This document shows, piece after piece, positions 1 through 64,000 of a stretch of DNA of 64,000 nucleotides. The notes beneath the pieces were generated by a model. It worked only from the letters and a program-made list of their open reading frames with translations. It did not search any database and had not been told where the DNA came from. The number at the start of each line of letters is the position of its first letter. Positions within the stretch are counted from its first letter, which is position 1. Source of the DNA: Actinomycetota bacterium (lineage in GTDB: Bacteria > Actinomycetota > CADDZG01 > WHSQ01). The position numbers and the translations under genes were made by a program. The DNA lies in the NCBI GenBank assembly GCA_013694625.1, contig JACDCD010000124.1:7539-71538 (forward strand), given 5' to 3'.

Positions 1-7
1 AGGCCCC

Positions 8-1138
8 ATGAGGCCACAAGCTCTGTTAATCGCTGCGGTGATCGCGTTCGGGGCCGCCTGTTCGCCCGCCAGTTCGCCCGCACCCCAGCCGGCCGGCCAG
101 AGGTCCAACTCCGACAAGCTCGAGCCCCAACCGAAGGGCACAGACAACAACAATCTCGAGGCGGGGGTCGATCTGGGTCGCTCCGGCGCCTCTCCTCCGC
201 ACTCCGACCTGAGCGCCGTGATCGAACAGATCCTGCCTTCAGTCGTCAATGTGCAGACCACTTCTGTTGTTCAGGACGTTTTCGGGGATTCCAGCCAGGG
301 CAAGGGCCAGGGCTCGGGCGTGGTCATCGATGAAGACGGCATCATCCTCACCAACAATCATGTGATCAGCGGCGCGGTCTCGGTGGAGGTCGTCTTCAAC
401 GGGGGGAGGACGATGGAGGGAAGGGTGGTGGACGCGGTGCCGGAGCGGGACCTTGCGATCGTCAAGGTCGAAGCGACCAACCTGAAGGCCATCGCCATCG
501 GCCGCTCCGATTCCCTGAAGCTGGGCGACGATGTCATTGCGCTCGGCTACCCCCTTGGACTCGGGGGCCCGACCGTCACCAGCGGCATAATCTCCGGTGA
601 AAATCGCAACATCCAGCCACAGGGGGGACCTCGGCTGGAGGGACTCCTTCAGACCGACGCAGCCATCAACCCGGGCAATTCCGGCGGTGCACTCGTCGAC
701 AGCGCGGGTCGCCTCGTGGGGATCAACACCGCTGCGGGCACACCCGGAGCGGCGGAGAACCTCGGGTTCGCCATTGCAATCGACGGCGCCCTCCCTATCG
801 TCCACGAGATCCTCGAGGATCCACCCGAGCAGCGCGCCTGGCTGGGGGTGTCGCTGACCGATCTCGACCCTGCGGCCGCAACCCAGCTCAGGTTGGATCC
901 GGACCTCCAAGGAGCTCTTATCGTCGAGGTCTTTCCGGACAGTCCCGCCCAGGTGGCGGGGATCGAGCAAGGGGACGTTGTCACCGGGATCGGCGATACC
1001 GAGGTGAGATCGGCCGACGATCTGATCGCAGCGCTGGGGGAGTGGGACCCTGGAGAGCGGGCTGATCTGAAGGTGACGGGAGCCACCGGAAGCCGAAGCG
1101 AGACGGTGCAGTTGGGGGAGCGGCCGGTCACCCAATAG
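8..1138 (+). CDS. htrA: HtrA/DegP-family trypsin-like serine protease with C-terminal PDZ domain (secreted or lipoprotein)
   Basis: 376-aa ORF. Catalytic motifs TNNHV (His) and GNSGGALVD (Ser), with a PDZ-like C-terminus. N-terminus MRPQALLIAAVIAFGAAC looks like a signal peptide with a lipobox-like Cys. Confidence 0.88.
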   Translation: MRPQALLIAAVIAFGAACSPASSPAPQPAGQRSNSDKLEPQPKGTDNNNLEAGVDLGRSGASPPHSDLSAVIEQILPSVVNVQTTSVVQDVFGDSSQGKGQGSGVVIDEDGIILTNNHVISGAVSVEVVFNGGRTMEGRVVDAVPERDLAIVKVEATNLKAIAIGRSDSLKLGDDVIALGYPLGLGGPTVTSGIISGENRNIQPQGGPRLEGLLQTDAAINPGNSGGALVDSAGRLVGINTAAGTPGAAENLGFAIAIDGALPIVHEILEDPPEQRAWLGVSLTDLDPAAATQLRLDPDLQGALIVEVFPDSPAQVAGIEQGDVVTGIGDTEVRSADDLIAALGEWDPGERADLKVTGATGSRSETVQLGERPVTQ

Positions 1139-1141
1139 TCT

Positions 1142-1366
1142 GTGGGTGTGAAGGTAAAGCTCCGAAATCCGGATCGGCTGCTCGAAATCAGCGGGCCCCG
1201 TACAGTGACGGCGCTCCTGAACCAACTCGAGGTTGTCTCCGAAGGGGTGCTCGTCATACGCGATGCCACCCTTCTCACCCGCGATGAGCGCCTGGGACCG
1301 GACGACGAGATCGAGATCAGACCCGTGCTTTCCGGCGGCAGCCACCCCGCAGGAGACGGGCGATGA
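1142..1366 (+). CDS. ThiS/MoaD/TtuB-like ubiquitin-fold sulfur-carrier protein; Gly-Gly followed by 8 extra residues
   Basis: 74-codon ORF starting 3 nt after the htrA stop. Ends ...DDEIEIRPVLSGG-SHPAGDGR. Its stop overlaps the ATG of the downstream PP-loop thiolase (ATGA). The overall residue pattern matches my recollection of Thermus TtuB. Confidence 0.7.
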   Translation: MGVKVKLRNPDRLLEISGPRTVTALLNQLEVVSEGVLVIRDATLLTRDERLGPDDEIEIRPVLSGGSHPAGDGR

Positions 1367-2352
1367 GATGCAAAGTGTGCCGGGGGCATGCCGTCGTCGA
1401 CATCCGCAGGCACAACGCAGCGTTCTGCCCGGATCATTTCGTGGACCACGTCACCTCCCAGGTCGCAAAGGCGTTGAAGGAATTCAAGATGGCCACGGTC
1501 GAAGATCGTCTCCTGATAGCCGTCTCGGGGGGCAAGGATTCGCTTGCGGTCTGGGACGTCCTGATGAATCTTGGCTACGACACGACCGCTTTCTATCTCG
1601 ATCTCGGTATCGGCGGATACTCCGCTCGCTCCAAGGAGGCGGCAGTGGCCTTCGCCGGATCCAGAGGCGGGAAGCTCATCACACGTTCGCTCCGTGAGGA
1701 GCACGGCTTCACAGTTCCGGAGCTTTCGACGCTGACCCGGCGGGTGCCCTGCTCCGGTTGCGGGTTGAACAAGCGCTACGAGTTCAACCGCGCCGCCCTC
1801 GAAGAAGGTTTCGACGTTCTGGTCACCGGCCACAACCTCGACGACGAGGTGGCGACGTTGTTCGGCAATGTCCTGGGGTGGAACACCCAGATGCTCGGGC
1901 GCCAACGACCGGTTCTCCAGGAACGGATCGTCGGTGCCGGCGACTCCAGGGCGTTTGTCAAGAAGATCAAACCGCTGGTACGAATCGCAGAGCGTGAGAC
2001 CGCCGCCTACGCGCTGATCAGGGGGATCGACTACATCGTCGAGGAGTGCCCGATGGTCGAGGGCAACACCCAGCACCGGTACAAGGAGGCACTCACGTTG
2101 TTGGAGGAGGCCTCACCCGGAACCAAGCATCGGATGTATTTCGGCTTCCTCAAGAACGCATCCGATCGCTTCGCCGAAGACCGGGGGTCGGCGGAGCTGA
2201 TTCCCTGCACGGATTGCGGCGCGCCGACGGTTGCATCGGGCGCTCACGGCGTCGAGAAGCTCATGTGCTCGTTCTGCAAGACCAAAGCCCTCGCCCATGC
2301 ACGCAGAGCCGAGCGCACGAACGACTCCGTGCATGGGGCGGAGCAACGCTGA
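1363..2352 (+). CDS. ttuA: TtuA/Ncs6-type PP-loop tRNA 2-thiolation enzyme (Fe-S dependent)
   Basis: N-terminal CxxC...CxxH zinc finger (MRCKVCRG...FCPDHF), PP-loop SGGKDS, cluster cysteines PCSGCG and ECP, and a C-terminal CTDC...CSFC zinc finger. Confidence 0.85.
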   Translation: MRCKVCRGHAVVDIRRHNAAFCPDHFVDHVTSQVAKALKEFKMATVEDRLLIAVSGGKDSLAVWDVLMNLGYDTTAFYLDLGIGGYSARSKEAAVAFAGSRGGKLITRSLREEHGFTVPELSTLTRRVPCSGCGLNKRYEFNRAALEEGFDVLVTGHNLDDEVATLFGNVLGWNTQMLGRQRPVLQERIVGAGDSRAFVKKIKPLVRIAERETAAYALIRGIDYIVEECPMVEGNTQHRYKEALTLLEEASPGTKHRMYFGFLKNASDRFAEDRGSAELIPCTDCGAPTVASGAHGVEKLMCSFCKTKALAHARRAERTNDSVHGAEQR

Positions 2353-3152
2353 CGGCCGCCACTTGTCTCAGGGCAGGGGAACGTATCCTCTTGATTGACG
2401 GCCGCGCCCGCCGATACCTCGTCACCCTGGCTCAGGGCAAGCAGTTCCATTCACATCTCGGCGCGCTGGAGCACGATGAGCTCATTGGAGGCCCGGAGGG
2501 TGTGACGGTGAGGACCAGCGGCGGATCATCGTTGACGGCGTTCCGGCCCACGTTGTCCGATTACGTCCTGAAGATGCAGCGGGGGGCCCAGGTCGTCTAC
2601 CCGAAGGATGCGGCACTCATCGTCATGTACGCAGACATCTTCCCCGGTGCAACCGTTCTCGAGGCCGGCTCCGGCTCCGGCGCCCTGACCCTTGCCCTCG
2701 CGGACGCAGTGGGGGAGGGCGGCCTCGTGATCTCCTACGAGGTGAGGGAGGACCATCTCAGCAGAGCAGCAGCCAACATCGAGGCGTGGCACTCCGGGTC
2801 GGACCACCGGCCCGGGAGGGTCGACCTGCGTAGTGGCGACGTGTTCGACGGCGTTCCCGAGCGCAGCGTCGACCGCATGGTGCTCGATCTGCCCGAGCCG
2901 TGGCGCGCCCTGGGCGCCGGAACCGAATCCCTGGCTCCGGGCGGGATCCTGTGCTGCTATCTGCCGACGATCCCCCAGGTTTCACAAATTGTCGAAGCGA
3001 TGCGGCGAGGAGGGTTCGGTCTCGTCTCGACCTTCGAGGCCCTGGTGCGCACCTGGAACGTCGAAGGGCAATCGGTCCGCCCCGATCACCGAATGATCGC
3101 TCACACCGGGTTCATCGTTACAGGACGCAAACTCGCAGAAAATCGAGCCTAG
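2349..3152 (+). CDS. trmI: tRNA (adenine58-N1)-methyltransferase TrmI (GCD14 family)
   Basis: GERILLIDGRARRY..., VVYPKDAALIV and SAM motif VLEAGSGSGALTLAL resemble M. tuberculosis Rv2118c. The track ORF (from 2046) runs inside ttuA. The real start must be near 2349-2391, where only CTG 2349 or TTG 2391 are available, so the start is uncertain. Confidence 0.85.
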   Translation: MTAATCLRAGERILLIDGRARRYLVTLAQGKQFHSHLGALEHDELIGGPEGVTVRTSGGSSLTAFRPTLSDYVLKMQRGAQVVYPKDAALIVMYADIFPGATVLEAGSGSGALTLALADAVGEGGLVISYEVREDHLSRAAANIEAWHSGSDHRPGRVDLRSGDVFDGVPERSVDRMVLDLPEPWRALGAGTESLAPGGILCCYLPTIPQVSQIVEAMRRGGFGLVSTFEALVRTWNVEGQSVRPDHRMIAHTGFIVTGRKLAENRA

Positions 3153-3187
3153 GCCAACTGCGGGAGTAGGCTTGAGACTTCGAGGAG

Positions 3188-4954
3188 GTGGTCGAGGTCA
3201 CTCCAGACGAGTTCGAACGCAGAATGGTGCAGTACGACCGGGAGGTCCAGGACCTTCAGGGGCAAGTCAAGCTGCTCGAAGAGGAACTGGGGTTGACGCG
3301 CCGCAAGCTGGAAGCGGCGCCCAGGCAGATCCACGCACTCGAAAAGCGGCTCTCAGAAGCCAACGCCCAGCTGAGCCTTGCCAAGGACAACAACGAGATT
3401 CTCGCCAGCACGCTCTCGGAAGCGCGCGACCGGCTTGCAACACTGAAAGAAGACATCGAAAAGCTGAGCCAGCCTCCCATGACCTACGGGGTCTTTCTGG
3501 AACCACAGGAGGACTCTACGGCCGACGTCTTCACCAGCGGGAGAAAGCTCAGGGTCGGGATAGCGCCCGACGTCGACCTGGATGCTGCAGAGCGCGGCCG
3601 GGAGGTCATGCTGAACGAGGCCATGGTCGTGATCGGGGTATGTGATTTCGAGGTCCAGGGCGAGGTGGTCACACTCAAGGAGACCCTCGACGGCAACACA
3701 CGCGCCCTGGTGGTCGGCCGGGCGGACGAGGAACGGGTCGTCGAGATCGCCGAGTCACTGAGGCACGAGAAGCTGAGAGCCGGCGACACCCTGCTGCTCG
3801 AGCCGAAGTCCGGCCACGTGCTCGAGAAGCTCCCTCGGCCCGAGGTCGAGGAGCTCATCCTCGAGGAAGTCCCCGACATCTCCTATGACGACATCGGTGG
3901 GCTCGACGCCCAGATCGAAGAGATTCGCGATGCGGTGGAGCTCCCGTTTCTCTACGGTGAGCTGTTCAAGGAGCATCAGCTCGAACCTCCCAAAGGGATC
4001 CTCCTCTACGGGCCGCCGGGATGCGGCAAGACGCTCGTCGCCAAAGCGGTCGCCAACTCGCTCGCCAGGCAGTTGGCGGCAAAGCTGGGCCATGAGAACC
4101 AACGTTCCTATTTCCTCAACGTCAAGGGTCCGGAATTGCTCAACAAGTACGTGGGGGAAACGGAACGCCAAATTCGGATGATCTTTCAGCGTGCCAAGGA
4201 GAAGTCGTTGGAGGGTGTGCCCATCATCGTGTTCTTCGATGAGATGGATTCTCTGTTCCGAACGCGAGGGTCGGGCATCTCGAGCGACATCGAATCAACC
4301 ATCGTGCCGCAATTGCTGGCCGAGATCGACGGCGTCGAGACACTCAAGAACGTCATCGTCGTCGGCGCATCCAACCGCGAAGACCTCATCGATCCTGCCA
4401 TTCTTCGGCCCGGGCGGCTCGATGTGAAAATCAAGATCGAGCGCCCCGACGAGCGCTCCGCGTGGGACATCTTCGCCAAGTACCTCAGCATCGACATACC
4501 CATTTCCGAGCAGCAGATCGAGCGTGCAGGTTCCAAGGAAGCCGCTGTTCAGGAGATGATCGAGGCAACTGCGCAGAAGATGTACTCAGAAGACGATGAC
4601 AACCGCTTTCTTGAGGTCACGTACGCTAACGGGGACAAGGAGGTCCTTTATTTCAAGGACTTTGCCTCCGGGGCGATGATCGAGAACATCGTGCGCCGAG
4701 CAAAGAAGACCGCCATCAAGCGGGCCATTGCCGGCGAGCCCAAAGGGATCAACCAACAAGACCTGATCTCTGCCATCCATCAGGAATACAAAGAGAACGA
4801 AGACCTGCCGAACACCACCAATCCCGACGACTGGGCGCGGGTATCGGGCAAGAAGGGCGAAAGGATCGTTTATATCCGCACGCTCGTAACCGAGCAGAAG
4901 GACGGCGAGGGCAGCCGTCAGGTAGAGCGGGTTCAAACCGGTCAGTACCTCTAG
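3188..4954 (+). CDS. mpa: Proteasome-associated AAA+ ATPase Mpa/ARC
   Basis: 588 aa. N-terminal coiled coil, Walker A GPPGCGKT, Walker B IVFFDEMD, and the C-terminal proteasome-docking motif ...TGQYL. Collinear with Mtb Mpa along its whole length. Confidence 0.95.
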
Positions 4955-4966
4955 GGTCAAAGGACA

Positions 4967-6448
4967 GTGGCCCTCCCGAAGATCTGCGGGATCGAGACGG
5001 AGTATGGCATTGCCCTGCGAGACGCGCGCGACTTCAACCCGATACTCACCTCGTCCCTGTTGATAAATGCCTACGCACAACCTGCTTTCAAACGGGTCAA
5101 GTGGGACTACGAGGAAGAGAGCCCGCTGCGCGACGCCCGCGGGTTCGACCGGGCGCCGGCAGAAGGGTCCATCGAGGAGGACTCCGGACTCGTAAACGTC
5201 ATCCTGCCGAACGCGGCCCGCTACTACGTCGATCACGCTCATCCCGAGTATTCGAGCCCCGAGTGCTCGAATCCGTTCGATGCGGTCGTGTGGGATAAGG
5301 CCGGGGAAATGATCCTCGAAGCTTCTATAGAGGCGGCCCGGACCATTCTCCCCGAAGGCCAAGACGTTCTGATCTACAAGAACAATTCCGATGGCAAGGG
5401 CAACTCGTACGGCTGCCATGAGAATTACCTGGTCGACCGCAGAACTCCGTTCACTTCTCTGGTGCGGCACCTAACACCGTTCTTCGTCACCAGGCAGATC
5501 TTCACCGGCGCCGGCAAGGTCGGGGCGGAGAATGGATCCGAAAGCGTCGACTATCAGGTGTCCCAGCGCGCTGACTTCTTCGAAGTCGAGGTGGGGCTCG
5601 AGACAACCTTCAAGCGGCCCATCATCAATACGCGTGATGAGCCGCATGCGGACCCGGAACGCTACCGAAGGCTCCATGTGATAGTCGCCGACTCGAACAT
5701 GTCGGAAATTGCGACTTTCCTCAAGCTGGGGACCACTGCGATCCTCCTCAAGATGATTGAGGACAACTTCATCTTCGACGATTTCTCGCTGCAATCGCCC
5801 GTGCAAGCCATGCGGGCGGTCTCACACGACCCGGCCTGCCGGAGGCCACTTGTTCTCGCCGACGGCCGCAAACTTTCGGCCGTGGACCTCCAGTGGGAGT
5901 ATCTACGACTGGCGAGAAAATACTCCCAGGAAGTCGCCAGCGACACCCCCACCGAGGCGGTGCTCGAACGGTGGGAGCAAATTCTCGAGGGCCTCGAGCG
6001 CGACCCCATGACACTTGTGAATCAGTTGGATTGGGTGGCCAAGCTCGAGGTGCTGAACGCCTACAGAGACAGGGACGGCCTGGGTTGGGACAGTTCCAAG
6101 CTGCGCCTCGTAGACCTTCAGTATCACGACGTCCGGCGCGCCAAGAGCCTTTACTGGAGGCTCGTCCATTCTGGGCGGATGGACCGCATCGTGCCGGATC
6201 ACGCAATCGAGCACGCGGTCGACCATCCTCCCGAGGACACACGCGCCTACTTCCGGGGGGAGTGCCTGCGGCGGTTTTCACCAAGGATCGTTGCTGCTTC
6301 ATGGGATGCGCTCATTTTCGACACAGGTGAGAACCCGCTGCGCAAGGTGCCGACCCTCGAACCCACGAGGGGGACGCGTCATCACGTTCAAGCTCTGCTC
6401 GACTCGAGCCCGGACGTAGCCGCTTTGGTCGGCAACCTGGGTGCCTGA
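4967..6448 (+). CDS. dop: Pup deamidase/depupylase Dop
   Basis: 493 aa. GIETEYG N-terminus and [25 protein letters not shown] motifs shared with PafA. It is longer than the PafA paralog (consistent with the Dop loop) and sits in the canonical mpa-dop-pup position. Confidence 0.88.
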   Translation: MALPKICGIETEYGIALRDARDFNPILTSSLLINAYAQPAFKRVKWDYEEESPLRDARGFDRAPAEGSIEEDSGLVNVILPNAARYYVDHAHPEYSSPECSNPFDAVVWDKAGEMILEASIEAARTILPEGQDVLIYKNNSDGKGNSYGCHENYLVDRRTPFTSLVRHLTPFFVTRQIFTGAGKVGAENGSESVDYQVSQRADFFEVEVGLETTFKRPIINTRDEPHADPERYRRLHVIVADSNMSEIATFLKLGTTAILLKMIEDNFIFDDFSLQSPVQAMRAVSHDPACRRPLVLADGRKLSAVDLQWEYLRLARKYSQEVASDTPTEAVLERWEQILEGLERDPMTLVNQLDWVAKLEVLNAYRDRDGLGWDSSKLRLVDLQYHDVRRAKSLYWRLVHSGRMDRIVPDHAIEHAVDHPPEDTRAYFRGECLRRFSPRIVAASWDALIFDTGENPLRKVPTLEPTRGTRHHVQALLDSSPDVAALVGNLGA

Positions 6449-6524
6449 CGACGTCAGGGGACTCGCGTTCCTCCTGCACCCGCAGGGTAGGATTGGCGCA
6501 CCCAATCGTGGAGTGAGGTGAGGG

Positions 6525-6704
6525 ATGGCTGGAGAGCAAACGCGCAAGCCGCGGCCCAAGCGGGAAGACGCGGAGGCGTCGAAGGAGCCAACGACCGAGG
6601 CGCGGACGAAAGAGGTTGACGGCCTCCTTGACGAGATCGATGAAGTCCTGGAGGAGAACGCCGAGGAATTTGTTCGCTCCTACGTCCAGAAGGGCGGGCA
6701 GTAG
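6525..6704 (+). CDS. pup: Prokaryotic ubiquitin-like protein Pup (59 aa, C-terminal GGQ)
   Basis: Hand-translated: MAGEQTRKPRPKREDAEASKEPTTEARTKEVDGLLDEIDEVLEENAEEFVRSYVQKGGQ*. RBS GAGGTGAGGG precedes the ATG, and the stop lies 3 nt before the prcB ATG. Below the 60-aa cutoff of the ORF track. Confidence 0.92.
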   Translation: MAGEQTRKPRPKREDAEASKEPTTEARTKEVDGLLDEIDEVLEENAEEFVRSYVQKGGQ

Positions 6705-6707
6705 GTC

Positions 6708-7562
6708 ATGGGGGAGCCGATGGCCGAGGATCTTCTGCGCGCGCCGATCTTCGGGCCCGGCGCATCCTTCTCCGAGCTCGTGAAGAAAAGCGTTTCGCCG
6801 GCGGCCGGCGATGTCCGCATGGACAACCAACTGGTCGTGCCCGAGGGCACGACCGTGCTCGCCATACGTTACCGGGGCGGGGTCATCGTGGCGGGCGACC
6901 GTCGCGCAACCGAGGGCTTCCAAATCTCACATCGTTCGATCGAGAAGGTCTTTCCTGCCGATGACATGTCTGCGGTTGCCATCGCCGGGGCAGCCGGCCC
7001 CGCAGTCGAGGTGGTCCGGTTGCTCCAGACCGAGCTCGAGCATTACGAGAAGGTCGAAGGCGAGCGCCTCACCCTCGAAGGCAAAGCGAACAAACTGTCA
7101 CAGATGATCCGCGCCAATCTGCCCGCCGCAATGCAGGGATTGATTGTGGTGCCCCTCTTCGCAGGCTTCGACGAAGCCCGGAACATCGGTCGCATCTTCA
7201 AGTACGACGTCACCGGGGGCCGGTACGAAGAAGACGACTACCACGCTACGGGCTCGGGGGGAAAGGACGCTCGTTCTTCTCTCAAGAAGCGTTATAAGCA
7301 CGATCTGACGCGCGACGAGGTTGTGAAGATCGCCATCGAAGCGCTGTTCGACGCCGCCGACGAGGATGTTGGGACCGGAGGCCCGGACCTGGTGCGTGAT
7401 ATTTTTCCCACCGTAGTGTCCATAACGGTGGACGGGACGCTCGAGGTCCCAGAAGAGGATATACGCGCCTTGTTCAATGAATTGATCTCCGAACGGCGCG
7501 AGCAGATGCTTCTTCCCCATGAGCACACCGTTGATGTGAGACGACCGCAACGGGAGACCTGA
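6708..7562 (+). CDS. prcB: 20S proteasome beta subunit PrcB
   Basis: 284 aa. Propeptide followed by catalytic Thr in ...VVPEG/TTVLAIRYRGGVIVAGDRR. Confidence 0.95.
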   Translation: MGEPMAEDLLRAPIFGPGASFSELVKKSVSPAAGDVRMDNQLVVPEGTTVLAIRYRGGVIVAGDRRATEGFQISHRSIEKVFPADDMSAVAIAGAAGPAVEVVRLLQTELEHYEKVEGERLTLEGKANKLSQMIRANLPAAMQGLIVVPLFAGFDEARNIGRIFKYDVTGGRYEEDDYHATGSGGKDARSSLKKRYKHDLTRDEVVKIAIEALFDAADEDVGTGGPDLVRDIFPTVVSITVDGTLEVPEEDIRALFNELISERREQMLLPHEHTVDVRRPQRET

Positions 7563-7565
7563 GCC

Positions 7566-8249
7566 GTGCCGATGCCCTATTACGTCCCTCCGGAACAGCT
7601 CATGAAGGACAAGGCCGACTATGCCCGTAAAGGCATAGCGCGTGGGAAGTCCATCCTCGCGCTCGAGTACACCGACGGGATTTTCTTCATCGCCGAGAAC
7701 CCCTCGGCTACCCTCTACAAGATCTCCGAGATCTACGACCGAATCGCCTTTGCCGGGGTCGGTAAGTTCAACGAGTTCGAACAACTTCGCATCGGTGGAA
7801 TACGGCTTGTGGACCTGAAGGGCTATTCGTACTCGCGCGAGGACGTGACCGCCAAGTCTCTCGCGAATGCCTACTCGCAGAGCCTCGGCAACATCTTCAC
7901 GTCCGAGGTGAAACCGTACGAATGCGAGATCCTGGTGGCCTCCGTGGGGCCCACCACGAATGAGAACGAGCTATTTCACATCCTCTACGATGGATCGGTC
8001 ACCGACCGGCAGGGTTGGGTCGCCATGGGCGGGCAATCCGACCAACTCGGGGACGCGCTCACGGAGCGCTATCCCGGTGATCCCCCGGACCTGAAAGACG
8101 CATTCCGGCTGGGCGAGGAGATTCTGCATACTGTGGAGAACCGGTCCATGCCACCGGCGAACCTGGAGGTTGCAGTCCTCGACCGGACACGGGGCCGGCG
8201 CAAATTCCGCCGCCTGAGCGTCGCCCAGATCGAAGCAATCCTGGACTAG
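7566..8249 (+). CDS. prcA: 20S proteasome alpha subunit PrcA
   Basis: 227 aa. The N-terminus [29 protein letters not shown] is typical of actinobacterial alpha subunits. Starts 4 nt after prcB. Confidence 0.95.
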
Positions 8250-8263
8250 GGGGCTCTCCGAGA

Positions 8264-9616
8264 GTGGAGCACCGCATATTCGGGACCGAGAACGAGTACG
8301 GCGTCACCTGCACGTTCAGAGGACAGCGGCGACTCTCGCCCGACGAGGTGGCGCGCTATCTCTTTCGCCGGGTCGTTTCCTGGGGGCGCTCGTCCAACGT
8401 CTTTCTCGAGAACGGAGCGCGGCTCTATCTCGATGTCGGCTCCCACCCCGAATACGCGACGCCCGAGTGCGATTCGATCTACGACCTCGTGGTCCACGAC
8501 AAAGCCGGCGAACGCATCCTGGAGAGTCTGCTAAAGGCAGCGGAGGCGCGTTTGCGCGAAGAGGGCATTTCCGGCGACATCTTCCTGTTCAAAAACAACA
8601 CCGACAGCGCAGGCAATTCGTACGGCAGCCATGAGAACTACCTGGTGTCCCGCTATGGGGAATTCGGCCGGCTTGCGGAGGTCATGATTCCCTTCCTCGT
8701 GACCCGGCAAGTCTTCGCCGGCGGGGGCAAAGTTCTTCAAACTGCGCGTGGCGCGATGTTCTGCATCTCACAACGGGCCGAGCACATCTGGGAAGGCGTT
8801 TCTTCTGCCACGACCCGATCGCGGCCGATAATCAACACGCGTGATGAACCACATGCAGACGCAGAGAAGTACCGGCGTCTCCATGTGATCGTGGGTGACT
8901 CGAACATGAACGAGTGGGCTTCCTATTTGAAGGTCGGCAGCACCGCGCTGCTGCTGCGCATGGTCGAAGAAGGCGTTCAGATCAGAGACATGACCCTCGA
9001 GAATCCCATCAGGGCTATCCGCGAGATCTCCCACGACACCACCTGCCGCCGGAAGGTGCGATTGGCCAACGGCCGCGAGGTCTCGGCTCTCGACATGCAA
9101 ATGGAGTATTTGGACAAGGCTCTGCGATGGGTTGAGCAGCGCGATGATCACGTTCTCAAAGAAGTGGCGGCGATGTGGGAGCACGCCCTGGATGGATTGG
9201 CCGGCGATCAAGCCTCCCTCCGCACTCAGGTCGACTGGATCGCCAAACGTGATCTCGTCGAGAAGTACCGGGAGCGTCATGGACTTTCTCTTGCCCATCC
9301 GCGCATCGCGCTGGTCGACCTGTCGTATCACGACGTCAACCGCAAGAGGGGCCTGTACTACCTGCTGGAAAGGCGCGGGTTGGCGGAGCGCATCTGCGAC
9401 GAGCAGGACATACAAACGGCCACACAGCAGCCTCCCCAGACAACCCGCGCCAAGCTACGAGGCGAATTCATACGAGCCGCCAAGCGCAAGCGCCGGGATT
9501 TCACCGTCGATTGGGTCCACCTCAAGCTCAACGATCAGGCACAACGGACGGTGCTGTGCAAGGATCCGTTCCGCTCCACGGACGAGCGGGTGGCCAAGCT
9601 GATCGCTTCCCTCTGA
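8264..9616 (+). CDS. pafA: Pup-protein ligase PafA
   Basis: 450 aa. [13 protein letters not shown]..., paralogous to Dop but ~40 aa shorter, with [13 protein letters not shown] and [12 protein letters not shown] motifs. Confidence 0.9.
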
Positions 9617-9617
9617 C

Positions 9618-10688
9618 GTGGCCGCCTGGGCGGAAGGCCGGATCTCTGAAGTGCTCGAAGTAACGAGGGATCTGATGCGCGCGCATGCAACCGTCGAAGG
9701 GGAGGAGATCAGCGCCGTCGGCTTTCCCTCCATGCTGGGGCCGCTGAGCGTCGGAGACCGCGTCGTCCTGAATGTCACCGGGCTCGAGCTCGGCCTCGGC
9801 ACAGGAGGCGACGGCTTCATCCTGTGGAATCTGGACGGGGACGGAGCCCCCGGACCAGGGGAGGGGCACATCATCAAGCTTCGGTATACCCCCTGGCAGA
9901 CGGAGGTCGCTGCGGCCGAGGCCCCGGAGAGCCCCCACCATGAGGCTCTCAGCCAACTTGAGACAGTCTCGGGCATGCCGGTCATCGTTTGCGGCCTGCA
10001 TTCTCAGGTGGCCGGCGCGGTCGCCGGAGTCAGGGAGGCAGCACCCGACTCCCGCATTGGCTATCTCATGACCGATGGAGCGGCGCTTCCTCTGGCATGG
10101 AGCAGACTCGTCGCATCTCTGCGGTCTGCCGGGCTGATCGATGTCAGCTGTACGTCGGGTCATGCATTTGGCGGAGACCTCGAAAGCATCAATGTGTACA
10201 GCGGCCTGGCCGCCCTGCGCGCAGCCGGCGCCGCAGACGTCGTCGTTGCGGCCATGGGGCCCGGGGTTGTCGGGAGCGCAACGCGTTTGGGCTTTTCCGG
10301 GATGGAGGTCGGCGAATTGCTGGATGCGGCCGGTGCCCTGGGAGGTCACGCCGTAGCATGCCTCCGGATGTCGTTCTCCGACCCTCGACCGCGTCACCAG
10401 GGCGTCAGCCACCACAGTCTCACCGCGCTTCGGCTCGCCACCGCAAGGAGGGCGACGATAGCGGTTCCGCTGCTGCCCGAGGAGCCCGAGCGTCTGGTGC
10501 AGACAAGCCTTGCCGAGGCGGGTCTCGGCGAACGACACGAGTTGGCTTTCGCAGATGGACGACCGGGGCTCGAACTGCTTCGCCGCAAACAGATCGAGGT
10601 GACGTCCATGGGCCGGACATTGGATGAGACGCCCGAGCTCTGGGTGGCGGCGGCAGCGGCAGGCAGAGTGGCCACCAGGTGGTTGTGA
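9618..10688 (+). CDS. Conserved hypothetical protein, possibly DUF3866-like, embedded in the pupylation operon
   Basis: 356-aa ORF with a GTG start 1 nt after the pafA stop. Gly-rich motifs GLGTGGDG and AAMGPGVVGS, and HIIKLRYTPWQ, which I associate from memory with DUF3866. No recognisable catalytic family. Confidence 0.7.
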   Translation: MAAWAEGRISEVLEVTRDLMRAHATVEGEEISAVGFPSMLGPLSVGDRVVLNVTGLELGLGTGGDGFILWNLDGDGAPGPGEGHIIKLRYTPWQTEVAAAEAPESPHHEALSQLETVSGMPVIVCGLHSQVAGAVAGVREAAPDSRIGYLMTDGAALPLAWSRLVASLRSAGLIDVSCTSGHAFGGDLESINVYSGLAALRAAGAADVVVAAMGPGVVGSATRLGFSGMEVGELLDAAGALGGHAVACLRMSFSDPRPRHQGVSHHSLTALRLATARRATIAVPLLPEEPERLVQTSLAEAGLGERHELAFADGRPGLELLRRKQIEVTSMGRTLDETPELWVAAAAAGRVATRWL

Positions 10689-10757
10689 ACCGAACCACTC
10701 AGCGGCAGCCCTCCCTGGGCTACCAACTCCGGTATGGCGCGTGGGTACCCTGGCCTT

Positions 10758-11735
10758 ATGCGACGCATTGAGCGGCTGATCAATCTCATTGCTGCCTTGC
10801 TCGAGGCGCGCCGCCCGCTTACGGCCCAGGACATCAGAGACACGATCTCGGGCTATGACCAGCTCAACCACGACGCCTTCCGCCGGGCTTTCGAGCGTGA
10901 CAAAGATGCGCTGCGGTCGATGGGTATACCCCTCGACACGGTACCGGCCGACAAGATGCTGGATGGCCGCGCCGACGGTTACATCATCGCCAAATCACGC
11001 TATTACCTTCCCGAGCTCGACCTGAAGCCGGACGAGCTTGCGGCACTCAGGATCGCCGCCCAGGCGATACTTGGCGGCGCCACCGACGCCGAAAGCGGGT
11101 TGATGAAACTGTCGGTCGATTCAGGCGGCGATCCGGCGCCGGGCCCCCGCGTTGTCTGGGGCGCAGATCTGGCTGCCGAGCAGCCGTCGCTCGGTGCGTT
11201 CTATTCGGCGCTGTTGGATCACAAACCCGTCGAGTTCGGATACCAGACGGCGGGGGCGGCCGCGGCTTCCAGGCGCAGGGTCTACCCCTACGGTCTTGTC
11301 CACCGCCGAGGCCACTGGTACGTCGTAGGACAGGACATCGACAAGGATGACGTGCGCGCCTTCAAGGTCGCACGCGTCTCGGGCGCCATAACGCGTATGG
11401 ACGGCAGCTATTCGATCCCTTCTTCGTTCGATGCCGCCGCACACGTCGGAGGAGAAGCGTGGGCGATCGGACCGGAGGCATCCGACGCCACCCTCGTGCG
11501 TTTCGATGCTTCCATGCGGTGGTGGGTCGAGCAGAACATGCGGGGTCTGCCCACGTCGCCGGGGGCGGAGGGCGCACTTGACGTCGAGGTGCCGGTGGCG
11601 AATGTAGATGCGCTCATCTCGTGGATCATCGGTTTCGGCTCCGAGGTCGAGATTCTTGCGCCTGAATCGGCGCGCCGCCGGCTCATCGAGCATCTGGCCC
11701 CATATCTCGAGCAACATCTAGAGCAGCCCGCGTGA
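10758..11735 (+). CDS. pafB: PafB (HTH-WYL transcriptional regulator, PafBC heterodimer)
   Basis: MRRIERLINLIAALLEARRPLTAQDIRDTISGY winged-HTH N-terminus and a WYL-type middle region (HRRGHWYVVG). An alternative ATG lies at 10734. Confidence 0.8.
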   Translation: MRRIERLINLIAALLEARRPLTAQDIRDTISGYDQLNHDAFRRAFERDKDALRSMGIPLDTVPADKMLDGRADGYIIAKSRYYLPELDLKPDELAALRIAAQAILGGATDAESGLMKLSVDSGGDPAPGPRVVWGADLAAEQPSLGAFYSALLDHKPVEFGYQTAGAAAASRRRVYPYGLVHRRGHWYVVGQDIDKDDVRAFKVARVSGAITRMDGSYSIPSSFDAAAHVGGEAWAIGPEASDATLVRFDASMRWWVEQNMRGLPTSPGAEGALDVEVPVANVDALISWIIGFGSEVEILAPESARRRLIEHLAPYLEQHLEQPA

Positions 11736-12745
11736 GCCCGGAAGACAAAGGACGACTGGGAAGGCGCCTGGGTCGCATCCTCGTCCTGCTCCCGTACGCC
11801 ATCCGCAACCCGGGCATCAGTGTCGATGAATTGGCACAGAGATTCGGTATCGCTCGCCGGGAGCTGATCGACGACCTCAACCTCGTGTTCCTCTGCGGCC
11901 TGCCCGGTTATGGACCGGGTGATCTGATCGACGTGAGCCTCGAAGAGGATCGTGTCTACGTCGACATGGCCGACTATTTCAGCCTTCCGTTGAGGCTCAC
12001 CCCCACAGAGGCACTTGCCCTCTACGCTGGAGGGGAGGCAATCGCGGCCCTGCCGGGAATGGAGGAGGCAGAAGCACTGAGGCGCGCCCTGGGCAAACTC
12101 GGTCGCGCACTTGGGCCGGGTGCGGGCGGGGATACCAGCGGCATCAAAGTCGAGCTGGATGCTGGACCTCAGGAGCACCTCGAGAGCATTCAGAAGGCTC
12201 TTCATGAACGGCGCAGGCTGCGGTTGGAGTATTTCTCTGCGTCGCGTGGCGAGATGACCCAGCGCACGGTTGACCCCTGGGGCCTCGTTGCCGCCCTCGG
12301 ACGTTGGTATGTGGTCGCGTATGACCACCGAACCCGGGACGAGCGCATGTTCCGCACCGACAGGATCAAGACAGTCGAGGTGCTCGATGAGCTTGCGGAT
12401 GTGCCCACGGATTTCGATCCGGACGAGTACCGCGGCGCGTGGTCGGGCAGGAGGGCGCCGGATGTCGTGAGCTTCGAGATCTCACCCGCCGCCGGACGCT
12501 GGTTCGAGGACTACTACCCGGTCACGCGCTCGGCGATTCTCGACGATGGTTGGAGTGCGATCGAGATCGCTACCAGCGGGGAGGTCTGGGCAGCGACACT
12601 GTTGTTGCGTCTGGGTAAGGACGTGCGCAACGTGAGGCCCCAAGTTGTTGCCGACCACGCCCGTCGGCTGGCAACAGCCCTGGCACAACGGCATCGGTCC
12701 CCTGAGATCGGCGTCGCGCAGGGAAGCGCGGGGCTAAACCTTTAG
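11732..12745 (+). CDS. pafC: PafC (HTH-WYL transcriptional regulator)
   Basis: GTG start overlaps the pafB stop (GTGA). ILVLLPYAIRNPGISVDELAQRFGI HTH and WYL-type RWYVVAYDHR. Confidence 0.8.
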   Translation: MSPEDKGRLGRRLGRILVLLPYAIRNPGISVDELAQRFGIARRELIDDLNLVFLCGLPGYGPGDLIDVSLEEDRVYVDMADYFSLPLRLTPTEALALYAGGEAIAALPGMEEAEALRRALGKLGRALGPGAGGDTSGIKVELDAGPQEHLESIQKALHERRRLRLEYFSASRGEMTQRTVDPWGLVAALGRWYVVAYDHRTRDERMFRTDRIKTVEVLDELADVPTDFDPDEYRGAWSGRRAPDVVSFEISPAAGRWFEDYYPVTRSAILDDGWSAIEIATSGEVWAATLLLRLGKDVRNVRPQVVADHARRLATALAQRHRSPEIGVAQGSAGLNL

Positions 12746-12794
12746 GTCAAAGCGTCGATACAGAACGCATGTTGCAAATAGAAGAAGGCCCCCG

Positions 12795-13145
12795 ATGAAC
12801 ACCACCATCAAGGCCACCTGCCCGGCATGCGGCGAGGTCGCCCTGACCTCGGAGGACGTAGTCCTTCGGATCGGCCCGGCCACGTCGACAAACAGCTATG
12901 GGTTCTCGTGTCCGCGATGCACCCAGTTCGTGACCAAGACCGCCGATGAGCGGGTCGTGAGGCTCTTGCTTTCCGGAGGCGTGCGTCCCATACCGATTCA
13001 TGTTCCTGCAGAGGTCCTGGAGTACCGAAGCGGCCCGCCGATCAACCACGACGATATTCTCGCTCTTCACGAGTTGCTGGACGGCGACAACTGGTTCGAG
13101 GAGCTGAGCGGCCGCCGGAGCGCAGCCGACCCCCCCACCGTTTAA
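12795..13145 (+). CDS. Hypothetical small protein with CxxC...CxxC zinc-ribbon
   Basis: 116 aa. RBS GAAGAAGG precedes the ATG. CPACGEV...CPRCTQF. No recognised family. Confidence 0.55.
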   Translation: MNTTIKATCPACGEVALTSEDVVLRIGPATSTNSYGFSCPRCTQFVTKTADERVVRLLLSGGVRPIPIHVPAEVLEYRSGPPINHDDILALHELLDGDNWFEELSGRRSAADPPTV

Positions 13146-13194
13146 GGGCCGCTCCGCAACCACTCAGCGCCACCCATTTGCCCGCCCCTGCCTC

Positions 13195-13200
13195 TAGACT
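13195..13200 (+). promoter_or_regulatory. Candidate -10 box TAGACT giving a leaderless tatA mRNA
   Basis: TAGACT (TAnnnT class) ends 6 nt before the A of the tatA ATG (13207). There is no RBS in between. Confidence 0.4.
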
Positions 13201-13206
13201 GCGCCT

Positions 13207-13641
13207 ATGCCACAGTTAGGCCCACTCGAGATCATCGCCGTAGCGGTCATCGCCTTGATCGTCTTCGGGCCCCACCGGCTCCCGGAAATTGCCAGAACTC
13301 TCGGCCGCGTGATCTCCGAATTCAAGCGTCAGGCCACCGATCTCACGAGCGAGTTCAAGACCGGTCTCGACCTGAATCTGGATGATGACGATGACGATGA
13401 TGAGGATATTCCCGAGCCCGTGTCCACCGGCCTCTACGCCACTGCGGATGATGCCGAGGGGGACCCGGCGGAGCCTCCCCTCACCGCCGGCGCCGAGGCG
13501 GCCGAGCCTCCTGCCGCGATGAACAACGGTGCGCCCGTTCAAGTGCCCCAGGAGCCCCTGGAGGCAGCCACCGGGTCGGAGTCCTCCGGGAGACCTTCTG
13601 GTGAGACCGGAGATCCGGCCGAACGGGAGAGGGACGGATGA
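13207..13641 (+). CDS. tatA: Twin-arginine translocase subunit TatA/E with long acidic C-terminal tail
   Basis: MPQLGPLEIIAVAVIALIVFGPHRLPEIARTLG is the hallmark TM plus amphipathic helix. Tail contains the LDDDDDDDED run. Confidence 0.9.
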   Translation: MPQLGPLEIIAVAVIALIVFGPHRLPEIARTLGRVISEFKRQATDLTSEFKTGLDLNLDDDDDDDEDIPEPVSTGLYATADDAEGDPAEPPLTAGAEAAEPPAAMNNGAPVQVPQEPLEAATGSESSGRPSGETGDPAERERDG

Positions 13642-14447
13642 GCCGTGTAGAGAACCGGCGGCGATTCGGGTTCCGGCGACGCCGCAACCAGAGGCCCGTT
13701 CCCGACGCGATGACGGTGATGGAGCATCTCGTCGAGCTGAGAGATCGCATCATCAAGTCGCTGGTCGCCTTTGCCCTGATCTCGATTGTGGCCTTCATCG
13801 TGTACCCGTACCTGTTCGACATTGTGCTCAGGCCCTATTGCTCACTGCCCGAAGAGCTCAAGAGGGGCACGCAGGGATGCAACCTCATCATCACCAAGGC
13901 CACAGGAGGATTCCAGTTCAGGCTCAAGGTTACTGCGCTGGCCGGATTCCTGTTCGCTTCGCCGGTATGGCTCTATCAGCTGTGGGCCTTTGTCACCCCG
14001 GGCCTGACGCTCAAAGAGAAGCGTTATGCGCTGCCATTCGTGCTGAGCTCCGTGACGTTCTTTCTGGTCGGATCGACGATTGCCTACTACGCGCTGCCTG
14101 GGGCGCTGAGCCTCCTGTTGCGCATCGGAGGCCCCGACCTCATTGCCTTTCTGGACGCCGAGTCCTATCTGAATTTCGTCGGGCTGATGCTCATAGCCTT
14201 CGGCGTGATGTTCGAGCTGCCGCTGGTCTTGTTCTTCCTCGGGTTGGGGGGGGTTGTCTCCATCGAACAGCTCCGGCGCCAGAGAAAGGTCGCAATCGTA
14301 TCCATCGTTGCGCTGGCGGCGGTGGTTACACCCAGCCAGGACCCCTACACCATGATGATCCTAGCCGTTCCCCTCTACATCATGTACGAGCTGACCATCG
14401 TCCTCCTTGCCTTCATGACGAGACGGCAGACGCGAAAGTCCGTATAG
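13638..14447 (+). CDS. tatC: Twin-arginine translocase subunit TatC
   Basis: 269 aa with an ATGA overlap with tatA. MEHLVELRDRIIKS and six predicted TM segments. Confidence 0.9.
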   Translation: MSRVENRRRFGFRRRRNQRPVPDAMTVMEHLVELRDRIIKSLVAFALISIVAFIVYPYLFDIVLRPYCSLPEELKRGTQGCNLIITKATGGFQFRLKVTALAGFLFASPVWLYQLWAFVTPGLTLKEKRYALPFVLSSVTFFLVGSTIAYYALPGALSLLLRIGGPDLIAFLDAESYLNFVGLMLIAFGVMFELPLVLFFLGLGGVVSIEQLRRQRKVAIVSIVALAAVVTPSQDPYTMMILAVPLYIMYELTIVLLAFMTRRQTRKSV

Positions 14448-14454
14448 GCGTCTC

Positions 14455-15165
14455 ATGCCGATCAAAGGAAAGAAAAAGCCCGCAAGTCGTGGAAGTCGTT
14501 CCCGTCGGGCGCCGGCAGCTGCTCCCCGCCCACTTGCGACCGGTCGACGGCGCACCCCCTGGCACAGAACTCCTGCAGGAAGGGTGGTCGCCGCGATCAC
14601 GGTCCTTGCGATGTTGAGCCTGGTGATCGGACTGGTGGTGAACGCGCGCTCGAGCGGGAACGCTACGGTCGAGCGCCGGGAAGCCCTCGAACGTTATGCG
14701 GGTGAGATGCGGGCGCTGCTACAACGGGTGGCCCCTCCCGCCGGCGCGGTCGCAGCCTTGGCAAGCGTCCCGGCCGGTAAGGTCGTCAAGTCGGCAGAAG
14801 CCGACGCCACCGGGTGGGTCAAGAGCTTTCAGGAGGCAGCGACCGAGGCTGGGGCGATAACGCCGCCGGTTGAGGTCGCGCCGGCGCACGGCTTGTTCCT
14901 GGATTCGTTACTGCTGTATGCAAGTTCGGCGCAGACCTATGGGCTGGCCCTCGATCTCCAAGGCAGGGTGCAGTCCGGGATCCTGATTCAGGCGTCCGAG
15001 CAGCGGGCGCGTGCGGAATCGGTGTGGACCAATGCCGTGGGAGTGGTGGATCGAAGTCTCGCCGACGCCGGGGCGGAACCCTCGGGATTGGCGCCGCCCA
15101 GCGCCGGGGGGCCGGCGCAGATCCCTCCACCGGAAGGCGAGAAGAACGCCGGCGAAGACAACTAG
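14455..15165 (+). CDS. Hypothetical single-pass membrane protein with basic N-terminus
   Basis: 236 aa. Lys/Arg-rich N-terminus, one hydrophobic helix (VVAAITVLAMLSLVIGLVV), and an Ala-rich extracytoplasmic part. Confidence 0.5.
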   Translation: MPIKGKKKPASRGSRSRRAPAAAPRPLATGRRRTPWHRTPAGRVVAAITVLAMLSLVIGLVVNARSSGNATVERREALERYAGEMRALLQRVAPPAGAVAALASVPAGKVVKSAEADATGWVKSFQEAATEAGAITPPVEVAPAHGLFLDSLLLYASSAQTYGLALDLQGRVQSGILIQASEQRARAESVWTNAVGVVDRSLADAGAEPSGLAPPSAGGPAQIPPPEGEKNAGEDN

Positions 15166-15196
15166 GCTCACTGCTACGGCTCCCACCGACGCCTCC

Positions 15197-17839
15197 CTGC
15201 TCGAGTCCTTCCAACGCTCGTACGGGTTTGCCTTCGACCCCTTCCAGCGGCGCGGCTGTGCAGCGTTGTCCGACGGTTCTTCGGTGCTGGTCGCGGCGCC
15301 CACGGGTGCAGGTAAAACCGTGGTCGGCGAGTTCGCCGCCTGGCTTGCGCTTCGGGGCGGGGGCAAGACCTTCTACACCACTCCTATCAAGGCGCTGTCG
15401 AATCAGAAGTACGGAGATTTCGTGGAACTCCACGGCGCGGCGCAGGTCGGATTACTCACCGGGGACAACTCGATCAACGGTGACGCCCCCATTGTGGTGA
15501 TGACAACCGAGGTCCTGAGAAACATGATCTATGAGGACTCGCCGGCGCTTGGGGGTCTCCGCTATGTGGTGCTCGACGAAGTCCACTACCTTCAAAACCC
15601 GTATCGCGGCGCCGTATGGGAGGAGATTCTCATTCACCTTCCTGTCGATGTCCTGACGGTGTCATTGTCCGCAACCGTCTCCAACGCCGAGGAGTTCGGA
15701 GAGTGGGTGCAGACCCTGCGCGGCAGGACGGAGGTGGTGATCGAAGAGCATCGTCCGGTCGAAATAAGGCATTGGTATTTCGTCGCCGATGAATTGTTGC
15801 CTATGTTCATACGGCGCGCCGGAGGAAAGGCGTCGCCCAATCCGCGCGCTCGCGAGTACGACAGGGGGCGCCGGCGGGGGGGTGCACGCCCGGAACGGGG
15901 CGGACGACGGCCGAAGCGCCCGCGCATCCCCCGCCGCTCGGATGTCGTGGATCGCCTGAGCGGTGAAGGCATGCTCCCCGCCATCTACTTCATCTTCTCG
16001 CGCAAAGGATGCGACGAGGCGGTGCGTCAGTGCCTGCGCGAGGCGGTGACATTGACGTCCGGTCAGGAGCGACGGGAGATCAATGAGCACGCATACGAGC
16101 GCGTGGCGGATCTGTCACCCGGAGAACTGGACATTCTCGGCTTCGCCGAGTGGCTGGACGGGTTGAGCAACGGCATAGCGGCTCACCACGCAGGCATGAT
16201 TCCTCCGTTCAAAGAAATCGTCGAAGAGCTGTTCTCCCGCAACCTCGTGAAGGTCGTGTTCGCGACCGAGACCCTGGCCCTGGGCATCAACATGCCTGCC
16301 CGCACGGTGGTGGTCGAGAGCCTGATGAAGTTCACAGGAGAACGACACGAGCAAATGACCCCGGGTGAATACACACAACTGTCGGGCCGGGCAGGGCGGC
16401 GCGGCATCGACGAGCTCGGGCACTCCGTCGTCCTCATGCAGCGTTTCGTGCAGTTCGAGGCGATCACCCGGCTGGCATCGACGCGGACATATCCGCTTCG
16501 ATCCTCTTTCCAACCCTCGTACAACATGGCCGTGAACCTGGTACGCAACTACAACCGCGAAGAGTCCGAGCATCTCGTGAACTCGTCCCTGGCCCAGTGG
16601 CAGACGGACCGGGACGTGGTGCGGCTCGAACAGGCGCGCGAACGCAGCGCGGCGTACCTGGCCTCCTATCGAGAGCGTCTGGAGTGTGACCGAGGTGACT
16701 TCGATGAGTACGCACGTTTGTGGGAGCAGGTCCGTTCGCTTGAAGGACGCGCCGGGAACCAGGAGGCGGCTGCACGCCGGCGGGGGATTCAAGAGGCGGT
16801 GGATGGGCTCAGGAAGGGCGATGTGCTGGATATACCCACCGGGAAGAAGCGAGGTCGCTACGCGGTCCTTCAGATCCTTCCCGCACGGTCCGAACGCGCA
16901 CCCCGGATAGTCGCTCTCTCGGGCGAACGCACCGTGGTGCGTTTCTCCTCGACCGAGTTGCGTGAACCCCCCGCTCCGGTTGGCCGCATCGAGGTGCCCT
17001 CGGATTTCACGACCAAGAGCTCCAGGGCGCGCCGGGAGCTGGCGCGGCAGTTGAGCCAGGTGAACGGGGGCGGCCGGTCACGGGCTTCAGGACCCGCGGA
17101 GACGTTGGACCAGGGTGAGCTGGGCGAGTTGCGCCGCCGGCTCGAATCGCACCCGTGTCACCGTTGTCCCGAGCTGGGAAGGCACTTGCATTTCCTGGAC
17201 CGGGCGGCCCGGCTGGAACGCGAGGTCACAGGGATGGACCGGCGCATTCACCGGCGCACCGGGACATTGGCGCGCCGCTTCAACCAGGTCCTCGAGGTTC
17301 TCGAACAACTTGGCTACGTCGCCGGCTGGCAGCTGACGGGCAAGGGGAAGGACCTCACCGGTGTGTATAACGAGTCCGATCTCCTGGTGGTCGAGGCGCT
17401 CGAGCAGGAGCTCTTCGATGAGTTGTCCCCATCCGAGCTTGCCGCAGTGTGCTCGACTCTGGTTTTTGAGACCCGTGGGCCGGAGAGCGAAGCGGTTGCA
17501 GACATGCCCACCAAGGCAAGCGCCCAAGCTTGGGCGGAGTTGATGTCGCTGTGGGCGGGCATCCACAATCAGGAGCGGGAGCGGGGCCTGGAGCTCACCC
17601 GCGAGCCGGACCCCGGCTTCGCCCGGCGCGCCCACCAATGGGCCGCCGGAGCACCGCTTGAAGACGTGCTCGGGGCTGACGACGCACCGGGTGACTTCGT
17701 TCGCTCCACGAAGCAGCTCATCGACCTGCTGCGCCAGCTTGCCGAGATCGCCCCGGGAACGGAGCTAGAGGCGAAGATCCGCACTGCGCTGGAGGGCCTG
17801 CAGCGCGGCGTGGTTGCCTACTCATCGCTGGACCTTTGA
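15197..17839 (+). CDS. helY: Ski2-like DEAD/DEAH-box RNA helicase HelY
   Basis: FDPFQRRGC..., Walker A AAPTGAGKT, DEVH box (VVLDEVHY), SAT, and a C-terminal DSHCT-like region. Position after tatC as in Mtb. Start unresolved: GTG 15011 and ATG 15032 overlap the upstream gene by more than 130 nt. CTG 15197 fits the homolog N-terminus. Confidence 0.85.
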   Translation: MLESFQRSYGFAFDPFQRRGCAALSDGSSVLVAAPTGAGKTVVGEFAAWLALRGGGKTFYTTPIKALSNQKYGDFVELHGAAQVGLLTGDNSINGDAPIVVMTTEVLRNMIYEDSPALGGLRYVVLDEVHYLQNPYRGAVWEEILIHLPVDVLTVSLSATVSNAEEFGEWVQTLRGRTEVVIEEHRPVEIRHWYFVADELLPMFIRRAGGKASPNPRAREYDRGRRRGGARPERGGRRPKRPRIPRRSDVVDRLSGEGMLPAIYFIFSRKGCDEAVRQCLREAVTLTSGQERREINEHAYERVADLSPGELDILGFAEWLDGLSNGIAAHHAGMIPPFKEIVEELFSRNLVKVVFATETLALGINMPARTVVVESLMKFTGERHEQMTPGEYTQLSGRAGRRGIDELGHSVVLMQRFVQFEAITRLASTRTYPLRSSFQPSYNMAVNLVRNYNREESEHLVNSSLAQWQTDRDVVRLEQARERSAAYLASYRERLECDRGDFDEYARLWEQVRSLEGRAGNQEAAARRRGIQEAVDGLRKGDVLDIPTGKKRGRYAVLQILPARSERAPRIVALSGERTVVRFSSTELREPPAPVGRIEVPSDFTTKSSRARRELARQLSQVNGGGRSRASGPAETLDQGELGELRRRLESHPCHRCPELGRHLHFLDRAARLEREVTGMDRRIHRRTGTLARRFNQVLEVLEQLGYVAGWQLTGKGKDLTGVYNESDLLVVEALEQELFDELSPSELAAVCSTLVFETRGPESEAVADMPTKASAQAWAELMSLWAGIHNQERERGLELTREPDPGFARRAHQWAAGAPLEDVLGADDAPGDFVRSTKQLIDLLRQLAEIAPGTELEAKIRTALEGLQRGVVAYSSLDL

Positions 17840-17843
17840 CGCC

Positions 17844-18755
17844 ATGACAGGCCCAATGGTCCTGATCTTCAATCCGGCCGCTCGCGGGGGGCGCTCGAAA
17901 CAGTACCTGGAAGAGGTGCGGTCGCAGTTGGAGCAACGCAGACTGCCGTATGAGGTAAGGCCGACCGAGCGGCCTGGACATGCAACCGAGATAGCGAAGC
18001 TATCGCTGGAGGCTGGAGCCAAGCTGATCGTGGCCGTGGGGGGCGACGGCACGATCCACGAGGTGGTGAACGGCATGGTCCACGATGACGAGCCGGTTGT
18101 CCCCGGCGCGACCCTGGGGGTTATCGCTGCAGGCACTGCGTGCGACTTCGTCAAGACGTTCGGCATCCCGACCATGCCGGCGCACGCCGTCGCCCACCTG
18201 GACGGCCCCGAGTCCTTCCCCATCGACCTCGGCAGCGTGCGGTACGAGCAGGGCGGCCGGTGGCACAAGCGCTATTTCGCCAATGTCGCCGAGGTGGGAC
18301 TCGGGGCGGAGGTGGTTCGGCGCGCCATTCGGATACCCCGCGTATTCCATCCACTGAACTACCACCTCGCCTTTTGGTGGTCGGTTGTCCGGCACGAGCC
18401 CGCCGAGGTCGAAGTCGACCTCACGGACAGGACCTACCGGGGACCCATGACCAATCTGGTGGCCGCCAACTGCCAGTTCTTCGCCGGCGGAATGAAGGTC
18501 GCCCCCAAGGCCGCACCCACCGACGGCGTCCTCGATTTTCAGATCCAGTTCCCCTCCAAGAGGGAAGCCATTGCTCTGTTGCCGAAGACCTATCAGGGTA
18601 CGCACGTCCCGCACCCGCATATCAGGGAAGCAAAACGGGTGAGGGTGTCGATCACGTCGGAGCGTCCTCTGCCGATCGAGGCGGACGGACAGATGTTGGG
18701 CCACACCCCCGCAATCTTCGAGGTAGTCAAGGACGTGATCTCTCTGAAGGTGTAG
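17844..18755 (+). CDS. Diacylglycerol-kinase-family lipid kinase (YegS/DagK-like)
   Basis: MVLIFNPAARGG... and the GGDGTIHEVVNG catalytic-domain motif. ATG 17844 lies just after the helY stop. Confidence 0.85.
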   Translation: MTGPMVLIFNPAARGGRSKQYLEEVRSQLEQRRLPYEVRPTERPGHATEIAKLSLEAGAKLIVAVGGDGTIHEVVNGMVHDDEPVVPGATLGVIAAGTACDFVKTFGIPTMPAHAVAHLDGPESFPIDLGSVRYEQGGRWHKRYFANVAEVGLGAEVVRRAIRIPRVFHPLNYHLAFWWSVVRHEPAEVEVDLTDRTYRGPMTNLVAANCQFFAGGMKVAPKAAPTDGVLDFQIQFPSKREAIALLPKTYQGTHVPHPHIREAKRVRVSITSERPLPIEADGQMLGHTPAIFEVVKDVISLKV

Positions 18756-18917
18756 AGAAAGGGGGTGGGCCGGCTTTGAGTCTCAGATTCTTGACGGGCG
18801 AATAGGCCCACCGCGGCGGCGGGCTCGTCGACGGTTGCTTCCTCTAGGATGGAGGCAGCGAGCTGGTGGAGATCTCTCAGCTTGCTCGACCGCTCAGGCA
18901 TATCTGAGAGAGAAGCA

Positions 18918-19313
18918 ATGACCGACGTGGATTACAAGGTAAACCCATCCCTCCGACCTGAGGATCTAGCCTCCCTGATGAAGGAGTCGTGGGGCGAGGA
19001 GACGAAACACGATTATGAAGCTGTCCTGAATCGGAGCTACGCCTTTGTGTGTGCGTACTTTCCCGAGGACAGGCTTGTCGGGTTCGTTAACCTGCTGTGG
19101 GACGGAGGGGCTCACGTTTTCCTCGTAGACACCACGGTCCACCCCGACGTGCAGCGGCGTGGAATCGGCCAGACTCTTGTCAAGACCGCGATCTCGATAG
19201 CTAATCAGTCTGGGGCAGAGTGGGTGCACGTTGACTACGAACGTTATCTCGGCGACTTCTATACGGGGTGTGGATTCCATTCCACGCCCGCTGGTTTGAT
19301 CCGACTTCGGTAA
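18918..19313 (+). CDS. GNAT-family N-acetyltransferase
   Basis: Acetyl-CoA motif VQRRGIGQTLV. ATG 18918 is preceded by GAGAGAGAAG. Confidence 0.8.
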   Translation: MTDVDYKVNPSLRPEDLASLMKESWGEETKHDYEAVLNRSYAFVCAYFPEDRLVGFVNLLWDGGAHVFLVDTTVHPDVQRRGIGQTLVKTAISIANQSGAEWVHVDYERYLGDFYTGCGFHSTPAGLIRLR

Positions 19314-19388
19314 AAGTCTCTAGCGCCTGTCTAGATGACCAAACCGAATCCACTACCGTAGCGGACCCCCCTGTTGCCCCATGTCAAG

Positions 19389-20701
19389 AGGTCCTCTTGA
19401 GCTCAGTTCGTTGCCTCACCGGAATTGTCCTCTTCCGGCGGCGGTCCCCGAGCGCGCTTCAGGAGCGGCGCCGGCTGCGGGAAGTGCCCGCCTAATAACC
19501 TCTTCTGCAATGACCCGTGGTCCGGGTGAGCACGACCGGATTGGTGTGCCAGTACGCGGCCAAGAGGGTCTCGATGACTGGTTCACTGAAGCCAGGACCC
19601 GCCGCCTGACGCTGCAAGGGGGTCTGGGCCTTGTCGTATCGCCGAGAGACCCGGGCTCCCGTTGCGGGTCTTGGAGACGAGCTTTGTTGCGGGCAAAAGA
19701 AGTTCACCCACAGTCGCAAAGACCCATAGAGCTCGTTGAGGGAGTCGACCGCGGCTTTGCCCTCGAAGCGTCCGTAGCCAACCGGCTGCCGGACGACGGT
19801 CCAGTTCTTCTGCTCGACAAAACAGTTGTCGTTCTTGCGATAGGGGCGGGTGCGTGTGAACGTGATCTCGTTTTCCCTGCAATAGCGGAAGAGGTGATCA
19901 TTGATGAACTCGGAGCCGTTGTCAGAGTCAATGCCCAGCAGCGGAAACGGCAGGACACGCTCAATGTCGAGCAACGCCACGAACACCCATCGCTGAGCCT
20001 TGTTTTTGACTGCCCGCATCTCTGTCCAGCCGGTGGAGACATCGGTGAGGGTGAGCGTGTGGCAGAACTCACCCATGGGGTTTCCGCCATCGTGAGCGAC
20101 GAGATCGATCTCGCAGAACCCGGGACCGGACTCATCCCACTGGGCGAAGGTCCGTATCGGGATCTGGGCCTTTAGCAGGCTCCCCGGCTTGGTCCCGGTC
20201 CGGCCCTTGACCTGCAGCCGCTTTCGGTCAGCAGCCAGCGCACGGTCGATGGTCGCCGGCGAGATGGCGAGTAACCTGGCGCGCACATCGGTGGCCAGGC
20301 TCAGCTCGCCGTGACGCCCGAGAGCGGTGACGATCTCGACCATGAACGGCGCCGGGCGCTTGCCGCAGGGCCCTCCCATGACGATCCATACCCTGCGCAA
20401 CGCATTTACCACTTCGGCGTCGTAGACGACCGGTCTGATCGGGGGCGGAGCCTGACGTCCTTGTTGGGCGACCGCGATGGCCCTTCGAGCGTGACGCCGG
20501 GTCCACCCAGTGAGAGCGCAGAGCTCGTCCAGGATCGCCCCCTTCTCCACCTTGGTCGCTCGGGCGTACCGGCCCGCTATCGCCCTCGTCACCGCCTTGC
20601 GCACAGACATCGACAGCCCCATCGCCGGGTTCCCTTCGCCGCATCAACGTTGTGCGAAGCGGACATTCCCCGGTGAGGCAAGCAAGGCATTTGGAGGACC
20701 T
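19389..20701 (-). mobile_element. Insertion sequence (~1.3 kb) with one DDE transposase gene and imperfect terminal inverted repeats
   Basis: Left end: AGGTCCTC-N14-TTGCCTCACCGGAATTGTCCTCTTC (19389-19435). Reverse complement of right end: AGGTCCTC-N12-TTGCCTCACCGGGGAATGTCCGCTTC (20701-20657). No obvious target-site duplication seen. Confidence 0.7.
19492..20622 (-). CDS. DDE-type (rve/integrase-core) transposase with N-terminal HTH
   Basis: 376 aa. D (EIDLVAHDGG), D (GIDSDNGSEF), E (NDNCFVEQKNW) triad. IS family not assignable by eye. Confidence 0.85.
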   Translation of the reverse strand: MGLSMSVRKAVTRAIAGRYARATKVEKGAILDELCALTGWTRRHARRAIAVAQQGRQAPPPIRPVVYDAEVVNALRRVWIVMGGPCGKRPAPFMVEIVTALGRHGELSLATDVRARLLAISPATIDRALAADRKRLQVKGRTGTKPGSLLKAQIPIRTFAQWDESGPGFCEIDLVAHDGGNPMGEFCHTLTLTDVSTGWTEMRAVKNKAQRWVFVALLDIERVLPFPLLGIDSDNGSEFINDHLFRYCRENEITFTRTRPYRKNDNCFVEQKNWTVVRQPVGYGRFEGKAAVDSLNELYGSLRLWVNFFCPQQSSSPRPATGARVSRRYDKAQTPLQRQAAGPGFSEPVIETLLAAYWHTNPVVLTRTTGHCRRGY

Positions 20702-20723
20702 TACGGGTGAGTCAAGTCGCCCC

Positions 20724-20752
20724 TTGACTATCGAACACATGTTCGATATAGT
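20724..20752 (+). promoter_or_regulatory. Sigma-70-type promoter TTGACT-N17-TATAGT of the DUF222-HNH gene
   Basis: TTGACT at 20724-20729 and TATAGT at 20747-20752. GGAGGG RBS before ATG 20789. Confidence 0.65.
20731..20746. promoter_or_regulatory. LexA SOS box TCGAACACATGTTCGA
   Basis: Perfect match to the actinobacterial SOS box TCGAAC-N4-GTTCGA. It fills the -35/-10 spacer exactly. Confidence 0.75.
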
Positions 20753-20788
20753 TCTTGATGGGCCGCGAACCCGGGCCGCCGGAGGGAC

Positions 20789-21955
20789 ATGAAATCGTCC
20801 GGCAGCACCGACAACCGAGAGGTCATCGCCGAGCTCAGCTCGGCCCACGCCGAGGTCACCTCCGCCCAGAGACGTCTGCTCGAGGTCGTGGCCCGGTGCG
20901 ACCGGGACCAGACCTGGCGCTCGGACGGCTCCAGGGACCTCGCCGAGTGGCTCTCGGCCCGCCTGGGGATCTCGAACTGGGCGGCGCGGCGCTGGATCTG
21001 CGCCGCCCACGCCCTCACCTGCCTGCCCCGGTTGCGGGACGCGTTCGAGTCCGGGGCTCTGGGTCAAGACAAGGTCGTGGAGCTTTGCCGCTTCGCCACC
21101 CCCGAGACCGAGGCGCGGCTGATCAGGTGGGCACGCCGGGTGACCGTGACGGGCGTAAGGCACCGGGCCGACCTCGCCACCCGGTTGGACCCCGCCGAGG
21201 TCACAGAGGCCGACCGCAGCCGTTACCTCCATTACTGGTGGTTCGACGACGGCAGGCGGCTCGGTCTCGAGGGATCGCTCCCCGCCGCCGACGGGGCGGC
21301 GGTGGCAAAGGCGCTCGACCGCCTCGCCGATCGCATGCCCGACATCATCGACGACGACACCATCGCTGACCCGGGGGCTGTGCCCGAGGAATCCTTGGAC
21401 GCCCGCCGCGCCGATGCGTTGGTGGCGCTGGCGTCGGGCCACATCGCCGGGGACGCAGACCCCGACCGGGCCACAGTCGTGGTCCAGGCCGAGCTCGGCG
21501 CGCTGGTCGGCGGCGAGGGCGGCTGCGCCATCGAGGGTGGCCCGGTGATCCACCCCGACGGCGCCCGCAGGCTGCTGTGTGACGGCCGTCTCCAGACCGT
21601 GGTCTCAGACCACACCGGGCAGGCGGTCGGGATCGGGCGGGTGGCGCGCACCGCGCCGCCGTGGATCCTGCGCCAGCTGCGCTGGCGGGACCGGGGCTGC
21701 ACCTTTCCGGGATGCGAGCTGAGGCGCTGGCTCCACGCTCATCACATCCGGCACTGGATCGAGGGCGGGCCGACCGATCTCGACAACCTCGTGCTGGTGT
21801 GTAGCCGCCACCACAAGCTGGTCCACGAATATGGGTGGAGGGTCAGGTTGGGGGCCGGTGGGATCGCCGATTGGTCCCGGCCCGACGGGCGCCGGTTCAG
21901 GCCGGATCTGACTCCCGGGCGGGCGCCGCCCGGGGAGCTTGCATCCACAGCGTGA
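20789..21955 (+). CDS. DUF222 (13E12-repeat-type) HNH endonuclease
   Basis: 388 aa. N-terminal DUF222-like region (AQRRLLEVVARCDRDQTWRSDGSRDLAEWL). C-terminal HNH (CTFPGCE...HAHHIRHW...NLVLVCSRHHKLVHE). Confidence 0.85.
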   Translation: MKSSGSTDNREVIAELSSAHAEVTSAQRRLLEVVARCDRDQTWRSDGSRDLAEWLSARLGISNWAARRWICAAHALTCLPRLRDAFESGALGQDKVVELCRFATPETEARLIRWARRVTVTGVRHRADLATRLDPAEVTEADRSRYLHYWWFDDGRRLGLEGSLPAADGAAVAKALDRLADRMPDIIDDDTIADPGAVPEESLDARRADALVALASGHIAGDADPDRATVVVQAELGALVGGEGGCAIEGGPVIHPDGARRLLCDGRLQTVVSDHTGQAVGIGRVARTAPPWILRQLRWRDRGCTFPGCELRRWLHAHHIRHWIEGGPTDLDNLVLVCSRHHKLVHEYGWRVRLGAGGIADWSRPDGRRFRPDLTPGRAPPGELASTA

Positions 21956-22073
21956 CATACACCGGGGCGGCGCGACCGATTGGCTCCACTCCATCACGCC
22001 GAGTCCTGCCCCAGAGCGACCTCTTCTCTACCCGACTCCTCGACCTCGACTGTGAGCCGATCAGCTACGTCCG

Positions 22074-23192
22074 CTACTCGGAGAGCGTCTCCCTGATGAC
22101 GGCCTCGACAACGCCCTCGAGCCGTCCCGTCCGCCTGAAGGAGCGCCGCTGCCGGTCCGCACCCGTCCCACCCCGTAAGGTCGCCCGCACGAGATCGGCG
22201 ACCTCGTCCCAATCGCCGTTTGCTTCGAGGTAGGGGCGCAGACGAGCCAGGTGATCTTCGATCACCTGCGCGGCCGGCCCGGCGGTGGCTTCCTGAAGGT
22301 CGATCAGCGTGTCGCTGAGACCGAAACGCGCGGCGCGCCACTTGGCGGCGCGAGCTAACTCCAGGCGCGGCAGGTTCGGCGGCGCACCGCTGAGGACCTG
22401 AGCGTGGCAGATCTGGGCGCTCGCCCGGATGAGGCCCGTGACCATCACGGCCTCGTCTATCGAGCTGCATACATCGGTCACGCGGAATTCGAGCGTGTCC
22501 CAGCGCGCCGACGGGCGCACGTCCCAGTAGATCTCGGCTTCGTCCTTGATGCTGCCCGTGGCGACCAGGCTCCCCACAAGCCTCTCGTATTCGGCGCGCG
22601 ACCCAAAGCCCTCCGGGAGCCCGCCGGTCGGCCAACGGTCACACATATCCGTCCGGTAACTTGCAAAACCGGTGTCCCGCCCCAACCAGAAGGGCGAATT
22701 GGCTGCAAGGGCGATCAGGGGAGGAAGCCATACGGCAGTTCGCTCCATCGTTTGCAGGGCCGCCTCGGAGTCCTCGATACCGACGTGAACATGGAAACCG
22801 AAGACGATGTGTTCGCGGACGAGCTGCGCATAGTCGCGCTCCATGGCGAGATACCGGTCGGTGGGCGTGACGGTCTGGTCGAGCCAATGCGAGAAGGGGT
22901 GCGTCCCGGCCGCTGCGATCTGAACGCCCACAGCCTCCGCCGCAACCCTCAACTCCTTCCTCGACTGCACGAGCTCGGCGCGCACTTCCTCCAAAGTGTT
23001 GCAAACCACGGTGCTGATCTCGACCTGGGAGAGGTTGAGCTCGGGGTGAGCCCCCCCGCCCGAGACGTCTGCGCTTGACAGGACCGGTTCGGCTCGTTGC
23101 GTCAATCCGAAGGTATGGGGATCGACTATCTGATACTCCTCCTCGACGCCCAGGGTGAAGTCACGAGTCCGGGATCGCTCAGGGGGCCCCAC
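22074..23192 (-). CDS. YbdK/GCS2-family carboxylate-amine ligase (paralog 2)
   Basis: The track ORF extends spuriously to 24041. The homologous region starts at GTG 23192, whose G is shared with the TAG stop of paralog 1. TLGVEEEYQIVDP... is collinear with paralog 1. Confidence 0.8.
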   Translation of the reverse strand: MGPPERSRTRDFTLGVEEEYQIVDPHTFGLTQRAEPVLSSADVSGGGAHPELNLSQVEISTVVCNTLEEVRAELVQSRKELRVAAEAVGVQIAAAGTHPFSHWLDQTVTPTDRYLAMERDYAQLVREHIVFGFHVHVGIEDSEAALQTMERTAVWLPPLIALAANSPFWLGRDTGFASYRTDMCDRWPTGGLPEGFGSRAEYERLVGSLVATGSIKDEAEIYWDVRPSARWDTLEFRVTDVCSSIDEAVMVTGLIRASAQICHAQVLSGAPPNLPRLELARAAKWRAARFGLSDTLIDLQEATAGPAAQVIEDHLARLRPYLEANGDWDEVADLVRATLRGGTGADRQRRSFRRTGRLEGVVEAVIRETLSE

Positions 23193-24319
23193 TAGCCCGC
23201 GCCGGTTTCGGCGACGATAAGGTCGACGACGTCCTCCAGACGCCGGCCTCGCCCGAACGCCTCCCGCTGGCGCGCCGCCCCGGTGCCGCGCTCGATGGCC
23301 TGGTGCACGAGCACGGAGGTCTCCGCCCAGTCCCCGTTGTCTTCGAGGGAGGGTCGAAGAAAGTTGAGCCAATCGTCGATGACCTGGAGGGCGGGTCGTG
23401 ACCTCCGCTCGTTCACATCGACGAGCGTAGCGTCGAGTCCGTAACGCGCTGCGCGCCACTTTGCTGCTTGCAGCAATTCCGGACGAACCACAGGGATGGC
23501 TTCGTCGCGTATGGCTTGCTCGTAACACCTGCGAGTCAAGGCGCGAGCGAGCCCTGCCAACATCACCGCTTCGTCTACGGTCATGCAGACGTCGGTAACC
23601 CGGTACTCGAGGGTGTTGAAGCGTGACGAAGGGCGCACGTCCCAGTAGATGCGAGTTTCCTCGGCGATGGCCTCTGTTGTGACCAGAAGCTCGATCACCT
23701 CTTCGTATTCCGAGCGCGATCCGAACACCTCCGGGGAGCCGGCCATAGGCCATCGCCCCCACACGTCGGTGCGGTAGCTCGAATAGCCGGTGTCCCGCCC
23801 CATCCAGAAGGGCGACGATCCGCCGAGTGCCAGCATCGGAGAGAGCCAGCCCCTCACCCGGTTCATGGTTTGCACGGCAGCCTCGCGGTCGTCGATGCCG
23901 ACGTGCACGTGGTAGCCGAAGACGATCTGTTCTTTCGCCAATTGCCCGTAGTCTTCGGCCATGCCGAGATATCGCTCCTTGGGGGTGATGGTTCCATCGG
24001 CAGGGTCGGCCAGCGGGTGCGAACCTGCCGCTCCGATCCACATGCCCTCTTCGGCCGCAGCCGTGCTGACCGCACGCCTCGAGCGCACAAGCTCGGCGCG
24101 CACCTGCGTCAGGTCATCGCAGACGGGCGTGCCGATCTCGATCTGGGAAAGTTGAAGCTCGGCCTCGACGTTAACCGGCGAGCTCTCGGCCCGGGACAGG
24201 ATCGCCTCGGCCCGCTGCATGAGGGAGCGGGTGCCTGGATCGATGATCTGATATTCCTCTTCGACCCCCACGGTGAAGGTCTGCTGCACGGACGTCGCGG
24301 GCCTCCCTTGGCGTGACAT
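23192..24319 (-). CDS. YbdK/GCS2-family carboxylate-amine ligase (paralog 1)
   Basis: 375 aa. FTVGVEEEYQIIDP, HVHVGIDD and SPFWMGRDTGYSSYR are typical of glutamate-cysteine-ligase family 2. Confidence 0.85.
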   Translation of the reverse strand: MSRQGRPATSVQQTFTVGVEEEYQIIDPGTRSLMQRAEAILSRAESSPVNVEAELQLSQIEIGTPVCDDLTQVRAELVRSRRAVSTAAAEEGMWIGAAGSHPLADPADGTITPKERYLGMAEDYGQLAKEQIVFGYHVHVGIDDREAAVQTMNRVRGWLSPMLALGGSSPFWMGRDTGYSSYRTDVWGRWPMAGSPEVFGSRSEYEEVIELLVTTEAIAEETRIYWDVRPSSRFNTLEYRVTDVCMTVDEAVMLAGLARALTRRCYEQAIRDEAIPVVRPELLQAAKWRAARYGLDATLVDVNERRSRPALQVIDDWLNFLRPSLEDNGDWAETSVLVHQAIERGTGAARQREAFGRGRRLEDVVDLIVAETGAG

Positions 24320-24418
24320 CGAACGGGCACGGGGGTGGGAGCCCGGCGGGTCGGCGCTGAAAGGGTGACCCCGGAGTCGATGATTGTACGCCCAGGCCCT
24401 CGCGGCGACGGTGCGCGC

Positions 24419-24715
24419 TCAGGCGATGAGGCCCACCGCCCAGCGCAGGACCGTTATGGCGCCGATAATCACGAACAGGGCTCCGAAGAGAACAAGTGGC
24501 CCCACCCACCAATCGGTGCCGCGTTCTATTGGGTTGGTGGCTGCGTCGCCGTGGCGCACCACGAGCTGCGGACCCCCAGGCTGACGAAAGTGCAGGTGCG
24601 CCCGCTTGCCCTCCACCAGGTCCGCAAGGCCCTGGAGAAGGTCGAGGAGCTCGGCGTCATCGACGATCAGCGTCGTCTCCTCCAATGGCTCTCCGCTGCG
24701 ATCCTCGACCCTCAT
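24419..24715 (-). CDS. Hypothetical small protein with C-terminal transmembrane anchor
   Basis: 98 aa. The ATG overlaps the lrp stop (ATGA), arguing for translation. C-terminus WWVGPLVLFGALFVIIGAITVL is hydrophobic. Confidence 0.55.
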   Translation of the reverse strand: MRVEDRSGEPLEETTLIVDDAELLDLLQGLADLVEGKRAHLHFRQPGGPQLVVRHGDAATNPIERGTDWWVGPLVLFGALFVIIGAITVLRWAVGLIA

Positions 24716-25155
24716 GACGTGGGGACCACGGCTCTGTGCTCGAAGGGGACAGACAATACGACGGTCGAGCTTGTCACGACCTCGAGCTTGCCTCTGAGGG
24801 CATCCAGCAACTCCTCGAGTGCACGGGTGCTGGGCGCTCGGACGACGAGCACGTAGGAGCGCTCACCGGCGACCGAGTAGCACGATTCGACCATCGGCAA
24901 CTCTGCGACCCGGCCCGGAATGTCGGTGGGGGAGGAGGCCCTGAGGGCCAGGCTCACGAAGGCGGTGATCGGCCAGCCCACCCGATCCAGCTGAACCTCC
25001 GCCCGGTACCCGCGAATGACGCCCGCCCGTTCGAGCTTTCGCACCCGGTCGTGAACCGACGACGCGGCAAGCCCGACCGCTGCGCCAACATCCGCGTAGG
25101 TGAGGCGGGCATCTCGCTGAAGGTGTCCGATGATTCTCCGATCGATCGCATCCAT
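24712..25155 (-). CDS. lrp: Lrp/AsnC-family transcriptional regulator
   Basis: 147 aa. MDAIDRRIIGHLQRDARLTYADVGAAVGLAASSVHDRVRKLERAGVI HTH plus a RAM/ligand domain. Confidence 0.9.
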   Translation of the reverse strand: MDAIDRRIIGHLQRDARLTYADVGAAVGLAASSVHDRVRKLERAGVIRGYRAEVQLDRVGWPITAFVSLALRASSPTDIPGRVAELPMVESCYSVAGERSYVLVVRAPSTRALEELLDALRGKLEVVTSSTVVLSVPFEHRAVVPTS

Positions 25156-25189
25156 TCCGAATATCCTTCCGTAAAAGTGGCTTTAAGCC

Positions 25190-25205
25190 TAATCGAATTC
25201 GGTTA
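25190..25205. promoter_or_regulatory. Near-palindrome TAATCGAATTCGGTTA in the lrp/kamA divergent region (candidate operator)
   Basis: 14 of 16 positions are self-complementary. It overlaps a TAGACT -10-like hexamer (25204-25209) about 40 nt upstream of the kamA ATG. Confidence 0.35.
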
Positions 25206-25250
25206 GACTCTTTGTCCCACCCGCAGCTCCTACCAGAAGGAGGATGCCCC

Positions 25251-26666
25251 ATGGCCATCGATGCCGTCGCCGCTATCGACCAGGTCGCAACGGGCCGGCC
25301 GGCGCGCCGGGTGCCCCAGGCGCATGCCTCCGAACAGCCTTACACATACCCCTTGCAGCGCCCCTTCGTCGAGCCGGACTGGACGCGGCTGCCCGGCTAT
25401 CGGGATGTCACAGAGTCCGAGTGGAACAGCGCGAAGTGGCAGCGCCAGCACAGCGTCAAGAACCTCGACGGCCTTCGGAGGGCCCTCGGCGAGCTTCTCC
25501 TCGAGGATCTGGCCGCATCGATCGATCGGGACCAGCGCGAACGGGCCACCATGTCAATGCTGGTGCCGCCCCAGATGCTCAACACCATGGAAGAGCAGGA
25601 TCTATGGAACGACCCGATCCGGCGCTACATGATCCCTGCCTTTGCGGATCGCGACCCGGAGTGGCCCAGCCATCCCACGGCGGAACGCGACAGCCTCCAT
25701 GAGGCCGACATGTGGGCGGCTGAGGGCCTCACACACCGCTATCCCACCAAGGTACTCGCCGAGCTTCTGTCCACGTGCCCGCAGTACTGCGGGCACTGCA
25801 CGCGCATGGACCTCGTCGGCAACAACGTCCCGCAGTTCATCAAGTATCGCTTCGAGCTCAAGCAGAAGGAGCGCTACGAAGCGATCGTCGACTACCTGCG
25901 CGCTACCCCAACGGTGCGCGATGTCGTGGTTTCGGGTGGTGACGTGGCCAACCTTCCCATCGGCCACCTCGAGTCATTTGTTGGTTCGCTCATCGAAATG
26001 GACCACATCCGCGATATCAGGCTTGCGACCAAGGGTCTCATGGGGCTGCCGCAACACTTTCTGCAGGATGACGTCCTGTACGGCATCGAGCGTCTCGCCC
26101 ATAAAGCGATCGAGCACGGTACCGACCTGGCGATCCACACTCACGTCAACCACGCCAACTCCGTCACTCCTCTTGTCGCCAAGGCCACAAAGAAGCTTCT
26201 TGAAACCGGCGTACGGGACGTACGCAACCAGGGCGTCCTGCTTCGGGGCGTCAACACGACCCCGCACGCCCTTCTGGATCTCTGCTTCCGTCTACTCGAC
26301 GACGCCAAAGTGATGCCCTACTACTTCTACATGTGCGACTTGATCCCCAATTCCGAGCACTGGAGGATCCCGGTCCACGAGGCGCAGGCTTTGCAGCACG
26401 CGATCATGGGTTACCTTCCCGGGTTCGCCACTCCGCGCATTGTGTGCGACGTTCCGTTCGTAGGCAAGCGCTGGGTCCATCAGGTCGATTCGTACGATCG
26501 GTCCAAGGGAATCTCCTATTGGACCAAGAACTATCGGACGGGCATCGAGTGGGACGACCCGGAGGCAACCACCCGCACCCACGAATACTACGATCCGATC
26601 TCCGGTCTTCCCGAAGAGGGCAAAGCGTACTGGCGCGGGCGGGTCGCCGGGCTTGCGACCGCTTGA
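25251..26666 (+). CDS. kamA: Lysine 2,3-aminomutase-family radical-SAM enzyme (KamA-like)
   Basis: Radical-SAM CxxxCxxC as CPQYCGHCTRMD. 471 aa from ATG 25251, which is preceded by AGGAGGA. Collinear with the KamA/AblA architecture. Confidence 0.85.
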   Translation: MAIDAVAAIDQVATGRPARRVPQAHASEQPYTYPLQRPFVEPDWTRLPGYRDVTESEWNSAKWQRQHSVKNLDGLRRALGELLLEDLAASIDRDQRERATMSMLVPPQMLNTMEEQDLWNDPIRRYMIPAFADRDPEWPSHPTAERDSLHEADMWAAEGLTHRYPTKVLAELLSTCPQYCGHCTRMDLVGNNVPQFIKYRFELKQKERYEAIVDYLRATPTVRDVVVSGGDVANLPIGHLESFVGSLIEMDHIRDIRLATKGLMGLPQHFLQDDVLYGIERLAHKAIEHGTDLAIHTHVNHANSVTPLVAKATKKLLETGVRDVRNQGVLLRGVNTTPHALLDLCFRLLDDAKVMPYYFYMCDLIPNSEHWRIPVHEAQALQHAIMGYLPGFATPRIVCDVPFVGKRWVHQVDSYDRSKGISYWTKNYRTGIEWDDPEATTRTHEYYDPISGLPEEGKAYWRGRVAGLATA

Positions 26667-26673
26667 CCCCGGG

Positions 26674-28215
26674 ATGAGCGGCATCCTGTTCCGGGGGGGC
26701 CCAGTCAAGTCGTTGGGCGTCTCCGGCGACGCCGATTGGGTACTCGTCGTCGACGGGCTCGTCGAGGCCACCGGCCTTCGGCAAGACGAACCCGGATGTG
26801 ACCGCACGGTCGAGCTCGATGGGGCGACTCTGCTTCCTGCGTTCTGCGACGCGCATGTGCATCTTCCGGCCACCGGGCTGTATCAGAAGGGGATGGACTT
26901 CAGGGGTCAGCACCGCTCGGCGCGCATCCTCGAGGCGTTCAGAGAGCGGGCCAGCTCGGGCGACGGTTTGCTGTTCGGAGGCAACTTCGAAGATCCCCTG
27001 GATGAGCCCCTGACGCGCCATGATCTCGACGCCGCGGTGGGAGAGCGTCCAGCAGTTCTGGCGCGGGCCGACATGCACTCATGCATCGTGTCGTCGGCGC
27101 TGCTCGATCATCTGACCATTGCCGAGCTCGAGGGCGTTGATTGCGACGATGGCGGCCGGCCGACGGGGTACCTCCGGGAGCAAGCGGCTGCCGAGGCGTG
27201 GCGGTGGTTCGACACCAACCTGCCCGAATCGCAACAGCGCGACGCCATTACCGCAGCCGTGCAGCTCGCGTACTCGAAGGGCGTCACAAGCGTGCACGAG
27301 ATGTACGTAGCCGAGTGGCGTGGCTGGTCGTCGCTGTCGCTCCTGCGCGAGGTGATTGCCGAAGTCGCGCTGGATGTCCTGATCTACGTTGCCTCCGACG
27401 ACGTCGAGCGCGTCCGGGCATTGAACCTGGGGAGGATCGGCGGCGACCTCTTCCTCGACGGCTCCTTCGGATCCCACACGGCCTGGATGGCGGATGGATA
27501 CATTTCGGCCCCTCCCGCCGGCATCCCTCCCAACGGCGTCGCCTACCGCACCGACGAGGACCTGGCCGATTTCTTCAGGGAGGCCCAGAGAGCCGGTCTC
27601 CAAGCCGGAGTTCATGCAATCGGAGACGCCGCCATCGAGCAGGCGGTGACTGCATGGGAGAAAGTGGCGGCTGAGGTCGGTGCCGCCGCCGTCGCATCAC
27701 TGGGTCATCGCATCGAGCATTTCGAGTGTGCGGGCGATGACCTCATCGCCAGAGCGCGCCACCTCGGCCTCAGGATAAGCGTCCAGCCGGCCTTCGACGC
27801 ATTCTGGGGCGGGGCCGGCGGCCTCTACTCGTCCCGCATAGGCGAGCAACGCGCCCTGAACATGAATCGCTTTGGGACGATGCTCCGTGCCGGTCTGAGC
27901 CTCGGCGCCGGTTCCGACTCGACCGTGACCCCGCTCCATCCGTTCCTTCAGATGCAGGCGCTCTGCATGCACCACGTCGAGGCCGAACGGATCACCGCCG
28001 GTCAAGCCCTGAGAATGCATACGGTGGGCTCCCGCGCCCTTGGAGGGCAGGGGGACGTTGCAGGCACGATCGAGCCCGGTCGGTATGCGGATCTGATCGC
28101 GGTGGACCACGACCCGGAGGCATGCGAGGGGGAGGCCATCGGTTCGATCCAGGTGCTCGGAACCTGGATCAAGGGCAAGCGTGTTTGGCCCGAGGAAGAA
28201 GCAGAGACAAAATAG
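26674..28215 (+). CDS. Metal-dependent amidohydrolase (amidohydrolase-3/YtcJ-like)
   Basis: HxH metal motif in LLPAFCDAHVHL, with downstream His/Asp ligands (GVHAIGDAA, GSDSTV). Confidence 0.8.
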   Translation: MSGILFRGGPVKSLGVSGDADWVLVVDGLVEATGLRQDEPGCDRTVELDGATLLPAFCDAHVHLPATGLYQKGMDFRGQHRSARILEAFRERASSGDGLLFGGNFEDPLDEPLTRHDLDAAVGERPAVLARADMHSCIVSSALLDHLTIAELEGVDCDDGGRPTGYLREQAAAEAWRWFDTNLPESQQRDAITAAVQLAYSKGVTSVHEMYVAEWRGWSSLSLLREVIAEVALDVLIYVASDDVERVRALNLGRIGGDLFLDGSFGSHTAWMADGYISAPPAGIPPNGVAYRTDEDLADFFREAQRAGLQAGVHAIGDAAIEQAVTAWEKVAAEVGAAAVASLGHRIEHFECAGDDLIARARHLGLRISVQPAFDAFWGGAGGLYSSRIGEQRALNMNRFGTMLRAGLSLGAGSDSTVTPLHPFLQMQALCMHHVEAERITAGQALRMHTVGSRALGGQGDVAGTIEPGRYADLIAVDHDPEACEGEAIGSIQVLGTWIKGKRVWPEEEAETK

Positions 28216-28241
28216 GGGCTCCATGAGAAGAGGAGGCTGGC

Positions 28242-29810
28242 GTGGCTGAAGGCGGATTCAAGGTGACCTACGCGACCATTTCGTCGGACAACGAAGAGAT
28301 GGTCAAGAGATACCAAGAGGGGATCGAAAAGGCTAAGTCATGGCTGGGCAAGGACTATCCATTCTACGTGAACGGACAGGAGCGGAACGGTGGAGGGCGC
28401 GCCGAAGAGCGTTCCCCAATCGATAACGACATCATCATCGGACACTTCGCCCAGGCAACGATAGAAGACGCTCGGGACGCTGTGGCCGCCGCCAAGGAAG
28501 CCTATCCCCAATGGTCTCAGACACCCTGGCAAGACAGGGTCGAGATCCTCAGACACGCAGCGGACCTGATCTCCGAGCGTGTCTTCGAACTCGGCGCGCT
28601 GACCGCTCTCGAGGTCGGCAAGAACCAGCTCGAGGCATTGGGCGAGGTCGAGGAGGCCGCCGATCTCATTCGGTACTACTGCCACCAGATGGAAGAGCAC
28701 GACGGCTTCTCGGTGCCCATGGGCCAGCTCAGCGAGGAGGAGAAGACCCGCAGCGTGCTGCGTCCGTACGGAGTGTGGGCGGTGATCTCTCCCTTCAACT
28801 TTCCCATCGCCTTGTCGGCGGGACCCGTCGGCGGAGCGTTGGCGGCCGGTAACACCGTCGTCCTCAAGCCATCCGAACAGGGTTTTGGGATCGCCCTCAA
28901 GCTCTACGAGATCCTGCATGAGGCGGGCGTTCCCGCCGGTGTGGTGCACGTCCTCACCGGTCCGGGCGAGACGGTGGGCCAGGCGTTGCACCAGAATCCA
29001 GATGTCGCGGGCCTCACGTTCACCGGCTCTTATGAAGTCGGTATGAAGATCTACAGGAACATCACAAAGGACTGGCCCAAGCCGGTGATCGTGGAGATGG
29101 GCGGCAAGAACCCGGCAATCGTCAGCGCAAAGGCCGATTTGGACAAGGCGACCGACGGGGTTCTCCGATCCGCCTTCGGTTACAGCGGACAGAAGTGCTC
29201 GGCGTGCTCGCGTGTGCTCGTCCAACGTCCCGTCTACGACGATTTCGTTGCACAGTTGGTCGCCAAGACCAAAGAGACCAACGTAGGAAACCCACTGGAA
29301 GCGGGCGTCTACGTCGGTCCCGTCATTGATGCCGCCGCGGTCGAGCGATTCGAGTCTGCTTCTGCCCAGGCCGGGGAAGAGGGCCGTGTTATTGCAGGCG
29401 GCGCTCGTATTCAAAAAGACGAGTTGGCACGCGGAAACTTCGTAGAGCCCACCGTGGTCGAGGTGCCGATCGATTCCGGGGTATGGCGAGACGAGTTGTT
29501 CGTGCCTCTGGTAGCGGTTCACCCGGTCGACTCCCTCGAGCAAGCCTGGGAGCTCGCCAACGACACGCCTTACGGTCTGACGGCGGGCTTCTACTCTGAG
29601 GATCGGGCCGAGGTCGACCGGTTCCTGAACAACGTGGAAGCGGGCGTGGTGTACGTGAACCGGCGCGCCGGCGCGACCACCGGCGCGTGGCCGGGCATCC
29701 AGCCCTTCGGCGGCTGGAAAGGCTCCGGGAACAGCGGCAAGGCAGGCGGCGGGCTCTACTACGTCCAGCTCTACATGCGGGAGCAGAGCCAGACGATCGT
29801 GGAGGATTGA
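28242..29810 (+). CDS. Aldehyde dehydrogenase of the 1-pyrroline-5-carboxylate dehydrogenase (RocA/PutC) type
   Basis: 522 aa. VEMGGKNPAIV and catalytic Cys in FGYSGQKCSACSR. AGGAGG RBS before the GTG. Confidence 0.88.
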   Translation: MAEGGFKVTYATISSDNEEMVKRYQEGIEKAKSWLGKDYPFYVNGQERNGGGRAEERSPIDNDIIIGHFAQATIEDARDAVAAAKEAYPQWSQTPWQDRVEILRHAADLISERVFELGALTALEVGKNQLEALGEVEEAADLIRYYCHQMEEHDGFSVPMGQLSEEEKTRSVLRPYGVWAVISPFNFPIALSAGPVGGALAAGNTVVLKPSEQGFGIALKLYEILHEAGVPAGVVHVLTGPGETVGQALHQNPDVAGLTFTGSYEVGMKIYRNITKDWPKPVIVEMGGKNPAIVSAKADLDKATDGVLRSAFGYSGQKCSACSRVLVQRPVYDDFVAQLVAKTKETNVGNPLEAGVYVGPVIDAAAVERFESASAQAGEEGRVIAGGARIQKDELARGNFVEPTVVEVPIDSGVWRDELFVPLVAVHPVDSLEQAWELANDTPYGLTAGFYSEDRAEVDRFLNNVEAGVVYVNRRAGATTGAWPGIQPFGGWKGSGNSGKAGGGLYYVQLYMREQSQTIVED

Positions 29811-29816
29811 GCGATT

Positions 29817-31208
29817 ATGGGTGATCCGAACGGGAGCGATTACGAGCGCTTGGCGGGACATACCGAACCGCTGATCTCAACTGGCCTCCCCGGCCCCAGG
29901 GGCAGCGCGATCATCGAGGCCGATGCGAAGGTAACCAGCCCGTCGCTTCCGCGCGCATACTCGTTCGTCCCGGACAGGGGCGCAGGTGCTGTGATCAAGG
30001 ACGTGGACGACAACGTCTTCTTGGATTTCAATGCTGGCATCGCGGTGTGCTCAACCGGACACGCCCACCCAGCGGTTGTTGCCGCCATCAAGGAGCAGGC
30101 AGACAAGCTTCTTCACTATTCGGCATCTGACTTCTACTTGCCGATCTACGCAGAAATGTGTGCCCGTCTCGCGGCCATAGCGCCGATGGACGGCCCGGCG
30201 AGGGCGTTCCTGACCAATTCGGGCACCGAGGCGGTCGAAGCTGCCATAAAGCTCGCCCGGCACCACACCGGACGTCAATACATCCTGTCGTTCTTCGGGT
30301 CGTTCCACGGACGTTCCTACGGCAGCATCTCATTGACCGCGTCGAAGGCGAACTACAGGGCGGATTTCGGCCCGCTGCTCCCGGGTGTGCTGCACGCCCC
30401 GTATGCCGGCCGGTTCGACTCGTTCCTCGGCCTTGGCCGTCTCGGTGGCGAGGTGGCCGAACCGGATCTCGATTACATCAACGACGTCATCTTCAAGCGC
30501 CTGGCAAAGCCACACGAAGTCGCTGCGGTCGTCGTCGAGCCTGTTCTCGGCGAGGGCGGTTATGTCGTCCCGCCGCGCTCCTGGCTGCTTCAACTTCGCA
30601 ACCTGTGTGATGCCCACGGCATTCTCTTTGTGGCCGACGAAGTGCAGAGCGGCATAGGACGCACGGGAAGCATGTGGGCGATGGAGCATTTCGATCTCGA
30701 GCCCGACATCATCCTCGCCGGCAAAGGAATTGCCAGCGGAATGCCGTTGGGAGCCATGGTCGCTCGCGCCGACTTGATGACCTGGCCCCTCGGGACCCAC
30801 GGTTCGACCTACGGGGGCAACCCGGTGTCGTGCGCAGCGGGGCTCGCGACCCTCGACCTCGTGGCCGGGGGGCTCATTACGAACGCCGGGGTGGTGGGCG
30901 AGTTCCTGATGGACGGTCTGAAGGACCTTGCGCAGCATGAGCCTGCCATTCAAGAGGTGCGCGGACTGGGCCTCATGATCGGTATCGAGCTCCCCTCGCC
31001 GCAGGTCGCCGACGCGATCGAGATCGCCGCCTTCAAGCGGGGGCTTCTGGTCCTCCGAGCCGGTGACTCGACGATTCGCATGGCGCCACCTTTGATAATC
31101 AACAGAGGGCAGGCGGCGTCCGGCCTTAGGCTCTTCGAGGATGCGTGCGCCGAAGGAGTTGCTGTTTCGGCCGGCTTGCTCTCCGAACAGAGCATGATCC
31201 GCGCATGA
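29817..31208 (+). CDS. Class-III (GabT/omega) PLP aminotransferase
   Basis: 463 aa. GHAHPAVV, DEVQSGIGRTG and PLP-Lys in LAGKGIASG. Confidence 0.88.
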   Translation: MGDPNGSDYERLAGHTEPLISTGLPGPRGSAIIEADAKVTSPSLPRAYSFVPDRGAGAVIKDVDDNVFLDFNAGIAVCSTGHAHPAVVAAIKEQADKLLHYSASDFYLPIYAEMCARLAAIAPMDGPARAFLTNSGTEAVEAAIKLARHHTGRQYILSFFGSFHGRSYGSISLTASKANYRADFGPLLPGVLHAPYAGRFDSFLGLGRLGGEVAEPDLDYINDVIFKRLAKPHEVAAVVVEPVLGEGGYVVPPRSWLLQLRNLCDAHGILFVADEVQSGIGRTGSMWAMEHFDLEPDIILAGKGIASGMPLGAMVARADLMTWPLGTHGSTYGGNPVSCAAGLATLDLVAGGLITNAGVVGEFLMDGLKDLAQHEPAIQEVRGLGLMIGIELPSPQVADAIEIAAFKRGLLVLRAGDSTIRMAPPLIINRGQAASGLRLFEDACAEGVAVSAGLLSEQSMIRA

Positions 31209-32146
31209 GCGTTGGCGGCGGCGCCGGCGGCAAGGTCACCACGATGCACGACGCCGTTGCCGACCTCGTAAAGGACGGTGACACGGTCGCGATCGAGGGC
31301 TTCACCCATCTCATCTGCTTTGCCGCGGGACACGAGATCATTCGGCAGGGGAAACGCGATCTGACGTTGTGCCGCATGACCCCGGATGTCATCTACGATC
31401 AGATGATCGCAGCAGGAGTCGCCTCCAAGCTGGTGTTCTCATGGCTGGGCAACCCGGGGGTGGGCTCGCTGCACGCCATTCGCCGGCGAGTCGAGCGCTC
31501 GGATCCCGCCCCGCTCGAGCTCGAGGAGTACAGTCACTTCGGCATGGTCTCGCGCTACACGGCGGGAGCTTCGGGATTGCCGTTCATGCCGTTGCGCAGC
31601 TATCATTCCAGCGACCTGCCCAAGGTGAATCCTCGCATTGTCGAGCTCGAGTCGCCCTATGGAGACGGCACCGTCTACGCGGTGCCCCCTTTGAATCCGG
31701 ACCTTTCCATAGTGCACGTCCAAAGAGCCGACAAGGACGGCAACTGCCATGTATGGGGCTTTCTCGGCTGTCAGAAAGAGGCTGCATTTGCGGCCCGTAA
31801 GGTCATTGTCGTGTGTGAAGAGCTGGTGAACGGACGGGTGATTCGCAGCGACCCCAACCGGACGATCATCCCCGGGCTCGTGGTGGATGCAGTGGTGGCC
31901 GAGCCCAGGGCATGCCATCCTTCCTTTGCCCAGGGCTACTACGACCGGGACAATCGCTTTTATGTCGCGTGGGATCCGATAAGCCGGGATCCTGCCAAGC
32001 TCGACGCCTGGCTCGAGGAATGGGTATACGGATTGGCCACCCACAACGATTACCTAGCCAAGATGGGCACCGAAGCGTGGGACCGGCTGACGCCCGAGCA
32101 ATGCCTTTCGGAACCGGTCGACTACGGCGCCTACTCTCCGGGATGA
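31205..32146 (+). CDS. Family-I CoA-transferase subunit A (glutaconate-CoA-transferase GctA-like)
   Basis: ATG 31205 overlaps the upstream stop (ATGA). KVTTMHDAVADLVKDGDTVAIEGF is a typical subunit-A N-terminus. Confidence 0.78.
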   Translation: MSVGGGAGGKVTTMHDAVADLVKDGDTVAIEGFTHLICFAAGHEIIRQGKRDLTLCRMTPDVIYDQMIAAGVASKLVFSWLGNPGVGSLHAIRRRVERSDPAPLELEEYSHFGMVSRYTAGASGLPFMPLRSYHSSDLPKVNPRIVELESPYGDGTVYAVPPLNPDLSIVHVQRADKDGNCHVWGFLGCQKEAAFAARKVIVVCEELVNGRVIRSDPNRTIIPGLVVDAVVAEPRACHPSFAQGYYDRDNRFYVAWDPISRDPAKLDAWLEEWVYGLATHNDYLAKMGTEAWDRLTPEQCLSEPVDYGAYSPG

Positions 32147-32907
32147 GTGCGAACCCGGCGGAATACTCCGTAAACGAGATGATGATTGCAGCGTCGGCGC
32201 GCCAGCTCGAAGGCGAAAGGGTCTGCTTTGTCGGCATTGGCCCTCCGAATATCGCATGCAACCTCGCTCGCCGAACCGTCACACCCGCTCTCGAATTGGT
32301 TTACGAAGCCGGGGTCTATGGCGCCGATCCCCAAAGGCTGCCGCTTTCCATTGGTGACCCCACCTTGGTGACGGGGGCGGTATCGGTCACCTCGATGTTC
32401 GAGATCTTTTCCTTTTACCTGCAGCGGGGGTTGATCGACGTCGCTTTCCTGGGAGCGTCCCAAATCGACCGCTTCGGCAATATCAACACGACCGTCGTCG
32501 GCGGTTACGACAAGCCGAAGGTTCGGCTCCCCGGGTCGGGAGGGGCGTGCGAAATCTCGATAAACGCAAACCGCGTGTTCGTAATCATGCCCCAGACGCG
32601 CCGGTCGTTCGTGGAGGAGGTCGACTTCGTCACGAGTCCGGGCCATCTCGCAGGCAAGCGGCCGGCGGAGTGGCTGGGGGGAGGCCCCTACGTGGTGGTC
32701 ACAGGGCTCGGCGTCTATCGATTCGGAGATGACGGCGTCATGTATCTGTCCCGCATGCATCCCGGGGTTACCGTCGAGCAGGTGCAGGCCAATACGGGTT
32801 GGGACATGCGCGTCTCTCCCGATCTCGTGGCAACAGACCCACCAAGCGAGCTCGAGCTGAATCTGATGCGCAACGAGCTCGACCCCGAAGGCGTCTACAC
32901 CCGGTAG
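32143..32907 (+). CDS. Family-I CoA-transferase subunit B (GctB-like)
   Basis: ATGA overlap with subunit A. NEMMIAASARQL..., a candidate catalytic Glu in LVYEAGV, and QIDRFGNIN. Confidence 0.78.
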   Translation: MSANPAEYSVNEMMIAASARQLEGERVCFVGIGPPNIACNLARRTVTPALELVYEAGVYGADPQRLPLSIGDPTLVTGAVSVTSMFEIFSFYLQRGLIDVAFLGASQIDRFGNINTTVVGGYDKPKVRLPGSGGACEISINANRVFVIMPQTRRSFVEEVDFVTSPGHLAGKRPAEWLGGGPYVVVTGLGVYRFGDDGVMYLSRMHPGVTVEQVQANTGWDMRVSPDLVATDPPSELELNLMRNELDPEGVYTR

Positions 32908-32909
32908 CA

Positions 32910-34253
32910 ATGGCCCGAGCGAGCAACGTTTTTCCCCGCGTCACGGATCGCGTTCTGCCGTTTGCCGCGCGGGCATCCGGCGCGTCGATCTGGGACTCCT
33001 CCGGCCGGCGTTATCTCGATGGCTCCGGCGGCGCAATAGTCGTAAATGTCGGCCATGGAGACAGGCAGGTCGTAGAGGCAATGTCCCGGCAGGCAGGCAG
33101 CATTGCCTACTCTCATGGCACCCAGTTCACAACCGAGAGCCTCGAGCGTTACGCAAGCAGAGTCGCGCCGCTGCTGCCACTCGAAGAGGCGCGCCTCTAC
33201 CCGGTCTCTGGCGGAAGCGAGGCGGTCGAGACCGCGCTCAAGATCGCGCGCACCTACCACGTCGCAACGGGCCGGTCCTCGAAGCACAAGGTGATTGCGC
33301 GCCTTGGCTCCTATCACGGCAACACCCGGGGAGCCCTCGACGCATCGGGGCGCGCCTCACTGCGTCGCCCCTATTCGGCGTGGCTCGGGCCCGCGGTTCA
33401 CGTCCCCGCGGTCTACGAGTACCGCTGCCCCTGGGACGAGCATGACTCGGGTTGTGGGGCGCGGCATGCGGAGTTGCTCGACAAGGTCATCCGGGAGCAG
33501 GGCCCGGACACCGTGGCTTGTTTCATCGCCGAGCCGGTGGTCGGCGCAGCTCTCGGTGCCGTTGCGCCCCCATCCGATCTCTGGCCGGCGGTGCAGGAGG
33601 TGTGCCGGGCCCACGGGGTGCTCCTGATTGCGGACGAGGTGATGACGGGATTCGGCCGGACCGGCCGATGGTTCGGCTCGGATCACTGGGGGCTGCGACC
33701 CGACATTCTGACGGCAGGAAAGGGTGTGACATCGGGTTACTGGCCGTTCGGGTTTGCGGCGACAGCGGGCGCAGTTTTCGACGCCATCGCCCCCACTGGA
33801 TTCGTGCACGGTTTCACCTACTCGCACTCGGCGGTCGGCGCCGCGGTCGCGGATGCGGTGCTCACGCGCCTGCAGGCCGAGGACCTCGTGGAAGCGAGCA
33901 GACGCAAAGGCGAGAGCCTGCTAGCGCAGCTTCGCGCCGCTCTGGGGGATTACCCATGCGTTGGCGACATCCGCGGCCTGGGACTGATGGTCGGTGTCGA
34001 GCTGGTGGCCGACCGGAGCTCGAAACGGCCCTTCCGGCGGGCCGAGCGGATCACCGAGCAGGTGGTAGGGGCCGCCAAGGCAGAAGGGCTCTTGGTTTAC
34101 CCCTCCACGGGGGGAGCGGCTTCCGGCGACGGTGATGTGATCATGATGGGCCCGCCGTTCGTGATCACCGACGACGAGATTGCCGAGCTCGTCGCGTTGC
34201 TTGGGCGTGCGTTGGGAGCGGTGCCCGGGCTGCGAGGGCCGGGTTCGGAGTAA
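32910..34253 (+). CDS. Second class-III PLP aminotransferase (BioA/omega- or beta-transaminase-like)
   Basis: ATG 32910 lies 2 nt after the subunit B stop. VNVGHGDRQVVEAM and ADEVMTGFGRTGRWF. Confidence 0.85.
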   Translation: MARASNVFPRVTDRVLPFAARASGASIWDSSGRRYLDGSGGAIVVNVGHGDRQVVEAMSRQAGSIAYSHGTQFTTESLERYASRVAPLLPLEEARLYPVSGGSEAVETALKIARTYHVATGRSSKHKVIARLGSYHGNTRGALDASGRASLRRPYSAWLGPAVHVPAVYEYRCPWDEHDSGCGARHAELLDKVIREQGPDTVACFIAEPVVGAALGAVAPPSDLWPAVQEVCRAHGVLLIADEVMTGFGRTGRWFGSDHWGLRPDILTAGKGVTSGYWPFGFAATAGAVFDAIAPTGFVHGFTYSHSAVGAAVADAVLTRLQAEDLVEASRRKGESLLAQLRAALGDYPCVGDIRGLGLMVGVELVADRSSKRPFRRAERITEQVVGAAKAEGLLVYPSTGGAASGDGDVIMMGPPFVITDDEIAELVALLGRALGAVPGLRGPGSE

Positions 34254-34314
34254 CCTGGGTGGAGCAGCAAAGGTCCGGACGACTCATCGCATAATCGCAT
34301 AGAGGAGTGATTAG

Positions 34315-35034
34315 ATGACGAAAAGAGTGGACGGCATCCGGGCGGTCACATACGACTGCTGGGGCACTCTCCTCAAGGACCGGGATTTCGATGCGGCAAT
34401 GGCGACGCGCGCCAAGGCTCTGAGGAGTGTGCTGGACCTGACCGAAGGACAGGCTCACGCCCTTGTCCGCGAGGCGTGGGTCAAGCATGACGACGCCTGG
34501 AAACAGGTCGAGACCTTCGGGCCCGGACGGATGGCGGCCTACTGCCTCGAAGCCAGGGGAGTGTCCGACGACGACTCCATATCGTCCCTGACCAGGGAGT
34601 TCGAGGAAGCAAGCATGGCGAGCGGCGTCGAGCCCGTCCAGGGGGCGCTCGACACCCTCCAGGCACTGGACAAGGCGGGCATCCGGCGCGGGCTCGTATG
34701 CGACACGGGATTCACACCCGGACGTGTGGTGCGGGACCTGCTTGCCGACGCCGGCCTGCTCGACTTCCTCGAGGTCCTCTGCTTCTCCGACGAGGTGGGG
34801 GTTCCAAAACCGGGCAACGACATCTTCGCCAAAGCGCTCGCAGGGTTGGGTGTGCGGCCTCCCGAGGCGGTGCACGTCGGCGATCTCCGGCGCACCGATG
34901 TCGCCGGCGCCCGGGACATGGGGATGCACGCAGCCCGCTTCAGAGGCGTCCACGACGACCTCTCCGGTGCCTCCGAGGCGGCCATAGTGATCGACCGCCA
35001 CGAGCAGATACTCGAGGTCCTGACCCTCGCCTGA
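34315..35034 (+). CDS. HAD-superfamily hydrolase
   Basis: Motif I variant YDCWGTLL, motif II LVCDTG, and motif III/IV KP...VHVGDLRRTDVAGA. GAGGAG RBS. Confidence 0.75.
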   Translation: MTKRVDGIRAVTYDCWGTLLKDRDFDAAMATRAKALRSVLDLTEGQAHALVREAWVKHDDAWKQVETFGPGRMAAYCLEARGVSDDDSISSLTREFEEASMASGVEPVQGALDTLQALDKAGIRRGLVCDTGFTPGRVVRDLLADAGLLDFLEVLCFSDEVGVPKPGNDIFAKALAGLGVRPPEAVHVGDLRRTDVAGARDMGMHAARFRGVHDDLSGASEAAIVIDRHEQILEVLTLA

Positions 35035-35064
35035 GCCGTCTGACTCCGAGCTGCCTCTACCGGC

Positions 35065-36501
35065 TCAGTATGCCCTCGCCCAGGTCGCACGCTCCGTCCC
35101 GGCCCGTCCGCACACCAGACACGGCGCGCCGGGATCCTCGGGCACCAGGGGTAGCACCCGTATGGTCGCCTTGGTGTCGGCCGTGACCCGCTCTTCGCAG
35201 GTCGCCTCGCCACACCACGGTCCGACCCACAGGCCTGCCTGCTCGGCGACGCCGTCGCGCAGCTCGGCGTAGGTGGACGCCGTGTGGGTGTTGGCCTCCC
35301 GGAAATCCAGCGCGCTCCGGTGCAACCCAGCCTGCACCTCATCGAGCGCCGCAGGCAACGACGTGGCAGCCTGAGCGGTCGACCTTTGCCGCTTGTCTCC
35401 GGTCAACCGGTCCACGGTCACAACCTGGTCCGCCGCCACGTCCTTGGGGCCGATCTCGATGCGGATGGGGACGCCCTTGAGCTCCCACTCGCTGAACTTG
35501 TAACCCGGCCGGTACTGGTCGCGATCATCGACCCTCACCCGTATCCCGTCACCCGCCAGTGAGTCCCGGAGCTTGTGGGCGACGGCCATCACCTCGCTTT
35601 TCTGGTCGTCGGATCGGTAGATCGGCACGACCACGACTTGGATGGGGGCGACCTTGGGGGGCAGACGCAGCCCGCGTTCATCTCCATGCGTCATGACAAT
35701 CCCGCCCACCAATCGCCACGACGCTCCCCAGGACGTTCCCCAGACGTGCTCGAGCTCGCCCGATTGATTCAGGAAGGTGACGTCGTAGGCCTTGGCGAAA
35801 TTCTGGCCGAGGAAATGGGAGGTGCCGCATTGGAGCGCTTTGCCGTCCCGCATGAGCCCCTCGATCGTGAAGGTCGTGACGGCGCCGGCGAACTTCTCCG
35901 CCTCCGATTTACGCCCCGGAACCACCGGGATGGCGAGAACGTCCTCGGCGACTTCCCTGTACACCTCGAGCATGCGCAGTGCTTCTTCATACGCCTCGTC
36001 GGAACCCGCGTGTGCGGTGTGCCCCTCCTGCCAGAGAAACTCGCTGGTGCGCAGAAAGAGGCGGGTGCGCAGCTCCCATCGGACCACATTGCCCCACTGG
36101 TTGTAGAGGAGCGGAAGGTCGCGGTAGCTCTGGATCCAGTTGGCGTAGGTGGACCAGATGATCGCCTCAGAGGTCGGGCGCACGACGAGCGGCTCCTCGA
36201 GCTTTGCCCCGCCGCCATGTGTGATGACCGCCAGCTCGGGCGCGAAACCCTCGACATGCTCTGCCTCCCTGGCGAGCAGGCTCTCCGGAAAGTACAGCGG
36301 GAAGTAGACGTTCTCATGCCCGGTCAACTTGAACCGGTCATCGAGCGCGCGCTGGACGAACTCCCAGATCCCGTAGCCATGTGGCTTGGCCACCATCGTG
36401 CCCCTGGCCAGGGAATGCTCGGCCATGCCCGACTGCTTCACGACTTCCCCGTACCACGCGGGAAAGTCGGTTATGGGGTTCGGAAGCCTGCCTTTGTCCA
36501 T
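35065..36501 (-). CDS. proS: Prolyl-tRNA synthetase, archaeal/Thermus-type (no editing insertion)
   Basis: Collinear with Thermus ProRS from MDKGR (ATG 36501) to C-terminal ...WARAY. Class-II motifs are present. The track start at 36624 is an upstream extension. Confidence 0.9.
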   Translation of the reverse strand: MDKGRLPNPITDFPAWYGEVVKQSGMAEHSLARGTMVAKPHGYGIWEFVQRALDDRFKLTGHENVYFPLYFPESLLAREAEHVEGFAPELAVITHGGGAKLEEPLVVRPTSEAIIWSTYANWIQSYRDLPLLYNQWGNVVRWELRTRLFLRTSEFLWQEGHTAHAGSDEAYEEALRMLEVYREVAEDVLAIPVVPGRKSEAEKFAGAVTTFTIEGLMRDGKALQCGTSHFLGQNFAKAYDVTFLNQSGELEHVWGTSWGASWRLVGGIVMTHGDERGLRLPPKVAPIQVVVVPIYRSDDQKSEVMAVAHKLRDSLAGDGIRVRVDDRDQYRPGYKFSEWELKGVPIRIEIGPKDVAADQVVTVDRLTGDKRQRSTAQAATSLPAALDEVQAGLHRSALDFREANTHTASTYAELRDGVAEQAGLWVGPWCGEATCEERVTADTKATIRVLPLVPEDPGAPCLVCGRAGTERATWARAY

Positions 36502-36617
36502 AGTCTCTGAGGGTAATTCGTTTGCAAGCTGTGCATGACATGGGGACAACAGAGAATCTTTCGCGTCCTGCTCCACGGCCATTGACACCCCTCGACCGGC
36601 TCTTCTATCTTCGTTGA

Positions 36618-36785
36618 GTCCCAAGCAGTTGCGACCGGCTCATCGGCGCCGCTGGGGACGAGGTGGCCAGGACGGGGCGGAACGCTCAGCGTTGACGACC
36701 CGCCGGCAACGGGGGAGTCCGGGTTCTCCGGTCCCACGGGCCTCGTCGCCGAAGTGGTGCAGTACCCGGCGGGATTGCTTGGGAC
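36618..36785. other. Long-range base-paired domain in the proS/DUF4193 intergenic gap
   Basis: GTCCCAAGCA (36618-36627) is perfectly complementary to TGCTTGGGAC (36776-36785). A nested helix pairs GGGGACGAGG (36654-36663) with CCTCGTCGCC (36741-36750), 9 of 10. Strand of any RNA is unknown. Confidence 0.3.
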
Positions 36786-36794
36786 ATAGAAAAG

Positions 36795-36881
36795 GGAAGA
36801 CCCGAGAGGCTCAAGGACAACGCTCCTACAACCGGCCCGCCCCGGCTAACGAGCGGCCCCAACCGGTCACTCGGGTCTTCC
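36795..36881 (+). ncRNA. Candidate small structured RNA: 12-bp closing stem around two hairpins with C-rich loops (6C-like?)
   Basis: GGAAGACCCGAG (36795-36806) pairs perfectly with CTCGGGTCTTCC (36870-36881). The inner hairpins are CCGG-CCCGCC-CCGG (36832-36845) and GAGCGG-CCCCAA-CCGGTC (36851-36868). Confidence 0.3.
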
Positions 36882-36996
36882 TGTCTCTCTTCATCCTTGT
36901 TGGGCCCGGGTGACTCTTCCCCTTAACTCTTCCCTTACGTTCGGACGCAACGTAGGCTCGTGCCCACCGACCCCAAAGCGCAGGGAGCATAGCGAC

Positions 36997-37374
36997 GTGT
37001 ACGCCGACGAAGGCATGCAAGAGCAGTTGGACGAGGCCACCGCAGTGTCCGCGGACATTCCGGCGGATGATGACGAAGTCGCAATGGCGGACCCCATACT
37101 GTCCGACGACGAGGAGGAGGACGAGGAGACGAGCCTCGAGGCCGTCGTGGCGCGCCGGGCGGCGTCGTTGGGCGGAGGTGAAGAGATCGAGGACGACCCC
37201 GACGAGCTCATTCACCTGGCACCGCAACGCGCGCTTCGCTCCGCCGATCCGCTGCCCACCAAGGTGGACCCGATCAGGGCGCGCCGTGAGTTCGTCTGCA
37301 AGCGCTGCCACCTGGTGAAGGCAAGAAGCCAGCTCGCCGACGACGAACGCGGGTTGTGCAGGGACTGCGTCTGA
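36997..37374 (+). CDS. DUF4193-family protein (acidic N-half, C-terminal CxxC...CxxC)
   Basis: GTG 36997 is preceded by AGGGAG. Contains SDDEEEDEE... and ends FVCKRCHLVKARSQLADDERGLCRDCV. Confidence 0.7.
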   Translation: MYADEGMQEQLDEATAVSADIPADDDEVAMADPILSDDEEEDEETSLEAVVARRAASLGGGEEIEDDPDELIHLAPQRALRSADPLPTKVDPIRARREFVCKRCHLVKARSQLADDERGLCRDCV

Positions 37375-37375
37375 G

Positions 37376-38161
37376 GTGAGTGACGTCCCGGACCCTGTGT
37401 CTGGGGAGGGACGGGTGCTCGTGATAGTGCCCACGTTCAATGAGCGGGCCAGCATCCAGGAGGTGGCCCGGCTCGTGCTCGCCGCCGGCCCCGCCTTGGA
37501 CCTGCTGGTGGTGGACGACTCCTCTCCCGACCGGACGGCCGAAGCGGTACGAGAATTTGCGTCGTCGACCGGGGGCCGCCGGGTCCATCTGATCGAGCGG
37601 GCCGGCAAGCTGGGCCTCGGGACCGCCTACATTGATGGTTTCCGATGGGCGCTCCGGCGCGGCTTCGGGGCGGTCGTGGAGATGGACGGCGACCTCTCCC
37701 ACGACCCACGGGTCGTGCCCCGTCTGGTCGAGTCCCTGCGCCATGCCGATCTCGTGATCGGCTCCCGCTACGTGTCCGGCGGAGAGGTTCGTAACTGGAG
37801 CCTGCTCCGGCGCACCCTGTCCCTGACGGGGAATCTCTATGCACGGATTGCGCTCGGATTCGAGGTCCGAGACTCGACGAGCGGCTTTCGGGCCTATCGA
37901 TCCGCCTGGCTCGACGCCGACTTTCCGGAGTCGACGTCGGAGGGATATGCGTTTCAGATAGAGATGACCCGCCGGATCCATCGTTCGGGAGGCCGCATTC
38001 TGGAAATTCCCATAGTGTTCACCGAACGGAGCACCGGCCGCTCAAAGATGTCGCGCCGGATTGTGGTCGAGGCGACCTGGTCGGTTGCCTGGTGGGCGCT
38101 CCGGGACCGGTTCGACGGGCGCAGCCCGAACGAGGCCGCACCCCCCTTCAGTCGCCCATAA
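37376..38161 (+). CDS. ppm1: Polyprenol-phosphate mannosyltransferase (Ppm1/DPM1-like GT2)
   Basis: VLVIVPTFNE, VVDDSSPD, GLGTAYIDGF and EMDGDLSHDP. Confidence 0.85.
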   Translation: MSDVPDPVSGEGRVLVIVPTFNERASIQEVARLVLAAGPALDLLVVDDSSPDRTAEAVREFASSTGGRRVHLIERAGKLGLGTAYIDGFRWALRRGFGAVVEMDGDLSHDPRVVPRLVESLRHADLVIGSRYVSGGEVRNWSLLRRTLSLTGNLYARIALGFEVRDSTSGFRAYRSAWLDADFPESTSEGYAFQIEMTRRIHRSGGRILEIPIVFTERSTGRSKMSRRIVVEATWSVAWWALRDRFDGRSPNEAAPPFSRP

Positions 38162-38191
38162 TGTTGATTATGTAAACCTGACTCAAACCCT

Positions 38192-39076
38192 GTGGAGAAA
38201 GGTCTCCCCTTCGACGACACTGAGACCGTGACTGCCGGAGCGATGGTGCGCGACCTTGCCGTGCGCGTGGGGGCGCGTCTCGGCCGCTGCCCCGAGGTCA
38301 GGGCCGTCACACTCGGTGGATCGTGGGCCTCGGGCACGGCGGGAGCAGGCTCTGATATCGACCTCGGGCTGTACCTCGATCACCGGAGCCCTCTGGATGT
38401 CGCCTGGCTGCAGGGGCTGGCGGCGGAGATCGACGACCGGGGTGCCGGGGCCGTCGTGGGCCGGCCGGGCGAGTGGGGCCCGTGGGTGAACGGCGGAGCG
38501 TGGTTGAGGATCGAGGGCCGGCGGGTGGACTGGATCTACCGGGACCTGCAACTGGTAACCCAGACGATCGAGGACCTCTGTGCCGGACACCCGGCCACCC
38601 ACTTTCAGGTCGGTCACCCCGCCGGCTTCTCGACCGAGATATACGCGGCCGAGGTTCATCTTGCGGAGATCCTCTTCGACGCGGACGGTGTTATAGCGAA
38701 GCTCAAGAGCCGGTTGGTCCCCTATCCTCCTCGCCTTCAACGGGCGCTCTTCGCCGGCCTCTGGGAGGCGCGCTTCCTCGTTGAAGGCGCCGCACGGGCG
38801 GCACAGCGCGGCGACACGCACTTTGTCGCAGGCTCCGCCTTTCGATCGGTCGTCTGCATGGTGCAGGCGCTGTTTGCGTTGAACGAGCGCTACTGGCTGC
38901 ACGAGAAGGGCTCGATCGCGTCCATCGATGTGCTCGACACCAAGCCGGAGCGCTTCGGGGACAGAGTCCGAACCATGCTGGGCGGCCTCGGGAATGAACC
39001 ATCCGAGCTGACGGCCTCCCTCGATCGGGTGGCGGACATTCTCGCCGAAGTAGAGGTCCTTTGTGGCGTCCGGTAA
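38192..39076 (+). CDS. Nucleotidyltransferase-domain protein (Pol-beta-fold, DUF4037-like)
   Basis: GS-x9-11-DxD signature as LGGSWASGTAGAGSDIDLGLYL, with a helical C-terminal half. Confidence 0.6.
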   Translation: MEKGLPFDDTETVTAGAMVRDLAVRVGARLGRCPEVRAVTLGGSWASGTAGAGSDIDLGLYLDHRSPLDVAWLQGLAAEIDDRGAGAVVGRPGEWGPWVNGGAWLRIEGRRVDWIYRDLQLVTQTIEDLCAGHPATHFQVGHPAGFSTEIYAAEVHLAEILFDADGVIAKLKSRLVPYPPRLQRALFAGLWEARFLVEGAARAAQRGDTHFVAGSAFRSVVCMVQALFALNERYWLHEKGSIASIDVLDTKPERFGDRVRTMLGGLGNEPSELTASLDRVADILAEVEVLCGVR

Positions 39077-39116
39077 GTTGCAGCGGCCACAAAGAGCGGC
39101 CCCTTCGTAACGCCGG

Positions 39117-40577
39117 CTATCCGGGCGTCCACCGCACTTTCAGGTGGCGCGCCGCCTGGGCTTCGTCGGGACGACGCACCGGTGTCGACGTCGGGGCGCC
39201 GTGCAGGAGGTTCGCGTCACTGACTGCTTCGGCGGCGATCTGCACCAACGCTCCTCCGAGTGCATCCAGCGTCTCTTTTGACTCGGTTTCGGTGGGTTCG
39301 ACCATCAACGCCTCTTCGACCACGAGCGGGAAGTAGATCGTCGGAGGATGGAAACCGAAATCAATGAGGCGTTTGGCGACGTCGAGCGCACGCACGCCGT
39401 GCTTCTTCAATCCCTTGGCAGTCGCTACGAACTCGTGCATGCACGTGCCGGGATAAGGAGTCGGAAACGCTTCGGCAATCAGCGTCTTGAGATAGTTGGC
39501 GTTCAACACCGCGCGCTCCGCCACTCGTGCAAGCCCTTCGGGCCCCAGAGAGCGCAAATAGGCGTAGGCCCGCACATCGATCCCGAAGTTGCCGTAGAAG
39601 GAATGGATGCGGCCGATCGAGTCGGGGCGATCCACCTCCCAATGCCACCTGTTCGAATCTTCGCCCCACTCGAGCACCGGAACCGGAAGAAACGGAGCCA
39701 GCTCCTCGGTCACCGCAAGCGGGCCGGAACCCGGTCCTCCCCCACCATGTGGCGTTGCAAAGGTCTTGTGCAGATTCAGGTGGACGACATCGAAGCCCAT
39801 GTCGCCGGGCCTGACCTTGCCCACGATCGAGTTGAAGTTCGCACCGTCGTAGTAGAGGAGGCCGCCCACTTCGTGCACGGCCTGAGCGATCTTTTCGATG
39901 TCGCGCTCGAACAGACCCAGCGTGTTCGGATTTGTCAGCATCAAGCCTGCGACGTCGTCGTCGAGCACCTCCTGCAGGGCTTCGAAATCGACCAGGCCTC
40001 TGGCGTCCGACCGGACCTCTTGCGCCTGCCATCCGGCGAGCGTGACGCTTGCGGGATTGGTCCCATGCGCCGAGTCGGGCACGATGACCCGCTTCCGGAC
40101 ATCACCCTTCCTCGCGTGCCACGCACGCATGATCAGCAGGCCGGTCAGCTCCCCCTGTGCCCCCGCCGCCGGTTGAAAGGTGAGATGGGCCATGCCGGTC
40201 GCGGCGCAAAGCGCGCGCTCGAGCTCGCCGAGCAGCTGCATGGCGCCCTGCACGAGCTCCTCATCGGCGAGCGGATGCAGTCCCTGCCATCCGGGGAGCC
40301 TGGCGACCTCCTCAGCCACCTTTGGGTTGTATTTCATCGAGCACGATCCAAGTGGATAGGCGCCCGTGTCGATGGACCAGTTCCGGTGCGACAGACGGGT
40401 GTAGTGGCGGACAAGATCGAGCTCGCTCACCTCGGGGAGCCCGGGAGGCTCCGCGCGCCGGTGCTCGTCCGGGATCGATGTGGCCGGGGCGTCGGGCCCC
40501 GCCTCCGGGAGCGACCATGCCCTCCGCCCGGGCTTCGAGAGCTCGAAGATCGTGGGGAAGTCGCCGGATCCGCTCAC
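39117..40577 (-). CDS. gcvPB: Glycine dehydrogenase (decarboxylating) subunit 2
   Basis: GTG 40577 overlaps the gcvPA stop (GTGA). PLP-Lys region HLNLHKTFATPHGGGGPG. The track ORF extends spuriously to 40946. Confidence 0.9.
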   Translation of the reverse strand: MSGSGDFPTIFELSKPGRRAWSLPEAGPDAPATSIPDEHRRAEPPGLPEVSELDLVRHYTRLSHRNWSIDTGAYPLGSCSMKYNPKVAEEVARLPGWQGLHPLADEELVQGAMQLLGELERALCAATGMAHLTFQPAAGAQGELTGLLIMRAWHARKGDVRKRVIVPDSAHGTNPASVTLAGWQAQEVRSDARGLVDFEALQEVLDDDVAGLMLTNPNTLGLFERDIEKIAQAVHEVGGLLYYDGANFNSIVGKVRPGDMGFDVVHLNLHKTFATPHGGGGPGSGPLAVTEELAPFLPVPVLEWGEDSNRWHWEVDRPDSIGRIHSFYGNFGIDVRAYAYLRSLGPEGLARVAERAVLNANYLKTLIAEAFPTPYPGTCMHEFVATAKGLKKHGVRALDVAKRLIDFGFHPPTIYFPLVVEEALMVEPTETESKETLDALGGALVQIAAEAVSDANLLHGAPTSTPVRRPDEAQAARHLKVRWTPG

Positions 40578-41914
40578 GGCTCGGTGAGCTCCTTCTCGAC
40601 CGCCTCGGCGAACGCAACGATGGCGTCTTCGGTGCGGCGTTCGGTGGCCGCCACGAGCAGGCAGCGATCCAGCTCCGGATACCAGCCGCCGAGGCCGGGG
40701 CCGGCGAGCCAGCCTCGCCGCGCCAACCGCCGGGCCAGCTCCCGGCCGTCGACCGGTGTCTCGAGGACGAACTCCTTGAAGTGGGGACCGGGGAACTTCA
40801 GGCTGCAACCGGGTATGGCTGCGAGCCTGGCGGCGGCGAAGGCGGTCCTCGAGGCGCACGTCTCCCCCAGCGTGGCCAGACCGACCGGCCCCAACCATGC
40901 CAGATGCACACCGGCGGCAACCGCAAGCAGGGTCTGGTTGGTGCACACGTTGGACGTCGCCTTGGCCCGCCGTATGTGCTGCTCGCGGGCCTGGAGCGTC
41001 AGAACGTAGGCTCTCCGGCCGTCCGCGTCGAGCGTCTCGCCGGAGATCCTGCCCGGAACCTGACGTACCAACCGTTGCTTGGTGGCGAACAAGCCGACGT
41101 AGGGACCGCCGTAGAACATCGCGTTTCCCAGCGCCTGACCCTCCCCCACGGCGATATCGGCCCCCAGCTCCCCCGGGGACTTGAGTATCCCCATAGAAGT
41201 CGGGTCCGCGGCGACAACGGCCAGGGCGTCATGGGCATGGGCCGCGTCGCAGGCGGCGCGCGCATCTTCGAGGCGGCCGAACACGTTGGGATGGGCAACC
41301 ACGACCGCTGCCGCTCCAGTTGCGTCCACTCCCGGCCAGTGGACGGTTCCGTCCTCGGTAGTGGGGGTCACTGCGATGTCTAACCCTAAGCCGGTGGTAT
41401 AGGTACGCAGCACATCGGTGTAGTGCGGATGCAGGGTCGAAGCAACGAGGACGCGTTCCTTCCCGGTCGCCCTTACGGCGAGATTCACCGCTTCGACCAC
41501 GCTGTTCGCTCCGTCGTAGAGGGACGCGTTGGCGACATCCATTCCGTAGATCTCGCAAACGAGGCTTTGGAACTCGAACAGAGCCTGGAGGATGCCCTGG
41601 GACATCTCCGCCTGATAGGGCGTGTAGGAGGTTGCGAACTCGGCGCGCGCGGCGAGCGACCTGACCGCGGCCGGGATGTAGTGGTCGTAGACACCGCCCC
41701 CTGCGAAGCACACGAGGTCCTGGGCGCGGTTGACCGACGCCAGGGCACTCAACTCGTCCACGAGCTCCGGTTCACTGAGTGCCGGAGGAAGCTCGAGCGG
41801 CGTCTCGAGGCGGACCGACCTCGGTATGGGCTCGAAGAGCGACTCGATCCCGTCGACCCCGATGGTCTCGAGCATCGCACGTTCGTCCTGCTCGGTGTGG
41901 GGAGAGAAGTCCAC
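40574..41914 (-). CDS. gcvPA: Glycine dehydrogenase (decarboxylating) subunit 1
   Basis: 446 aa. SYTPYQAEMSQG motif, in the split P-protein arrangement. Confidence 0.9.
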   Translation of the reverse strand: MDFSPHTEQDERAMLETIGVDGIESLFEPIPRSVRLETPLELPPALSEPELVDELSALASVNRAQDLVCFAGGGVYDHYIPAAVRSLAARAEFATSYTPYQAEMSQGILQALFEFQSLVCEIYGMDVANASLYDGANSVVEAVNLAVRATGKERVLVASTLHPHYTDVLRTYTTGLGLDIAVTPTTEDGTVHWPGVDATGAAAVVVAHPNVFGRLEDARAACDAAHAHDALAVVAADPTSMGILKSPGELGADIAVGEGQALGNAMFYGGPYVGLFATKQRLVRQVPGRISGETLDADGRRAYVLTLQAREQHIRRAKATSNVCTNQTLLAVAAGVHLAWLGPVGLATLGETCASRTAFAAARLAAIPGCSLKFPGPHFKEFVLETPVDGRELARRLARRGWLAGPGLGGWYPELDRCLLVAATERRTEDAIVAFAEAVEKELTEP

Positions 41915-41968
41915 CGCTAGAGGTCCATTTGTAGCGTTGTCGACATGTCCACTCTTGCCCCCGATCCC

Positions 41969-43039
41969 CTATCGCTCTATGAAAGGCGGATTCAGGGTAT
42001 CGCCCTCGAGCCGACGCGACCGAGCTACGACTTCGACGGCGCGCCCCGGGGACGGCACCCGATCCGACGGCGCATAGGCAAGCGCAATCCCGCGCCCCGA
42101 CGTCGGAGAGAAGTTCCCGCTGGTCACCTCGCCGAGGGGCTCTCCGTCGGCCAGGACGGCGTGGCCCTGGCGCGGGACACCTCGCGTTCTGCAGGCGATC
42201 CCAAACAACCGGCGCGCCGGTCCCCGCTCTTTGACGGCAGTCAGCGCCTCCTTGCCCCGGAAGGGGGTGGCCCACGCGAGCGCCCAACCCAAATTGGCTT
42301 CGAGAGGGTTGACGGTGCGCGCCAGCTCGTGCCCGTAGAGCGGGTAACCCATCTCGAGCCTCAGGGTGTCCCTGGCCCCCAATCCCACAGGGGTCGCTCC
42401 GCAATCCATCAGGCACGCCCACGCCCCGCCCGCGGCCTCGGCCGGGGCGTAGAGCTCGAAGCCGCGCTCTCCCGTATACCCGGTCCGGGCGACAAACCCG
42501 GTGTGGCCGTCCACATCCAGGGAGCACCACGAATGCAGCGCGAGGCCGGGGGCTTCACTAGACGGCCAGGAGCGTCTGAAGACGTCGAACGAATCCGGCC
42601 CCTGGATGGCGATGATCGCCCATCTGTCCCACTCGTCCACGACGTCTGCTCCGCACGCCTCGAGGGACTCGGACACGGCGTGGTTATTGGCCGCGTTGGG
42701 AACCACAATCCAGTCGTCGGGCCCCATCCTGTAGCAGAAGAGATCGTCGATGCAGCCCCCGTCGTCATGGAGCGCGAGAGCGTAGGCCGCCCTTCCGGGA
42801 TCGAGGCGCTCGACATCGGTGGTCAGCGTGCGTTGTAACGCGCGTGCGGCTGTGTCGCCGCCCACGCGCAGCTTTCCGAGATGCGAGACGTCGAAGATCC
42901 CCGCCGACGTTCGCACCGCGTTGTGCTCTGCAATCACCCCCGAGTACTGCAGAGGCATCTCCCAGCCTCCGAACTCAGTCAGTTTTGCGCCAAGCTCCCG
43001 ATGCTGCTCCAGGAGTGGCGAACCCCGGCCCGTTGTCAT
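41969..43039 (-). CDS. gcvT: Glycine cleavage system aminomethyltransferase T
   Basis: 356 aa. FGGWEMPLQYSG...FDVSHLGK. Confidence 0.92.
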   Translation of the reverse strand: MTTGRGSPLLEQHRELGAKLTEFGGWEMPLQYSGVIAEHNAVRTSAGIFDVSHLGKLRVGGDTAARALQRTLTTDVERLDPGRAAYALALHDDGGCIDDLFCYRMGPDDWIVVPNAANNHAVSESLEACGADVVDEWDRWAIIAIQGPDSFDVFRRSWPSSEAPGLALHSWCSLDVDGHTGFVARTGYTGERGFELYAPAEAAGGAWACLMDCGATPVGLGARDTLRLEMGYPLYGHELARTVNPLEANLGWALAWATPFRGKEALTAVKERGPARRLFGIACRTRGVPRQGHAVLADGEPLGEVTSGNFSPTSGRGIALAYAPSDRVPSPGRAVEVVARSRRLEGDTLNPPFIER

Positions 43040-43060
43040 GACGACATTGTGACGGGAGTT

Positions 43061-43489
43061 TCAGCCGGCGAACACCGGCTCAGCGGAGGTGGGCCCTCCC
43101 GGCCCCGGCCACCCCGCGGACAGGGGGCCTTGGGACGGCTGTTCCAGCCCGTATTTGAGCAGAAGCTGCAGATAGTCGCGCTGATACAGAACCTTGCACT
43201 TCACGTCTGGATAGAGCGCCATCAAGCGCCGAACCTTCCGGTTCTTCTTGGTGACGAGCTTCTGGTTGAGGGTTGTGATCTCGATGTAGAGATCGAAAGC
43301 GGGGAGGTAGAAGTCCGGAGAAAAACGTTGGGTCGGAAGTCCCTCTCTCCCCCATCGGATATCAAAAGTGGTGGGCTCGTACTCCCAATCGATGAGATAG
43401 AAGTCAAGCAACATCGCAAACTGACGCTCGCTATTGTGGGCGAAGGCAACCCTCTGGTGCGGAGGCAAGCCCGCGGGGGTGGGCCGCAC
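43061..43489 (-). CDS. Hypothetical protein, possible PD-(D/E)XK nuclease fold
   Basis: 142 aa. SPDFYLPAFDLYIEITTLNQK resembles a D...E-x-K nuclease core. Lies 21 nt upstream of gcvT. Confidence 0.45.
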   Translation of the reverse strand: MRPTPAGLPPHQRVAFAHNSERQFAMLLDFYLIDWEYEPTTFDIRWGREGLPTQRFSPDFYLPAFDLYIEITTLNQKLVTKKNRKVRRLMALYPDVKCKVLYQRDYLQLLLKYGLEQPSQGPLSAGWPGPGGPTSAEPVFAG

Positions 43490-43531
43490 GTCGGTGCCCT
43501 CCGCGATGCTAGTGCTCCGATCCTCGAGGCA

Positions 43532-44023
43532 CTAGCCCTCCCCTGCCCGGCTCGGCGTCGCGCCGGAGGTGCCCACCGCGTCGGCTTCAATCGGCAAAGG
43601 GCGCAATTCACGCAGCGTTCCCGCAAGCTGGTCGCGGACCTTGTCCACTGCGACCACCGCCCCGAGGACGCCCTGGCCCGAACGCAACAGGTCGACCACT
43701 TCGGCGTCAGAGGTGCATGCGTAGACGCCGGCCCCGTCGGTCACGATGGTCAACTCGGCCCAATCTCCTTCCAGGTGCTCCCTCACATAGTCGAGGGCCT
43801 GGCGCACCCTCTGCAAGCTGGCTCCTGCATCGGTCAGACCCTTGATCACCTTGAGCTGGAGAAGGTCGTTGAAGGAATAGAGACGCTGGGTTCCGGAGCC
43901 CTTCGCCTCCTGGATAGAAGGTGACACGAGGCTCGTGCGCGTCCAGTAATCGAGCTGCCGGTAGGTGATGCCGACGATCTTGCACGTCTGGGGACCGCGG
44001 TAACCAGATCCGTCCATGTCCAT
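43532..44023 (-). CDS. MerR-family transcriptional regulator (Rv1830-like)
   Basis: CKIVGITYRQLDYWTRTSLVSPS...RLYSFNDLLQLKVI is a MerR HTH. GGAGG RBS. Confidence 0.8.
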   Translation of the reverse strand: MDMDGSGYRGPQTCKIVGITYRQLDYWTRTSLVSPSIQEAKGSGTQRLYSFNDLLQLKVIKGLTDAGASLQRVRQALDYVREHLEGDWAELTIVTDGAGVYACTSDAEVVDLLRSGQGVLGAVVAVDKVRDQLAGTLRELRPLPIEADAVGTSGATPSRAGEG

Positions 44024-44100
44024 TGCCTCCGTTCATCTGGACGGCCGGCCGGCGCCGTCCACTGCCGGGAAGTACACAGGAGTAGTTACGCCCATGCAAG

Positions 44101-44129
44101 AGAGTAGGGCCGGGGCCACGCGCTGTCAA
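44101..44129 (-). promoter_or_regulatory. Sigma-70-type promoter TTGACA-N17-TACTCT upstream of the MerR gene
   Basis: On the - strand the sequence reads TTGACAgcgcgtggccccggcccTACTCT. A 7-bp GC hairpin (44039-44060) follows in the leader. Confidence 0.45.
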
Positions 44130-44187
44130 CGACCCCAACCCAACACGAACGGTCATGCGCCGATAGACGCTTTGGGTGGCAGTACTC

Positions 44188-44667
44188 CTATTGCCCCGGT
44201 TCGAAGTCCTCGGGGCTGACCTGGTCGAGGAACTCCCGGAACTTTTCGACCTCGGTCTCCTCGTCGTCCTTCAGTTCGATGCCGGCTTGCTCCAGCACCT
44301 CTTCGGAGGCGAAGATCGGGGCGTTGATTCGGACCGCGAGAGCTATGGCGTCGCTGGGGCGCGACGAGACCTCGGCGGCGCGTCCGTCCCGATGCATCTC
44401 GATGGTGGCGAAGAACGTGCGGTCCTTGAGCTCGCTCACCAGGATTCGCTCGACCTGAACCTGCGTCTCGGCCAGGATGTCCCGGAGCAGATCGTGGGTC
44501 ATGGGACGCGGCGTCTCGATCCCCTGAAGGGCGAAAGCGATCGCCGTTGCCTCCACCGCCCCTATCCAGATGGGCAGGTAGCGCTCCCCCGTGGTCTCCT
44601 TGAGCAACACGATCGGCTGATTGGAGGGGAGCTCCACCCTCACACCGACAAGCGATAGCTCCACCAT
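44188..44667 (-). CDS. Bifunctional-nuclease-family (DUF151) protein
   Basis: 159 aa. QPIVLLKETTGERYLPIWIGAVEATAIA is the family hallmark. Confidence 0.8.
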   Translation of the reverse strand: MVELSLVGVRVELPSNQPIVLLKETTGERYLPIWIGAVEATAIAFALQGIETPRPMTHDLLRDILAETQVQVERILVSELKDRTFFATIEMHRDGRAAEVSSRPSDAIALAVRINAPIFASEEVLEQAGIELKDDEETEVEKFREFLDQVSPEDFEPGQ

Positions 44668-44676
44668 GCTCGGAGG

Positions 44677-45252
44677 CTAACACCGAACGTTCAGGTTCTG
44701 ATGATCCCGCTGCAGCAGACCTGGATCGTTGATGAGGCGAGCCAGATCATGAACCGCCAGAACGTCGGGGAGATTGCGGTAACGGCCCTGGAAGTCAAGA
44801 CCGTAGCCCACGACGAAGAGGTCGGGCACCTCGAAACCCACATACTCGAGCGTCACAGGGACGATGCGGCGCGCCGACTTGTCCAGCAGGGTCACGACCC
44901 TCAGGGAAGCAGGCCGACGCTGTTCGAGAGCGTTGCGAAGGTAGTTGAGGGTAAGTCCCGTATCGACTATGTCCTCGACCACCACCACGTCACGCCCACT
45001 TACGTCCAGGTCGAGGTCCTTGACGATCCGGACCACTCCCGACTGTCCCTCCGACGCGTCGTAGGCCGAGATCGACATGAAGTCGGTGGCGATATCGATC
45101 GGCGCCGCTCGTATCAGGTCGGCGAGAAAGATGGCGGCGCCCCTCAGAACACCCACGAACACAGGGGGTTCGGGCCGCTTCAGGTAGTCGCTCGTCAATC
45201 GCCCGGCCAACTCCCCGACGCGTTCGGCGATCCGCTCCCGTGACAGGAGCAT
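44677..45252 (-). CDS. hpt: Hypoxanthine-guanine phosphoribosyltransferase
   Basis: PRPP motif VVVVEDIVDTGLT. ATG 45252 is preferred over TTG 45282, which overlaps a TAGATT -10-like hexamer. Confidence 0.88.
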   Translation of the reverse strand: MLLSRERIAERVGELAGRLTSDYLKRPEPPVFVGVLRGAAIFLADLIRAAPIDIATDFMSISAYDASEGQSGVVRIVKDLDLDVSGRDVVVVEDIVDTGLTLNYLRNALEQRRPASLRVVTLLDKSARRIVPVTLEYVGFEVPDLFVVGYGLDFQGRYRNLPDVLAVHDLARLINDPGLLQRDHQNLNVRC

Positions 45253-45278
45253 CTCGGCCGGCCGGGTGCCTGCGGGAC

Positions 45279-45302
45279 GCAATCTACAAAACGACTTGTC
45301 GA
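45279..45302 (-). repeat. 8-bp-phased unit array TCGACAAG-TCGTTTTG-TAGATTGC (read on - strand)
   Basis: Intergenic, between the MerR stop and the hpt start. Member of the recurrent motif family described in the findings. Confidence 0.45.
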
Positions 45303-45313
45303 TAAGCCGACAT

Positions 45314-46063
45314 CTAGGGGAGGTTGCGAAGGCTCGATCGGAGCATGCCCTCGCGCATCCGGCGCGACAGCTCCACCAGCTCCTGCAGCGTCTCGTACGC
45401 GCGGGTTCGGGACTCGGGATCTCTCCGGTGAGCCAACGGCGACACTATCTGCCCGTAAAAGGTCGCCTCCCTGTCTGCGAACTGCCGGTACATCCTGAGA
45501 TGTCGTGCTTCGAGACCGTGACGGAAGAACCCGCCCGCAGCCTTGGCCACAATCAGATCGTCCTCGTTGTACGCGTCGTCTTCGTGCGGCGCCCGGAGAA
45601 GGCCGAAGTCCTCCAGGGCGGCCAGCCCGTCGTCCGACAGCCCCGCGGCCCTCTTCAGCTCCGCGCGTGTCAATTGTGCGCCGGTGAGGTCCACCGAGCT
45701 CGACCTTGTGGTTGCCACACTCGCGCGCGGGCTCGCCGGCGGCGCCCCTGCAGTGTCTGTCCGCGCCGCCAAAGTCTCTACCTCGACATCACGGTTACCC
45801 TCGAGGTCTTCCCCGCTCTCCAGCCTCGCTCGGATCACCTTCAGGGGAAGAAACTGATCGCGCTGGAGGGCCAGAATGTAACGGAGGCGATCAACGTCTT
45901 TGGTGAAGAACTTCCGGTAGCCCGACGGGGTTCTCTCCGGCGCTACGAGGGCCTCCGATTCGAGGAACCGGAGCTTGGAGATGCTGACATCCGGGAACTC
46001 CGGCCTCAGGAGCTCGAGAACCTCTCCGATGCTGTAGTAATCGCGCGACTTGGACAGCGGCAT
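45314..46063 (-). CDS. MerR-family regulator (Rv1828-like)
   Basis: YSIGEVLELLRPEFPDVSISKLRFLESEALVAPERTPSGYRKF. Confidence 0.8.
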   Translation of the reverse strand: MPLSKSRDYYSIGEVLELLRPEFPDVSISKLRFLESEALVAPERTPSGYRKFFTKDVDRLRYILALQRDQFLPLKVIRARLESGEDLEGNRDVEVETLAARTDTAGAPPASPRASVATTRSSSVDLTGAQLTRAELKRAAGLSDDGLAALEDFGLLRAPHEDDAYNEDDLIVAKAAGGFFRHGLEARHLRMYRQFADREATFYGQIVSPLAHRRDPESRTRAYETLQELVELSRRMREGMLRSSLRNLP

Positions 46064-46070
46064 AGAGCGA

Positions 46071-46538
46071 TCAGCCTCCGGTCAGGAAAACCAGTTTGAA
46101 CTTCCCGATCTGAATCTCGTCCCCGGAGCGAAGCTCCGCCCCTTCGACTCTCTCCCGGTTGACATAGGTGCCGTTGAGGCTCCCGACATCGCTCAGGGTG
46201 AAAACGTCACCCTCGCGCCGGATCTCGACATGCCGGCGAGAGACCGTGATGTCGTCGAGAAATATGTCGCTTTCGGGATGCCGTCCCAGTTGAGCCCCCT
46301 CCGAATCCAGGAAGAACTTGCTGCCCGCATTCGGGCCCCGCTTCACGATCAAGACCCCCCTGCCCCCCTCCAGCTCCTCGGGAGAGATGTGGACCTCCTC
46401 CTCGAGGTCGGCCTCGAGCTCGGCCGGCAGAAAGTTCACGGTCGTGTCACCCCCCACCCCTTCGGCCAGAGGAGATCCACACGACGCGCAGAAATTGGAC
46501 CCGTCCGGGTTGCGGTGCCCGCAGTTCGTACAGAACAT
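46071..46538 (-). CDS. FHA-domain protein with N-terminal zinc ribbon (GarA/OdhI-neighbourhood type)
   Basis: CTNCGHRNPDGSNFCASCG, then FHA core GRHPESDIFLDDITVSRRHVEI...SLNGTYVN. Confidence 0.85.
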   Translation of the reverse strand: MFCTNCGHRNPDGSNFCASCGSPLAEGVGGDTTVNFLPAELEADLEEEVHISPEELEGGRGVLIVKRGPNAGSKFFLDSEGAQLGRHPESDIFLDDITVSRRHVEIRREGDVFTLSDVGSLNGTYVNRERVEGAELRSGDEIQIGKFKLVFLTGG

Positions 46539-46588
46539 AGAGCGAACCTATAGGCGTGGCTGAGGTTTAGTAAAGCTTCTCTTCGATC

Positions 46589-46975
46589 TCATTTCTCCTC
46601 TATGGCCCTGCCGTAGTCCTCTGCGCTCATCAAACCCTCCAGTGCACCTTCCTCTGCGGCCTCGAGAATCACGAGCCACCCCCTGCCATAGGGGTCTGAG
46701 TTGACCAGCTCTGGATTTGCGTCCAGGTCGGCGTTGCTCTCGACCACAGTCCCGGTGACGGGGCTGTAGATGTCCGAGACGGACTTGGTCGATTCGACTT
46801 CGCCGAGGGGCTGACCCGCATGCACTTCGGTCCCCGCCGTGGGTAGCCCAACGAAGACGATGTCGCCGAGCTGATCCTGGGCGAAGTCTGTGATGCCGAC
46901 GGTGACACGCCGCTCGTCCTCACGGGCCCACTCGTGTTGGTCTGTGTAACGACGGTCCGAGGGTAGCTCCGGCAC
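46589..46975 (-). CDS. gcvH: Glycine cleavage system H protein
   Basis: Lipoyl-lysine motif GEVESTKSVSDIYSP. AGGAG RBS before the GTG. Confidence 0.92.
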   Translation of the reverse strand: MPELPSDRRYTDQHEWAREDERRVTVGITDFAQDQLGDIVFVGLPTAGTEVHAGQPLGEVESTKSVSDIYSPVTGTVVESNADLDANPELVNSDPYGRGWLVILEAAEEGALEGLMSAEDYGRAIEEK

Positions 46976-47019
46976 CTGCGCTCCTTTCTGTGTTGTTCTG
47001 GGGGATGGCTACGATACGG

Positions 47020-47035
47020 ATTGTCTACTTATCGA
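47020..47035 (-). repeat. 8-bp-phased units TCGATAAG-TAGACAAT (read on - strand)
   Basis: Overlaps the last codons and stop of the pgsA-like gene, about 45 nt upstream of the gcvH start. Confidence 0.4.
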
Positions 47036-47621
47036 CAAGGTGATAAGTCAATGCGTTAGTTGCGATCCGGTCCAGCGCCTCCCTCCCGTACATCATCGCC
47101 GCGATCCAGTAGAGGCCCGCACCGAAGGTCGTGGCCAGGACACCCAGGCGGCGGGGGCCGTCGTCCGACATGAAGCTGGTCGCCGAGGTGGCCAGGAGCG
47201 ACAGGCCGGCCAGGAGGCTGGCCGTAGCGGCCTTTCCGGTCCGGTTGACTGCTATTCGGCTGACACCGCGCCGCTCCAACACTCCGAAGCCCACGACGAC
47301 AAGCACGTCGCGCCCCACGATGGACACGGCCAGGCACGGCGCCAGATCTCCGCGTGAGACAAGCGCCCCTGCGAGCGTGGCGATGAAGACCCGGTCGGCC
47401 ACGGGGTCCAGGAGCGCCCCGAGCTTGCTCACCGAATGCGTGCGCCGGGCCAGGTATCCATCCCAGAAGTCGGTGACGGCGCCGGCCCCGTAGAGAATCA
47501 CGGCAGCGTCCTCCCTCCCGGTCAGAAAAAGCCTCAGAAACACCGGAGCGGTACCCAGGCGCGCCGCCGAGAGGGCGTTGGGCAACGTCGCCCATCTGCT
47601 CGAAGGCTCCTGCAAGCTCAC
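47025..47621 (-). CDS. pgsA: CDP-alcohol phosphatidyltransferase (PgsA-like)
   Basis: DFWDGYLARRTHSVSKLGALLDPVADRV matches D-x2-DG-x2-AR...G-x3-D-x3-D. GTG 47621 with a GGAGG RBS is preferred over the track start at 47738. Confidence 0.8.
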   Translation of the reverse strand: MSLQEPSSRWATLPNALSAARLGTAPVFLRLFLTGREDAAVILYGAGAVTDFWDGYLARRTHSVSKLGALLDPVADRVFIATLAGALVSRGDLAPCLAVSIVGRDVLVVVGFGVLERRGVSRIAVNRTGKAATASLLAGLSLLATSATSFMSDDGPRRLGVLATTFGAGLYWIAAMMYGREALDRIATNALTYHLVDK

Positions 47622-47817
47622 GCGTTGCCTCCAAGCCCTGTCGTCGTCGTTGTCCTCCACCTGCTCCCCTGGTCGCCCGGCAGAACGGGTGTCTGTTCGG
47701 ACCGCCCGGTTCGGATCATCCGGGGCTACACACCTCAATCATGCCCGATGCGATCGCCTGGGGCCAGCGGCCGGGCACCGTCCGTGCGGCCCCGTCCAAG
47801 CCATTCTCAGGAATCAG

Positions 47818-47892
47818 TCGGGACGGCCGGATTCGAACCGGCGACCCCTGGTCCCCCAGACCAGTGCGCTAACCAAGCTGCGCCACGTCCCG
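47818..47892 (-). tRNA. tRNA-Pro (anticodon GGG)
   Basis: Hand-folded cloverleaf. Acceptor stem CGGGACG/CGTCCCG, D stem GCGC/GCGC and anticodon stem CTGGT/ACCAG. The anticodon loop is CTGGGGG. The T arm is GCCGG-TTCGAAT-CCGGC. No encoded CCA. Confidence 0.9.
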
Positions 47893-47925
47893 AAAGGGAG
47901 ATGATAACCGTGGGGCGCGCGCAGG

Positions 47926-49269
47926 TCAGCGACGCCGGGCCGGCCTCCTGCGGACCTGGGTGACTATCGGACTTCCCCGGAAAGGTTCGTGCTCCCTCAG
48001 CCTGTTCTCGATATAGCGCAGGTAGCCCGACTCCAGCCGTGCAGTGGTGAATAGAACCACCGTGGGGGGAGACACCGACGCTTGCACCGAATAGAGAATT
48101 CGCACCGAACGTCCGCCCGTGCGCGGGTGGGGACTACGTTCCTGGGCGGCGCTGATGAACCGGTTCAGCGCGCCGGTCGAGAGCCGCCGGCGGTGTGATG
48201 CGATCGCCTCGTCGAGCGCCGGGAGCAGGCGCGCTATCCCTCGCCGGGTAAGAGCAGAGGTTCGGACCATCACGGCCCAGTCGAGAAAGCGAAGGCGCTC
48301 GGCCATGTCCTGTTCGAGGCGGAGCCTGTCGGCGGTGTCGGGAACGGCCAGGTCCCACTTGTTCACGGCCACCACGCACGCCCGCCCCGATCGGACGATC
48401 TCTTCTGCAAGCCTCTGATCGTGGGAAGTGACTCCGGTGGCCGCATCGATCACGAGAAGGGCAACGTCGACGCGGCCAAGGGTCGCGCGCGAGCGCACCC
48501 AACTGAAGTACTCGAGCGGCTCTTTGATCTCGACCCTCCGGCGCATCCCGGCCGTGTCGATAATGCGTAGAAGGCGTCCGTCCGGCATGGCCACGTGTGA
48601 GTCAACCGGATCGCGCGTGGTCCCCGGCACGGCATCAACGATGGCGCGCTCGTCTCCGAGCACGGCATTGAGGATCGAAGACTTGCCCACGTTCGGACGG
48701 CCGACTATCGCCGCGGATGCCCACTCGTCCCGAGCCGAAACGTCCCCCTGCGATCCCAGGAGCCGCGTCAGGGAGTCGAGAAGGTCTCCCGAGCCGCGCC
48801 CGTGCAGAGCGGAGACGCCCATCGGATCGCCGAGCCCCAACCGGTAGAAAGCGGCCACCCCCGGTTCATCGCGCGCGTCGTCCACCTTGTTGGCCGCTAC
48901 CAGAAGGGGCTTGCCCGAGCGTCGCAGAACATCGGCCACGATGAGGTCGTCCTCGAGAACGCCGGCTGCCGCGTCCACGACGAGCATGATGACATCGGCG
49001 ACATCGATGGCGACGTACGCCTGCTCTCCGGCGCGTGCCTCCAGGCCATCGGTCCCGGCCTCGAGTCCCCCGGTATCGACGACCTCGAACCGGCGGCCCG
49101 CCCATTCCGCAGAGAAGCCTCCCCGGTCGCGCGTCACGCCCGGTGTGGACTCGACGATCGCCTCGCGACGTCCCAGGATGCGATTCACCAACGAGGACTT
49201 GCCCACGTTGGGGCGTCCCACCACCGCGACGACGGGCAGGCGACGGCCTCCGGGCATCGTGTCGGTCAC
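47926..49269 (-). CDS. der: Ribosome-biogenesis GTPase Der (EngA)
   Basis: Two tandem G domains (GRPNVGKSS twice) plus a KH-like C-terminus. Confidence 0.95.
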
Positions 49270-49919
49270 GGTCGCCCCTGCGCGGAGATCAAGCTCAACA
49301 CTTCGGCGACGACCTCGTCCACGTTCCTGCCGGTCGAGTCGACGACGATGGCGTCCGGCGCTCGCACGAAAGGAGAAGCCGCCCTGGCCGCATCCGCTTC
49401 GTCCCTGGCGGCTATCGACGCTTCGAGCTCGGCCAGCGCCGCCGCGTCGTCGGTGTCCTGATCTGCAAGTCGCCGGAGGGCGCGCTCCCGAATGCTCGCG
49501 GTCAGAAAGATCTTGATGGCCGCGTCCGGAACGACGGCAGTCCCGATGTCCCGGCCCTCCATGACAACATCCCTCTGCGCTGCCAGCGCACGTTGTCTCT
49601 GAACCAGGACAGCTCGGACACCGGGCACCGCGGAGTAGGCCGACACCGCGCGCGTCACATCCGGCTCCCTTACCCGCTCGCTCACATCCCGGCCGTCGAT
49701 CAGGATCCGGTCACCTTCGATGACGAGATCGATGTCTGCGGCAAGCCGCTCGACGGAGACAGCTTGGCCGGGCGCCACGCCCCGCTCGAGCGCCGCAAGC
49801 GCCACCCCCCGGTACATGGCTCCCGTGTCGAGGTGCCTGTATCCGAGGGCAGCCGCCAGCCGTCGGGCGACGGTGCTCTTCCCCGCCCCGGCGGGCCCGT
49901 CGATGGCCACAACGGTCAT
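49266..49919 (-). CDS. cmk: Cytidylate kinase
   Basis: [16 protein letters not shown]...LDTGAMYR. Overlaps der (GTGA) and aroA (ATGA). Confidence 0.92.
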
Positions 49920-51259
49920 GGACGGATCTCCGATCCCGGGCCTGATCGCAGGGCCCCGAGGGACGTCAGGAAGCCCGGGAACGAGGTGTCTACGCAGTCC
50001 CAGCCTCTTATGGTCACCGGTCCGTCTGCTATCAGCCCGGCCACCGCGAGCGACATCGCCACCCTGTGATCACCCCCCGAGTCGACCTCCCCCGGCTGCA
50101 GTGTCGTGGGGCCCCCGATGGAGAGCCCGTCCGGGAGCGCCTCGACCTCGGCCCCGAGAGCAGCCAGCCCGGCAGCCATCGTTGCTATGCGGTCACTCTC
50201 CTTCACCCGCAACTCCCCCGCCCCCCGGATCAGGGTCCGGCCGGACGCCTGCGTCGCAATCACGGCCAGGATCGGCAGCTCGTCGATGAGGCCGGGGACC
50301 CCAGCCTCATCGACGGTCACCCCTCGAAGCTCCGAGGTCCGGGCCCGCAGGGTGCCCACCGGCTCCCCGCCCCAGTCGCCGGAATGCTCGACCTCGACGT
50401 CTGCGCCCATGGCGGCAAGCACCCCGAGGATCCCGGCGCGGGTCGGGTTGATGCCCACATCCGCGAGGGCGACGTCCGAGCCGGTGACGAGGACGGCGGC
50501 GGCGAGGATGAAGGCGGCCGACGACAGGTCGCCGGGCACCCGTCTGGGCCCTGCGCCCACCCGTCCGCCCCCCGCCACCGTGGCCGTGAGGGCGCTCCTG
50601 GCAACCGGGACACCCGACGCAGCCAGCATCCTTTCGGTGTGATCCCGGCTGGGACGCGGCTCGGTCACCGAGGTCGATCCCGGGGCGCCAAGCCCCGCCA
50701 GGAGCAGAGCGGTCTTGACCTGGGCGCTCGCCACCGGCAGCGAATGAACCCTGCCCGTCAGGTTGCTCCCCCGAACCATCAGGGGCGGGAGGCTGCCCTC
50801 GGCCCGCCCGTCGATGCGGGCGCCCATCGCCCGCAGGGGAGACACAACCCTGCCCATGGGTCGCCGGCGAAGCGACGCGTCCCCGGTGAAGACGAATGCG
50901 CCATTTGCGCCGGCGCAAACTCCGAGCAGACAGCGGAGGGTGGTCCCGGAGTTTCCCGCGTCGAGCACATCGTCGGGCTCGCGGGGGCCCTTCCCCCCCC
51001 AGCCCTCGATGTCAACTTGATCCTCATGCTCCGCCCACTGCACCGATGCCCCCAACCGGCCGAGCACCGTCGCGGTGGCGAGGACGTCCCGGCCCGGGTT
51101 CACCCCGGTGATGCGGGAATGGCCCGGGGCGAGGGCGCCCAGGATCAGGGCGCGATGGGAGATCGACTTGTCACCGGGCACCCGGGCGACTCCCCGCAAC
51201 GCCCCCGAGGGCCCGGCCACCACGGTGGAGGACGGTTGCCTCGAGGAATCAGACGACAT
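49916..51259 (-). CDS. aroA: 3-phosphoshikimate 1-carboxyvinyltransferase (EPSP synthase)
   Basis: PGDKSISHRALILGALA, 447 aa. Confidence 0.92.
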   Translation of the reverse strand: MSSDSSRQPSSTVVAGPSGALRGVARVPGDKSISHRALILGALAPGHSRITGVNPGRDVLATATVLGRLGASVQWAEHEDQVDIEGWGGKGPREPDDVLDAGNSGTTLRCLLGVCAGANGAFVFTGDASLRRRPMGRVVSPLRAMGARIDGRAEGSLPPLMVRGSNLTGRVHSLPVASAQVKTALLLAGLGAPGSTSVTEPRPSRDHTERMLAASGVPVARSALTATVAGGGRVGAGPRRVPGDLSSAAFILAAAVLVTGSDVALADVGINPTRAGILGVLAAMGADVEVEHSGDWGGEPVGTLRARTSELRGVTVDEAGVPGLIDELPILAVIATQASGRTLIRGAGELRVKESDRIATMAAGLAALGAEVEALPDGLSIGGPTTLQPGEVDSGGDHRVAMSLAVAGLIADGPVTIRGWDCVDTSFPGFLTSLGALRSGPGSEIRP

Positions 51260-51279
51260 GGTGATTTATCAACTTCTCG

Positions 51280-52383
51280 TCAGACATCCTTGTCGACTCC
51301 CGACCGCTCCACCCTGTAACCCAGGGTGGCCAGGGCCGACGACAGCCGCTCGGCCGCATCCGCGCCCGCCACGATGAGCTCCAGACGGCCCTTACCCCCC
51401 TCACTCGAATGCACGATCCTTAGGTCCTCGATGTTGGCCCCCAATTCCCCCGCCGCCGTGGTCACCTCCGCCAGTACGCCGGGGCGATCGGGGATCATGG
51501 TCGACAGCGCCACCGGCGTTCCGGCAAAGGTTGGCTTAGCGAAGAGATCGAGGCGCGCTCGCCGCGCCGCGTCGAGGAACTCCCGCAGCTGCGCCCAGTC
51601 CCCTGCCTCGATCATCCCGCCGAGCCATGCCAGACGCCCCCGGAGAGCCCCCAATGCCTCGAGTACCGCTTCACGGTTCGACCGGAGAATGGCGATCCAC
51701 AGGTCGGGGTTGCTCGCGGCGATGCGGGTCACATCACGAAAGCCCCCGGCCGCCAGTCCCAGGAGGGCGTCCCGATCCCCTGCCGTGGCTGCCGTGGTCA
51801 CGAGAGCGCTCGCAGTGAGCTGGGGCAGGTGGCTCAGGCGGGCGACCAGCGTGTCGTGAACCGAAGGGTCGACCGCCACGGGCTTGGCCCCGAGCCGGGC
51901 GGCCAACCGGGCCGTCCCCCGGTAGGCGGCGGGCCAGGTTCTCTGGGTTGGGGTGAGGATCCACCAGGCCGAGTCGAACAGCTGCGCCTCAGCGGCCCCG
52001 ATTCCGTGGCGCTCGGAACCCGCCATGGGGTGTCCACCGGCGAACCGTCCGCCGAAAGCCGCCTCTCCGTGGGCCACCACGTCGACCTTGGCGCTGCCGA
52101 CGTCGGTGACTATCGCATCGTCGGCCACCGCGCCCGCCAGAGCGTCGCAAGCGACCGGGATCTGGTCGACCGGCATGGCCAGTACCACCAGATCGGCCCC
52201 GGACACCGCCTCTTCCGCCGAGGCGGCGACTGCGCTGACAGCGCCGATGTCCAGTGCCGCCTTCATGGCTGCGGGGTCGTTGTCGTACCCGACCACGGAT
52301 ACCGCCGCCCCCGACCGGCGCAGTCCGAGCGCGATCGATCCGCCGATGAGTCCGGTTCCCACCACCGCAACGTGCTCGGCCAA
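51280..52383 (-). CDS. tyrA: Prephenate dehydrogenase with C-terminal ACT domain
   Basis: VAVVGTGLIGGS Rossmann motif, and an ACT-like PGVLAEVTTAAGELGANIEDL. Confidence 0.85.
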   Translation of the reverse strand: MAEHVAVVGTGLIGGSIALGLRRSGAAVSVVGYDNDPAAMKAALDIGAVSAVAASAEEAVSGADLVVLAMPVDQIPVACDALAGAVADDAIVTDVGSAKVDVVAHGEAAFGGRFAGGHPMAGSERHGIGAAEAQLFDSAWWILTPTQRTWPAAYRGTARLAARLGAKPVAVDPSVHDTLVARLSHLPQLTASALVTTAATAGDRDALLGLAAGGFRDVTRIAASNPDLWIAILRSNREAVLEALGALRGRLAWLGGMIEAGDWAQLREFLDAARRARLDLFAKPTFAGTPVALSTMIPDRPGVLAEVTTAAGELGANIEDLRIVHSSEGGKGRLELIVAGADAAERLSSALATLGYRVERSGVDKDV

Positions 52384-52426
52384 AATCTATACCTAACCTT
52401 GAGGGTTATTGAGGACCCGACCTTAC

Positions 52427-52795
52427 CTACTCCGGTAGATCGCTCCGGAGCGAGCGGGCCTCTCCGAGATAGACGTGGCGGAGCGTACCGTAGTCCCTTT
52501 CAGTGTAGAGGTGCATGAGGACCCGGATGCAGCGGGGCATCGACCCCGGGACCTCTATCTCGCGTGCGCAGAGAAGCGGGATGTGATCGATCCCCAACCG
52601 GCGCGCCGCGGCGGCGGGGAACTCGGCCGTCAGGTCCGCGGTCGAGGTGAACACCAGGCTGACGAGATCCCCGGTCGCCACGCCGTTGCGTTCCAACATG
52701 GCCTCGAGCAGATCCTCGGTCGCCGCGACAATGGCACCGGCGTCGTCATGCGTGACCGTGGTCGCTCCTCTCAACCCCCGAACCCGCTCGGTCAC
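52427..52795 (-). CDS. aroH: Chorismate mutase, AroH class
   Basis: RGLRGATTV...FTSTADLTAEFPA...CIRVLMH is collinear with B. subtilis AroH. Confidence 0.85.
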   Translation of the reverse strand: MTERVRGLRGATTVTHDDAGAIVAATEDLLEAMLERNGVATGDLVSLVFTSTADLTAEFPAAAARRLGIDHIPLLCAREIEVPGSMPRCIRVLMHLYTERDYGTLRHVYLGEARSLRSDLPE

Positions 52796-52817
52796 GCCCT
52801 CACCCCCTTTGGCGAGG

Positions 52818-52841
52818 GATGTCTACTTGTAGAGTTATCGA
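52818..52841 (-). repeat. 8-bp-phased unit array TCGATAAC-TCTACAAG-TAGACATC (read on - strand)
   Basis: Intergenic, between the rluB stop and the aroH start. Confidence 0.45.
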
Positions 52842-52862
52842 CTTGGCGATAGGTCACTTTGG

Positions 52863-53588
52863 CTACAATCCACAGGCTCGGTAAAGGGATCGCGCCTCCT
52901 CGTGGCCCAGACGCCTCAGGGTGCCCGGTCTGAGGTGGCCCAGCATCACCGGGCCCACCGCCGTTCTCACCAGGCGCTTCAACGGGTGGTCGAGGGATTC
53001 GAACATCCGTCTCACCTGACGGTTGCGACCTTCCCTGAGCTCGATCTCGACCAGGGTGCCCCCGGGCCAGCGTTCGACCAGGCGCAGCCGGGCTGGGCCG
53101 GTCATTCCGTCGTCCAACCGGACGCCCCCGGCAAGCGCCTTCAGGGCACGGTTGCCGACGGTCCCCCGAGCGTAGGCGAGATAGACCTTGGGCACGCCGA
53201 AACGGGGATGCGTCAGTCGATGGGTGAGCTCCCCGTCGTTGGTGAGAAGGAGGGCGCCCTCCGAGTCCATGTCCAGCCTGCCCACGGGCCACACCCGCTG
53301 AGGCGTCTCGACGTAGTCCAGGACGGTGGGCCGCCCCTCGGTGTCGGCCGCGGTGGTCACAACGTCAATCGGCTTGTTGAACAGGTACCAGACCAGATCC
53401 GCCTTGAGGGGCACACGTGAACGGTCAACTGCAACTTCATCCTTTGCCGGATCGATCCTCTGTCCCAAGACGGCCAGGTGCCCGTTCACCGTGATGCGGC
53501 CCGCCTTGATCTGGTCTTCAACCGAACGCCGCGATCCGATGCCCGCCCTGGCGAGCACCTTCTGCAGCCTCTCGCCTTCGGGACTCAC
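52863..53588 (-). CDS. rluB: rRNA pseudouridine synthase RluB (S4 domain + RsuA/RluB catalytic domain)
   Basis: ERLQKVLARAGIGSRR S4 motif and catalytic GRLDMDSEGALLLTNDG. GTG 53588 overlaps the scpB stop (GTGA). Confidence 0.87.
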   Translation of the reverse strand: MSPEGERLQKVLARAGIGSRRSVEDQIKAGRITVNGHLAVLGQRIDPAKDEVAVDRSRVPLKADLVWYLFNKPIDVVTTAADTEGRPTVLDYVETPQRVWPVGRLDMDSEGALLLTNDGELTHRLTHPRFGVPKVYLAYARGTVGNRALKALAGGVRLDDGMTGPARLRLVERWPGGTLVEIELREGRNRQVRRMFESLDHPLKRLVRTAVGPVMLGHLRPGTLRRLGHEEARSLYRACGL

Positions 53589-54148
53589 GCTCCCGGGGAC
53601 AGCTTCGACTCCATCTCCTCCACTGCTTCCGAGTCCGGGATGAAGGTTGCCAGAGCCGGCAAATCGCCCGTCGAGCGCAAGCCCATCCGCTCGAGGAACC
53701 CCCGGCTGACGGTCAGCATCAGGGGGGCTCCCGGGCCACTGTCTCGACTCGATTCCGTGATCAGGTCCCGCTGGAGCAGCGTCCTCACCACCCCGTCGGA
53801 GTCGATCCCCCTGATCTCGGCGATCTGCGCCCGTGAGATCGGAGCCCGGTAGGCGACGATGGATAGTACCTCCAGCGCCGCGCCGCTCAGGCGGGCGGAC
53901 TTGCGCTCCCTGACGAAGCGCTCGAGCCACGGAGCACAGTCGGGGTGGCTGTAGAACCGCCACCCTCCTGCGACCTCGCGCAGGACGAAGCCTCGATCCT
54001 CTTCGGCGTAGAGTCGGGCGAGCTCCCGAAGTGAAGCCTCAACCTCTACTCGAGGGGTCTCCAGCACCTCCCCGATATGCCCGGCCGGTAACGGCTCGTC
54101 CGCCAGGAGCAGGATCGCCTCCAGGACCTTGCGCTCGGGAACCGTCAT
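53585..54148 (-). CDS. scpB: Segregation and condensation protein B
   Basis: LEAILLLADEPL...LSGAALEVLSIVAYRAPISRAQIAEIRG. ATG 54148 overlaps the scpA stop (ATGA). Confidence 0.87.
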   Translation of the reverse strand: MTVPERKVLEAILLLADEPLPAGHIGEVLETPRVEVEASLRELARLYAEEDRGFVLREVAGGWRFYSHPDCAPWLERFVRERKSARLSGAALEVLSIVAYRAPISRAQIAEIRGIDSDGVVRTLLQRDLITESSRDSGPGAPLMLTVSRGFLERMGLRSTGDLPALATFIPDSEAVEEMESKLSPGA

Positions 54149-54930
54149 CCGCCCCTCCCCAGTGAATAGTCCTCGGCGGCGTCCAGGGCCGCCGACACGT
54201 CGGCCTCTCCCGTCCATGCAGCTTCGATCGCGCCGAAACGCTCCTTCTGATCGAGGTCCACGGCCCCGGCCTTGAACAGCTCGAGCAGGGCGAGAAAGCG
54301 GGCCACGACATCGATGGGTGTCAGACGCGCCCCACACAGTTCCTCGAGGGTTGCCCGCCCCCTGCGCCCGAGCTCGGAGGCCACCTCGAGGATTGCCTCT
54401 CTGACGGAAACCGTCGCGGGGAGCTCGAAGAAGCCATCGAGCTCGGGCGCAGGGGGCCCGGGGGCCAGTGCCCCTGCCGCGGCGCGGGCGAGGTCTTCGG
54501 GAGAGGTACCCGCGAGAAGGTCGGGCGCAAGGTCCACCAGGTGCGGCTCAAGACCTGCCGTGCGCCCATGCCAGGCGGCGCCGATCTCGAGGCCGGCCGC
54601 AATCCACGTTCCCGCCTCCCGATAGGTGGCGCACTCGAGGAGGCGGGCGAGCAGCAGGTCGCGCCCCTCGAGGAGGGCCGTATCCACTTCGTCCGTCTCC
54701 CGGGCGGGGAGCAACCGGCTGCTCTTCAGCTCGAGCAAAGTCGCCGCCACCACCAGGAAACCGGTGGACGTCTCGAGGTCGGTCGTCTCCATTCGGGCGA
54801 GCACCCCCATGTACTCATCGGTGATGGCCGCCAGGGGGACGTCGTAGATATCCACCCGCCTGCGCCCGATCAGATTGAGCAACAGGTCGATGGGACCCTC
54901 GAACACCTCGAGCTTCACCTCATGGGGCAA
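54145..54930 (-). CDS. scpA: Segregation and condensation protein A (kleisin)
   Basis: VKLEVFEGPIDLLLNLI N-terminus. TTG start. Confidence 0.85.
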   Translation of the reverse strand: MPHEVKLEVFEGPIDLLLNLIGRRRVDIYDVPLAAITDEYMGVLARMETTDLETSTGFLVVAATLLELKSSRLLPARETDEVDTALLEGRDLLLARLLECATYREAGTWIAAGLEIGAAWHGRTAGLEPHLVDLAPDLLAGTSPEDLARAAAGALAPGPPAPELDGFFELPATVSVREAILEVASELGRRGRATLEELCGARLTPIDVVARFLALLELFKAGAVDLDQKERFGAIEAAWTGEADVSAALDAAEDYSLGRGG

Positions 54931-54940
54931 CCGGGACCTT

Positions 54941-54964
54941 CCTATCTACTTGTCGATTTGTCTA
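54941..54964 (-). repeat. 8-bp-phased unit array TAGACAAA-TCGACAAG-TAGATAGG (read on - strand)
   Basis: Intergenic, 10-34 nt upstream of the scpA start codon. Confidence 0.45.
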
Positions 54965-55023
54965 TCGAAACACGCTTCCCCTTGGAGCCGAGCCTATCTC
55001 CGGATCCGTCCGGCGGGCGGGAT

Positions 55024-56076
55024 TCAGCTCCCTGCAGATGCACGCGTCGCGCGTGGGTGGGCCGAGGCCGGCAGCCCCTGCCCGAGGCCCGTCCGGGCCC
55101 TCACCTCGTCCATGGTCGGACCGGCGACCTCCGCCGCCCTGGCCGCTCCGGTGGACAGCACGCGCCGGATCTCCGAGGGGTCCGCGAGCAGGTCGGCGTA
55201 ACGATCCCGGATCGGGGCCAGGCGCTCTATCAACGCCTCGGCGAGAGCGGTCTTGAAGTCGCCGTAACCCGATCCCGAAAAGCGGTGCGCGATGGCGGGG
55301 ACATCCGACCCGTCCACGACCGAGAAGATCGTGAGCAGGTTCGTGAGGGCCGGTTTATCGTCGCCTGCCGCGACCTCCCGCCCCGAGTCCGTTACCGCCG
55401 AACGCACCTTCTTCAGGATCGTGTCGGGGGAATCCACCAACAGGATCTTCGAGCCGGGGCGCGCGACGGACTTGCTCATCTTCTGGGTCGGATCGTCGAG
55501 GCTCATGATGCGAGCACCGGCGGGGGAAATCAACGGCTGCGGCACCATGAAGGTGTCTCCGAAGGTGGAGTTGAAACGCACCGCCAGGTCTCTCATCAAC
55601 TCGATGTGCTGGCGTTGGTCCTCGCCCACCGGCACTGCGTGGGCCTTGTACAGGAGCACGTCGGCCGCCTGAAGCACAGGGTAGGTGAAGAGACCGACCC
55701 CGACCGACTCGGTTTCGCCCTTGGACTTCTCCTTGAATTGAACCATCCGGCGGAGCTCGCCCATGCGTGCGACGCAGCTCAAGACCCAGGCGAGCTCGGG
55801 GTGCTCCCCCACCTGCGACTGGACGAACAGAATCGACCTGGCGGGATCAACCCCGCAGGCAAGGAGCAGAGCTCCGGTTTTCAGGGTTGTCTCCCTCAGC
55901 GCGGCCGGATCCCACGGCAAGGTCATCGCATGGAGATCAACGATGCAGAAAAAAGACCGGTAGCTCTCCTGCAGCCCGACCCAGTGGCGGACCGCGCCCA
56001 GATAGTTCCCCAGGTGCAACTCGCCATCGGGCTGGATGCCGCTGAAAACCCTCTGCCTGCCCTCTTCTGAGCTCAT
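55024..56076 (-). CDS. trpS: Tryptophanyl-tRNA synthetase
   Basis: GIQPDGELHLGNYLG (HIGH-type) and KMSKS. ATG 56076 is preceded by AAGGA. Confidence 0.92.
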   Translation of the reverse strand: MSSEEGRQRVFSGIQPDGELHLGNYLGAVRHWVGLQESYRSFFCIVDLHAMTLPWDPAALRETTLKTGALLLACGVDPARSILFVQSQVGEHPELAWVLSCVARMGELRRMVQFKEKSKGETESVGVGLFTYPVLQAADVLLYKAHAVPVGEDQRQHIELMRDLAVRFNSTFGDTFMVPQPLISPAGARIMSLDDPTQKMSKSVARPGSKILLVDSPDTILKKVRSAVTDSGREVAAGDDKPALTNLLTIFSVVDGSDVPAIAHRFSGSGYGDFKTALAEALIERLAPIRDRYADLLADPSEIRRVLSTGAARAAEVAGPTMDEVRARTGLGQGLPASAHPRATRASAGS

Positions 56077-56153
56077 GGATTCCTTTATGAGGTGGGTGGT
56101 TCTTGTGGGACCGGCCGCGTTCGGGCCGGCGCAGCCTAGAATACCGAGCACTC

Positions 56154-56783
56154 ATGGGTGGCCTTCTCTCTCTCCTGCGCACCGATCCGCTGGTGTTCGT
56201 CCTGCTCTCGGCATCACTGCTGGGCGCAATCGCCCTGCACGAGTACGGGCATGCACTTGCCGCGGACCTCCAGGGGGACCGGCTCCCACGCGCCATGGGA
56301 CGCCTGACCCTGAACCCCATGCGCCATCTCGACCCGATCGGCACCATTGCGATATTCCTAATCGGCTTCGGATGGGGCAAGCCGGTCGAATTCCGGACCC
56401 AGGCCCTGTCGTCGCAGCGGTTCGGGGCCGCAATCGTGGCGCTTGCAGGGCCGATGATGAACCTCTTGCTGGCGGTGCTCGGTGCCGTTGCACTTCTGAT
56501 CCTGTCGCCGTCCACCTCGACCGGCACCCTGTTCCTTTTCCTGAGGATCTTCATCCGGATCAACGTCGTCCTGGCCGTCTTCAACCTCATCCCGCTGCCG
56601 CCCCTCGACGGCTCGAGGCTTCTGACGATCTTCCTGCCCCCGAACCGGCAGAACATCATCTTCTTTCTGGACCGTTACGGCTTTGTCATCCTGCTGGCGA
56701 TCCTGTTTTTCGGAGGGTTCACGATTCTCAGTCCGATCATCGACACCGTTGAAGGCTGGGTTCTAACGATCGCGGGTTTCTAG
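56154..56783 (+). CDS. Site-2 protease family (M50) membrane metalloprotease
   Basis: HEYGHALAA (HExxH) and NLIPLPPLDGS motifs in TM helices. TAGAAT at 56137-56142 is a likely -10. Confidence 0.78.
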   Translation: MGGLLSLLRTDPLVFVLLSASLLGAIALHEYGHALAADLQGDRLPRAMGRLTLNPMRHLDPIGTIAIFLIGFGWGKPVEFRTQALSSQRFGAAIVALAGPMMNLLLAVLGAVALLILSPSTSTGTLFLFLRIFIRINVVLAVFNLIPLPPLDGSRLLTIFLPPNRQNIIFFLDRYGFVILLAILFFGGFTILSPIIDTVEGWVLTIAGF

Positions 56784-56859
56784 GGCGACGGTCATGCTCG
56801 GCGCGCCTCGAGACGCCGACATCCGTCCAGGCGCCGTAACCGGCGCGTAGCCCGTCGTC

Positions 56860-58074
56860 CTACGCTGTTGCCTCGGCCGGCCGATCGCCTCCGGACATCA
56901 GGCGCATGGCGAAAACCGCCATCGTTACCAGGATCGAAACCCCCATGATCGGCGCAAAGATGTGTTTCAACAGCTCTGCTTGCATTAACAAACCCGCCAC
57001 GAAACCGATCAATCCGGCGTTCACTCCATAGAAAGCCACGCTGGCCACCCACGGCCGTTCCGCCTCCGCCCCGCCCGACCACGTATCGATCAATCCGAAC
57101 AGGGCGTTTGTCATCACTCCGATGAAAACCGAGTGATCGAGGGCAAAGAGCAGCCACGAGGGCACCGCCTCGAAGTCGTCCGCATAGTTGACGATCAAAT
57201 AAGCGAGCAGCAGGACGTTCGCGACCAGGAACAGGGCACTGGTCGCAAACAGCCGTTTGCTCCCCGCAGAGGACCACTCCGCCCCCGCAAGTTGCTTTCG
57301 GATCCGCACCAGGAAGATGCCCACACCGATCACCTCGCACGGGACGTTGAGCGTCAGAAGCGGAAAGACATCCAGAAGGATGCCGAGCATGAGGGTGATT
57401 CCGCCGAGGAACAGCAGCGCAACCTGCACCACACCCGCCTTGTCGGCCGACATCGGCTTCGGAGAGGGCACCAGCCGCCACTCAGTGATGGCCATCCCCG
57501 CCAACAGGAGGTAGCCGATGACCATGGTGGCCGGATGACCGGCGAACAGGCGCGTGGAGATGTCCACTCCCGCAGTCTGGAGTCCCAGCAGCACCCCGAG
57601 GATCGCCCCGATAACGAGGCTGGTGAGCGCCGCCAGCATCGCCAGGTGCGGGATCGTCATCGCGATCTGTTTGCGGCTGCTGAGCGCCCACCCATGGAAC
57701 GCTCCGATGGCGAGCAGTGTGAGGGTTCCGAGGACCACCCTCAGGGTGGTGTTGCCGATGAAGAAGGCGGCCGCATACAGGGTGATCAGGACCGCGGACA
57801 ATGTGGCGGTGGACTTTGCCCGGCGTAACTCACCTTCGGACAGGGTGCGGTTCTCGGAGAACATCCACAGCGCTGCGCCGAACACCGACAGCGTTATCCA
57901 CCCAAGCGTCCCCGCGTGTACGTGGGTGAGCAGCTGATTGTGACTGAACTCGACAAGATCGAGCCCGTTGAAGATACCGATCAGCACCGTGACCGTGAAC
58001 AGGGCCATGGCGTTCAGGAACAACGCCCCTGCGCTTCCGGCCAACTGCCACGTTCGGGTCTGCGTCTTCACCAC
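56860..58074 (-). CDS. Polytopic membrane protein with conserved His motifs, family unassigned
   Basis: 404 aa and about 10-12 hydrophobic helices. Contains THVHAGTLGW, FAGHPATMVIGY and ALDHSVFIG. Confidence 0.6.
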   Translation of the reverse strand: MVKTQTRTWQLAGSAGALFLNAMALFTVTVLIGIFNGLDLVEFSHNQLLTHVHAGTLGWITLSVFGAALWMFSENRTLSEGELRRAKSTATLSAVLITLYAAAFFIGNTTLRVVLGTLTLLAIGAFHGWALSSRKQIAMTIPHLAMLAALTSLVIGAILGVLLGLQTAGVDISTRLFAGHPATMVIGYLLLAGMAITEWRLVPSPKPMSADKAGVVQVALLFLGGITLMLGILLDVFPLLTLNVPCEVIGVGIFLVRIRKQLAGAEWSSAGSKRLFATSALFLVANVLLLAYLIVNYADDFEAVPSWLLFALDHSVFIGVMTNALFGLIDTWSGGAEAERPWVASVAFYGVNAGLIGFVAGLLMQAELLKHIFAPIMGVSILVTMAVFAMRLMSGGDRPAEATA

Positions 58075-58201
58075 CCGGTCTCCTCTCGCCGTTTCAATCC
58101 GGCGAGCCGACTCTCCCAGAGACCGCCGGGGAGTGCAAGCACTGAGGCGGCCCCGGCTATGGTCTTGGCCAATAGTCTTCGGGAAAGTGGAGGTGGGTCA
58201 C

Positions 58202-58441
58202 ATGGCCGATCAGGTGCAGAGTGTAGTCAAGATAATCGAGCTCGTCGGAAGCTCGCCGAACTCGTTCAGCGAGGCGGTGAAGAACGCGGTGAAGACAGCG
58301 TCGCACTCGGTCCGCAACATCCAGGGGGTGGAGGTGATCGGGAGCACCGCCGACGTCGGCGCCGACGGCGAGCTGTCGCTCTACAAGGTGCACTGCAAGG
58401 TCGCGTTCGTCATCGAGGGATCCGAGGGGTCCCTCTCCTAA
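58202..58441 (+). CDS. Dodecin-family flavin-binding protein
   Basis: 79 aa from ATG 58202 (GGAGG RBS). VVKIIELVGSSPNSFSEAVKNAV...LYKVHCKVAFVIE matches the dodecin pattern. Confidence 0.8.
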   Translation: MADQVQSVVKIIELVGSSPNSFSEAVKNAVKTASHSVRNIQGVEVIGSTADVGADGELSLYKVHCKVAFVIEGSEGSLS

Positions 58442-58809
58442 CGCTCCTGGCGAAGTTGGCGAAGGAGAACTGAATCGGCGCCGCGCGTCTCGAAGTCCTC
58501 GAGGATGTAGGCGAGGGCCGACCGGACCATCCGTCCCCGGTCGGCGGCGACACCGTGCTCGGCCCGCAAGTTCAACCGTGCTCGTTCGAGCGCCATCAGG
58601 TCCTGGGCGGTGCAGTAGAAGGTGACCTTCTCGTCGTGTTTCGGGCCCTTCTTGATCCCCCCCGTAGTAGAGGCGTCCTCGGCGACCTGGAGACTTGTCG
58701 ACTTGTCGACTTGTAACCCCGGTCGGTCCGAAGGTTGGGCCCGGCGTTCCTGGGCCGTGGTGGGTCGGAACAGCTCGTCAGCTCCAGGCAGGCTGGCGCG
58801 GGGAGACAC
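58438..58809 (-). CDS. Small protein with disordered N-half and ribbon-helix-helix-like C-half (possible ParG/CopG-type partner of ParA)
   Basis: 123 aa. [43 protein letters not shown] fits a strand-helix-helix pattern. Overlaps the parA 3' end by 32 nt. Confidence 0.55.
58694..58717 (-). repeat. Tandem 8-bp repeat GTTACAAG-TCGACAAG-TCGACAAG inside the small RHH-like ORF
   Basis: The + strand reads CTTGTCGA CTTGTCGA CTTGTAAC. It encodes [11 protein letters not shown]. Confidence 0.5.
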
Positions 58810-59587
58810 GGTCCATCACCTCCCGCGCAAGCTTGCGGTAGGCGGCCGTTCCGGGCGACGCCGGTGCATAGCTCAGGATCGGTTCGCCCGACACCGGGGC
58901 CTCCGCGAAACGGATGGTCTTTCGGATCACCGTGTCGAACACAACGCCGCCGAACGCCTCCCTCACCCTCTCGAGCACCTCCTTGCTGTGAAGCGTGCGC
59001 ACGTCGTACATCGTCGCCAGTATCCCGTCCACCTCCAATGATGGATTCAAGCGCTGCCTGATCCGTTCGATCGACTCCATCAGGTTGGCCATGCCCCGCA
59101 GGGCGTAGTACTCACACTCGAGTGGCACGAGCACGCCATGAGCCGCCGTCAGGGCATTGACCGTAAGAAGCCCGAGGGAGGGAGGACAGTCCACAAGAAT
59201 AAGGTCATAGTTAAGGGTTAGGGGTTCCAGGATCCGTTTGAGGCTCTGCTCCCGCGCCACCTCCTGCACGAGCATGAGCTCCGCCGCTGCCAGGTCGACG
59301 TTGGAGGGAAGGAGGTCCACTCCGGGGACGACGGAGCCCAGGACCACGTCGTGGACGTCGCAGGACGGGTCCAGCAGCGCGTTGTACACCGAGACTTCGA
59401 GACCTCCGGGCTCGATCCCCAAGCCGAGTGCGCAACCGCCCTGGGGATCGAAATCGACCAGGAGGATCCGTTGATCGAGCTCGGCGAACGCCGCCGCCAG
59501 ATTGATGGCCGTGGTGGTCTTACCCACCCCGCCTTTCTGATTGGCGAAGGCGATGATGCGAACGGTCCCTGGTCCTTGCGCCTCCAC
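58778..59587 (-). CDS. parA: ParA/Soj-family partition ATPase (Rv1708-like)
   Basis: Deviant Walker [14 protein letters not shown] 59587 with a GGGAGG RBS is preferred over the track start at 59740. Confidence 0.87.
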
Positions 59588-59617
59588 AGGCCTCCCACCG
59601 GCTCGAGAAAGTGCCCA

Positions 59618-59641
59618 CTTGTCGACAAGTCCGCTTGTCCC
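59618..59641 (-). repeat. Unit array GGGACAAG-CGGACTTG-TCGACAAG containing the perfect palindrome ACTTGTCGACAAGT (59617-59630)
   Basis: Lies 30-55 nt upstream of the parA GTG. Candidate operator or centromere-like site. Confidence 0.5.
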
Positions 59642-59724
59642 CAGGTGAGGGTAATGGAAGCGGGCGCCGACCACAAGGGTGTTTAGCGAGTCCGTTCCCC
59701 CGAACTTGCGTCGCCGGGGGACAA

Positions 59725-59748
59725 CTTGTCTACAAATCAATAAGTCGA
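59725..59748 (-). repeat. 8-bp-phased unit array TCGACTTA-TTGATTTG-TAGACAAG (read on - strand)
   Basis: Intergenic, between the deoB stop (59784) and parA. Confidence 0.45.
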
Positions 59749-59783
59749 TCAGGCGCCTAGTAGACTGTTGTCCCAGGCGTTGA

Positions 59784-60998
59784 TCAGAGCGACTTCAACA
59801 TGTCGTGCGCCCACGAGGTACCCGGGCCCGATGTCCCCACGCCCAGGAGCTCGGCGACGGTTGCACCGCAATCGGCGAACGACGCCCGCGTGCCCAGCGC
59901 CACCCCCGCTGCAATCACAGGGCCGGCGCACAGAACCGGGACCCGTTCGCGCGAGTGATCGGTGGACGGAGTGGTGGGATCGTTCCCGTGATCGGCCGTC
60001 ACGATCAGCACATCCTCAGGCCCGAAGGACCCGAGTATGTCCGGGAGGCGCGCATCGAAGCTCTCTAACGCTTTCGCGTAGCCTTCGACATCGTTGCGGT
60101 GACCATAGGACTGGTCGAAGTCCACCAGGTTGGCCCAGACGAGGCCCCGTTCGAGCTCGTGGAGCTCCTCGAGGATGGCGTCGACCCCCTCCTCGTTCGA
60201 GCCCGTGGGATGGGACGAGGTCACTCCCCTTCCGCCGAAGATGTCGGAGATCTTCCCCACCGCCCGGACCTCGAGGCCGGCGCCCGAGATGTCGTCCAGG
60301 ACGGTGCTTCGGGGAGGCAGGACCGAGAAATCATGACGGTCGCTCGTGCGGATGAAGCTTCCGGGGTTGCCCTCGAACGGCCTTGCGATGACCCGCCCAA
60401 CCTCATGAGGCCCCCGGAGGAGGTCTCGGGCGAGCCTGCACATGTCGTAGAGCCTCTGGAGTGGCACCACGCCGACGTGAGCGGCGATTTGAAACACGCT
60501 GTCACCCGAAGTGTAAACAATAGGTTTACCTGTGGACATGTGCTCGGCGCCGAGCCTATCGATGATCTCGGTGCCGGAGGCCGCGACGTTGCCCAGCGTT
60601 CCAATTCCGATTCCGTGCTCGAAGGGCTCCATAACCTCGGCCGGGAACCCGTCGGGGTAGAGCGGGAACGGAGTGTCCAGTACGACGCCCGCAATCTCCC
60701 AATGACCTGTGGTTGTGTCTTTTCCCGGCGAGAGCTCGGTCATGCACCCATAGGCCCCGGCAGGTTTCTCCGCCCGGTCCACGCCCTCCACCGAGGCGAC
60801 GTTGCCCAACCCCAGTCGCGCCAGGCCGGGCAGGCTGACACCACCGACGGCACGGGCCAGGTTGGGCAAGGTCGCCGACCCGGCATCCCCGAACTCCCGG
60901 GCGTCGGGAGCCCCACCTATCCCAACCGAATCCAGGACGATGAGGACCACCGCACGCACCCCGGTTGCGTCTGTCGTCCCCGTCGTTCGATCGTCCAT
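59784..60998 (-). CDS. deoB: Phosphopentomutase
   Basis: [13 protein letters not shown]...TADHGNDPT metal-binding motifs. ATG 60998 is preceded by AGGAG. Confidence 0.87.
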
Positions 60999-61091
60999 CG
61001 CCCCACTCCTTCGCCACAAGGTATCCGGTACGGAAATGAACGCTACCCCGCCGTCGTGCCCGGCGCCGCTTTGGTCCCCCGTCCATCCCGG

Positions 61092-62075
61092 TCAGTGGTT
61101 GCGGGCGCGGGGGTGCGACGTCAGGTAAACCTCTCTGAGCCGACTCTGACTCACCAGGGTGTAGATCTGGGTGGTGGTCAGGCTTGCATGACCCAGGAGC
61201 TCCTGCACGACGCGGATGTCGGCTCCGGCATCAAGCATGTGGGTGGCGAATGAGTGTCTCAGCGTGTGCGGGGATACCGCCTCGCCGAGCCCGGCCACGC
61301 GCGCATATCCCTTGAGTAGCTTCCAGGCGCCCTGCCGGGTGAGCCGCCCTCCCCGAGCGTTCAACCACAGTGCTCCGGAGGATGCGCCGGCGGGGGCTCG
61401 CGTCGCCAGGTCCGGGCGGGTGATGGTGAGATAGGCGCCCACCGCCGTACAGGCGATGCGTCCGAGGGGAACGCGCCGGGCCTTCCCACGCTTAGGGGTT
61501 CTCACGAGCACCGAGCCTTCCTCCAGATCGAGATCGTCGACGTCGAGGCTCACGAGCTCTGAGATGCGAAGTCCCGCACCGTAGAGCGTCTCGAGGATGG
61601 CGCTGTCCCTCCTGCCCATGGGAGCCTCCGACGGCAGTTCGATGAGCTTGACCACCTGCTCCACCGCGATCGCCTTCGGGAGCGACAGCGGGCGTTTCGG
61701 CGCGCCGACCTTGGCAGTCGGGTCCACGGAGAGCTGGCCTTCACGGACGAGCCACCGGTAGAAGACCCTTACGGTAACGAGCATCCGGGCCACCGTCGCC
61801 GGACGGTAGGCCCGGCGCGCCGGCGGTCGGCCAGATCTGAGCCGCGCCAGATACTCCGTGACCTGCTCTGGAGCTACCCTGCCGGCGTCGACGCCGGCGA
61901 GGCCGCAGAACTCCCTCCACCTGCCCAGATCACGCCGGTACGACGAGATGGTGTTGTCCGACAGTCCCCGTTCTATCTGTGAGTGGACCATGAACTCGTC
62001 GATCCATCGATCGAGAGGCTCCAGACGGGAAGCGGCGTCAGATGAGATCGTCGATGGAAACCGACTCGAGGCCAT
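61092..62075 (-). CDS. xerD: Tyrosine recombinase XerD
   Basis: N-terminal core-binding ERGLSDNTISSYRRDL. Catalytic HTLRHSFATHML...LGHASLTTTQIYT. The start may overlap the ald 3' end, so the exact start is uncertain. Confidence 0.9.
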   Translation of the reverse strand: MASSRFPSTISSDAASRLEPLDRWIDEFMVHSQIERGLSDNTISSYRRDLGRWREFCGLAGVDAGRVAPEQVTEYLARLRSGRPPARRAYRPATVARMLVTVRVFYRWLVREGQLSVDPTAKVGAPKRPLSLPKAIAVEQVVKLIELPSEAPMGRRDSAILETLYGAGLRISELVSLDVDDLDLEEGSVLVRTPKRGKARRVPLGRIACTAVGAYLTITRPDLATRAPAGASSGALWLNARGGRLTRQGAWKLLKGYARVAGLGEAVSPHTLRHSFATHMLDAGADIRVVQELLGHASLTTTQIYTLVSQSRLREVYLTSHPRARNH

Positions 62076-63150
62076 GGGCTTCGCCGACGGGGGCGTAGGT
62101 CAACGACCCCCGATACGCATTGACGCCTTCCGCCAGCGCGGGATCACGTTTCACCGCGTCCACGAAGCCCCTGCCGGCCAGTGCCGACACGTACGGCAGC
62201 GTTGCATTGGTGAGGGCATACGTGGATGTGTGTGGAACGGCGCCGGGCATGTTACCCACGCAGTAATGGACGACGTCGTGCATCACAAAAGTGGGATCAG
62301 AGTGCGTCGTCACAGTCGATGTCTCGAACGATCCCCCCTGATCGATCGCGATGTCGACCGCAACCGCCCCGGGCCGCATCTCTTCGACGATGTCCTCCGT
62401 GACGACCTTGGGGGCCAAGGCCCCGGGCACGAGTACGGCGCCGATCACGAGGTCCGCGGATACAACCGCCTCCTCGACCGACAGCCGGTTCGACGCAATC
62501 GTGAGAATCCTTCCTTTGTGTATCTGGTCGATGTCACGAAGCTTGTTGATGTTGGTGTCGAGCACGACGACCTCGGCCTCCATGCCCTGGGCGATCCACG
62601 CCGCGTTCATCCCCGCCATCCCTGCGCCGATGATCACCACGCGCGCCGGCCGGACTCCCGAGACGCCCCCCATGAGGACACCCAGCCCACCATTGCCGCG
62701 TTCGAGATAGTGAGCCCCGACATGGGGCGCCATGCGTCCGGCGACCTCGCTCATGGGGGCCAGCAGCGGCAGGGAACCGTCCGCCAACTCGACTGTCTCG
62801 TACGCAACCGCAGTGGTGCCGGCCTCCAAGAGAGCTTCGGTGACATCTTTCGCAGCAGCAAGGTGAAGATAGGTGAAGAGGACGAGGCCATCGCGCAAAT
62901 GGTGGAACTCCTCGGGTATCGGCTCTTTGACCTTCAAGACCATGTCGGCGTCTGCGAAAAGGGTGTCCGCGTCGGCGACGATCGACGCACCGGCACGCTC
63001 GTACTGTTCATCGGAGATGCTGGAGCCGGAGCCGGCCGATCTCTCGATGAGCACCTCATGATCATCGACCACGAGCTCGCGGACACCTGAAGGTGTTATC
63101 GCGACTCGGTACTCGTTGTCCTTGACCTCTTTCGGCACCCCCACCTTCAT
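62038..63150 (-). CDS. ald: Alanine dehydrogenase
   Basis: MKVGVPKEVKDNEYRVAITPSGV and NAD motif VVIIGAGMAGMNAA. Confidence 0.92.
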   Translation of the reverse strand: MKVGVPKEVKDNEYRVAITPSGVRELVVDDHEVLIERSAGSGSSISDEQYERAGASIVADADTLFADADMVLKVKEPIPEEFHHLRDGLVLFTYLHLAAAKDVTEALLEAGTTAVAYETVELADGSLPLLAPMSEVAGRMAPHVGAHYLERGNGGLGVLMGGVSGVRPARVVIIGAGMAGMNAAWIAQGMEAEVVVLDTNINKLRDIDQIHKGRILTIASNRLSVEEAVVSADLVIGAVLVPGALAPKVVTEDIVEEMRPGAVAVDIAIDQGGSFETSTVTTHSDPTFVMHDVVHYCVGNMPGAVPHTSTYALTNATLPYVSALAGRGFVDAVKRDPALAEGVNAYRGSLTYAPVGEAHGLESVSIDDLI

Positions 63151-63160
63151 GTTCGGAACC

Positions 63161-64000
63161 CTACTTCAAGTCGACTGCCGAGAACGTATCGCTCTTTGCA
63201 CCGGTAACGGTTAGAACCCGGCGTTCAATTGCAGCTCCGATGAAATCATGGAACAAGGGATGCGGACGGTCGGGTCGGCTCTTGAACTCGGGGTGGAACT
63301 GGCTGCCCACGAACCAAGGATGGCCGGTCAACTCGATCATCTCGACGAGGGTGCCGTCGGGTGACTCGCCCGCCGCAACAAGACCGGCGCGCTCGAGACG
63401 CGTTCTCCACCGGGGATTTACCTCGTAACGGTGACGATGGCGCTCGTAGATCAACTCGCGGTTATATGCCAGTGCGGCTTTGGAGCCGGGGTTGAGGCGG
63501 CACGGGTAGGCGCCGAGACGCATCGTTCCGCCGAGCGCGCCCAGGTCCTGGCCCGCAAGGATATCGATGACCGGGTACTCCGTAGAGCTGTCGAACTCAG
63601 TGGAGTTTGCGCCGTCGAGCCCGGCGACATGACGCGCGAACTCGATTACGGCGCACTGCAATCCGAGGCAGAGCCCCAGAAACGGCACCTGCTGCTCGCG
63701 CGCCCAGCGCACCGCCTGAACCTTTCCTTCGATGCCACGAACGCCGAACCCGCCCGGCACGAGAATGCCGTCGAGACTTCCCAGAGTTTCCTGCAGGTCG
63801 TCGGTTTCAAGGCTGTCGGACGGTATCCACGCGATGTCCACCGGAGCCTCGTGCGCAAAGCTGGCGTGTTTCAACGCCTCGACAACCGACAGATAGGCAT
63901 CGGGCAGGCGCACGTACTTCCCGATGAGACCAATACGCAATGCGCCTCCGCCGGCCGGCGAGAACCCGGGGGCAGGCGCCGAGATCGTCTTATCGATGCG
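63161..64000 (-). CDS. pyrG: CTP synthase, C-terminal glutamine-amidotransferase part (5' end beyond window)
   Basis: GLCLGLQC catalytic Cys and HRHRYEVN. The frame stays open to position 64000, so the gene is truncated by the window edge. Confidence 0.9.

Follow-up and report, generated by a model that had tools for sequence, protein, structure and literature searches.

A DUF3866 family gene between pafA and pafB in an actinobacterial Pup-proteasome locus is probably a relocated housekeeping gene

The gene between pafA and pafB

We identified a gene encoding a 356-amino-acid protein between pafA, which encodes the Pup ligase, and pafB in a 64,000-nucleotide stretch of DNA (hereafter the window) from an Actinomycetota bacterium (GenBank assembly GCA_013694625.1, contig JACDCD010000124.1, positions 7,539 to 71,538). 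The gene begins with a GTG codon at 9618, 1 nt past the pafA stop codon, and precedes pafB, which begins at 10734, an arrangement already recorded in the initial annotation. The remaining genes of the Pup-proteasome locus lie upstream, and the features of the region are as follows.

3188..8249, plus strand: remaining Pup-proteasome locus, upstream (ORF list, Pfam, NCBIfam), containing the next five genes
3188-4954, plus strand: mpa/arc
4967-6448, plus strand: dop
6525-6704, plus strand: pup, 59 aa, C-terminal GGQ
6708-7562, plus strand: prcB
7566-8249, plus strand: prcA
8264..9616, plus strand: pafA (Pup ligase), directly 5' of the gene (Pfam Pup_ligase, E = 1.2e-166; TIGR03686, 701 bits, cutoff 551)
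9614..9620, plus strand: junction of the pafA stop and the DUF3866 start, TGA-c-GTG, with a 1-nt spacer (sequence)
9618..10688, plus strand: DUF3866 family gene, 356 aa, GTG start (ORF list, Pfam, AF2)
10734..11735, plus strand: pafB-like regulator, WYL and WCX domains (Pfam), 45 nt 3' of the DUF3866 stop
11732..12745, plus strand: pafC, HTH_PafC, WYL and WCX domains (Pfam), its start overlapping the pafB stop

The pafA TGA codon (9614-9616) is separated by a single base (9617) from the GTG at 9618-9620. The last ~25 nt of pafA show no purine run resembling a Shine-Dalgarno sequence, which fits translational coupling of the gene to pafA. The initial annotation considered cotranscription and coupling with pafA probable, and the junction proves to be conserved in most related loci (described below). 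From the 1-nt spacer and the conserved junction we predict that the two genes are likely translationally coupled, and they are probably cotranscribed. A scan for promoters and terminators across positions 8000-13300 found none between pafA, the DUF3866 gene and pafB, and the counts were not above shuffled expectation; this result is compatible with a single transcript but does not prove one.

In the public NCBI record for the identical protein (P0001; cluster member MBA2273856.1) translation begins at Met20, giving 337 aa. However, we prefer the GTG at 9618 as the start because homologs 88% identical to the window protein span all 356 residues and residues 4-15 form a confidently predicted beta-strand. 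An antisense ORF that is longer than the gene (9528..10871, 447 aa) and the overlapping ORFs in alternative frames were rejected as genes; none of them has a Pfam match even at E <= 1. At 0.66-0.67, the GC content of the DUF3866 gene is near the values for pafBC (0.63-0.65) and slightly exceeds those for pafA (0.60-0.61), and in an NJ tree the actinobacterial copies group in a single clade, Pup-less Coriobacteriia included. Recent horizontal transfer of the gene is therefore unlikely.

Family membership and predicted structure

The protein belongs to PF12982 (DUF3866), which the initial annotation had guessed from the stretch HIIKLRYTPWQ. The match covers the full length of the family profile (protein residues 33-349 on profile positions 2-318 of 318) and scores 370.5 bits (E = 9.5e-111) where the gathering score is 25 bits. 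At 356 aa the protein has the length of a single-domain member, typical homologs being 354-370 aa long (family ~350-380 aa). There are 4668 DUF3866 homologs, which fall into ~1500 clusters at 50% identity. Although the sequences are only about 35% identical, the family alignment retains 16 invariant and ~40 near-invariant columns, mostly Gly, His, Arg, Asp, Ser and Glu, which are located at strand ends.

The window protein carries all 16 invariant residues and nearly all of the near-invariant ones, the exception being S220, where the family mostly has threonine. Its family motifs are GLGTGG; GH..K.RYTP.Q; LHS; GGD.E; GPG..G; R...D.R.RH.G.SHH; and MGR. The stretches singled out in the initial annotation are all present and fall on invariant or near-invariant columns (GLGTGGDG, residues 59-66; HIIKLRYTPWQ, 84-94; AAMGPGVVGS, 211-220). 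This pattern of columns is typical of an active site and not of a scaffold, and we predict that DUF3866 proteins are enzyme-like, as had been proposed.

An NCBIfam scan of the protein returned no model, and a permissive Pfam scan (E <= 10) of 106 aligned members revealed no second family in more than one member. A phmmer search for a solved relative gave no match, and a profile search against the PDB returned a single spurious match of 24 residues (E = 2.5). Pfam, NCBIfam, sequence, profile and Foldseek searches all failed to match a known catalytic family, in agreement with the initial annotation. We found no paper on the function of DUF3866, its sole mention being in a table of C. difficile essential genes, and reviews of the PPS locus do not mention the gene.

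The AF2 model (pLDDT 96.5, pTM 0.94) consists of an OB-like barrel followed by an alpha/beta body, and the conserved motifs map onto it as follows.

9618..9917, plus strand: N-terminal OB-like beta-barrel, residues 1 to ~100 (AF2, Foldseek)
9792-9815, plus strand: invariant barrel loop G59-L-G-T-G-G64 (family conservation)
9864-9899, plus strand: barrel motif G83-H-I-I-K-L-R-Y-T-P-W-Q94 (family conservation)
9915..10685, plus strand: C-terminal alpha/beta body, residues ~100-356 (AF2, pLDDT 97.6)
10257-10274, plus strand: body motif G214-P-G-V-V-G219 (conservation, C-terminal end of a strand)
10365-10415, plus strand: body motif R250...D255-x-R257-x-R259-H260-x-G-x-S264-H265-H266 (conservation, C-terminal end of a strand)

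The barrel strands are predicted at residues 4-15, 20-26, 29-35, 48-52, 66-71 and 85-87. In the body, H128-S129, D153, G185-G186-D187-x-E189 and M331-G-R333 are also at the C-terminal ends of strands. Foldseek matches ~86 aa of the barrel locally to the OB domains of LysRS, the ExoVII large subunit, TiaS and S1 (prob 0.99-1.0, rmsd 3-5 A), and the five-stranded barrel superposes on these domains. Whole-chain searches against the PDB and BFVD retrieved only such local OB-domain matches (TM <= 0.35). The structural comparison recommended in the initial annotation thus yielded a confident model and an OB barrel, but no whole-chain PDB match and only a weak resemblance of the body to the SIMIBI class.

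This resemblance appears when the body is searched alone (prob 0.8-0.9, TM 0.38-0.43, E about 4e-3 or worse). The best matches, MeaB, FleN and SRP NG, have a TM of 0.43 (E >= 3.7e-3) and do not reach the TM > 0.5 threshold. SIMIBI-class P-loop proteins are the only folds that the body retrieves (MeaB/ArgK, MinD/ParA/MipZ/FleN, HypB, the SRP GTPase, the CTP-synthase amidoligase domain and FolC/Mur ligases), and like it they have a parallel sheet whose strands carry conserved residues at their C-termini. However, the Walker A motif GxxxxGK[ST] is absent and no Lys-Ser/Thr P-loop occurs anywhere in the protein; strand 121-124 is followed instead by the loop C-G-L-H128-S129 and then by helix 130-141, and no sequence-level relationship was found. 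We therefore rejected a P-loop NTPase or SIMIBI identity, and the likeness of the modeled body to these proteins is one of topology and not of membership. We also looked for a Rossmann-type dinucleotide-binding domain, in which a strand leads into a GxGxxG loop and then into a helix that binds pyrophosphate. The GxGxxG-like segment G214-P-G216-V-V-G219 follows strand 208-213, with the next helix starting only at residue 227. Neither Pfam nor Foldseek recovered an NAD(P)- or FAD-binding family.

Genomic context and relocation

The loci compared here are the best 80 reference-genome matches by similarity to the window protein and are not a random draw from the family. Among them, pafA lies within 10 kb (<= 10 kb) of DUF3866 in 32 of 32 loci from PPS-bearing Actinomycetota (33 of 33 copies with the window counted), and in every one of these DUF3866 adjoins pafA or pafBC. 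In 29 of the 31 related same-strand loci of Actinomycetota and Acidimicrobiia, pafA and DUF3866 are separated by -1 to +68 nt (median 4), and the junction is kept across lineages in which DUF3866 is about 45-50% and PafB about 35% identical. In three loci (L052, L074 and L084) pafBC is absent and DUF3866 is still beside pafA. The synteny here has low functional specificity because pafA-pafBC-tatAC-helY forms a frozen block, in which tatAC and helY are equally conserved yet are not Pup factors. FKBP-type peptidyl-prolyl isomerase genes, which belong to an unrelated protein family, fill the same variable slot between pafA and pafBC in Streptomyces and Arthrobacter (Iyer et al. 2008, PMC2588565), and the slot is empty in mycobacteria.

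However, no Pup gene lies within 10 kb of DUF3866 in 50 of the 80 loci. These come from Bacillota, Armatimonadota, Coriobacteriia, Fervidibacter and Limnochordales and have a conserved context of their own, which in Clostridia reads SteA - SteB/MctB-like - GT2 - GT4 - (PepT-like M20) - DUF3866 - NUDIX ... xerD. Across the Pup-less loci the commonest neighbors are XerD (35), GT4 (32), SteA (31), NUDIX (31), GT2 (30) and MctB-like (27) genes, with an M20 gene in 13 (cluster count) to 15 (tblastn); in Bacillota the neighbors also include a TIGR00375-family protein. The NUDIX neighbor best matches NudE/YffH-AdpP/NudF/NudK, i.e., enzymes of the ADP-ribose/NDP-sugar type. Armatimonadota and Acidimicrobiia loci keep DUF3866 with no SteA nearby. 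No NUDIX, GT4 or M20 partner gene was found near DUF3866 in the window or in the Pup-linked loci, and tblastn of the partners from locus L017 (SteA, MctB-like, GT4, M20 and NUDIX) found no match in the window; the only matches there to L017 neighbors were an unrelated GT2 (37376-38161), XerD and DeoB. The linkage to pafA that the initial annotation had asked about is therefore present in PPS-bearing Actinomycetota, but the scattered distribution named there as counterevidence is also found in part, as the family is widespread in Pup-less organisms.

Clostridial members, for example C. difficile CDR20291_1057, are full-length HMM matches of 355-356 aa that are 34-48% identical to the window protein and have every invariant motif in common with it. 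Their genes follow spo0A-SteA-SteB-like-GT2-GT4 and precede NUDIX, whereas the window gene lies between pafA and pafB. SteAB is a cell-separation module. CDR20291_1057 and its cluster are listed as essential, and cells become swollen and form chains when genes of the 1053-1057 cluster are knocked down (PMC12157513).

Pup-linked copies (n=33) and Pup-less ones (n=50) retain each of the 45 conserved positions equally well, and the two groups have the same putative active-site residues. They can be told apart only at residue 130 (Q vs M) and residue 249 (L vs P). As would suit a dedicated Pup component, the gene is linked to Pup genes where the system exists (among the best 80 genome matches), but its distribution is not restricted to Pup-bearing organisms and the Pup-linked copies show no sequence specialization.

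The Coriobacteriia, which retain DUF3866 with no Pup genes at the locus, have the gene order GT4 - pyrG - M20 - DUF3866 - ald - xerD. The corresponding block is present at the end of the window.

61092..64000, minus strand: 'empty' ancestral site, pyrG-ald-xerD block (tblastn and neighborhood comparison with Coriobacteriia)
stop at 63161, minus strand: pyrG, C-terminal part, running off the window, with a 10-nt gap to ald
63150..62038, minus strand: ald
62075..61092, minus strand: xerD

Because the slot between pyrG and ald is filled in Coriobacteriia and empty in the window, we conclude that DUF3866 was relocated into the paf operon. The comparison shows that DUF3866 ancestrally belongs to a conserved Gram-positive housekeeping block, that it moved from the pyrG-xerD block to the pafA/pafBC slot in an ancestor shared by Acidimicrobiia and the window's lineage, and that it has been tightly coupled to pafA ever since.

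Domain fusions add to this picture. Four clean DUF3866-NUDIX fusions (P0209, P0210, P0202 and P0324) imply a shared metabolism, and fusions of DUF3866 through a TM segment to signal peptidase I (S26) tether the domain to the membrane. A fusion to PilZ also occurs. One DUF3866-PafB fusion is clean and seamless (P0274/L083); another, in L066, is in frame but may be an indel error of a long-read assembly. Apparent fusions to PafA, PafB or PafC are otherwise mostly frameshift artifacts: the Pup_ligase-DUF3866 entries (P0277, P0326, P0332 and P0353) contain fragmentary domain matches and are probably artifacts, and in the PafB/PafC entries from ENA (P0272, P0291 and P0335) real stretches alternate with out-of-frame Arg/Pro-rich ones. 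Entries of 900-1200 aa (P0279, P0294 and P0302), among which there are partial domain matches, were left out of the fusion evidence.

Possible functions of DUF3866

The DUF3866 gene in the paf operon is probably a relocated housekeeping gene and not a dedicated pupylation factor, since bacteria that have no Pup system carry members of this family in which identical residues are conserved. The best explanation, which we favor with modest confidence, is that the window encodes an orthodox DUF3866 protein, soluble, cytoplasmic and enzyme-like, whose core biochemistry is independent of Pup and whose gene moved out of the housekeeping block. The active site would lie between the barrel loops (GLGTGG and GH..K.RYTP.Q) and the C-terminal strand ends of the alpha/beta sheet, with H128/S129, D153, GGD.E, GPG..GT, R250, D.R.RH, SHH and R333 on the sheet side. 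Such a Gly-, Arg- and His-rich site would bind a phosphate- or pyrophosphate-bearing ligand. DUF3866 is repeatedly fused or adjacent to a NudE/NudF/NudK-like NUDIX hydrolase, which suggests that it may act on or produce a nucleoside-diphosphate-linked compound, e.g., ADP-ribose or an NDP-sugar. A pathway that may serve the cell envelope or cell separation is likewise suggested by the GT4, GT2 and SteAB neighbors, the membrane-tethering fusions and the listing of CDR20291_1057 as essential. In the window genome the consequence of relocation would be coexpression with PafA and PafBC and not catalysis in pupylation.

The initial annotation proposed instead that the protein is an accessory factor of Pup ligation, depupylation or the PafBC response. 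As the core function of DUF3866 this is unlikely, and the occurrence of the family in Pup-less organisms with the same putative active-site residues speaks against it. A narrower possibility is that the protein was recruited in one lineage after relocation, so that its coupling to pafA reflects function; it could supply or clear a nucleotide-derived small molecule that the PafBC WYL domains sense, or act on PafA, Pup or pupylated lysines. The kept junction, which spans Acidimicrobiia and the window's lineage, the adjacency to pafA where pafBC is absent and the seamless P0274 fusion are more than would be expected of a purely neutral passenger, and the constant proximity to pafA in PPS-bearing genomes points the same way, as may the in-frame fusion in L066. 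Additionally, the WYL domain is described in one paper as a nucleotide-sensing module (PMC10693628), and DUF3866 is itself linked to a nucleotide-diphosphate hydrolase. However, Pup-less organisms conserve the same residues and are set apart at only two positions, Coriobacteriia keep the gene where no Pup genes accompany it, the non-Pup genes tatAC and helY are just as well conserved in the same block, the slot can hold an unrelated FKBP gene or nothing, and most of the supposed PafA, PafB and PafC fusions are artifacts. We regard such recruitment as unlikely, although the linkage to pafA/pafBC and the one clean PafB fusion make a lineage-specific regulatory link between DUF3866 and PafBC possible.

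The barrel raises the question of an enzyme acting on nucleic acids, in which the OB fold would bind RNA or single-stranded DNA and the body, together with the NUDIX hydrolase, would process an end or adduct such as an ADP-ribose- or NAD-type cap or lesion; on this view, a role in maintaining DNA or RNA would explain why the gene lies near xerD, EndoQ-like genes and PafBC. Residues 1 to ~90 best match the OB domains of the LysRS anticodon-binding region, ExoVII, TiaS, S1 and DNA ligase, and the Bacillota neighbors include XerD and the TIGR00375-family protein. XseA, the exodeoxyribonuclease VII large subunit, is the top Foldseek match in both the PDB and BFVD (E = 5.7e-4 and 5.9e-6) and shares with DUF3866 the order of an N-terminal OB fold and an alpha/beta domain. 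However, the ExoVII matches have a TM of 0.14-0.20 (0.14-0.23 for global TM with XseA, at rmsd >20 A), DUF3866 has neither the coiled coil of XseA nor any sequence similarity to it, and XseA is not among the top 50 matches when the body is searched alone. In addition, conservation in the barrel is found in Gly-rich loops that probably face the catalytic body and not on a basic or aromatic surface, the commonest neighbors after XerD (GT4, SteA and NUDIX) are membrane or glycosyl-transfer proteins and a NUDIX hydrolase and not nucleases, and the membrane-tethered S26 fusions better suit an envelope role. We consider this explanation quite improbable.

A more speculative proposal is that in Acidimicrobiia and the window's lineage DUF3866 is a working part of PafA/PafBC, making or destroying an ADP-ribose-like molecule that is sensed by the WYL domain or modulates PafA. 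We rate this as a long shot. If it were true, the DNA-damage and pupylation response would be tied to NAD or nucleotide-sugar and cell-envelope metabolism, and recruitment would have left its footprints in the conserved coupling of translation with pafA and in the seamless fusion to PafB. Finally, a non-catalytic scaffold or assembly factor for SteAB and cell division, with no small-molecule chemistry and in the paf operon by accident, would account for the SteA and SteB-like genes co-located in 27-31 Bacillota loci and for the unmatched catalytic families, but the active-site-like columns at the strand ends, the metabolism implied by the NUDIX fusions and the retention of the gene away from SteA in Acidimicrobiia and Armatimonadota make it very improbable.

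DUF3866 is a sizeable family with a confident model that has no whole-chain PDB match and with highly conserved, active-site-like residues. The NUDIX Rosetta-stone link, the SteAB/GT2/GT4/PepT-like M20 neighborhood and the relocation into the pafA operon in one branch provide new handles on it. For the pupylation field the result is mostly one of caution, as a conserved operon partner of pafA in Acidimicrobiia and allied lineages would carry out chemistry common to Pup-less bacteria. Any role of DUF3866 in pupylation or PafBC signaling would be a secondary, lineage-specific recruitment.

The DUF3866 gene within the paf operon

The gene between pafA and pafB occupies exactly the interval assigned to it in the initial annotation, opening with GTG after the single base that follows the pafA stop (TGA at 9614-9616). 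The pafB start lies 45 nt past the DUF3866 stop, and pafC begins within the 3' end of pafB.

Upstream of pafA: mpa, dop, pup (59 aa, C-terminus GGQ), prcB and prcA
Directly upstream, + strand: pafA (PafA, TIGR03686, 701 bits)
9618..10688, + strand: DUF3866 gene, 356 codons, GTG start (ORF reading)
Directly downstream, + strand: pafB-like gene (WYL/WCX)
Downstream of pafB, + strand: pafC (HTH_PafC/WYL/WCX)

The product matches PF12982 (DUF3866) across the full profile (E = 9.5e-111), and the earlier tentative assignment of HIIKLRYTPWQ to DUF3866 was correct; it is the family's most conserved stretch and was automatically chosen as a search pattern. NCBI labels the protein 'DUF3866 family protein', and the gene is a typical member of this catalogued, uncharacterised family. 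An antisense ORF (9528..10871) spans the whole gene. Long antisense ORFs are frequent in GC-rich DNA, and neither this ORF nor the overlapping frames have Pfam matches even at E <= 1. In the public database the identical protein (P0001; cluster member MBA2273856.1) is annotated as 337 aa long, beginning at ATG 9675 (Met20). Because homologs at 88% identity align from residue 1 of the 356-aa product and residues 4-15 form a confident beta-strand in the AlphaFold2 model, GTG 9618 is the better start, and the deposited protein probably lacks 19 N-terminal residues.

A 116-aa ORF between pafC and tatA (12795-13145, + strand) contains two CxxC-type zinc-ribbon-like motifs, with Pfam zinc-ribbon matches that are sub-threshold only. 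By tblastn it occupies the same position in nearly all loci with nearby Pup-proteasome genes (Pup-linked loci), at 35-69% identity from the window lineage to Acidimicrobiia. It is a conserved, uncharacterised small protein of the paf-tat region. The Ala/Pro/Arg-rich 236-aa ORF after tatC (14455-15165, + strand) has one hydrophobic stretch and no Pfam match; at least seven related loci have a comparable ORF after tatC. In related loci an Endonuclease_7 (PF02945) gene separates pup from prcB (L001 6200-6673, L002 6026-6436, L084 1815-2339); the window has none, its pup ending at 6704 and its prcB starting at 6708. The only Rfam gathering-score match within the 64-kb window is a tRNA gene (47818-47892, - strand).

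Linkage to pafA and relocation

One genome per GTDB species was scanned with patterns from the family alignment, and the window's Pup-locus proteins were compared by BLAST with the 80 best loci and two metagenome contigs. The 80 loci are those closest to the query rather than a random sample, and their genes were called by a crude longest-ORF method. We found pafA within 10 kb in all 32 Pup-bearing Actinomycetota loci sampled (unclassified Actinomycetota MAGs near the window, Acidimicrobiia and others), upstream and on the same strand in 31. In 29 of the 31 same-strand loci, which span the window lineage and Acidimicrobiia, the gap from the pafA stop to the DUF3866 start is -1 to +68 nt (median 4). 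L016 and L022 have a 1.7-1.9 kb insertion between the two genes. DUF3866 and pafB are usually -4 to about +100 nt apart. Three Acidimicrobiales loci (L052, L074, L084) keep pafA-DUF3866 and have no downstream pafBC, which indicates a tighter tie to pafA than to pafBC. One rearranged locus (L082) still has DUF3866 beside pafBC. In this Actinomycetes MAG (7242-17436), pafC and pafB are on the minus strand with DUF3866 divergent about 750 nt away, the DUF3866 stop is overlapped by a 504-aa ORF that matches no Pfam family, and pafA, also on the minus strand, is 5 kb beyond.

The pafA-DUF3866 arrangement is old and stable within this branch of Actinomycetota. The pafA-pafBC-tatAC-helY region is a frozen synteny block as a whole, so conservation of position alone is weak functional evidence. 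The pafA-pafBC slot itself varies, being empty in mycobacteria and occupied in Streptomyces and Arthrobacter by two FKBP isomerases (PMC2588565, PMC8223512).

Coriobacteriia have the order GT4-pyrG-M20-DUF3866-ald-xerD. In the window, 50 kb from the paf operon, pyrG is followed after a 10-nt gap by ald-xerD-deoB-parA.

58778-64000, - strand: housekeeping block pyrG (partial)-ald-xerD-deoB-parA, syntenic with the DUF3866-holding block of Coriobacteriia and Bacillota

The window block is the Coriobacteriia block with its DUF3866 slot vacant. The simplest history is a move from the pyrG-xerD block to the pafA/pafBC slot, which would have occurred in an ancestor shared by Acidimicrobiia and the window's lineage. 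In contrast to M. tuberculosis Rv1699-Rv1701, the window block has no NUDIX gene in its pyrG-xerD interval.

Pup-less relatives and fusion proteins

The DUF3866 family is not Pup-specific. No Pup gene is nearby in 50 of the 80 loci, which belong to Bacillota (mostly Clostridia), Limnochordales, Armatimonadota, Fervidibacter and Coriobacteriia. These Pup-less loci share another strongly conserved neighbourhood, from spoIVB to pdp, which corresponds to the C. difficile cluster CDR20291_1053-1057.

5' half: spoIVB - spo0A - SteA (NF040608, 529 bits) - MctB/SteB-like - GT2 - GT4
3' half: (PepT-like M20, TIGR01883) - DUF3866 - NUDIX - ... - spoIIM - xerD - deoB - pdp

In Corynebacterineae, SteA and SteB have an established role in cell separation, and the NUDIX protein best matches NudE/YffH-AdpP/NudF/NudK. 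The C. difficile DUF3866 ortholog is listed as essential, and cells become swollen and form chains on knockdown of genes in the 1053-1057 cluster (PMC12157513). Three Armatimonadota loci differ from both the clostridial and Pup contexts, with an amino-sugar or peptide-like metabolic neighbourhood. In L050, and partially in L057 and L059, DUF3866 is preceded by mannitol-dehydrogenase-like, GNAT (Acetyltransf_9), double-SIS-domain and PepT-like M20 genes (Pfam annotation from L050).

The 33 Pup-linked and 50 Pup-less sequences keep all 45 conserved positions equally well, and just two positions set the groups apart. In a midpoint-rooted NJ tree without support values, the actinobacterial copies form one clade that includes two Coriobacteriia, which lack Pup genes near the locus. 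The shared positions, the single clade and the empty pyrG-ald slot speak for a chemistry common to Pup-linked and Pup-less copies.

Fusions were sought among the longer family members. The strongest functional clue comes from four mutually distant, clean DUF3866-NUDIX fusions (P0202, P0209, P0210, P0324), which parallel the NUDIX adjacency in 31 of the 50 Pup-less loci and point to a nucleoside-diphosphate-linked substrate or product. In Acidimicrobiales, at least five clusters, drawn from four data sources, join DUF3866 through an acidic linker and a transmembrane helix to signal peptidase I (sequences inspected for P0303 and P0307), showing that the domain operates at the cytoplasmic membrane face. 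An acidic/Pro-rich linker, TM helix and complete S26 domain are present in P0296, P0298, P0301, P0303, P0307 and L084 6798-8480; the L084 fusion directly follows pafA where pafBC is absent, and L083 has a separate S26 gene after pafC. In a single member, P0174 (446 aa), DUF3866 is preceded by an N-terminal PilZ domain, a receptor domain for c-di-GMP.

In P0274, from a JGI metagenome contig (L083 349-2265), DUF3866 runs seamlessly into PafB, and pafC comes next. An Acidimicrobiia MAG (L066 9890-11941) encodes another such fusion, in frame and joined by 22 linker residues, which could be an assembly indel, the assembly type being indel-prone. PafB/PafC 'fusions' in P0272, P0291 and P0335 were discarded as frameshifted, genuine sequence alternating with Arg/Pro-rich out-of-frame translation. 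Apparent PafA fusions (P0326 and P0332 among them) have only fragmentary domain matches and were likewise discarded. All five proteins were predicted from long ENA contigs and are suspect. Such false PafA/DUF3866/PafB/PafC multi-domain proteins are a caution for automated Rosetta-stone analyses.

Predicted fold and proposed function

The family is moderately large, with 4668 matches among scored candidates; at 50% identity it comprises about 1500 clusters. When the window protein is aligned with 105 representatives, which share 33-60% identity with it, 16 columns are invariant and about 40 nearly so. Most of these are Gly, His, Arg, Asp and Ser, a pattern characteristic of a catalytic site or one that binds a ligand tightly. 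No solved relative was retrieved by single-sequence or profile searches, NCBIfam has no model, and scanning the 106 aligned proteins against Pfam at permissive cutoffs revealed no second recurrent family.

The AlphaFold2 model built from the family alignment (pLDDT 96.5, pTM 0.94) consists of an N-terminal beta-barrel of about 100 residues and a large body of alternating strands and helices, whose conserved residues nearly all directly follow strands. Foldseek found no whole-chain match in the PDB (TM <= 0.35). Modelled alone (pLDDT 97.6), the body retrieves only SIMIBI-class P-loop folds (TM 0.38-0.43, E >= 4e-3), a weak likeness to MeaB/ArgK, MipZ/ParA/FleN, HypB, SRP GTPase, the CTP-synthase amidoligase domain and FolC. 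The loop past the first strand is C-G-L-H-S rather than GxxxxGK[ST], so we consider this a resemblance of topology and reject membership. The initial suggestion of nucleotide or phosphate binding from the Gly-rich loops is a reasonable but tentative reading of the sequence; in the model G214-P-G-V-V-G219 comes after a strand, with no helix immediately next.

The window protein is a DUF3866 ortholog with its conserved site intact that has moved into the paf operon and is tightly coupled to pafA, and the family functions in Pup-less bacteria. Its core function is probably Pup-independent. The conserved site would lie between the barrel loops and the strand ends of the alpha/beta body. Based on the NUDIX fusions, it may bind a phosphate-rich ligand akin to ADP-ribose or NDP-sugars. 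The GT4/GT2/SteAB/M20 neighbours, the membrane-tethered fusions and the C. difficile phenotype suggest a pathway serving the envelope or cell separation. On balance we favour this combination of a relocated, Pup-independent ortholog, a phosphate-rich-ligand site and an envelope pathway.

The main alternative, lineage-specific recruitment to the PafA/PafBC module, is unlikely; in its most attractive version the protein would make or remove a ligand of the WYL domains that derives from a nucleotide. A new pupylation accessory factor, as first proposed, is unsupported as the core function and a minority possibility, the family being common to Pup-less bacteria with every conserved position shared. 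The barrel locally resembles nucleic-acid-type OB folds (LysRS N-domain, ExoVII large subunit, TiaS, and S1 in a viral library), which suggests a nucleic-acid-directed activity that we regard as doubtful. A non-catalytic scaffold is quite improbable.

Searches of the literature retrieved no report of a conserved DUF3866 insertion in a Pup-proteasome locus, or of DUF3866 relocation, a NUDIX Rosetta-stone link or a fold description. With a C. difficile ortholog listed as essential and an architecture unmatched in the PDB, the family merits experimental work.

Follow-up and report, generated by a model that had tools for sequence, protein, structure and literature searches.

An operon of eight co-directional genes headed by kamA, at positions 25251-35034 of the window (the whole 64 kb stretch of DNA analysed, from a soil actinobacterium), is predicted to convert beta-lysine via 3-aminoadipate and 3-oxoadipate to 3-oxoadipyl-CoA, with a five-gene cassette in place of the KamDE/Kdd branch of lysine fermentation. 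We give this reading about an even chance of being right. The cassette encodes a P5CDH-like aldehyde dehydrogenase (ALDH), a class-III aminotransferase (AT1), the two subunits of a glutaconate-type CoA-transferase (CoATa and CoATb, together CoATab) and a second class-III aminotransferase (AT2). Judged by comparative genomics, it probably represents a path from lysine to 3-oxoadipyl-CoA that has not been described before. This route was not found in the searchable literature, where its intermediates are likewise undocumented. Sequence and synteny establish to which families the genes belong, which residues for catalysis and specificity are kept, the module swap and the recurrent linkage to KamA.

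Open reading frames and Pfam and NCBIfam profile searches gave the same gene families as the preliminary description, and the gaps of -4 to 61 nt bear out the eight-gene operon that it proposed. The junctions, read from the sequence, are in order 7, 26, 6, -4, -4, 2 and 61 nt; ATGA overlaps are present but number just two (AT1/CoATa and CoATa/CoATb) rather than the several first reported. GGAGG precedes the ATG of the kamA-like gene. The identical operon was seen again at six loci from independent assemblies, so the gene arrangement is not due to chance. The fermentative route is absent, as had been stated: tblastn with queries from a relative gave zero matches to Kdd, KamD, KamE or the 4HBT thioesterase in the 64 kb, and Pfam annotation of nearly all remaining window genes revealed no Kce, Kal or thiolase. 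The divergent Lrp regulator was also recovered, as an Lrp/AsnC-family gene (24712..25155, minus strand; Pfam HTH_AsnC-type and AsnC_trans_reg) with LysM/Lrp as its top NCBIfam match, under cut-off, and with orthologues at the equivalent position in relatives of both operon types. The 95-nt Lrp-KamA intergenic region includes a palindrome read from the sequence, CTAATCGAATTCGGTTAG (25187..25208), and an intergenic alignment of classical and cassette-type relatives indicates that this operator-like box is conserved across both operon versions, the core columns CCTAAT...TTC.G being invariant. It is a putative binding site, and the regulator probably controls the lysine-catabolic operon.

The first gene (25251..26666, plus strand) encodes a KamA-family radical-SAM/PLP aminomutase, predicted to be a lysine 2,3-aminomutase (PDB 2A5H, E = 7e-47). 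The protein has no Pfam match at 1e-3, and in NCBIfam it is under cut-off for both lys_2_3_AblA (188 bits) and TIGR00238, the KamA subfamily model (178.6 bits). The radical-SAM cysteines (CxxxCxxC) and the PLP lysine are conserved; C125, C129, C132, R134, D293 and D330 (2A5H numbering) are kept and are invariant in 85/85 subfamily members, as is a Lys six residues past D330. D293 and D330 are the Asp pair that binds the epsilon-amine of lysine; the equivalent positions in glutamate 2,3-aminomutases are Lys and Asn. The preliminary description, which proposed inspection of the specificity residues, had allowed that the enzyme could act on Glu or Arg instead. With both Asp residues retained, the concern over Glu is largely removed, and with orthologues that sit beside KamDE/Kdd, Arg or Orn becomes an unlikely substrate. 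Use of arginine, ornithine or glutamate, with the downstream enzymes processing, for example, beta-arginine or beta-glutamate, would be in keeping with insertions relative to clostridial KamA and with the failure to reach the cut-off of any NCBIfam KamA-family equivalog model (glutamate and arginine models, 140 bits each). This is nevertheless highly improbable given the invariant Asp pair, the absence of a guanidino-hydrolase, and the operons of the nearest relatives outside the window's lineage, in which KamA (71-81% identical) is encoded together with beta-lysine 5,6-aminomutase and 3,5-diaminohexanoate dehydrogenase. That the operon handles lysine-derived beta-lysine appears well supported.

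At the same chromosomal locus, those relatives carry the arrangement Lrp / KamA-Kdd-amidohydrolase-KamD-KamE-(4HBT thioesterase)-HAD / ProRS. The window retains the Lrp/KamA/amidohydrolase/HAD/ProRS frame, with ALDH-AT1-CoATab-AT2 in place of kdd and kamDE, and the wider flanks are also shared (TatAC-HelY-DAGK upstream, ProRS-DUF4193 downstream). A second order of all eight genes, KamA-ALDH-AT1-CoATab-AT2-Amido-HAD, occurs at L166 and L167. At three Gemmatimonadota loci (L046, L054 and L078), KamA lies immediately 5′ of AT1 or ALDH-AT1; CoATab is present in all three, together with ALDH and AT2 in L078, so that KamA is linked there to the five cassette genes in shuffled order. Genes for a GntR regulator, an M20 hydrolase and an amino-acid permease are nearby. 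The swap at an orthologous locus, the second eight-gene order and the independent Gemmatimonadota linkage make it well supported that the non-classical genes would stand in for KamDE/Kdd. The genes of classical lysine fermentation, kamA-kamDE-kdd(-kce-kal), were reportedly described from Clostridium and Fusobacterium by Kreimeyer et al. in 2007. The window shares with them the KamA-type first step and identical substrate-binding residues but has two class-III transaminases, the P5CDH-like ALDH and the Gct-type CoA-transferase where its nearest relatives have Kdd and KamDE. The cassette took over from the cobalamin-dependent branch in this lineage, and the data indicate independence from cobalamin. 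The actinobacterial frame further differs from clostridial operons in adding an Amidohydro_3 protein and a DxW-type HAD protein.

The ALDH-AT1-CoATa-CoATb-AT2 cassette is an autonomous and widespread module that usually occurs without KamA. It is common in soil metagenomes in a fixed gene order, and KamA was not found near it in the DNA fetched for 79 of 80 metagenome loci, nor in any of the 22 with at least 3 kb of upstream sequence. CoATa of the window is 62-63% identical to Gemmatimonadota copies and 66-76% to metagenome copies, and the CoATa tree splits the KamA-linked cassettes into two distinct clades, with the cassette-only loci bracketed between them. In several of the latter, ALDH is near proline dehydrogenase and P5C reductase, and so could be an ordinary P5CDH; other neighbours include a TetR regulator and an acetylpolyamine-amidohydrolase-like HDAC. 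As most copies lack KamA, the native substrate may not be beta-lysine. The cassette could then be a general module for the breakdown of some other amine that is beside KamA by mere position, with beta-lysine serving another purpose such as osmolyte or natural-product precursor. The amine might be ornithine/proline, degraded via P5C, putrescine or cadaverine, degraded through amino-aldehydes to glutarate, or one of the further omega/beta-amino acids. The neighbours of KamA-free loci suit this explanation, as do the putrescine and polyamine transaminases among characterised AT2 relatives and the acceptance of glutarate by glutaconate-type transferases. However, the cassette replaces kdd and kamDE inside an otherwise conserved, translationally coupled operon in which KamA is kept, and beta-lysine would be left without a consumer. 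Linkage to KamA has also arisen in differing gene orders in at least two phyla, diamine routes require aldehyde oxidation twice whereas the cassette supplies a single ALDH, and Pfam annotation of the neighbouring window genes revealed no acetyltransferase or NRPS-type genes near the operon. We regard this explanation as distinctly improbable.

In the favoured route to 3-oxoadipyl-CoA, in which all substrates and products beyond beta-lysine are predicted, KamA would convert L-lysine to beta-lysine (3,6-diaminohexanoate, or beta-homo-ornithine) and AT1 would remove the C6 amine. The product, 3-amino-6-oxohexanoate, would be in equilibrium with a P5C-like cyclic imine and would be oxidized by ALDH to 3-aminoadipate (beta-homoglutamate). 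AT1 (29817..31208, plus strand; Pfam Aminotran_3), a class-III omega-aminotransferase and predicted beta-lysine 6-aminotransferase, scores 554 bits on NF004426/PRK05769, above the cut-off of 552. Its top PDB match is 7VNO (361 bits), which scores 702 bits on the same NF004426 model and is taken, from deposit name and length, to be the Pyrococcus horikoshii Orn/Lys omega-aminotransferase PH1423. PH1423 is given as an Orn/Lys delta/epsilon-aminotransferase with minor GABA activity (PMC9986279). ALDH (28242..29810, plus strand; Pfam Aldedh), the predicted 3-amino-6-oxohexanoate dehydrogenase, includes the catalytic motifs VEMGGKN and GQKCSA. It scores 450 and 440 bits on NCBIfam P5CDH models (under cut-off) versus ∼305 bits on SSADH models, and 314 bits against the P5CDH structure 1UZB versus 261 bits against SSADH 3JZ4, and by these measures is nearer to P5CDH. 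The proposed AT1 and ALDH steps would be one-carbon-longer (beta-homo) analogues of the conversion of ornithine to glutamate, AT1 sharing an NCBIfam family with the P. horikoshii enzyme and ALDH being closest to RocA/Thermus-type P5CDH. Unlike that pair, ALDH is well under the P5CDH cut-off (450 versus 648 bits), and the operon also includes KamA, a CoA-transferase and a second transaminase, which ornithine catabolism does not need.

AT2 (32910..34253, plus strand; Pfam Aminotran_3), of the omega/beta-amine type, is the predicted 3-aminoadipate aminotransferase and would form 3-oxoadipate; because this second deamination yields a ketone, one ALDH suffices. AT2 scores 440 bits on PRK07483 and 404 bits on PRK06917, both under cut-off, and its top PDB match is the uncharacterised 3I4J (300 bits), with putrescine, polyamine and omega-transaminases ranking next. 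The CoA-transferase would then produce 3-oxoadipyl-CoA, possibly before rather than after the AT2 step, and a thiolase encoded elsewhere would release succinyl-CoA and acetyl-CoA. Both the alpha subunit CoATa (31205..32146, plus strand) and the beta subunit CoATb (32143..32907, plus strand) belong to Pfam CoA_trans. The top PDB match of CoATb is GctB (1POI_B, 139 bits), an enzyme of C5/C6 dicarboxylates, and its 'vyEaG', with the catalytic Glu, aligns with 'ivEsG' of GctB. Scores are lower for AibB and IpdB, relatives that are not transferases, and the Glu is missing from AibB. In its predicted end product and family-I CoA-transferase the route would resemble PcaIJ and PcaF of the lower beta-ketoadipate pathway, but the window subunits are Gct-like (26 and 42 bits on the PcaI and PcaJ models, cut-offs 128 and 244) and a thiolase is not adjacent. 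A precedent for a class-III beta-transaminase that replaces a step of lysine fermentation, possibly on a CoA ester, is Kat, the 'HemL-like' 3-aminobutyryl-CoA aminotransferase of a variant pathway (PMC3149608), although Kat acts downstream of KamDE, Kdd and Kce whereas the window transaminases would replace KamDE and Kdd themselves. The lack of a thiolase in the window counts against the favoured route, as do the scores of KamA, ALDH and AT2, all under the cut-offs of their nearest NCBIfam models.

The enzyme subfamilies best fit the step order of the preliminary description, which is preferred here as a prediction, but the same genes would also permit transamination at C3 first. In such a Barker-type route, AT2 would transaminate beta-lysine or N6-acetyl-beta-lysine at C3, the CoA-transferase would activate the 3-oxo acid, and thiolysis would give acetyl-CoA and 4-amino- or 4-acetamido-butyryl-CoA. 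The amidohydrolase would deacetylate, or open 2-pyrrolidone arising from 4-aminobutyryl-CoA, and AT1 and ALDH would act as GABA transaminase and succinate-semialdehyde dehydrogenase, leading to succinate. Each cassette gene and the amide hydrolase would thus have a role, and AT1 scores 350 bits on GABA-transaminase models, to which the minor GABA activity of PH1423 may be added. Barker's laboratory is said to have established the N6-acetyl-beta-lysine route enzymatically in Pseudomonas B4, and the B. subtilis operon, yodT-yodS-yodR-yodQ-yodP-kamA, has the matching gene set. The likeness to the B. subtilis operon pointed out earlier holds, as both include a class-III aminotransferase, a two-subunit CoA-transferase and an amide hydrolase. 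The structure closest to AT2, 3I4J, is also the nearest to YodT, and the function of B. subtilis KamA and YodT is called unresolved (PMC6522883). The window nevertheless differs from these systems in lacking a YodP/AblB-type acetyltransferase, in having a glutaconate (dicarboxylate) rather than ScoAB type CoA-transferase and an Amidohydro_3 rather than M20 hydrolase (M20 is found in the Gemmatimonadota relatives), and in the added second transaminase and P5CDH-like, not SSADH-like, ALDH. A GNAT acetyltransferase is absent from all four operon versions compared, consistent with the favoured route, and the sole GNAT of the window, at 18849-19313, is a small generic one, with an IS element between it and the operon. 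The missing acetyltransferase, the P5CDH-like ALDH and the glutaconate-type CoA-transferase count against the C3-first route, as would the expected cyclisation of unprotected 6-amino-3-oxohexanoate. It is a serious rival, if an unlikely one.

The Amidohydro_3 protein, a YtcJ-like metal hydrolase (26674..28215, plus strand; alternative TTG start at 26653; Pfam PF07969, 249 bits), has only uncharacterised proteins as its top PDB matches (3ICJ and 3IGH). Orthologues occur in both types of KamA operon, behind KamA/Kdd or behind AT2. The gene is just as conserved in operons with KamDE/Kdd, in which neither an acetamido nor a pyrrolidone intermediate would be expected; this argues against the role given to it in the C3-first route. 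In favour of that role, three non-homologous amide hydrolases (Amidohydro_3, M20 and HDAC-like) adjoin the cassette, each in a different lineage, a hint of an N-acyl or lactam intermediate that would be superfluous in the favoured route. The last gene (34315..35034, plus strand; Pfam Hydrolase and HAD_2) encodes a HAD-fold hydrolase with an atypical motif I (D-C-W-G-T). Of 7 aligned orthologues from classical and cassette-type operons, 6 have DxW(G/A)T as motif I, the gene call of the seventh (L166) being without the N-terminus. The amidohydrolase and DxW-type HAD are core partners of KamA in both operon versions and belong to this common frame rather than to the cassette, and in relatives the HAD gene always closes the operon, with a convergent ProRS gene next.

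The operon consists of eight genes transcribed in the forward direction (25251-35034), divergent from an Lrp/AsnC regulator gene (24712-25155). Families assigned with Pfam and NCBIfam are a KamA-family radical-SAM protein (25251-26666), an Amidohydro_3 amidohydrolase (26674-28215), an aldehyde dehydrogenase, ALDH (28242-29810), a class-III aminotransferase, AT1 (29817-31208), two CoA_trans subunits, CoATa (31205-32146) and CoATb (32143-32907), a second class-III aminotransferase, AT2 (32910-34253), and a HAD hydrolase (34315-35034). These assignments and the open reading frames bear out the preliminary description of a co-directional set of eight genes beside a divergent Lrp gene. The tight packing it reported also stands, with spacings read from the sequence of 7, 26, 6, -4, -4, 2 and 61 nt from KamA to HAD, but the "several" ATGA overlaps reduce to two. 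A GGAGG sequence precedes the KamA start. Promoter and terminator scans of 24600-35300 returned chance-level counts and nothing usable within the operon, and an Rfam search of the whole window found one tRNA-Pro only and no lysine riboswitch ahead of KamA.

The nearest relatives outside the window's own lineage, in which KamA is 71-81% identical, carry the classical route at the same position. Lrp and ProRS flank their operon as well, and the order within it is KamA, Kdd (KDD_N), Amidohydro_3, KamD (Lys-AminoMut_A), KamE (OAM_dimer/B12-binding), a 4HBT thioesterase and HAD. The wider flanks are also common to the window and the classical relatives, with TatAC, HelY and DAGK upstream and ProRS and DUF4193 downstream. 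As locus and flanks are the same, the classical KamDE/Kdd consumers appear to have been swapped for a five-gene cassette in the window: the frame of Lrp, KamA, amidohydrolase and HAD is kept, and ALDH-AT1-CoATa-CoATb-AT2 apparently replaces the cobalamin-dependent consumers of beta-lysine. The earlier statement that the classical fermentative genes are absent holds across the window, as tblastn searches with Kdd, KamD and KamE proteins taken from the relatives gave no match anywhere in the 64 kb, and Pfam annotation of nearly all the other window genes includes no Kce or Kal; no thiolase is annotated among them either. By its gene content the operon is thus independent of cobalamin, and the cassette probably consumes KamA-made beta-lysine in place of KamDE and Kdd. 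An operator-like palindrome lies in the Lrp-KamA spacer (25187-25208), and its core columns are conserved in both the classical and the cassette versions. Box 1 of the intergenic alignment (25157-25171) was rejected as an operator because its reverse complement is the Shine-Dalgarno sequence of lrp.

The KamA protein falls below the NCBIfam cut-offs for lys_2_3_AblA (188 against 525 bits) and TIGR00238 (178.6 against 199.2 bits), and belongs to a divergent KamA subfamily of roughly 460 aa. This subfamily is large and very conserved, with 66-81% identity over Actinomycetota, Acidobacteriota, Myxococcota, Gemmatimonadota and Elusimicrobia. The segment CPQYCGHCTR aligns with C125, C129, C132 and R134 of the Clostridium subterminale KamA structure 2A5H (E = 7e-47), and the CxxxCxxC cysteines and the carboxylate-binding Arg134 are invariant in all 85 subfamily members aligned. 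An invariant Lys in the same alignment is located six residues past D330 (DVPFVGKRW); K337 of 2A5H, which binds PLP, is seven past, and the phmmer alignment stops one residue before it. The preliminary description had considered that the aminomutase might act on Glu or Arg, and had pointed to its specificity residues. D293 and D330 of 2A5H have their counterparts in the MCDL and VCDVP segments, and these two residues, which bind lysine at its epsilon-ammonium group, are likewise invariant (85/85). Together with the operons that orthologues share with KamDE and Kdd, which indirectly support the predicted conversion of lysine to beta-lysine, this conserved Asp pair makes another substrate unlikely.

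Many subfamily members stand alone with unrelated neighbours (L030, L034 and similar Actinomycetes loci). Beside such a stand-alone KamA, other Actinomycetes, Acidobacteriota and Myxococcota carry GGDEF/EAL, phosphoesterase, transketolase and kinase genes, which are uninformative on function. Ahead of KamA, 13 of the stand-alone loci share a conserved gene for a protein of about 98 aa, and in four a CN_hydrolase gene follows. In Myxococcota, the conserved KamA adjoins, or is within a few kb of, a distant KamA-family paralogue with 28-30% identity (L022, L024, L031, L035, L038, L045, L051, L065, L070, L072, L073, L076, L077 and L079).

The best structural match to AT1 is 7VNO (361 bits), which from deposit name and length we infer to be Pyrococcus horikoshii PH1423. 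PMC9986279 lists PH1423 as an Orn/Lys omega-aminotransferase that acts on L/D-ornithine and L/D-lysine and more weakly on omega-amino acids. AT1 passes the NF004426/PRK05769 model (554 bits, cut-off 552), as do its counterparts in two KamA-linked relatives, L166 (564) and L054 (585), and 7VNO itself (702). ALDH retains the catalytic Cys and Glu motifs. The RocA/P5CDH-type assignment made earlier is upheld in that P5CDH structures score above SSADH (314 against 261 bits), but the curated P5CDH models, the closest to it, are missed (PRK03137, 450 against 648 bits; TIGR01237, 440 against 660 bits). CoATb is closest to GctB (1POI_B, 139 bits), and the Glu of its vyEaG segment aligns with the ivEsG segment of GctB. 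AibB and IpdB, relatives that are not transferases, are more distant, and the former, a decarboxylase, is without this Glu. The pair therefore has, in its beta subunit, the catalytic Glu expected of a two-subunit glutaconate-type (family-I) CoA-transferase, in agreement with the GctA/GctB-like label given before. For AT2 the nearest structure is 3I4J, followed by putrescine, polyamine and omega-transaminases. 3I4J is likewise nearest to YodT of the Bacillus subtilis yodT-kamA-type operon (PMC6522883), the likeness of AT2 to YodT being one of nearest structure.

Since beta-lysine is beta-homo-ornithine, its conversion would parallel that of ornithine to glutamate. AT1, as a relative of Orn/Lys omega-transaminases, and the P5CDH-like ALDH would take beta-lysine to 3-aminoadipate (beta-homoglutamate) via a P5C-like cyclic imine, AT2, of the omega/beta type, would produce 3-oxoadipate, and the dicarboxylate-type CoA-transferase would form 3-oxoadipyl-CoA for thiolysis. 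Each cassette gene would be used once, with one ALDH sufficient. For this sequence of steps as a whole, assembled from the predicted enzyme classes, we consider the case about evenly balanced. Acetyl protection would not be needed, which matches the absence of an acetyltransferase in all four operon versions.

The same genes would also each find a use if they ran C3-first, in a Barker-like route to GABA and succinate, starting from beta-lysine or N6-acetyl-beta-lysine. Such a route would account for three unrelated amide hydrolases found with the cassette, namely Amidohydro_3 in the window, M20 in Gemmatimonadota and an HDAC-like protein in some soil loci. However, no YodP/AblB-type GNAT is encoded in the window operon or its three other versions, the ALDH is P5CDH-like, the CoA-transferase is of the Gct type, and the same amidohydrolase occurs in the KamDE/Kdd version; we consider the C3-first order unlikely, though a serious rival. 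The only acetyltransferase in the window is a small, generic GNAT of 154 aa (18849-19313, forward strand), 6 kb upstream of the operon and behind an IS element, and it was rejected as an AblB/YodP-type beta-lysine acetyltransferase as too small and too distant. Membrane acyltransferases lie beside the KamA-cassette clusters of single relatives (HGSNAT_cat in L078, 8830-10038, and Acyl_transf_3 in L166, 11394-12761, both on the reverse strand) and are not conserved across operon versions. The distant GNAT and these two proteins are all that could be put forward as acetyltransferase support for a Barker route.

The cassette genes are linked to KamA in further loci. L166 and L167 contain the same eight genes in another order, KamA-ALDH-AT1-CoATa-CoATb-AT2-Amidohydro_3-HAD. 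In three Gemmatimonadota loci (L046, L054 and L078) AT1 or ALDH-AT1 directly follows KamA and CoATab is present, with ALDH and AT2 in addition in L078; the proteins are 44-63% identical to those of the window, and a GntR regulator, an amino-acid permease and an M20 hydrolase are encoded in the same neighbourhood.

A metagenome scan with the CoATa alignment retrieved 80 loci. The order ALDH-AT1-CoATa-CoATb-AT2 was found in each of the 21 that hold all five genes. CoATa copies are 66-76% identical to that of the window, except in the window's own relative L087 (96%), and for ALDH, AT1, CoATb and AT2 the identity is mostly 55-70%. Within the DNA fetched, L087 is the only one of the 80 loci to carry KamA, and the gene is lacking from all 22 loci whose upstream DNA extends to 3 kb or more. 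The cassette is therefore an autonomous module. These many loci lacking KamA keep alive the reading that the cassette serves another amine and is a mere neighbour of KamA in the window, yet it replaces genes inside the operon and its linkage to KamA is repeated, and we consider that reading improbable. When CoATa sequences were placed in a neighbour-joining tree, the cassettes linked to KamA fell into two distinct clades, with the cassette-only loci between them. This fits either an ancestral role in beta-lysine use, with the KamA gene at another site (many Actinomycetes have a stand-alone KamA), or two independent recruitments. In soil cassette-only loci (L102, L106, L116 and others), TetR, proline dehydrogenase and P5C reductase genes precede the cassette and an FAA-hydrolase gene is divergent from it. 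An HDAC-like gene of the acetylpolyamine-amidohydrolase type follows the cassette in about five metagenome loci, and a glyoxalase-like gene separates AT1 from CoATa in four.

The amidohydrolase and the HAD protein are translationally coupled core members of both the classical and the new operon versions, so their substrate should be common to both: lysine, beta-lysine, a precursor or a side product. The amidohydrolase is YtcJ-like, and its nearest PDB structures are uncharacterised. A homologue search returned orthologues only, at 59% identity or more and all from the same KamA operons, to which close homologues thus seem essentially confined. Roles as a 5'-deoxyadenosine deaminase, a lactamase or an N-acyl-lysine deacylase were considered and none could be supported. 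Motif I of the HAD protein is D-C-W-G/A-T in six of seven aligned orthologues (window, L002, L081, L082, L167 and L168); in the seventh, L166, the N-terminus is missing from the gene call. This departs from the DxDx(T/V) motif of HAD phosphatases, in which Asp+2 is the general acid/base, and the conserved Trp at that position implies that the operon HAD is without it. The pattern is similar to DxYGT in 2-haloacid dehalogenases and suggests a non-phosphatase HAD.

Only a few fates of beta-lysine are established to our knowledge. It can be fermented with cobalamin-dependent enzymes, N-acetylated to an osmolyte, degraded by the acetyl-protected Pseudomonas route, used for EF-P modification or built into antibiotics. 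KamA-headed operons for lysine catabolism are known. The downstream branch here is undescribed in the literature found, in which neither the route nor the cassette is described and neither 3-aminoadipate nor 3-oxoadipate is named as a catabolite of beta-lysine. We put forward tentatively, and with slightly less confidence than doubt, that the cassette defines an undescribed cobalamin-independent route from lysine to 3-oxoadipyl-CoA, that this route occurs widely in soil Actinomycetota and Gemmatimonadota, that it and KamDE/Kdd are natural substitutes for each other, and that the YtcJ-type amidohydrolase and the DxW HAD are obligatory KamA partners for a step common to both branches. If true, this transaminase-based route would be a new lysine catabolic pathway joining lysine to the lower beta-ketoadipate pathway, and would explain the use of KamA without cobalamin by abundant soil bacteria. 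It would also assign functions to the five-gene cassette, which is very common and highly conserved, and perhaps to YtcJ amidohydrolases as a family, and make enzymes available for beta-amino-dicarboxylates and for C6 diacid precursors (3-aminoadipate and 3-oxoadipate). Owing to the natural module swap, a few recombinant enzymes would be enough for a direct test of the proposal.

Synteny between DAGK and the Lrp-KamA locus is broken in the window by an IS-type transposase gene (rve, reverse strand) and a DUF222/HNH gene (19492-21955); a nucleoside hydrolase and an M15 peptidase occupy this interval in L081. Two tandem GCS2 genes for YbdK-like carboxylate-amine ligases follow on the reverse strand (22074-24319). 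A 98-aa ORF with no Pfam match (24419-24715, reverse strand) overlaps the Lrp stop codon and may be co-transcribed with Lrp; unannotated genes of about 99 aa are found in the same region of L081, L082 and L168, the likeness being one of position and size. Genes for the glycine-cleavage proteins P (split), T and H and for an alanine dehydrogenase are located at 39117-43039, 46589-46975 and 62038-63150. The latter enzyme could recycle alanine if AT2 uses pyruvate, and no link to the operon was seen. A complete Pup-proteasome locus (3188-12745), with Mpa/ARC ATPase, Dop, PrcB, PrcA, PafA, DUF3866 and PafB/PafC-like WYL regulators and followed by TatA/TatC and a HelY-type helicase, identifies the source as a member of the Actinomycetota.

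Follow-up and report, generated by a model that had tools for sequence, protein, structure and literature searches.

Phased 8-bp repeat arrays between parA2 and dif in an actinobacterial genome are probable binding sites of a small RHH-like ParA partner

Tandem sites in an 8-bp register are typical of ribbon-helix-helix (RHH) proteins such as MetJ and ParG, not of helix-turn-helix dimers. MetJ binds tandem met boxes, ParG binds parH, and omega binds heptads, promoter-embedded repeats that serve as both operators and centromeres. The actinobacterial plasmid pCXC100 encodes an RHH centromere-binding ParB that recognizes 9-bp repeats. In this protein, the helices span 18 and 20 residues and the recognition strand reads K-x-T-x-T; binding to uninterrupted tandem repeats is cooperative (PMC3074162). 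The partner of the ParA-like ATPase PldP has been described as still unidentified (bioRxiv 10.1101/2025.07.02.662783). Here, a 64,000-nucleotide window of an actinobacterial contig (JACDCD010000124.1) was found to carry arrays of 8-bp units. A small RHH-like protein, so far without annotation and encoded beside a supposedly orphan ATPase of this kind, ParA2, most likely binds them (Table 1).

A position matrix trained on relatives only (L001-L006), with which the window was scanned for three units in register, recovered eight array loci at a period of 8 bp, all within 41.9 to 59.8 kb. The same scan gave 0, 1, 0, 3, 0, 0, and 3 loci at periods of 5, 6, 7, 9, 10, 11, and 12, and global and local dinucleotide shuffles gave 0.16 to 0.21 loci. 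Strict units with a partner in register numbered 165 at the 8-bp register compared to 3 to 12 at other registers, and columns outside the scanned 24-mer, which were not used in selection, carried the same periodic consensus. Consensus similarity around seeds peaked at offsets of ±8 and ±16 in the window and its close relatives; in 73 other actinobacterial loci there was no such peak, and the 3-base codon period alone was seen. The octamer TCGACAAG occurs in 11 exact copies in the window where 2.4 are expected, a number reached in no shuffle. A preliminary description of the window had listed eight arrays on the minus strand, all of which are present where it placed them. Several are longer than it had stated, namely those after the ftsR stop codon, at gcvH, upstream of aroA (four units), at the end of rluB, and within the partner open reading frame (ORF). 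Its remark that none occurs in the plus-strand half also holds, as the matrix scan found zero arrays on either strand from 1 to 41.9 kb. Exact 8-mers in coding DNA at 11338 and 33478, of which it had warned, are isolated matches without in-register partners, as is another at 57950. A further site that it lacked, at the gcvT/gcvPA junction, is weak in the window (score 18.6) and is kept in L166-L168 (scores 20 to 26). The matrix was built from this clade, and divergent units may therefore escape it.

Table 1. Arrays and associated features in the window
Feature	Position	Strand	Units or remark
Distal parA2 array	59720..59748	-	TCGACTTA TTGATTTG TAGACAAG, then TTGTC
Candidate -10 box TACCCT, parA2 promoter	59648..59653	-	Putative, from conservation
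Proximal parA2 array	59618..59641	-	GGGACAAG CGGACTTG TCGACAAG
parA2, 269 aa	58778..59587	-	PldP/Rv1708-type ParA-like ATPase
Partner ORF, 123 aa	58438..58809	-	Overlaps parA2 end by 32 nt
Array within partner ORF	58686..58717	-	GTTACAAG TCGACAAG TCGACAAG TCTCCAGG; encodes 10-residue peptide
Candidate -10 box TAGGCT, scpA promoter	54991..54996	-	Putative, from conservation
scpA upstream array	54941..54964	-	TAGACAAA TCGACAAG TAGATAGG
rluB end/chorismate mutase array	52818..52849	-	TCGCCAAG TCGATAAC TCTACAAG TAGACATC
aroA upstream array	51265..51296	-	TCGACAAG GATGTCTG ACGAGAAG TTGATAAA; four units across tyrA stop codon
gcvH-garA-ftsR promoter array	47020..47043	-	TCACCTTG TCGATAAG TAGACAAT
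ftsR stop/phosphoribosyltransferase-BFN upstream array	45283..45306	-	CTTA TCGACAAG TCGTTTTG TAGA
gcvT/gcvPA junction array, last before dif	41928..41951	-	TGGACATG TCGACAAC GCTACAAA
dif-like XerCD site	38152..38179	+	TCGCCCATAATGTTGATTATGTAAACCT

As for conservation of the arrays in related genomes, which the preliminary description had left to be checked, every array locus recurs in relatives at the orthologous place, although the DNA on either side has diverged, and the gene order is retained (ald-xerD-metalloenzyme-parA-...-scpA-scpB-rluB-...-cmk-der). Across 88 loci covering many uncultured actinobacterial clades, arrays were found upstream of parA2 (42/58), inside the small ORF downstream of it (34/80), and upstream of scpA (29/41 loci), the chorismate mutase gene (16/19 loci), aroA (5/7 loci), and der; none of 83 gene instances of ald, xerD, and the metalloenzyme gene had an array upstream. 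Across 46 metagenome loci, 42 arrays fell within the 2 kb before the partner start, a stretch that takes in parA2 and the DNA upstream of it, and 101 within the 10 kb after that start, compared to 0 in 149 kb located 2 to 10 kb upstream. None of the arrays falls in the ~190 kb covered outside the parA2-to-dif stretch (the window and the 149 kb in relatives). Inside that stretch they are found at the parA2 operon and where the operons between parA2 and dif begin. In some relatives, arrays in both orientations crowd the non-coding DNA that directly follows the partner gene, and 8-bp-phased CGAC-type repeats precede parA2 in every inspected clade despite differing flanks. Arrays were seen solely in lineages with the partner gene, and no ParA-anchored locus that lacked a tblastn match to the partner had one. 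Streptomycetales retain the partner, its strand residues unchanged; dispersed arrays were not found there with this clade-derived matrix, and one ultra-conserved element only is present, at the parA2 start codon. The one Mycobacteriales locus sampled had no arrays.

Within the window, the proximal parA2 array ends ~30 nt before the GTG start codon of parA2 and is near-identical in L081, L084, L086, and L087. The same four relatives keep the TAGACAAG/TAGACATG part of the distal array, which includes the near-palindrome TTTGTAGACAAG, and most clade A loci share the layout xxACAAG GAGATTTG TCGACAAGT upstream of parA2. The candidate TACCCT box lies a few bases upstream of the proximal array and ~19 nt upstream of its palindrome, and relatives have a TAnnnT box at the same distance (TACCCT, TACATT, TAGCCT, TACGCT, or TACTGT). 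At scpA, a 21-bp core of the array is kept in L081, L084, L087, L166, and L167 while flanks diverge; the TTG start codon follows 10 nt past the array, and the candidate TAGGCT box, kept as (A)TAGGCT in clade A relatives, lies ~27 nt upstream. The array at the rluB/chorismate mutase junction also occurs in distant metagenome-assembled genomes (L009, L010, L024), and those at the gcvH junction and directly after the ftsR stop codon, the latter overlapping a weak terminator-like hairpin, are kept in L166, L167, and L168. Gene names were checked: "hpt" is a phosphoribosyltransferase gene, "aroH" encodes a type I chorismate mutase, and the MerR gene at 45314-46063 is an FtsR equivalog. The last array is 3.7 kb from the dif-like site, which coincides with the GC-skew maximum and the gene-strand switch, agrees at 19/28 positions with the dif of Frankia alni as given in PMC3025954, and is kept at 25 to 26 of 28 positions in L166-L168.

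One alternative hypothesis is that the arrays are operators of another factor encoded elsewhere, such as a cell-cycle regulator, with segregation and housekeeping operons as its local regulon and the small ORF as merely one target. We consider this unlikely. Such a factor would account for arrays placed like repressor operators, at operon starts and downstream of -10-like boxes, for the targets (parA2, scpAB, der, ftsR, and the mcdR-side operon), and for the presence of the partner in Streptomycetales, where dispersed arrays were not found. However, confinement to the parA2-to-dif stretch would be unusual for a regulator encoded elsewhere, array density is highest at and right after the partner gene, and the tandem 8-bp register is atypical of helix-turn-helix dimers. 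The regulators encoded in the region, FtsR and McdR, have published sites that differ from the units (the 25-bp inverted repeat AACCCTAAAGTAAAGGTTGAGGGTA and AATnACAnnnnTGTnATT, respectively), and FtsR homologs are described in Corynebacterium and Mycobacterium, whereas the sampled Mycobacteriales locus lacks arrays. Binding of the arrays by the two MerR regulators, which the preliminary description had listed for checking, is not supported, given both this mismatch of motifs and their being encoded in or known from lineages where arrays were not seen (e.g., L010).

Each unit comprises a palindromic core, GTCGAC/GTAGAC, and a 2-bp A/T spacer, with GTAGAC and GTAGAT as degenerate core forms. 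Among the 165 strict units, 130 are sense and 35 antisense in one register, so that 79% are oriented as transcription; of 164 arrays, 122 have their higher score on the sense strand. Such a same-sense bias is not needed by a symmetric DNA binder. Since units occur in both orientations, three perfect copies of the 12-bp palindrome CTTRTCGAYAAG arise: CTTGTCGACAAG in the proximal parA2 array (59618-59629), CTTGTCGATAAG between a TTGACT -35-like box and TAGACA in the gcvH promoter (47028-47039), and CTTATCGACAAG after ftsR (45295-45306). With up to one mismatch, CTTRTCGAYAAG has 4 matches in the window compared to 0.3 expected. Two orientations in one register and perfect palindromes point to duplex DNA read by a symmetric binder. 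They also argue against A-rich 8-nt repeats that act in RNA, as sites of an RNA-binding protein or as unstructured translation starts in 5' leaders and between cistrons. The sense bias would suit such a role, as would transcription of the parA2 and scpA arrays, which is probable from their place downstream of -10-like boxes; in a GC-rich clade, arrays directly adjoin the scpA ATG and a Shine-Dalgarno sequence is missing. Yet arrays of both orientations also fill non-coding DNA after the partner gene, the gcvH array overlaps a -35/-10 spacer, and there is no Rfam family match, so that a role in RNA is very unlikely.

The preliminary description had offered a lineage-specific promoter architecture as an alternative, in which TAGAyw is the -10 box; TCGACA would then be a -35-like box of this core promoter. 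TAGACA and TAGATT do look like the TAnnnT boxes of actinobacteria, TCGACA differs from TTGACA by one base, and TTGACT-18-TAGACA at gcvH is promoter-like. Nevertheless, TCGAC and TAGA are spaced 8 or 16 nt start to start, compared to the ~23 nt that a -35/-10 pair needs, and separate conserved TAnnnT boxes lie 20 to 45 nt upstream of arrays. The -10 assignment is unsupported because the third scpA unit varies (TAGATA/TAGATG/TAGACG) and has no invariant last T. Other promoter regions of the window (TAGACT, TAGGAT, TATAGT, TACTCT) contain no units, the ald, xerD, and metalloenzyme genes have no arrays upstream, and one array sits inside an ORF under synonymous-site constraint, so that this reading is hardly credible. 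Least credible of all are degenerate DnaA boxes (GT[C/A]GAYAA compared to TGTGGAYAA) or WhiA/WhiB-type sites (GACAC), for although units match the reverse complement of TTRTCCACA at 7/9 positions and a GC-rich clade has perfect DnaA boxes upstream of parA2, the window has none, a conserved core position of the box is changed in the units, low-affinity DnaA arrays have an 11-bp rather than an 8-bp period, the WhiA motif precedes the -35 box, and DnaA and WhiA are universal in Actinobacteria whereas arrays occur in some lineages only. The WhiB2 motif TCGACACGC, which precedes the -10 box in mycobacterial mcdR (PMC9040748), resembles TCGACAAGT at a comparable place in the window.

The parA2 product carries KGGVGKT, a deviant Walker A motif, and lacks an N-terminal DNA-binding domain. 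The partner ORF comprises an N-terminal conserved 12-residue peptide that is ParB-like, a variable linker with KSTxLQVA, and a C-terminal strand-helix-helix that is RHH-like. Its family has at least 8000 "hypothetical" members and no Pfam model, and Pfam, NCBIfam, and PDB sequence searches with the partner gave no matches. The C-terminal domain is confidently modeled as strand-helix-helix (AF2 monomer, pLDDT 87.5): an extended stretch leads into helices that are 18 and 22 residues long. All clades conserve the strand residues predicted to face the DNA. The best PDB match of the domain by TM score is the pCXC100 ParB (0.56/0.65), although this Foldseek hit falls short of significance (E = 4, probability 0.30). 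The RHH nature proposed earlier for this ORF thus gains a confident model whose best match is a centromere-binding RHH protein, but not a significant fold match. Selection also acts on the DNA itself: in relatives, the in-ORF array encodes Thr as ACA in 21/22 cases (background 4.5%), Leu as CTA in 15/24 (3.3%), and Gln as CAA in 18/24 (16%), and its repeat copies occupy different reading frames, which shows nucleotide-level selection for the motif at synonymous sites.

That the arrays are iteron-type double-stranded DNA sites of the partner protein, with operator and ParA2 cargo or landmark roles, is in our view probable. The link drawn earlier to a ParA/RHH pair is supported in part, by arrays that begin at the parA2 promoter, recur in the partner gene, and occur only in lineages with the partner. 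The iteron hypothesis built on it is the one best supported by comparative evidence. We infer that each 8-bp unit would be bound by one partner dimer through the two-stranded ribbon of its C-terminal domain, with K, T, Y, and T of the recognition strand K-V-T-F-Y-C-T toward the DNA, and that neighboring dimers would cooperate along 2 to 5 units, in the manner of MetJ, ParG, omega, and the pCXC100 ParB on their repeats. At parA2 and scpA, a conserved -10-like box precedes the array and the start codon follows it, so that an occupied array should repress transcription. The parA2 gene and its partner would then be autoregulated, and scpAB-rluB, the chorismate mutase gene (then tyrA), aroA-cmk-der, gcvH-garA-ftsR, and neighboring units would be co-regulated.

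Operator, centromere-like, or both are candidate roles for the arrays, and at least the first is favored by where they lie, namely at the starts of operons and past conserved -10-like boxes. The N-terminal peptide of the partner appears to be of the kind by which ParB, ParG, and omega stimulate their own ParA, and protein-DNA complexes over the last ~18 to 20 kb before dif would therefore be a likely cargo or landmark for a PldP/ParA2-type ATPase. Judged from sequence, the best reading may be an operator and centromere system like those of omega and ParG, in which promoter-embedded repeats would serve both roles on a chromosome.

Every array position listed in the preliminary description was reproduced in the window, and one weak locus that the list had omitted was added (see the table). 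All array loci fall within 41.9-59.8 kb and none occurs in 1-41.9 kb on either strand, in line with the earlier remark that the + strand half is free of them. A position matrix was built solely from units flanking seeds in six related loci (L001-L006), and the window was then scanned with three units in register, which gave 8 loci at period 8, compared to 0-3 loci at the other periods of 5-12 and about 0.2 loci in dinucleotide shuffles (global, or local over 50 or 100 bp). Exact TCGACAAG occurs 11 times in the window against 2.4 expected. The call for a statistical test of enrichment is thereby answered for the window, where the excess of arrays holds against both shuffles and other periods. 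Consensus similarity around seeds has maxima at ±8 and ±16 in the window and close relatives; in 73 other actinobacterial loci there is no maximum at these distances and codon periodicity alone is seen. Matches to TCGACAAG in Streptomyces, Glycomyces and other loci were set aside as ordinary coding sequence (e.g., LLDKD in alanine dehydrogenase). A histogram of all TCGA-TCGA distances, mostly codon periodicity with a modest excess at 8 and 16, was superseded by a register test on strict units: across 782 kb of related loci, 165 such units have a second unit in an 8n register within ≤24 bp, against 3-12 in other registers.

The unit consensus is T-C/A-G-A-C/T-A-A-G, which can be rephased as a palindromic hexamer GTCGAC (degenerate forms GTAGAC and GTAGAT) followed by a 2-bp A/T spacer. 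In 164 independent arrays, the 8 columns on each side of the scanned 24-mer, which played no part in selection, repeat the same periodic consensus, so arrays are commonly 4-5 units long. Within a single register, 130 units are in sense and 35 in antisense orientation. Two inverted units with a common TCGA centre form the 12-bp palindrome CTTRTCGAYAAG. The window has three exact copies, one each 5' of parA2, 5' of gcvH and 3' of ftsR, and 4 matches against 0.3 expected once one mismatch is allowed; a form of the palindrome, ATTTGTCGACAAGT, recurs upstream of parA2 in many relatives.

Pfam and NCBIfam annotation plus synteny gave the gene order of the - strand block: ald, xerD, a metalloenzyme gene, parA2, a 123-aa partner ORF, a 404-aa membrane protein gene, tyrS, scpA, scpB, rluB, chorismate mutase, tyrA, aroA, cmk, der, tRNA-Pro, pgsA, gcvH, garA, ftsR, a phosphoribosyltransferase, a BFN nuclease, an mcdR-like MerR gene, a 142-aa ORF, gcvT, gcvPA and gcvPB, with + strand genes for dodecin and an M50 peptidase on either side of the membrane protein gene. 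A GC3-based gene map missed some genes (e.g., gcvPB) and served only for listing upstream regions. Relative to the mycobacterial order gcvH-garA-Rv1828-Rv1829-Rv1830, the block has a phosphoribosyltransferase gene added between ftsR and the BFN nuclease. The parA2 product (269 aa) has KGGVGKT near its N terminus, neither an N-terminal DNA-binding domain nor any extra domain, and ParA family partition ATPases as its top NCBIfam matches. The neighborhood xerD ... parA ... scpA-scpB-rluB-cmk-der is common to the window and the PldP/Rv1708/ParA2 (SCO1772) type. The window belongs to an uncultured member of the Actinomycetota. Its 123-aa ORF and FtsR-like protein have 100% identical counterparts on a 92.7-kb "Actinobacteria bacterium" metagenome-assembled genome (MAG) contig, and the nearest ParA relatives are likewise from MAGs (69-76% identity).

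Coordinates of features in the window and in related loci (L numbers are our handles for loci of the genomes and MAGs compared with the window).
Feature	Locus	Position	Strand	Remark
parA2	window	58778-59587	-	PldP/Rv1708-type ParA-like ATPase gene
123-aa partner ORF	window	58438-58809	-	32-nt overlap with parA2
TAnnnT box upstream of parA2	window	59648-59653		TACCCT
ftsR	window	45314-46063	-	FtsR equivalog, 233.7 bits against a cutoff of 150
Terminator-like hairpin	window	45292-45312	-	CGGCTTATCGACAAGTCG then TTTTG; weak
McdR/Rv1830-like MerR gene	window	43532-44023	-	classical TTGACA-17-TACTCT promoter ahead of gene
tRNA-Pro	window	47817-47892
Weak array	window	41928-41951
Gap of GC3-based map	window	~39077-40573	-	1.5 kb; should hold gcvPB (glycine dehydrogenase subunit 2), by synteny with L166-L168
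SOS box, actinobacterial LexA type	window	20731-20746		TCGAACACATGTTCGA; inside TTGACT-17-TATAGT promoter between divergent genes 19492-20622 (-) and 20789-21955 (+)
dif-like XerCD site	window	38152-38179	+	TCGCCCATAATGTTGATTATGTAAACCT, 28 bp; at cumulative GC-skew maximum and + to - gene-strand switch
dif-like site	L166	~18387
dif-like site	L167	~20105
dif-like site	L168	~18517
Array-packed non-coding DNA after partner gene	L001	7740-8600
Array-packed non-coding DNA after partner gene	L004	8360-9400
Array-packed non-coding DNA after partner gene	L091, L092
Streptomycetales 45-nt block	L076	~9575-9625
Streptomycetales 45-nt block	L018, L030, L034, L036, L038, L041, L042, L045, L049, L058, L066, L068, L077, L080	same place
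DnaA boxes and tandem palindromes	L124, L128, L135, L139, L142, L147, L149, L152	upstream of parA2		GC-rich clade

A metagenome scan with the partner-protein alignment added 80 loci (38-84% identity, 64-75% GC), 46 of them long enough for arrays to be counted upstream and downstream. In these 46, no array was found in 149 kb at 2-10 kb upstream of the partner gene start, compared to 42 arrays in the 2 kb before it (the parA2 gene and its upstream region) and 101 in the 10 kb downstream of it; confinement of arrays to this region was checked on about 190 kb outside. Counted per gene over 88 loci, which are not phylogenetically independent, arrays lie upstream of ParA (42/58 loci), ScpA (29/41), chorismate mutase (16/19), AroA (5/7) and Der (9/17), and inside the partner ORF (34/80). 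None lies upstream of Ald (0/26), XerD (0/32), the metalloenzyme gene (0/25), TyrS (0/12), ScpB (0/36) or RluB (0/28). What the arrays mark, therefore, are the leading genes of certain operons that follow parA2. Some relatives have 0.6-1.5 kb of array-packed non-coding DNA, with both orientations represented, immediately 3' of the partner gene, where the window has a convergent dodecin gene instead.

Upstream of parA2, 8-bp-phased CGAC-type repeats occur in every clade inspected, with details that vary (e.g., CTTGTCGA CCTGTCGA CCTGTCGA; TAGCGACC three to four times; TAGACAAA-N8-ACGACAAA). Among 80 ParA-anchored genome loci, arrays are confined to those that carry the partner gene. Loci in which tblastn gave no partner match have no arrays; these include the Cellulomonas loci and the one Mycobacteriales MAG sampled (L016), which lack the small ORF as well. 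Streptomycetales carry the partner gene, and there the scanning matrix, which derives from one clade, finds no dispersed arrays. Their genomes have a 45-nt block, CAAGGAGGTAAGACGACTTGTGAATGAGTCGACATTTGCTCCCGGGGGTGG, across the parA2 start codon, near-identical in Streptomyces, Kitasatospora, Embleya and Streptacidiphilus, that contains ACGACTTG-TGAATGAG-TCGACATT and rare codons (AAT, ACA, TTT). This block is probably the Streptomycetales counterpart of the arrays.

Conservation in related genomes, which had been suggested as a check, is evident at orthologous junctions. In two syntenic loci (L081, with an 83% identical partner protein, and L084, with an 81% identical one), the intergenic surroundings have diverged but the arrays ahead of parA2, scpA, chorismate mutase and aroA persist, as in TAGACAArTCGACAAGTAGAy upstream of scpA. 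In three FtsR-anchored loci (L166, L167 and L168; FtsR 85%, 81% and 62% identical), the gcvH, post-ftsR and gcvT/gcvPA arrays are likewise kept, and from gcvPA to dif there is no further array except one - strand match, probably due to chance, in the gcvPB coding region of L168. Within the 123-aa ORF, the array codes for a clade-invariant peptide, K-S-T-x-L-Q-V-A, using codons seldom found in these genomes, which reproduce the motif: Thr ACA in 21/22 (4.5% in neighboring genes), Leu CTA in 15/24 (3.3%), Gln CAA in 18/24 (16%) and Val GTA in 6/24 (4.9%). In L001, L003 and L004, adjacent repeat copies are in different reading frames. Together, the rare motif-spelling codons and the copies in different frames indicate selection on the nucleotide sequence itself, making the partner ORF a case where a coding sequence and its own probable binding array share the same nucleotides.

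The partner protein is the leading candidate to bind these arrays. Its gene is a conserved downstream neighbor of the PldP/ParA2-type ATPase in many Actinomycetes. Most ParA-anchored loci keep this pairing, as does every partner-anchored locus that still has its upstream sequence. A profile search found at least 8000 family members, all "hypothetical" and without a Pfam or NCBIfam model. The protein comprises an invariant N-terminal peptide, a variable low-confidence linker and a conserved C-terminal domain; we take the N-terminal peptide to resemble that of ParB. In the C-terminal domain, the strand K-V/I-T-F/V-Y-C/V-T/S keeps its K, T, Y and T/S in all clades. A first AlphaFold2 model of the full-length protein from a shallow alignment reached a pLDDT of 59, and a Foldseek search with it returned noise. 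From a deeper alignment, the C-terminal domain monomer was modeled at a pLDDT of 87.5 as an extended segment with three helices after it, the first two 18 and 22 residues long and the third short. Foldseek with this model gave nothing significant; the top TM-score was to the ribbon-helix-helix (RHH) domain of pCXC100 ParB (TM 0.56/0.65, rmsd 3.3 Å over 54 columns, E = 4, probability 0.30), and TraM, another RHH protein, was also among the matches. The partner protein had no match in Pfam (at E values up to 10), in NCBIfam or, by sequence or profile, in the PDB; comparison by hhalign with approximate sequences of Arc, CopG, ParG, omega, Mnt and MetJ was uninformative, its sole result being a weak in-register alignment of helix B with Arc. 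Since the model and TM match favor RHH while the Foldseek result is not significant and sequence searches are negative, an RHH fold of the C-terminal domain is plausible rather than proven.

We consider it fairly probable that the arrays serve the RHH-like ParA2 partner as iterons, acting as operators and probably also as a nucleoprotein complex for ParA2. One partner dimer would occupy each 8-bp unit and bind cooperatively. As operators, the arrays could serve autoregulation of parA2 and its partner and co-regulation of scpAB and neighboring operons; since the partner has an N-terminal peptide like that of ParB, they probably also form a nucleoprotein complex acted on by ParA2. The preliminary description had proposed a ParA/RHH iteron system, and the phased, conserved arrays and the gene pairing support this in part; the RHH match is non-significant, and the partner is a putative binder.

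Another transcription factor could bind the arrays instead, which we regard as unlikely. The two MerR regulators encoded in the window, FtsR and McdR, had been suggested as binders and are rejected because their published motifs, compared by eye, differ from the array units: the FtsR (Rv1828) operator is a 25-bp inverted repeat, AACCCTAAAGTAAAGGTTGAGGGTA, and the McdR (Rv1830) motif is AATnACAnnnnTGTnATT.

A role of the repeats at the RNA level would draw on the sense bias of the units and their position in leaders. Conserved -10-like boxes lie 5' of the arrays upstream of parA2 (TAnnnT, a few bases 5' of the array and ~19 nt 5' of the palindrome) and scpA ((A)TAGGCT, ~25-50 nt 5' of the array), which places both arrays most likely between the predicted transcription start and the start codon. 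The palindromic core and mixed orientations of the units argue for duplex DNA recognized by a symmetric dimer, and Rfam and tRNA scans of the whole window had tRNA-Pro as their sole match, with no structured RNA family at the arrays. We judge an RNA-level role improbable.

It is more doubtful still that the repeats are a special promoter architecture, with the TAGAyw unit as the -10 box, as the preliminary description had offered as its alternative. At gcvH, the array does lie between a TTGACT box and TAGACA. A core promoter should have two hexamers 16-18 nt apart and a -10 box whose second and sixth bases are always A and T, respectively; the repeats are spaced 8 or 16 nt apart, their last T is variable upstream of scpA, separate TAnnnT boxes lie upstream, and ordinary promoter regions elsewhere in the window have no units. 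The repeats are therefore not the promoter itself. When 41-60.5 kb was scanned for sigma-70 and terminator consensus sequences, no promoter emerged at the arrays, and the only terminator-like feature was a weak hairpin that overlaps the array directly 3' of the ftsR stop codon.

That the arrays are DnaA or WhiA sites is barely credible, as the units deviate from DnaA boxes (9-mers TTWTNCACA / TTGTCCACA) at a conserved core position, and resemblance to these and to the WhiB2/WhiA motif was rejected on sequence, period and phyletic grounds. The window has no DnaA box TTRTCCACA. Separately, a GC-rich (73-74%) clade has perfect DnaA boxes (TTGTCCACA, TTATCCACA) together with a tandem pair of palindromes, GACCACGGAGCGTGGTC, at 150-300 nt 5' of parA2; this suggests additional regulators of the parA2 operon in that clade.

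Among characterized systems, the nearest working analogues of the proposed partner-array pairing would be omega/delta of plasmid pSM19035, together with ParG/parH, pCXC100 ParB and the MetJ met boxes. The RHH protein omega binds tandem short repeats, direct and inverted, within several promoters; the repeats are operators and also centromere sites for the ParA delta, whose ATPase is stimulated by the omega N-terminal tail. Promoter-embedded tandem short repeats in both orientations are likewise found here, but omega recognizes 7-bp heptads (WATCACW) at three plasmid-borne sites within a few kb. In TP228, parH lies upstream of a parA homologue and alternates 4-bp boxes with 4-bp AT-rich spacers in an 8-bp register, and its RHH protein ParG, with a flexible N-terminal tail, autoregulates and stimulates ParF. 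The register and its position upstream of a parA homologue are shared; the box is ACTC there and TCGA/TAGA here, and parH is a single plasmid locus. MetJ met boxes are palindromic 8-bp units (AGACGTCT), 2-5 head to tail in the promoters of several controlled operons, with one RHH dimer per box and neighboring dimers in cooperative contact. The tandem palindromic 8-bp units in promoters of several operons are similar here, whereas MetJ is a metabolic repressor with a co-repressor, no ParA partner and a regulon scattered genome-wide.

The type Ib partition system of pCXC100 from Leifsonia xyli comprises ParA, an RHH ParB (helices of 18 and 20 residues, K-x-T-x-T recognition strand) and a centromere of nine uninterrupted 9-bp direct repeats that ParB binds successively and cooperatively (PMC3074162). 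Like pCXC100, the window combines an actinobacterial Walker-type ParA with a small downstream protein (centromere-binding in pCXC100, predicted to be so here), whose disordered N-terminal half precedes a C-terminal RHH-like model with helices of 18/22 residues and a K-x-T-x-T/Y strand, and uninterrupted short tandem repeats near parA. Unlike the single 9-bp repeat block of that plasmid, the repeats here are chromosomal, 8 bp long and dispersed at approximately eight operon starts over 18 kb. Sequence similarity between the partner and pCXC100 ParB is undetectable, and the partner family is chromosomal, syntenic with xerD-scpAB and far larger. Of the type Ib features, the small Walker-type ParA without an N-terminal DNA-binding domain and the small overlapping partner gene directly downstream are present, as are, in presence and position, tandem repeats by the operon (upstream of parA2 and inside or after the partner gene); the replicon is a chromosome rather than a plasmid or low-copy replicon. 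Given its chromosomal location and housekeeping synteny, we do not class the system as a plasmid partition system, only as working like one; with chromosomal, dispersed sites and undetectable sequence homology, it is outside the strict plasmid type Ib family.

The arrays are also defined by their position relative to the terminus. The best window match to the Frankia alni dif sequence (PMC3025954) agrees at 19/28 positions with both arms conserved, and this dif-like site is kept at 25-26/28 positions in L166, L167 and L168, even with different neighboring genes. As it coincides with the skew maximum and strand switch, the window spans the replication terminus. Arrays run from parA2 to 3.7 kb before dif, taking up the final ~18 kb of a single replichore (59.7 to 41.9 kb), and none occurs in the 38 kb available across dif. 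The parA2 system is chromosomal, in conserved housekeeping synteny, about 21 kb from the dif-like site.

We speculate, as a reading that we hold to be rather unlikely, that the chromosome positions its terminus with a system made up of ParA2, its RHH-like adaptor and the arrays in the ~20 kb leading up to dif. The adaptor would coat the dif-proximal arrays and ParA2 would act on that complex, so that either the terminus is held at the future septum or it serves as a landmark for division-site placement. In enterobacteria, the RHH-containing DNA-binding protein MatP is linked to the division site and has repeated sites (matS) confined to the terminus region. Specific repeated sites in the terminus region and an RHH-like candidate binder are found here too, but matS is a single 13-bp palindrome scattered to either side of dif across about 800 kb, without a ParA, in contrast to tandem arrays that all lie to one side, no further than 22 kb from dif.

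Actinobacteria have a second ParA (PldP, Rv1708, ParA2) with an effect on where the division site is placed. In the literature it counts as an orphan, and a 2025 preprint (bioRxiv 10.1101/2025.07.02.662783) describes its partner as awaiting identification. The literature searched on PldP/Rv1708/SCO1772 and neighbors describes no partner, DNA site, small ORF family or arrays; unlike PldP as described, parA2 here is adjoined by a small partner ORF and arrays. What we propose as new, from sequence comparison and structure modeling, is a chromosomal, dif-proximal, omega-like ParA/RHH/iteron system. Its partner would be a very large unannotated family encoded directly after parA2 in many lineages, and its DNA sites would be 8-bp iterons with a GTCGAC core, whose unexpected distribution begins at the parA2 promoter, takes in the starts of scpAB and further operons, and ends shortly before dif. 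Even if the system is autoregulatory only, it would represent a new chromosomal omega-like regulon that includes condensin genes. If terminus positioning is true, the "orphan" PldP family would gain its missing partner and missing DNA sites, and Actinobacteria would have a counterpart of the MatP-matS Ter linkage made of partition-system parts.
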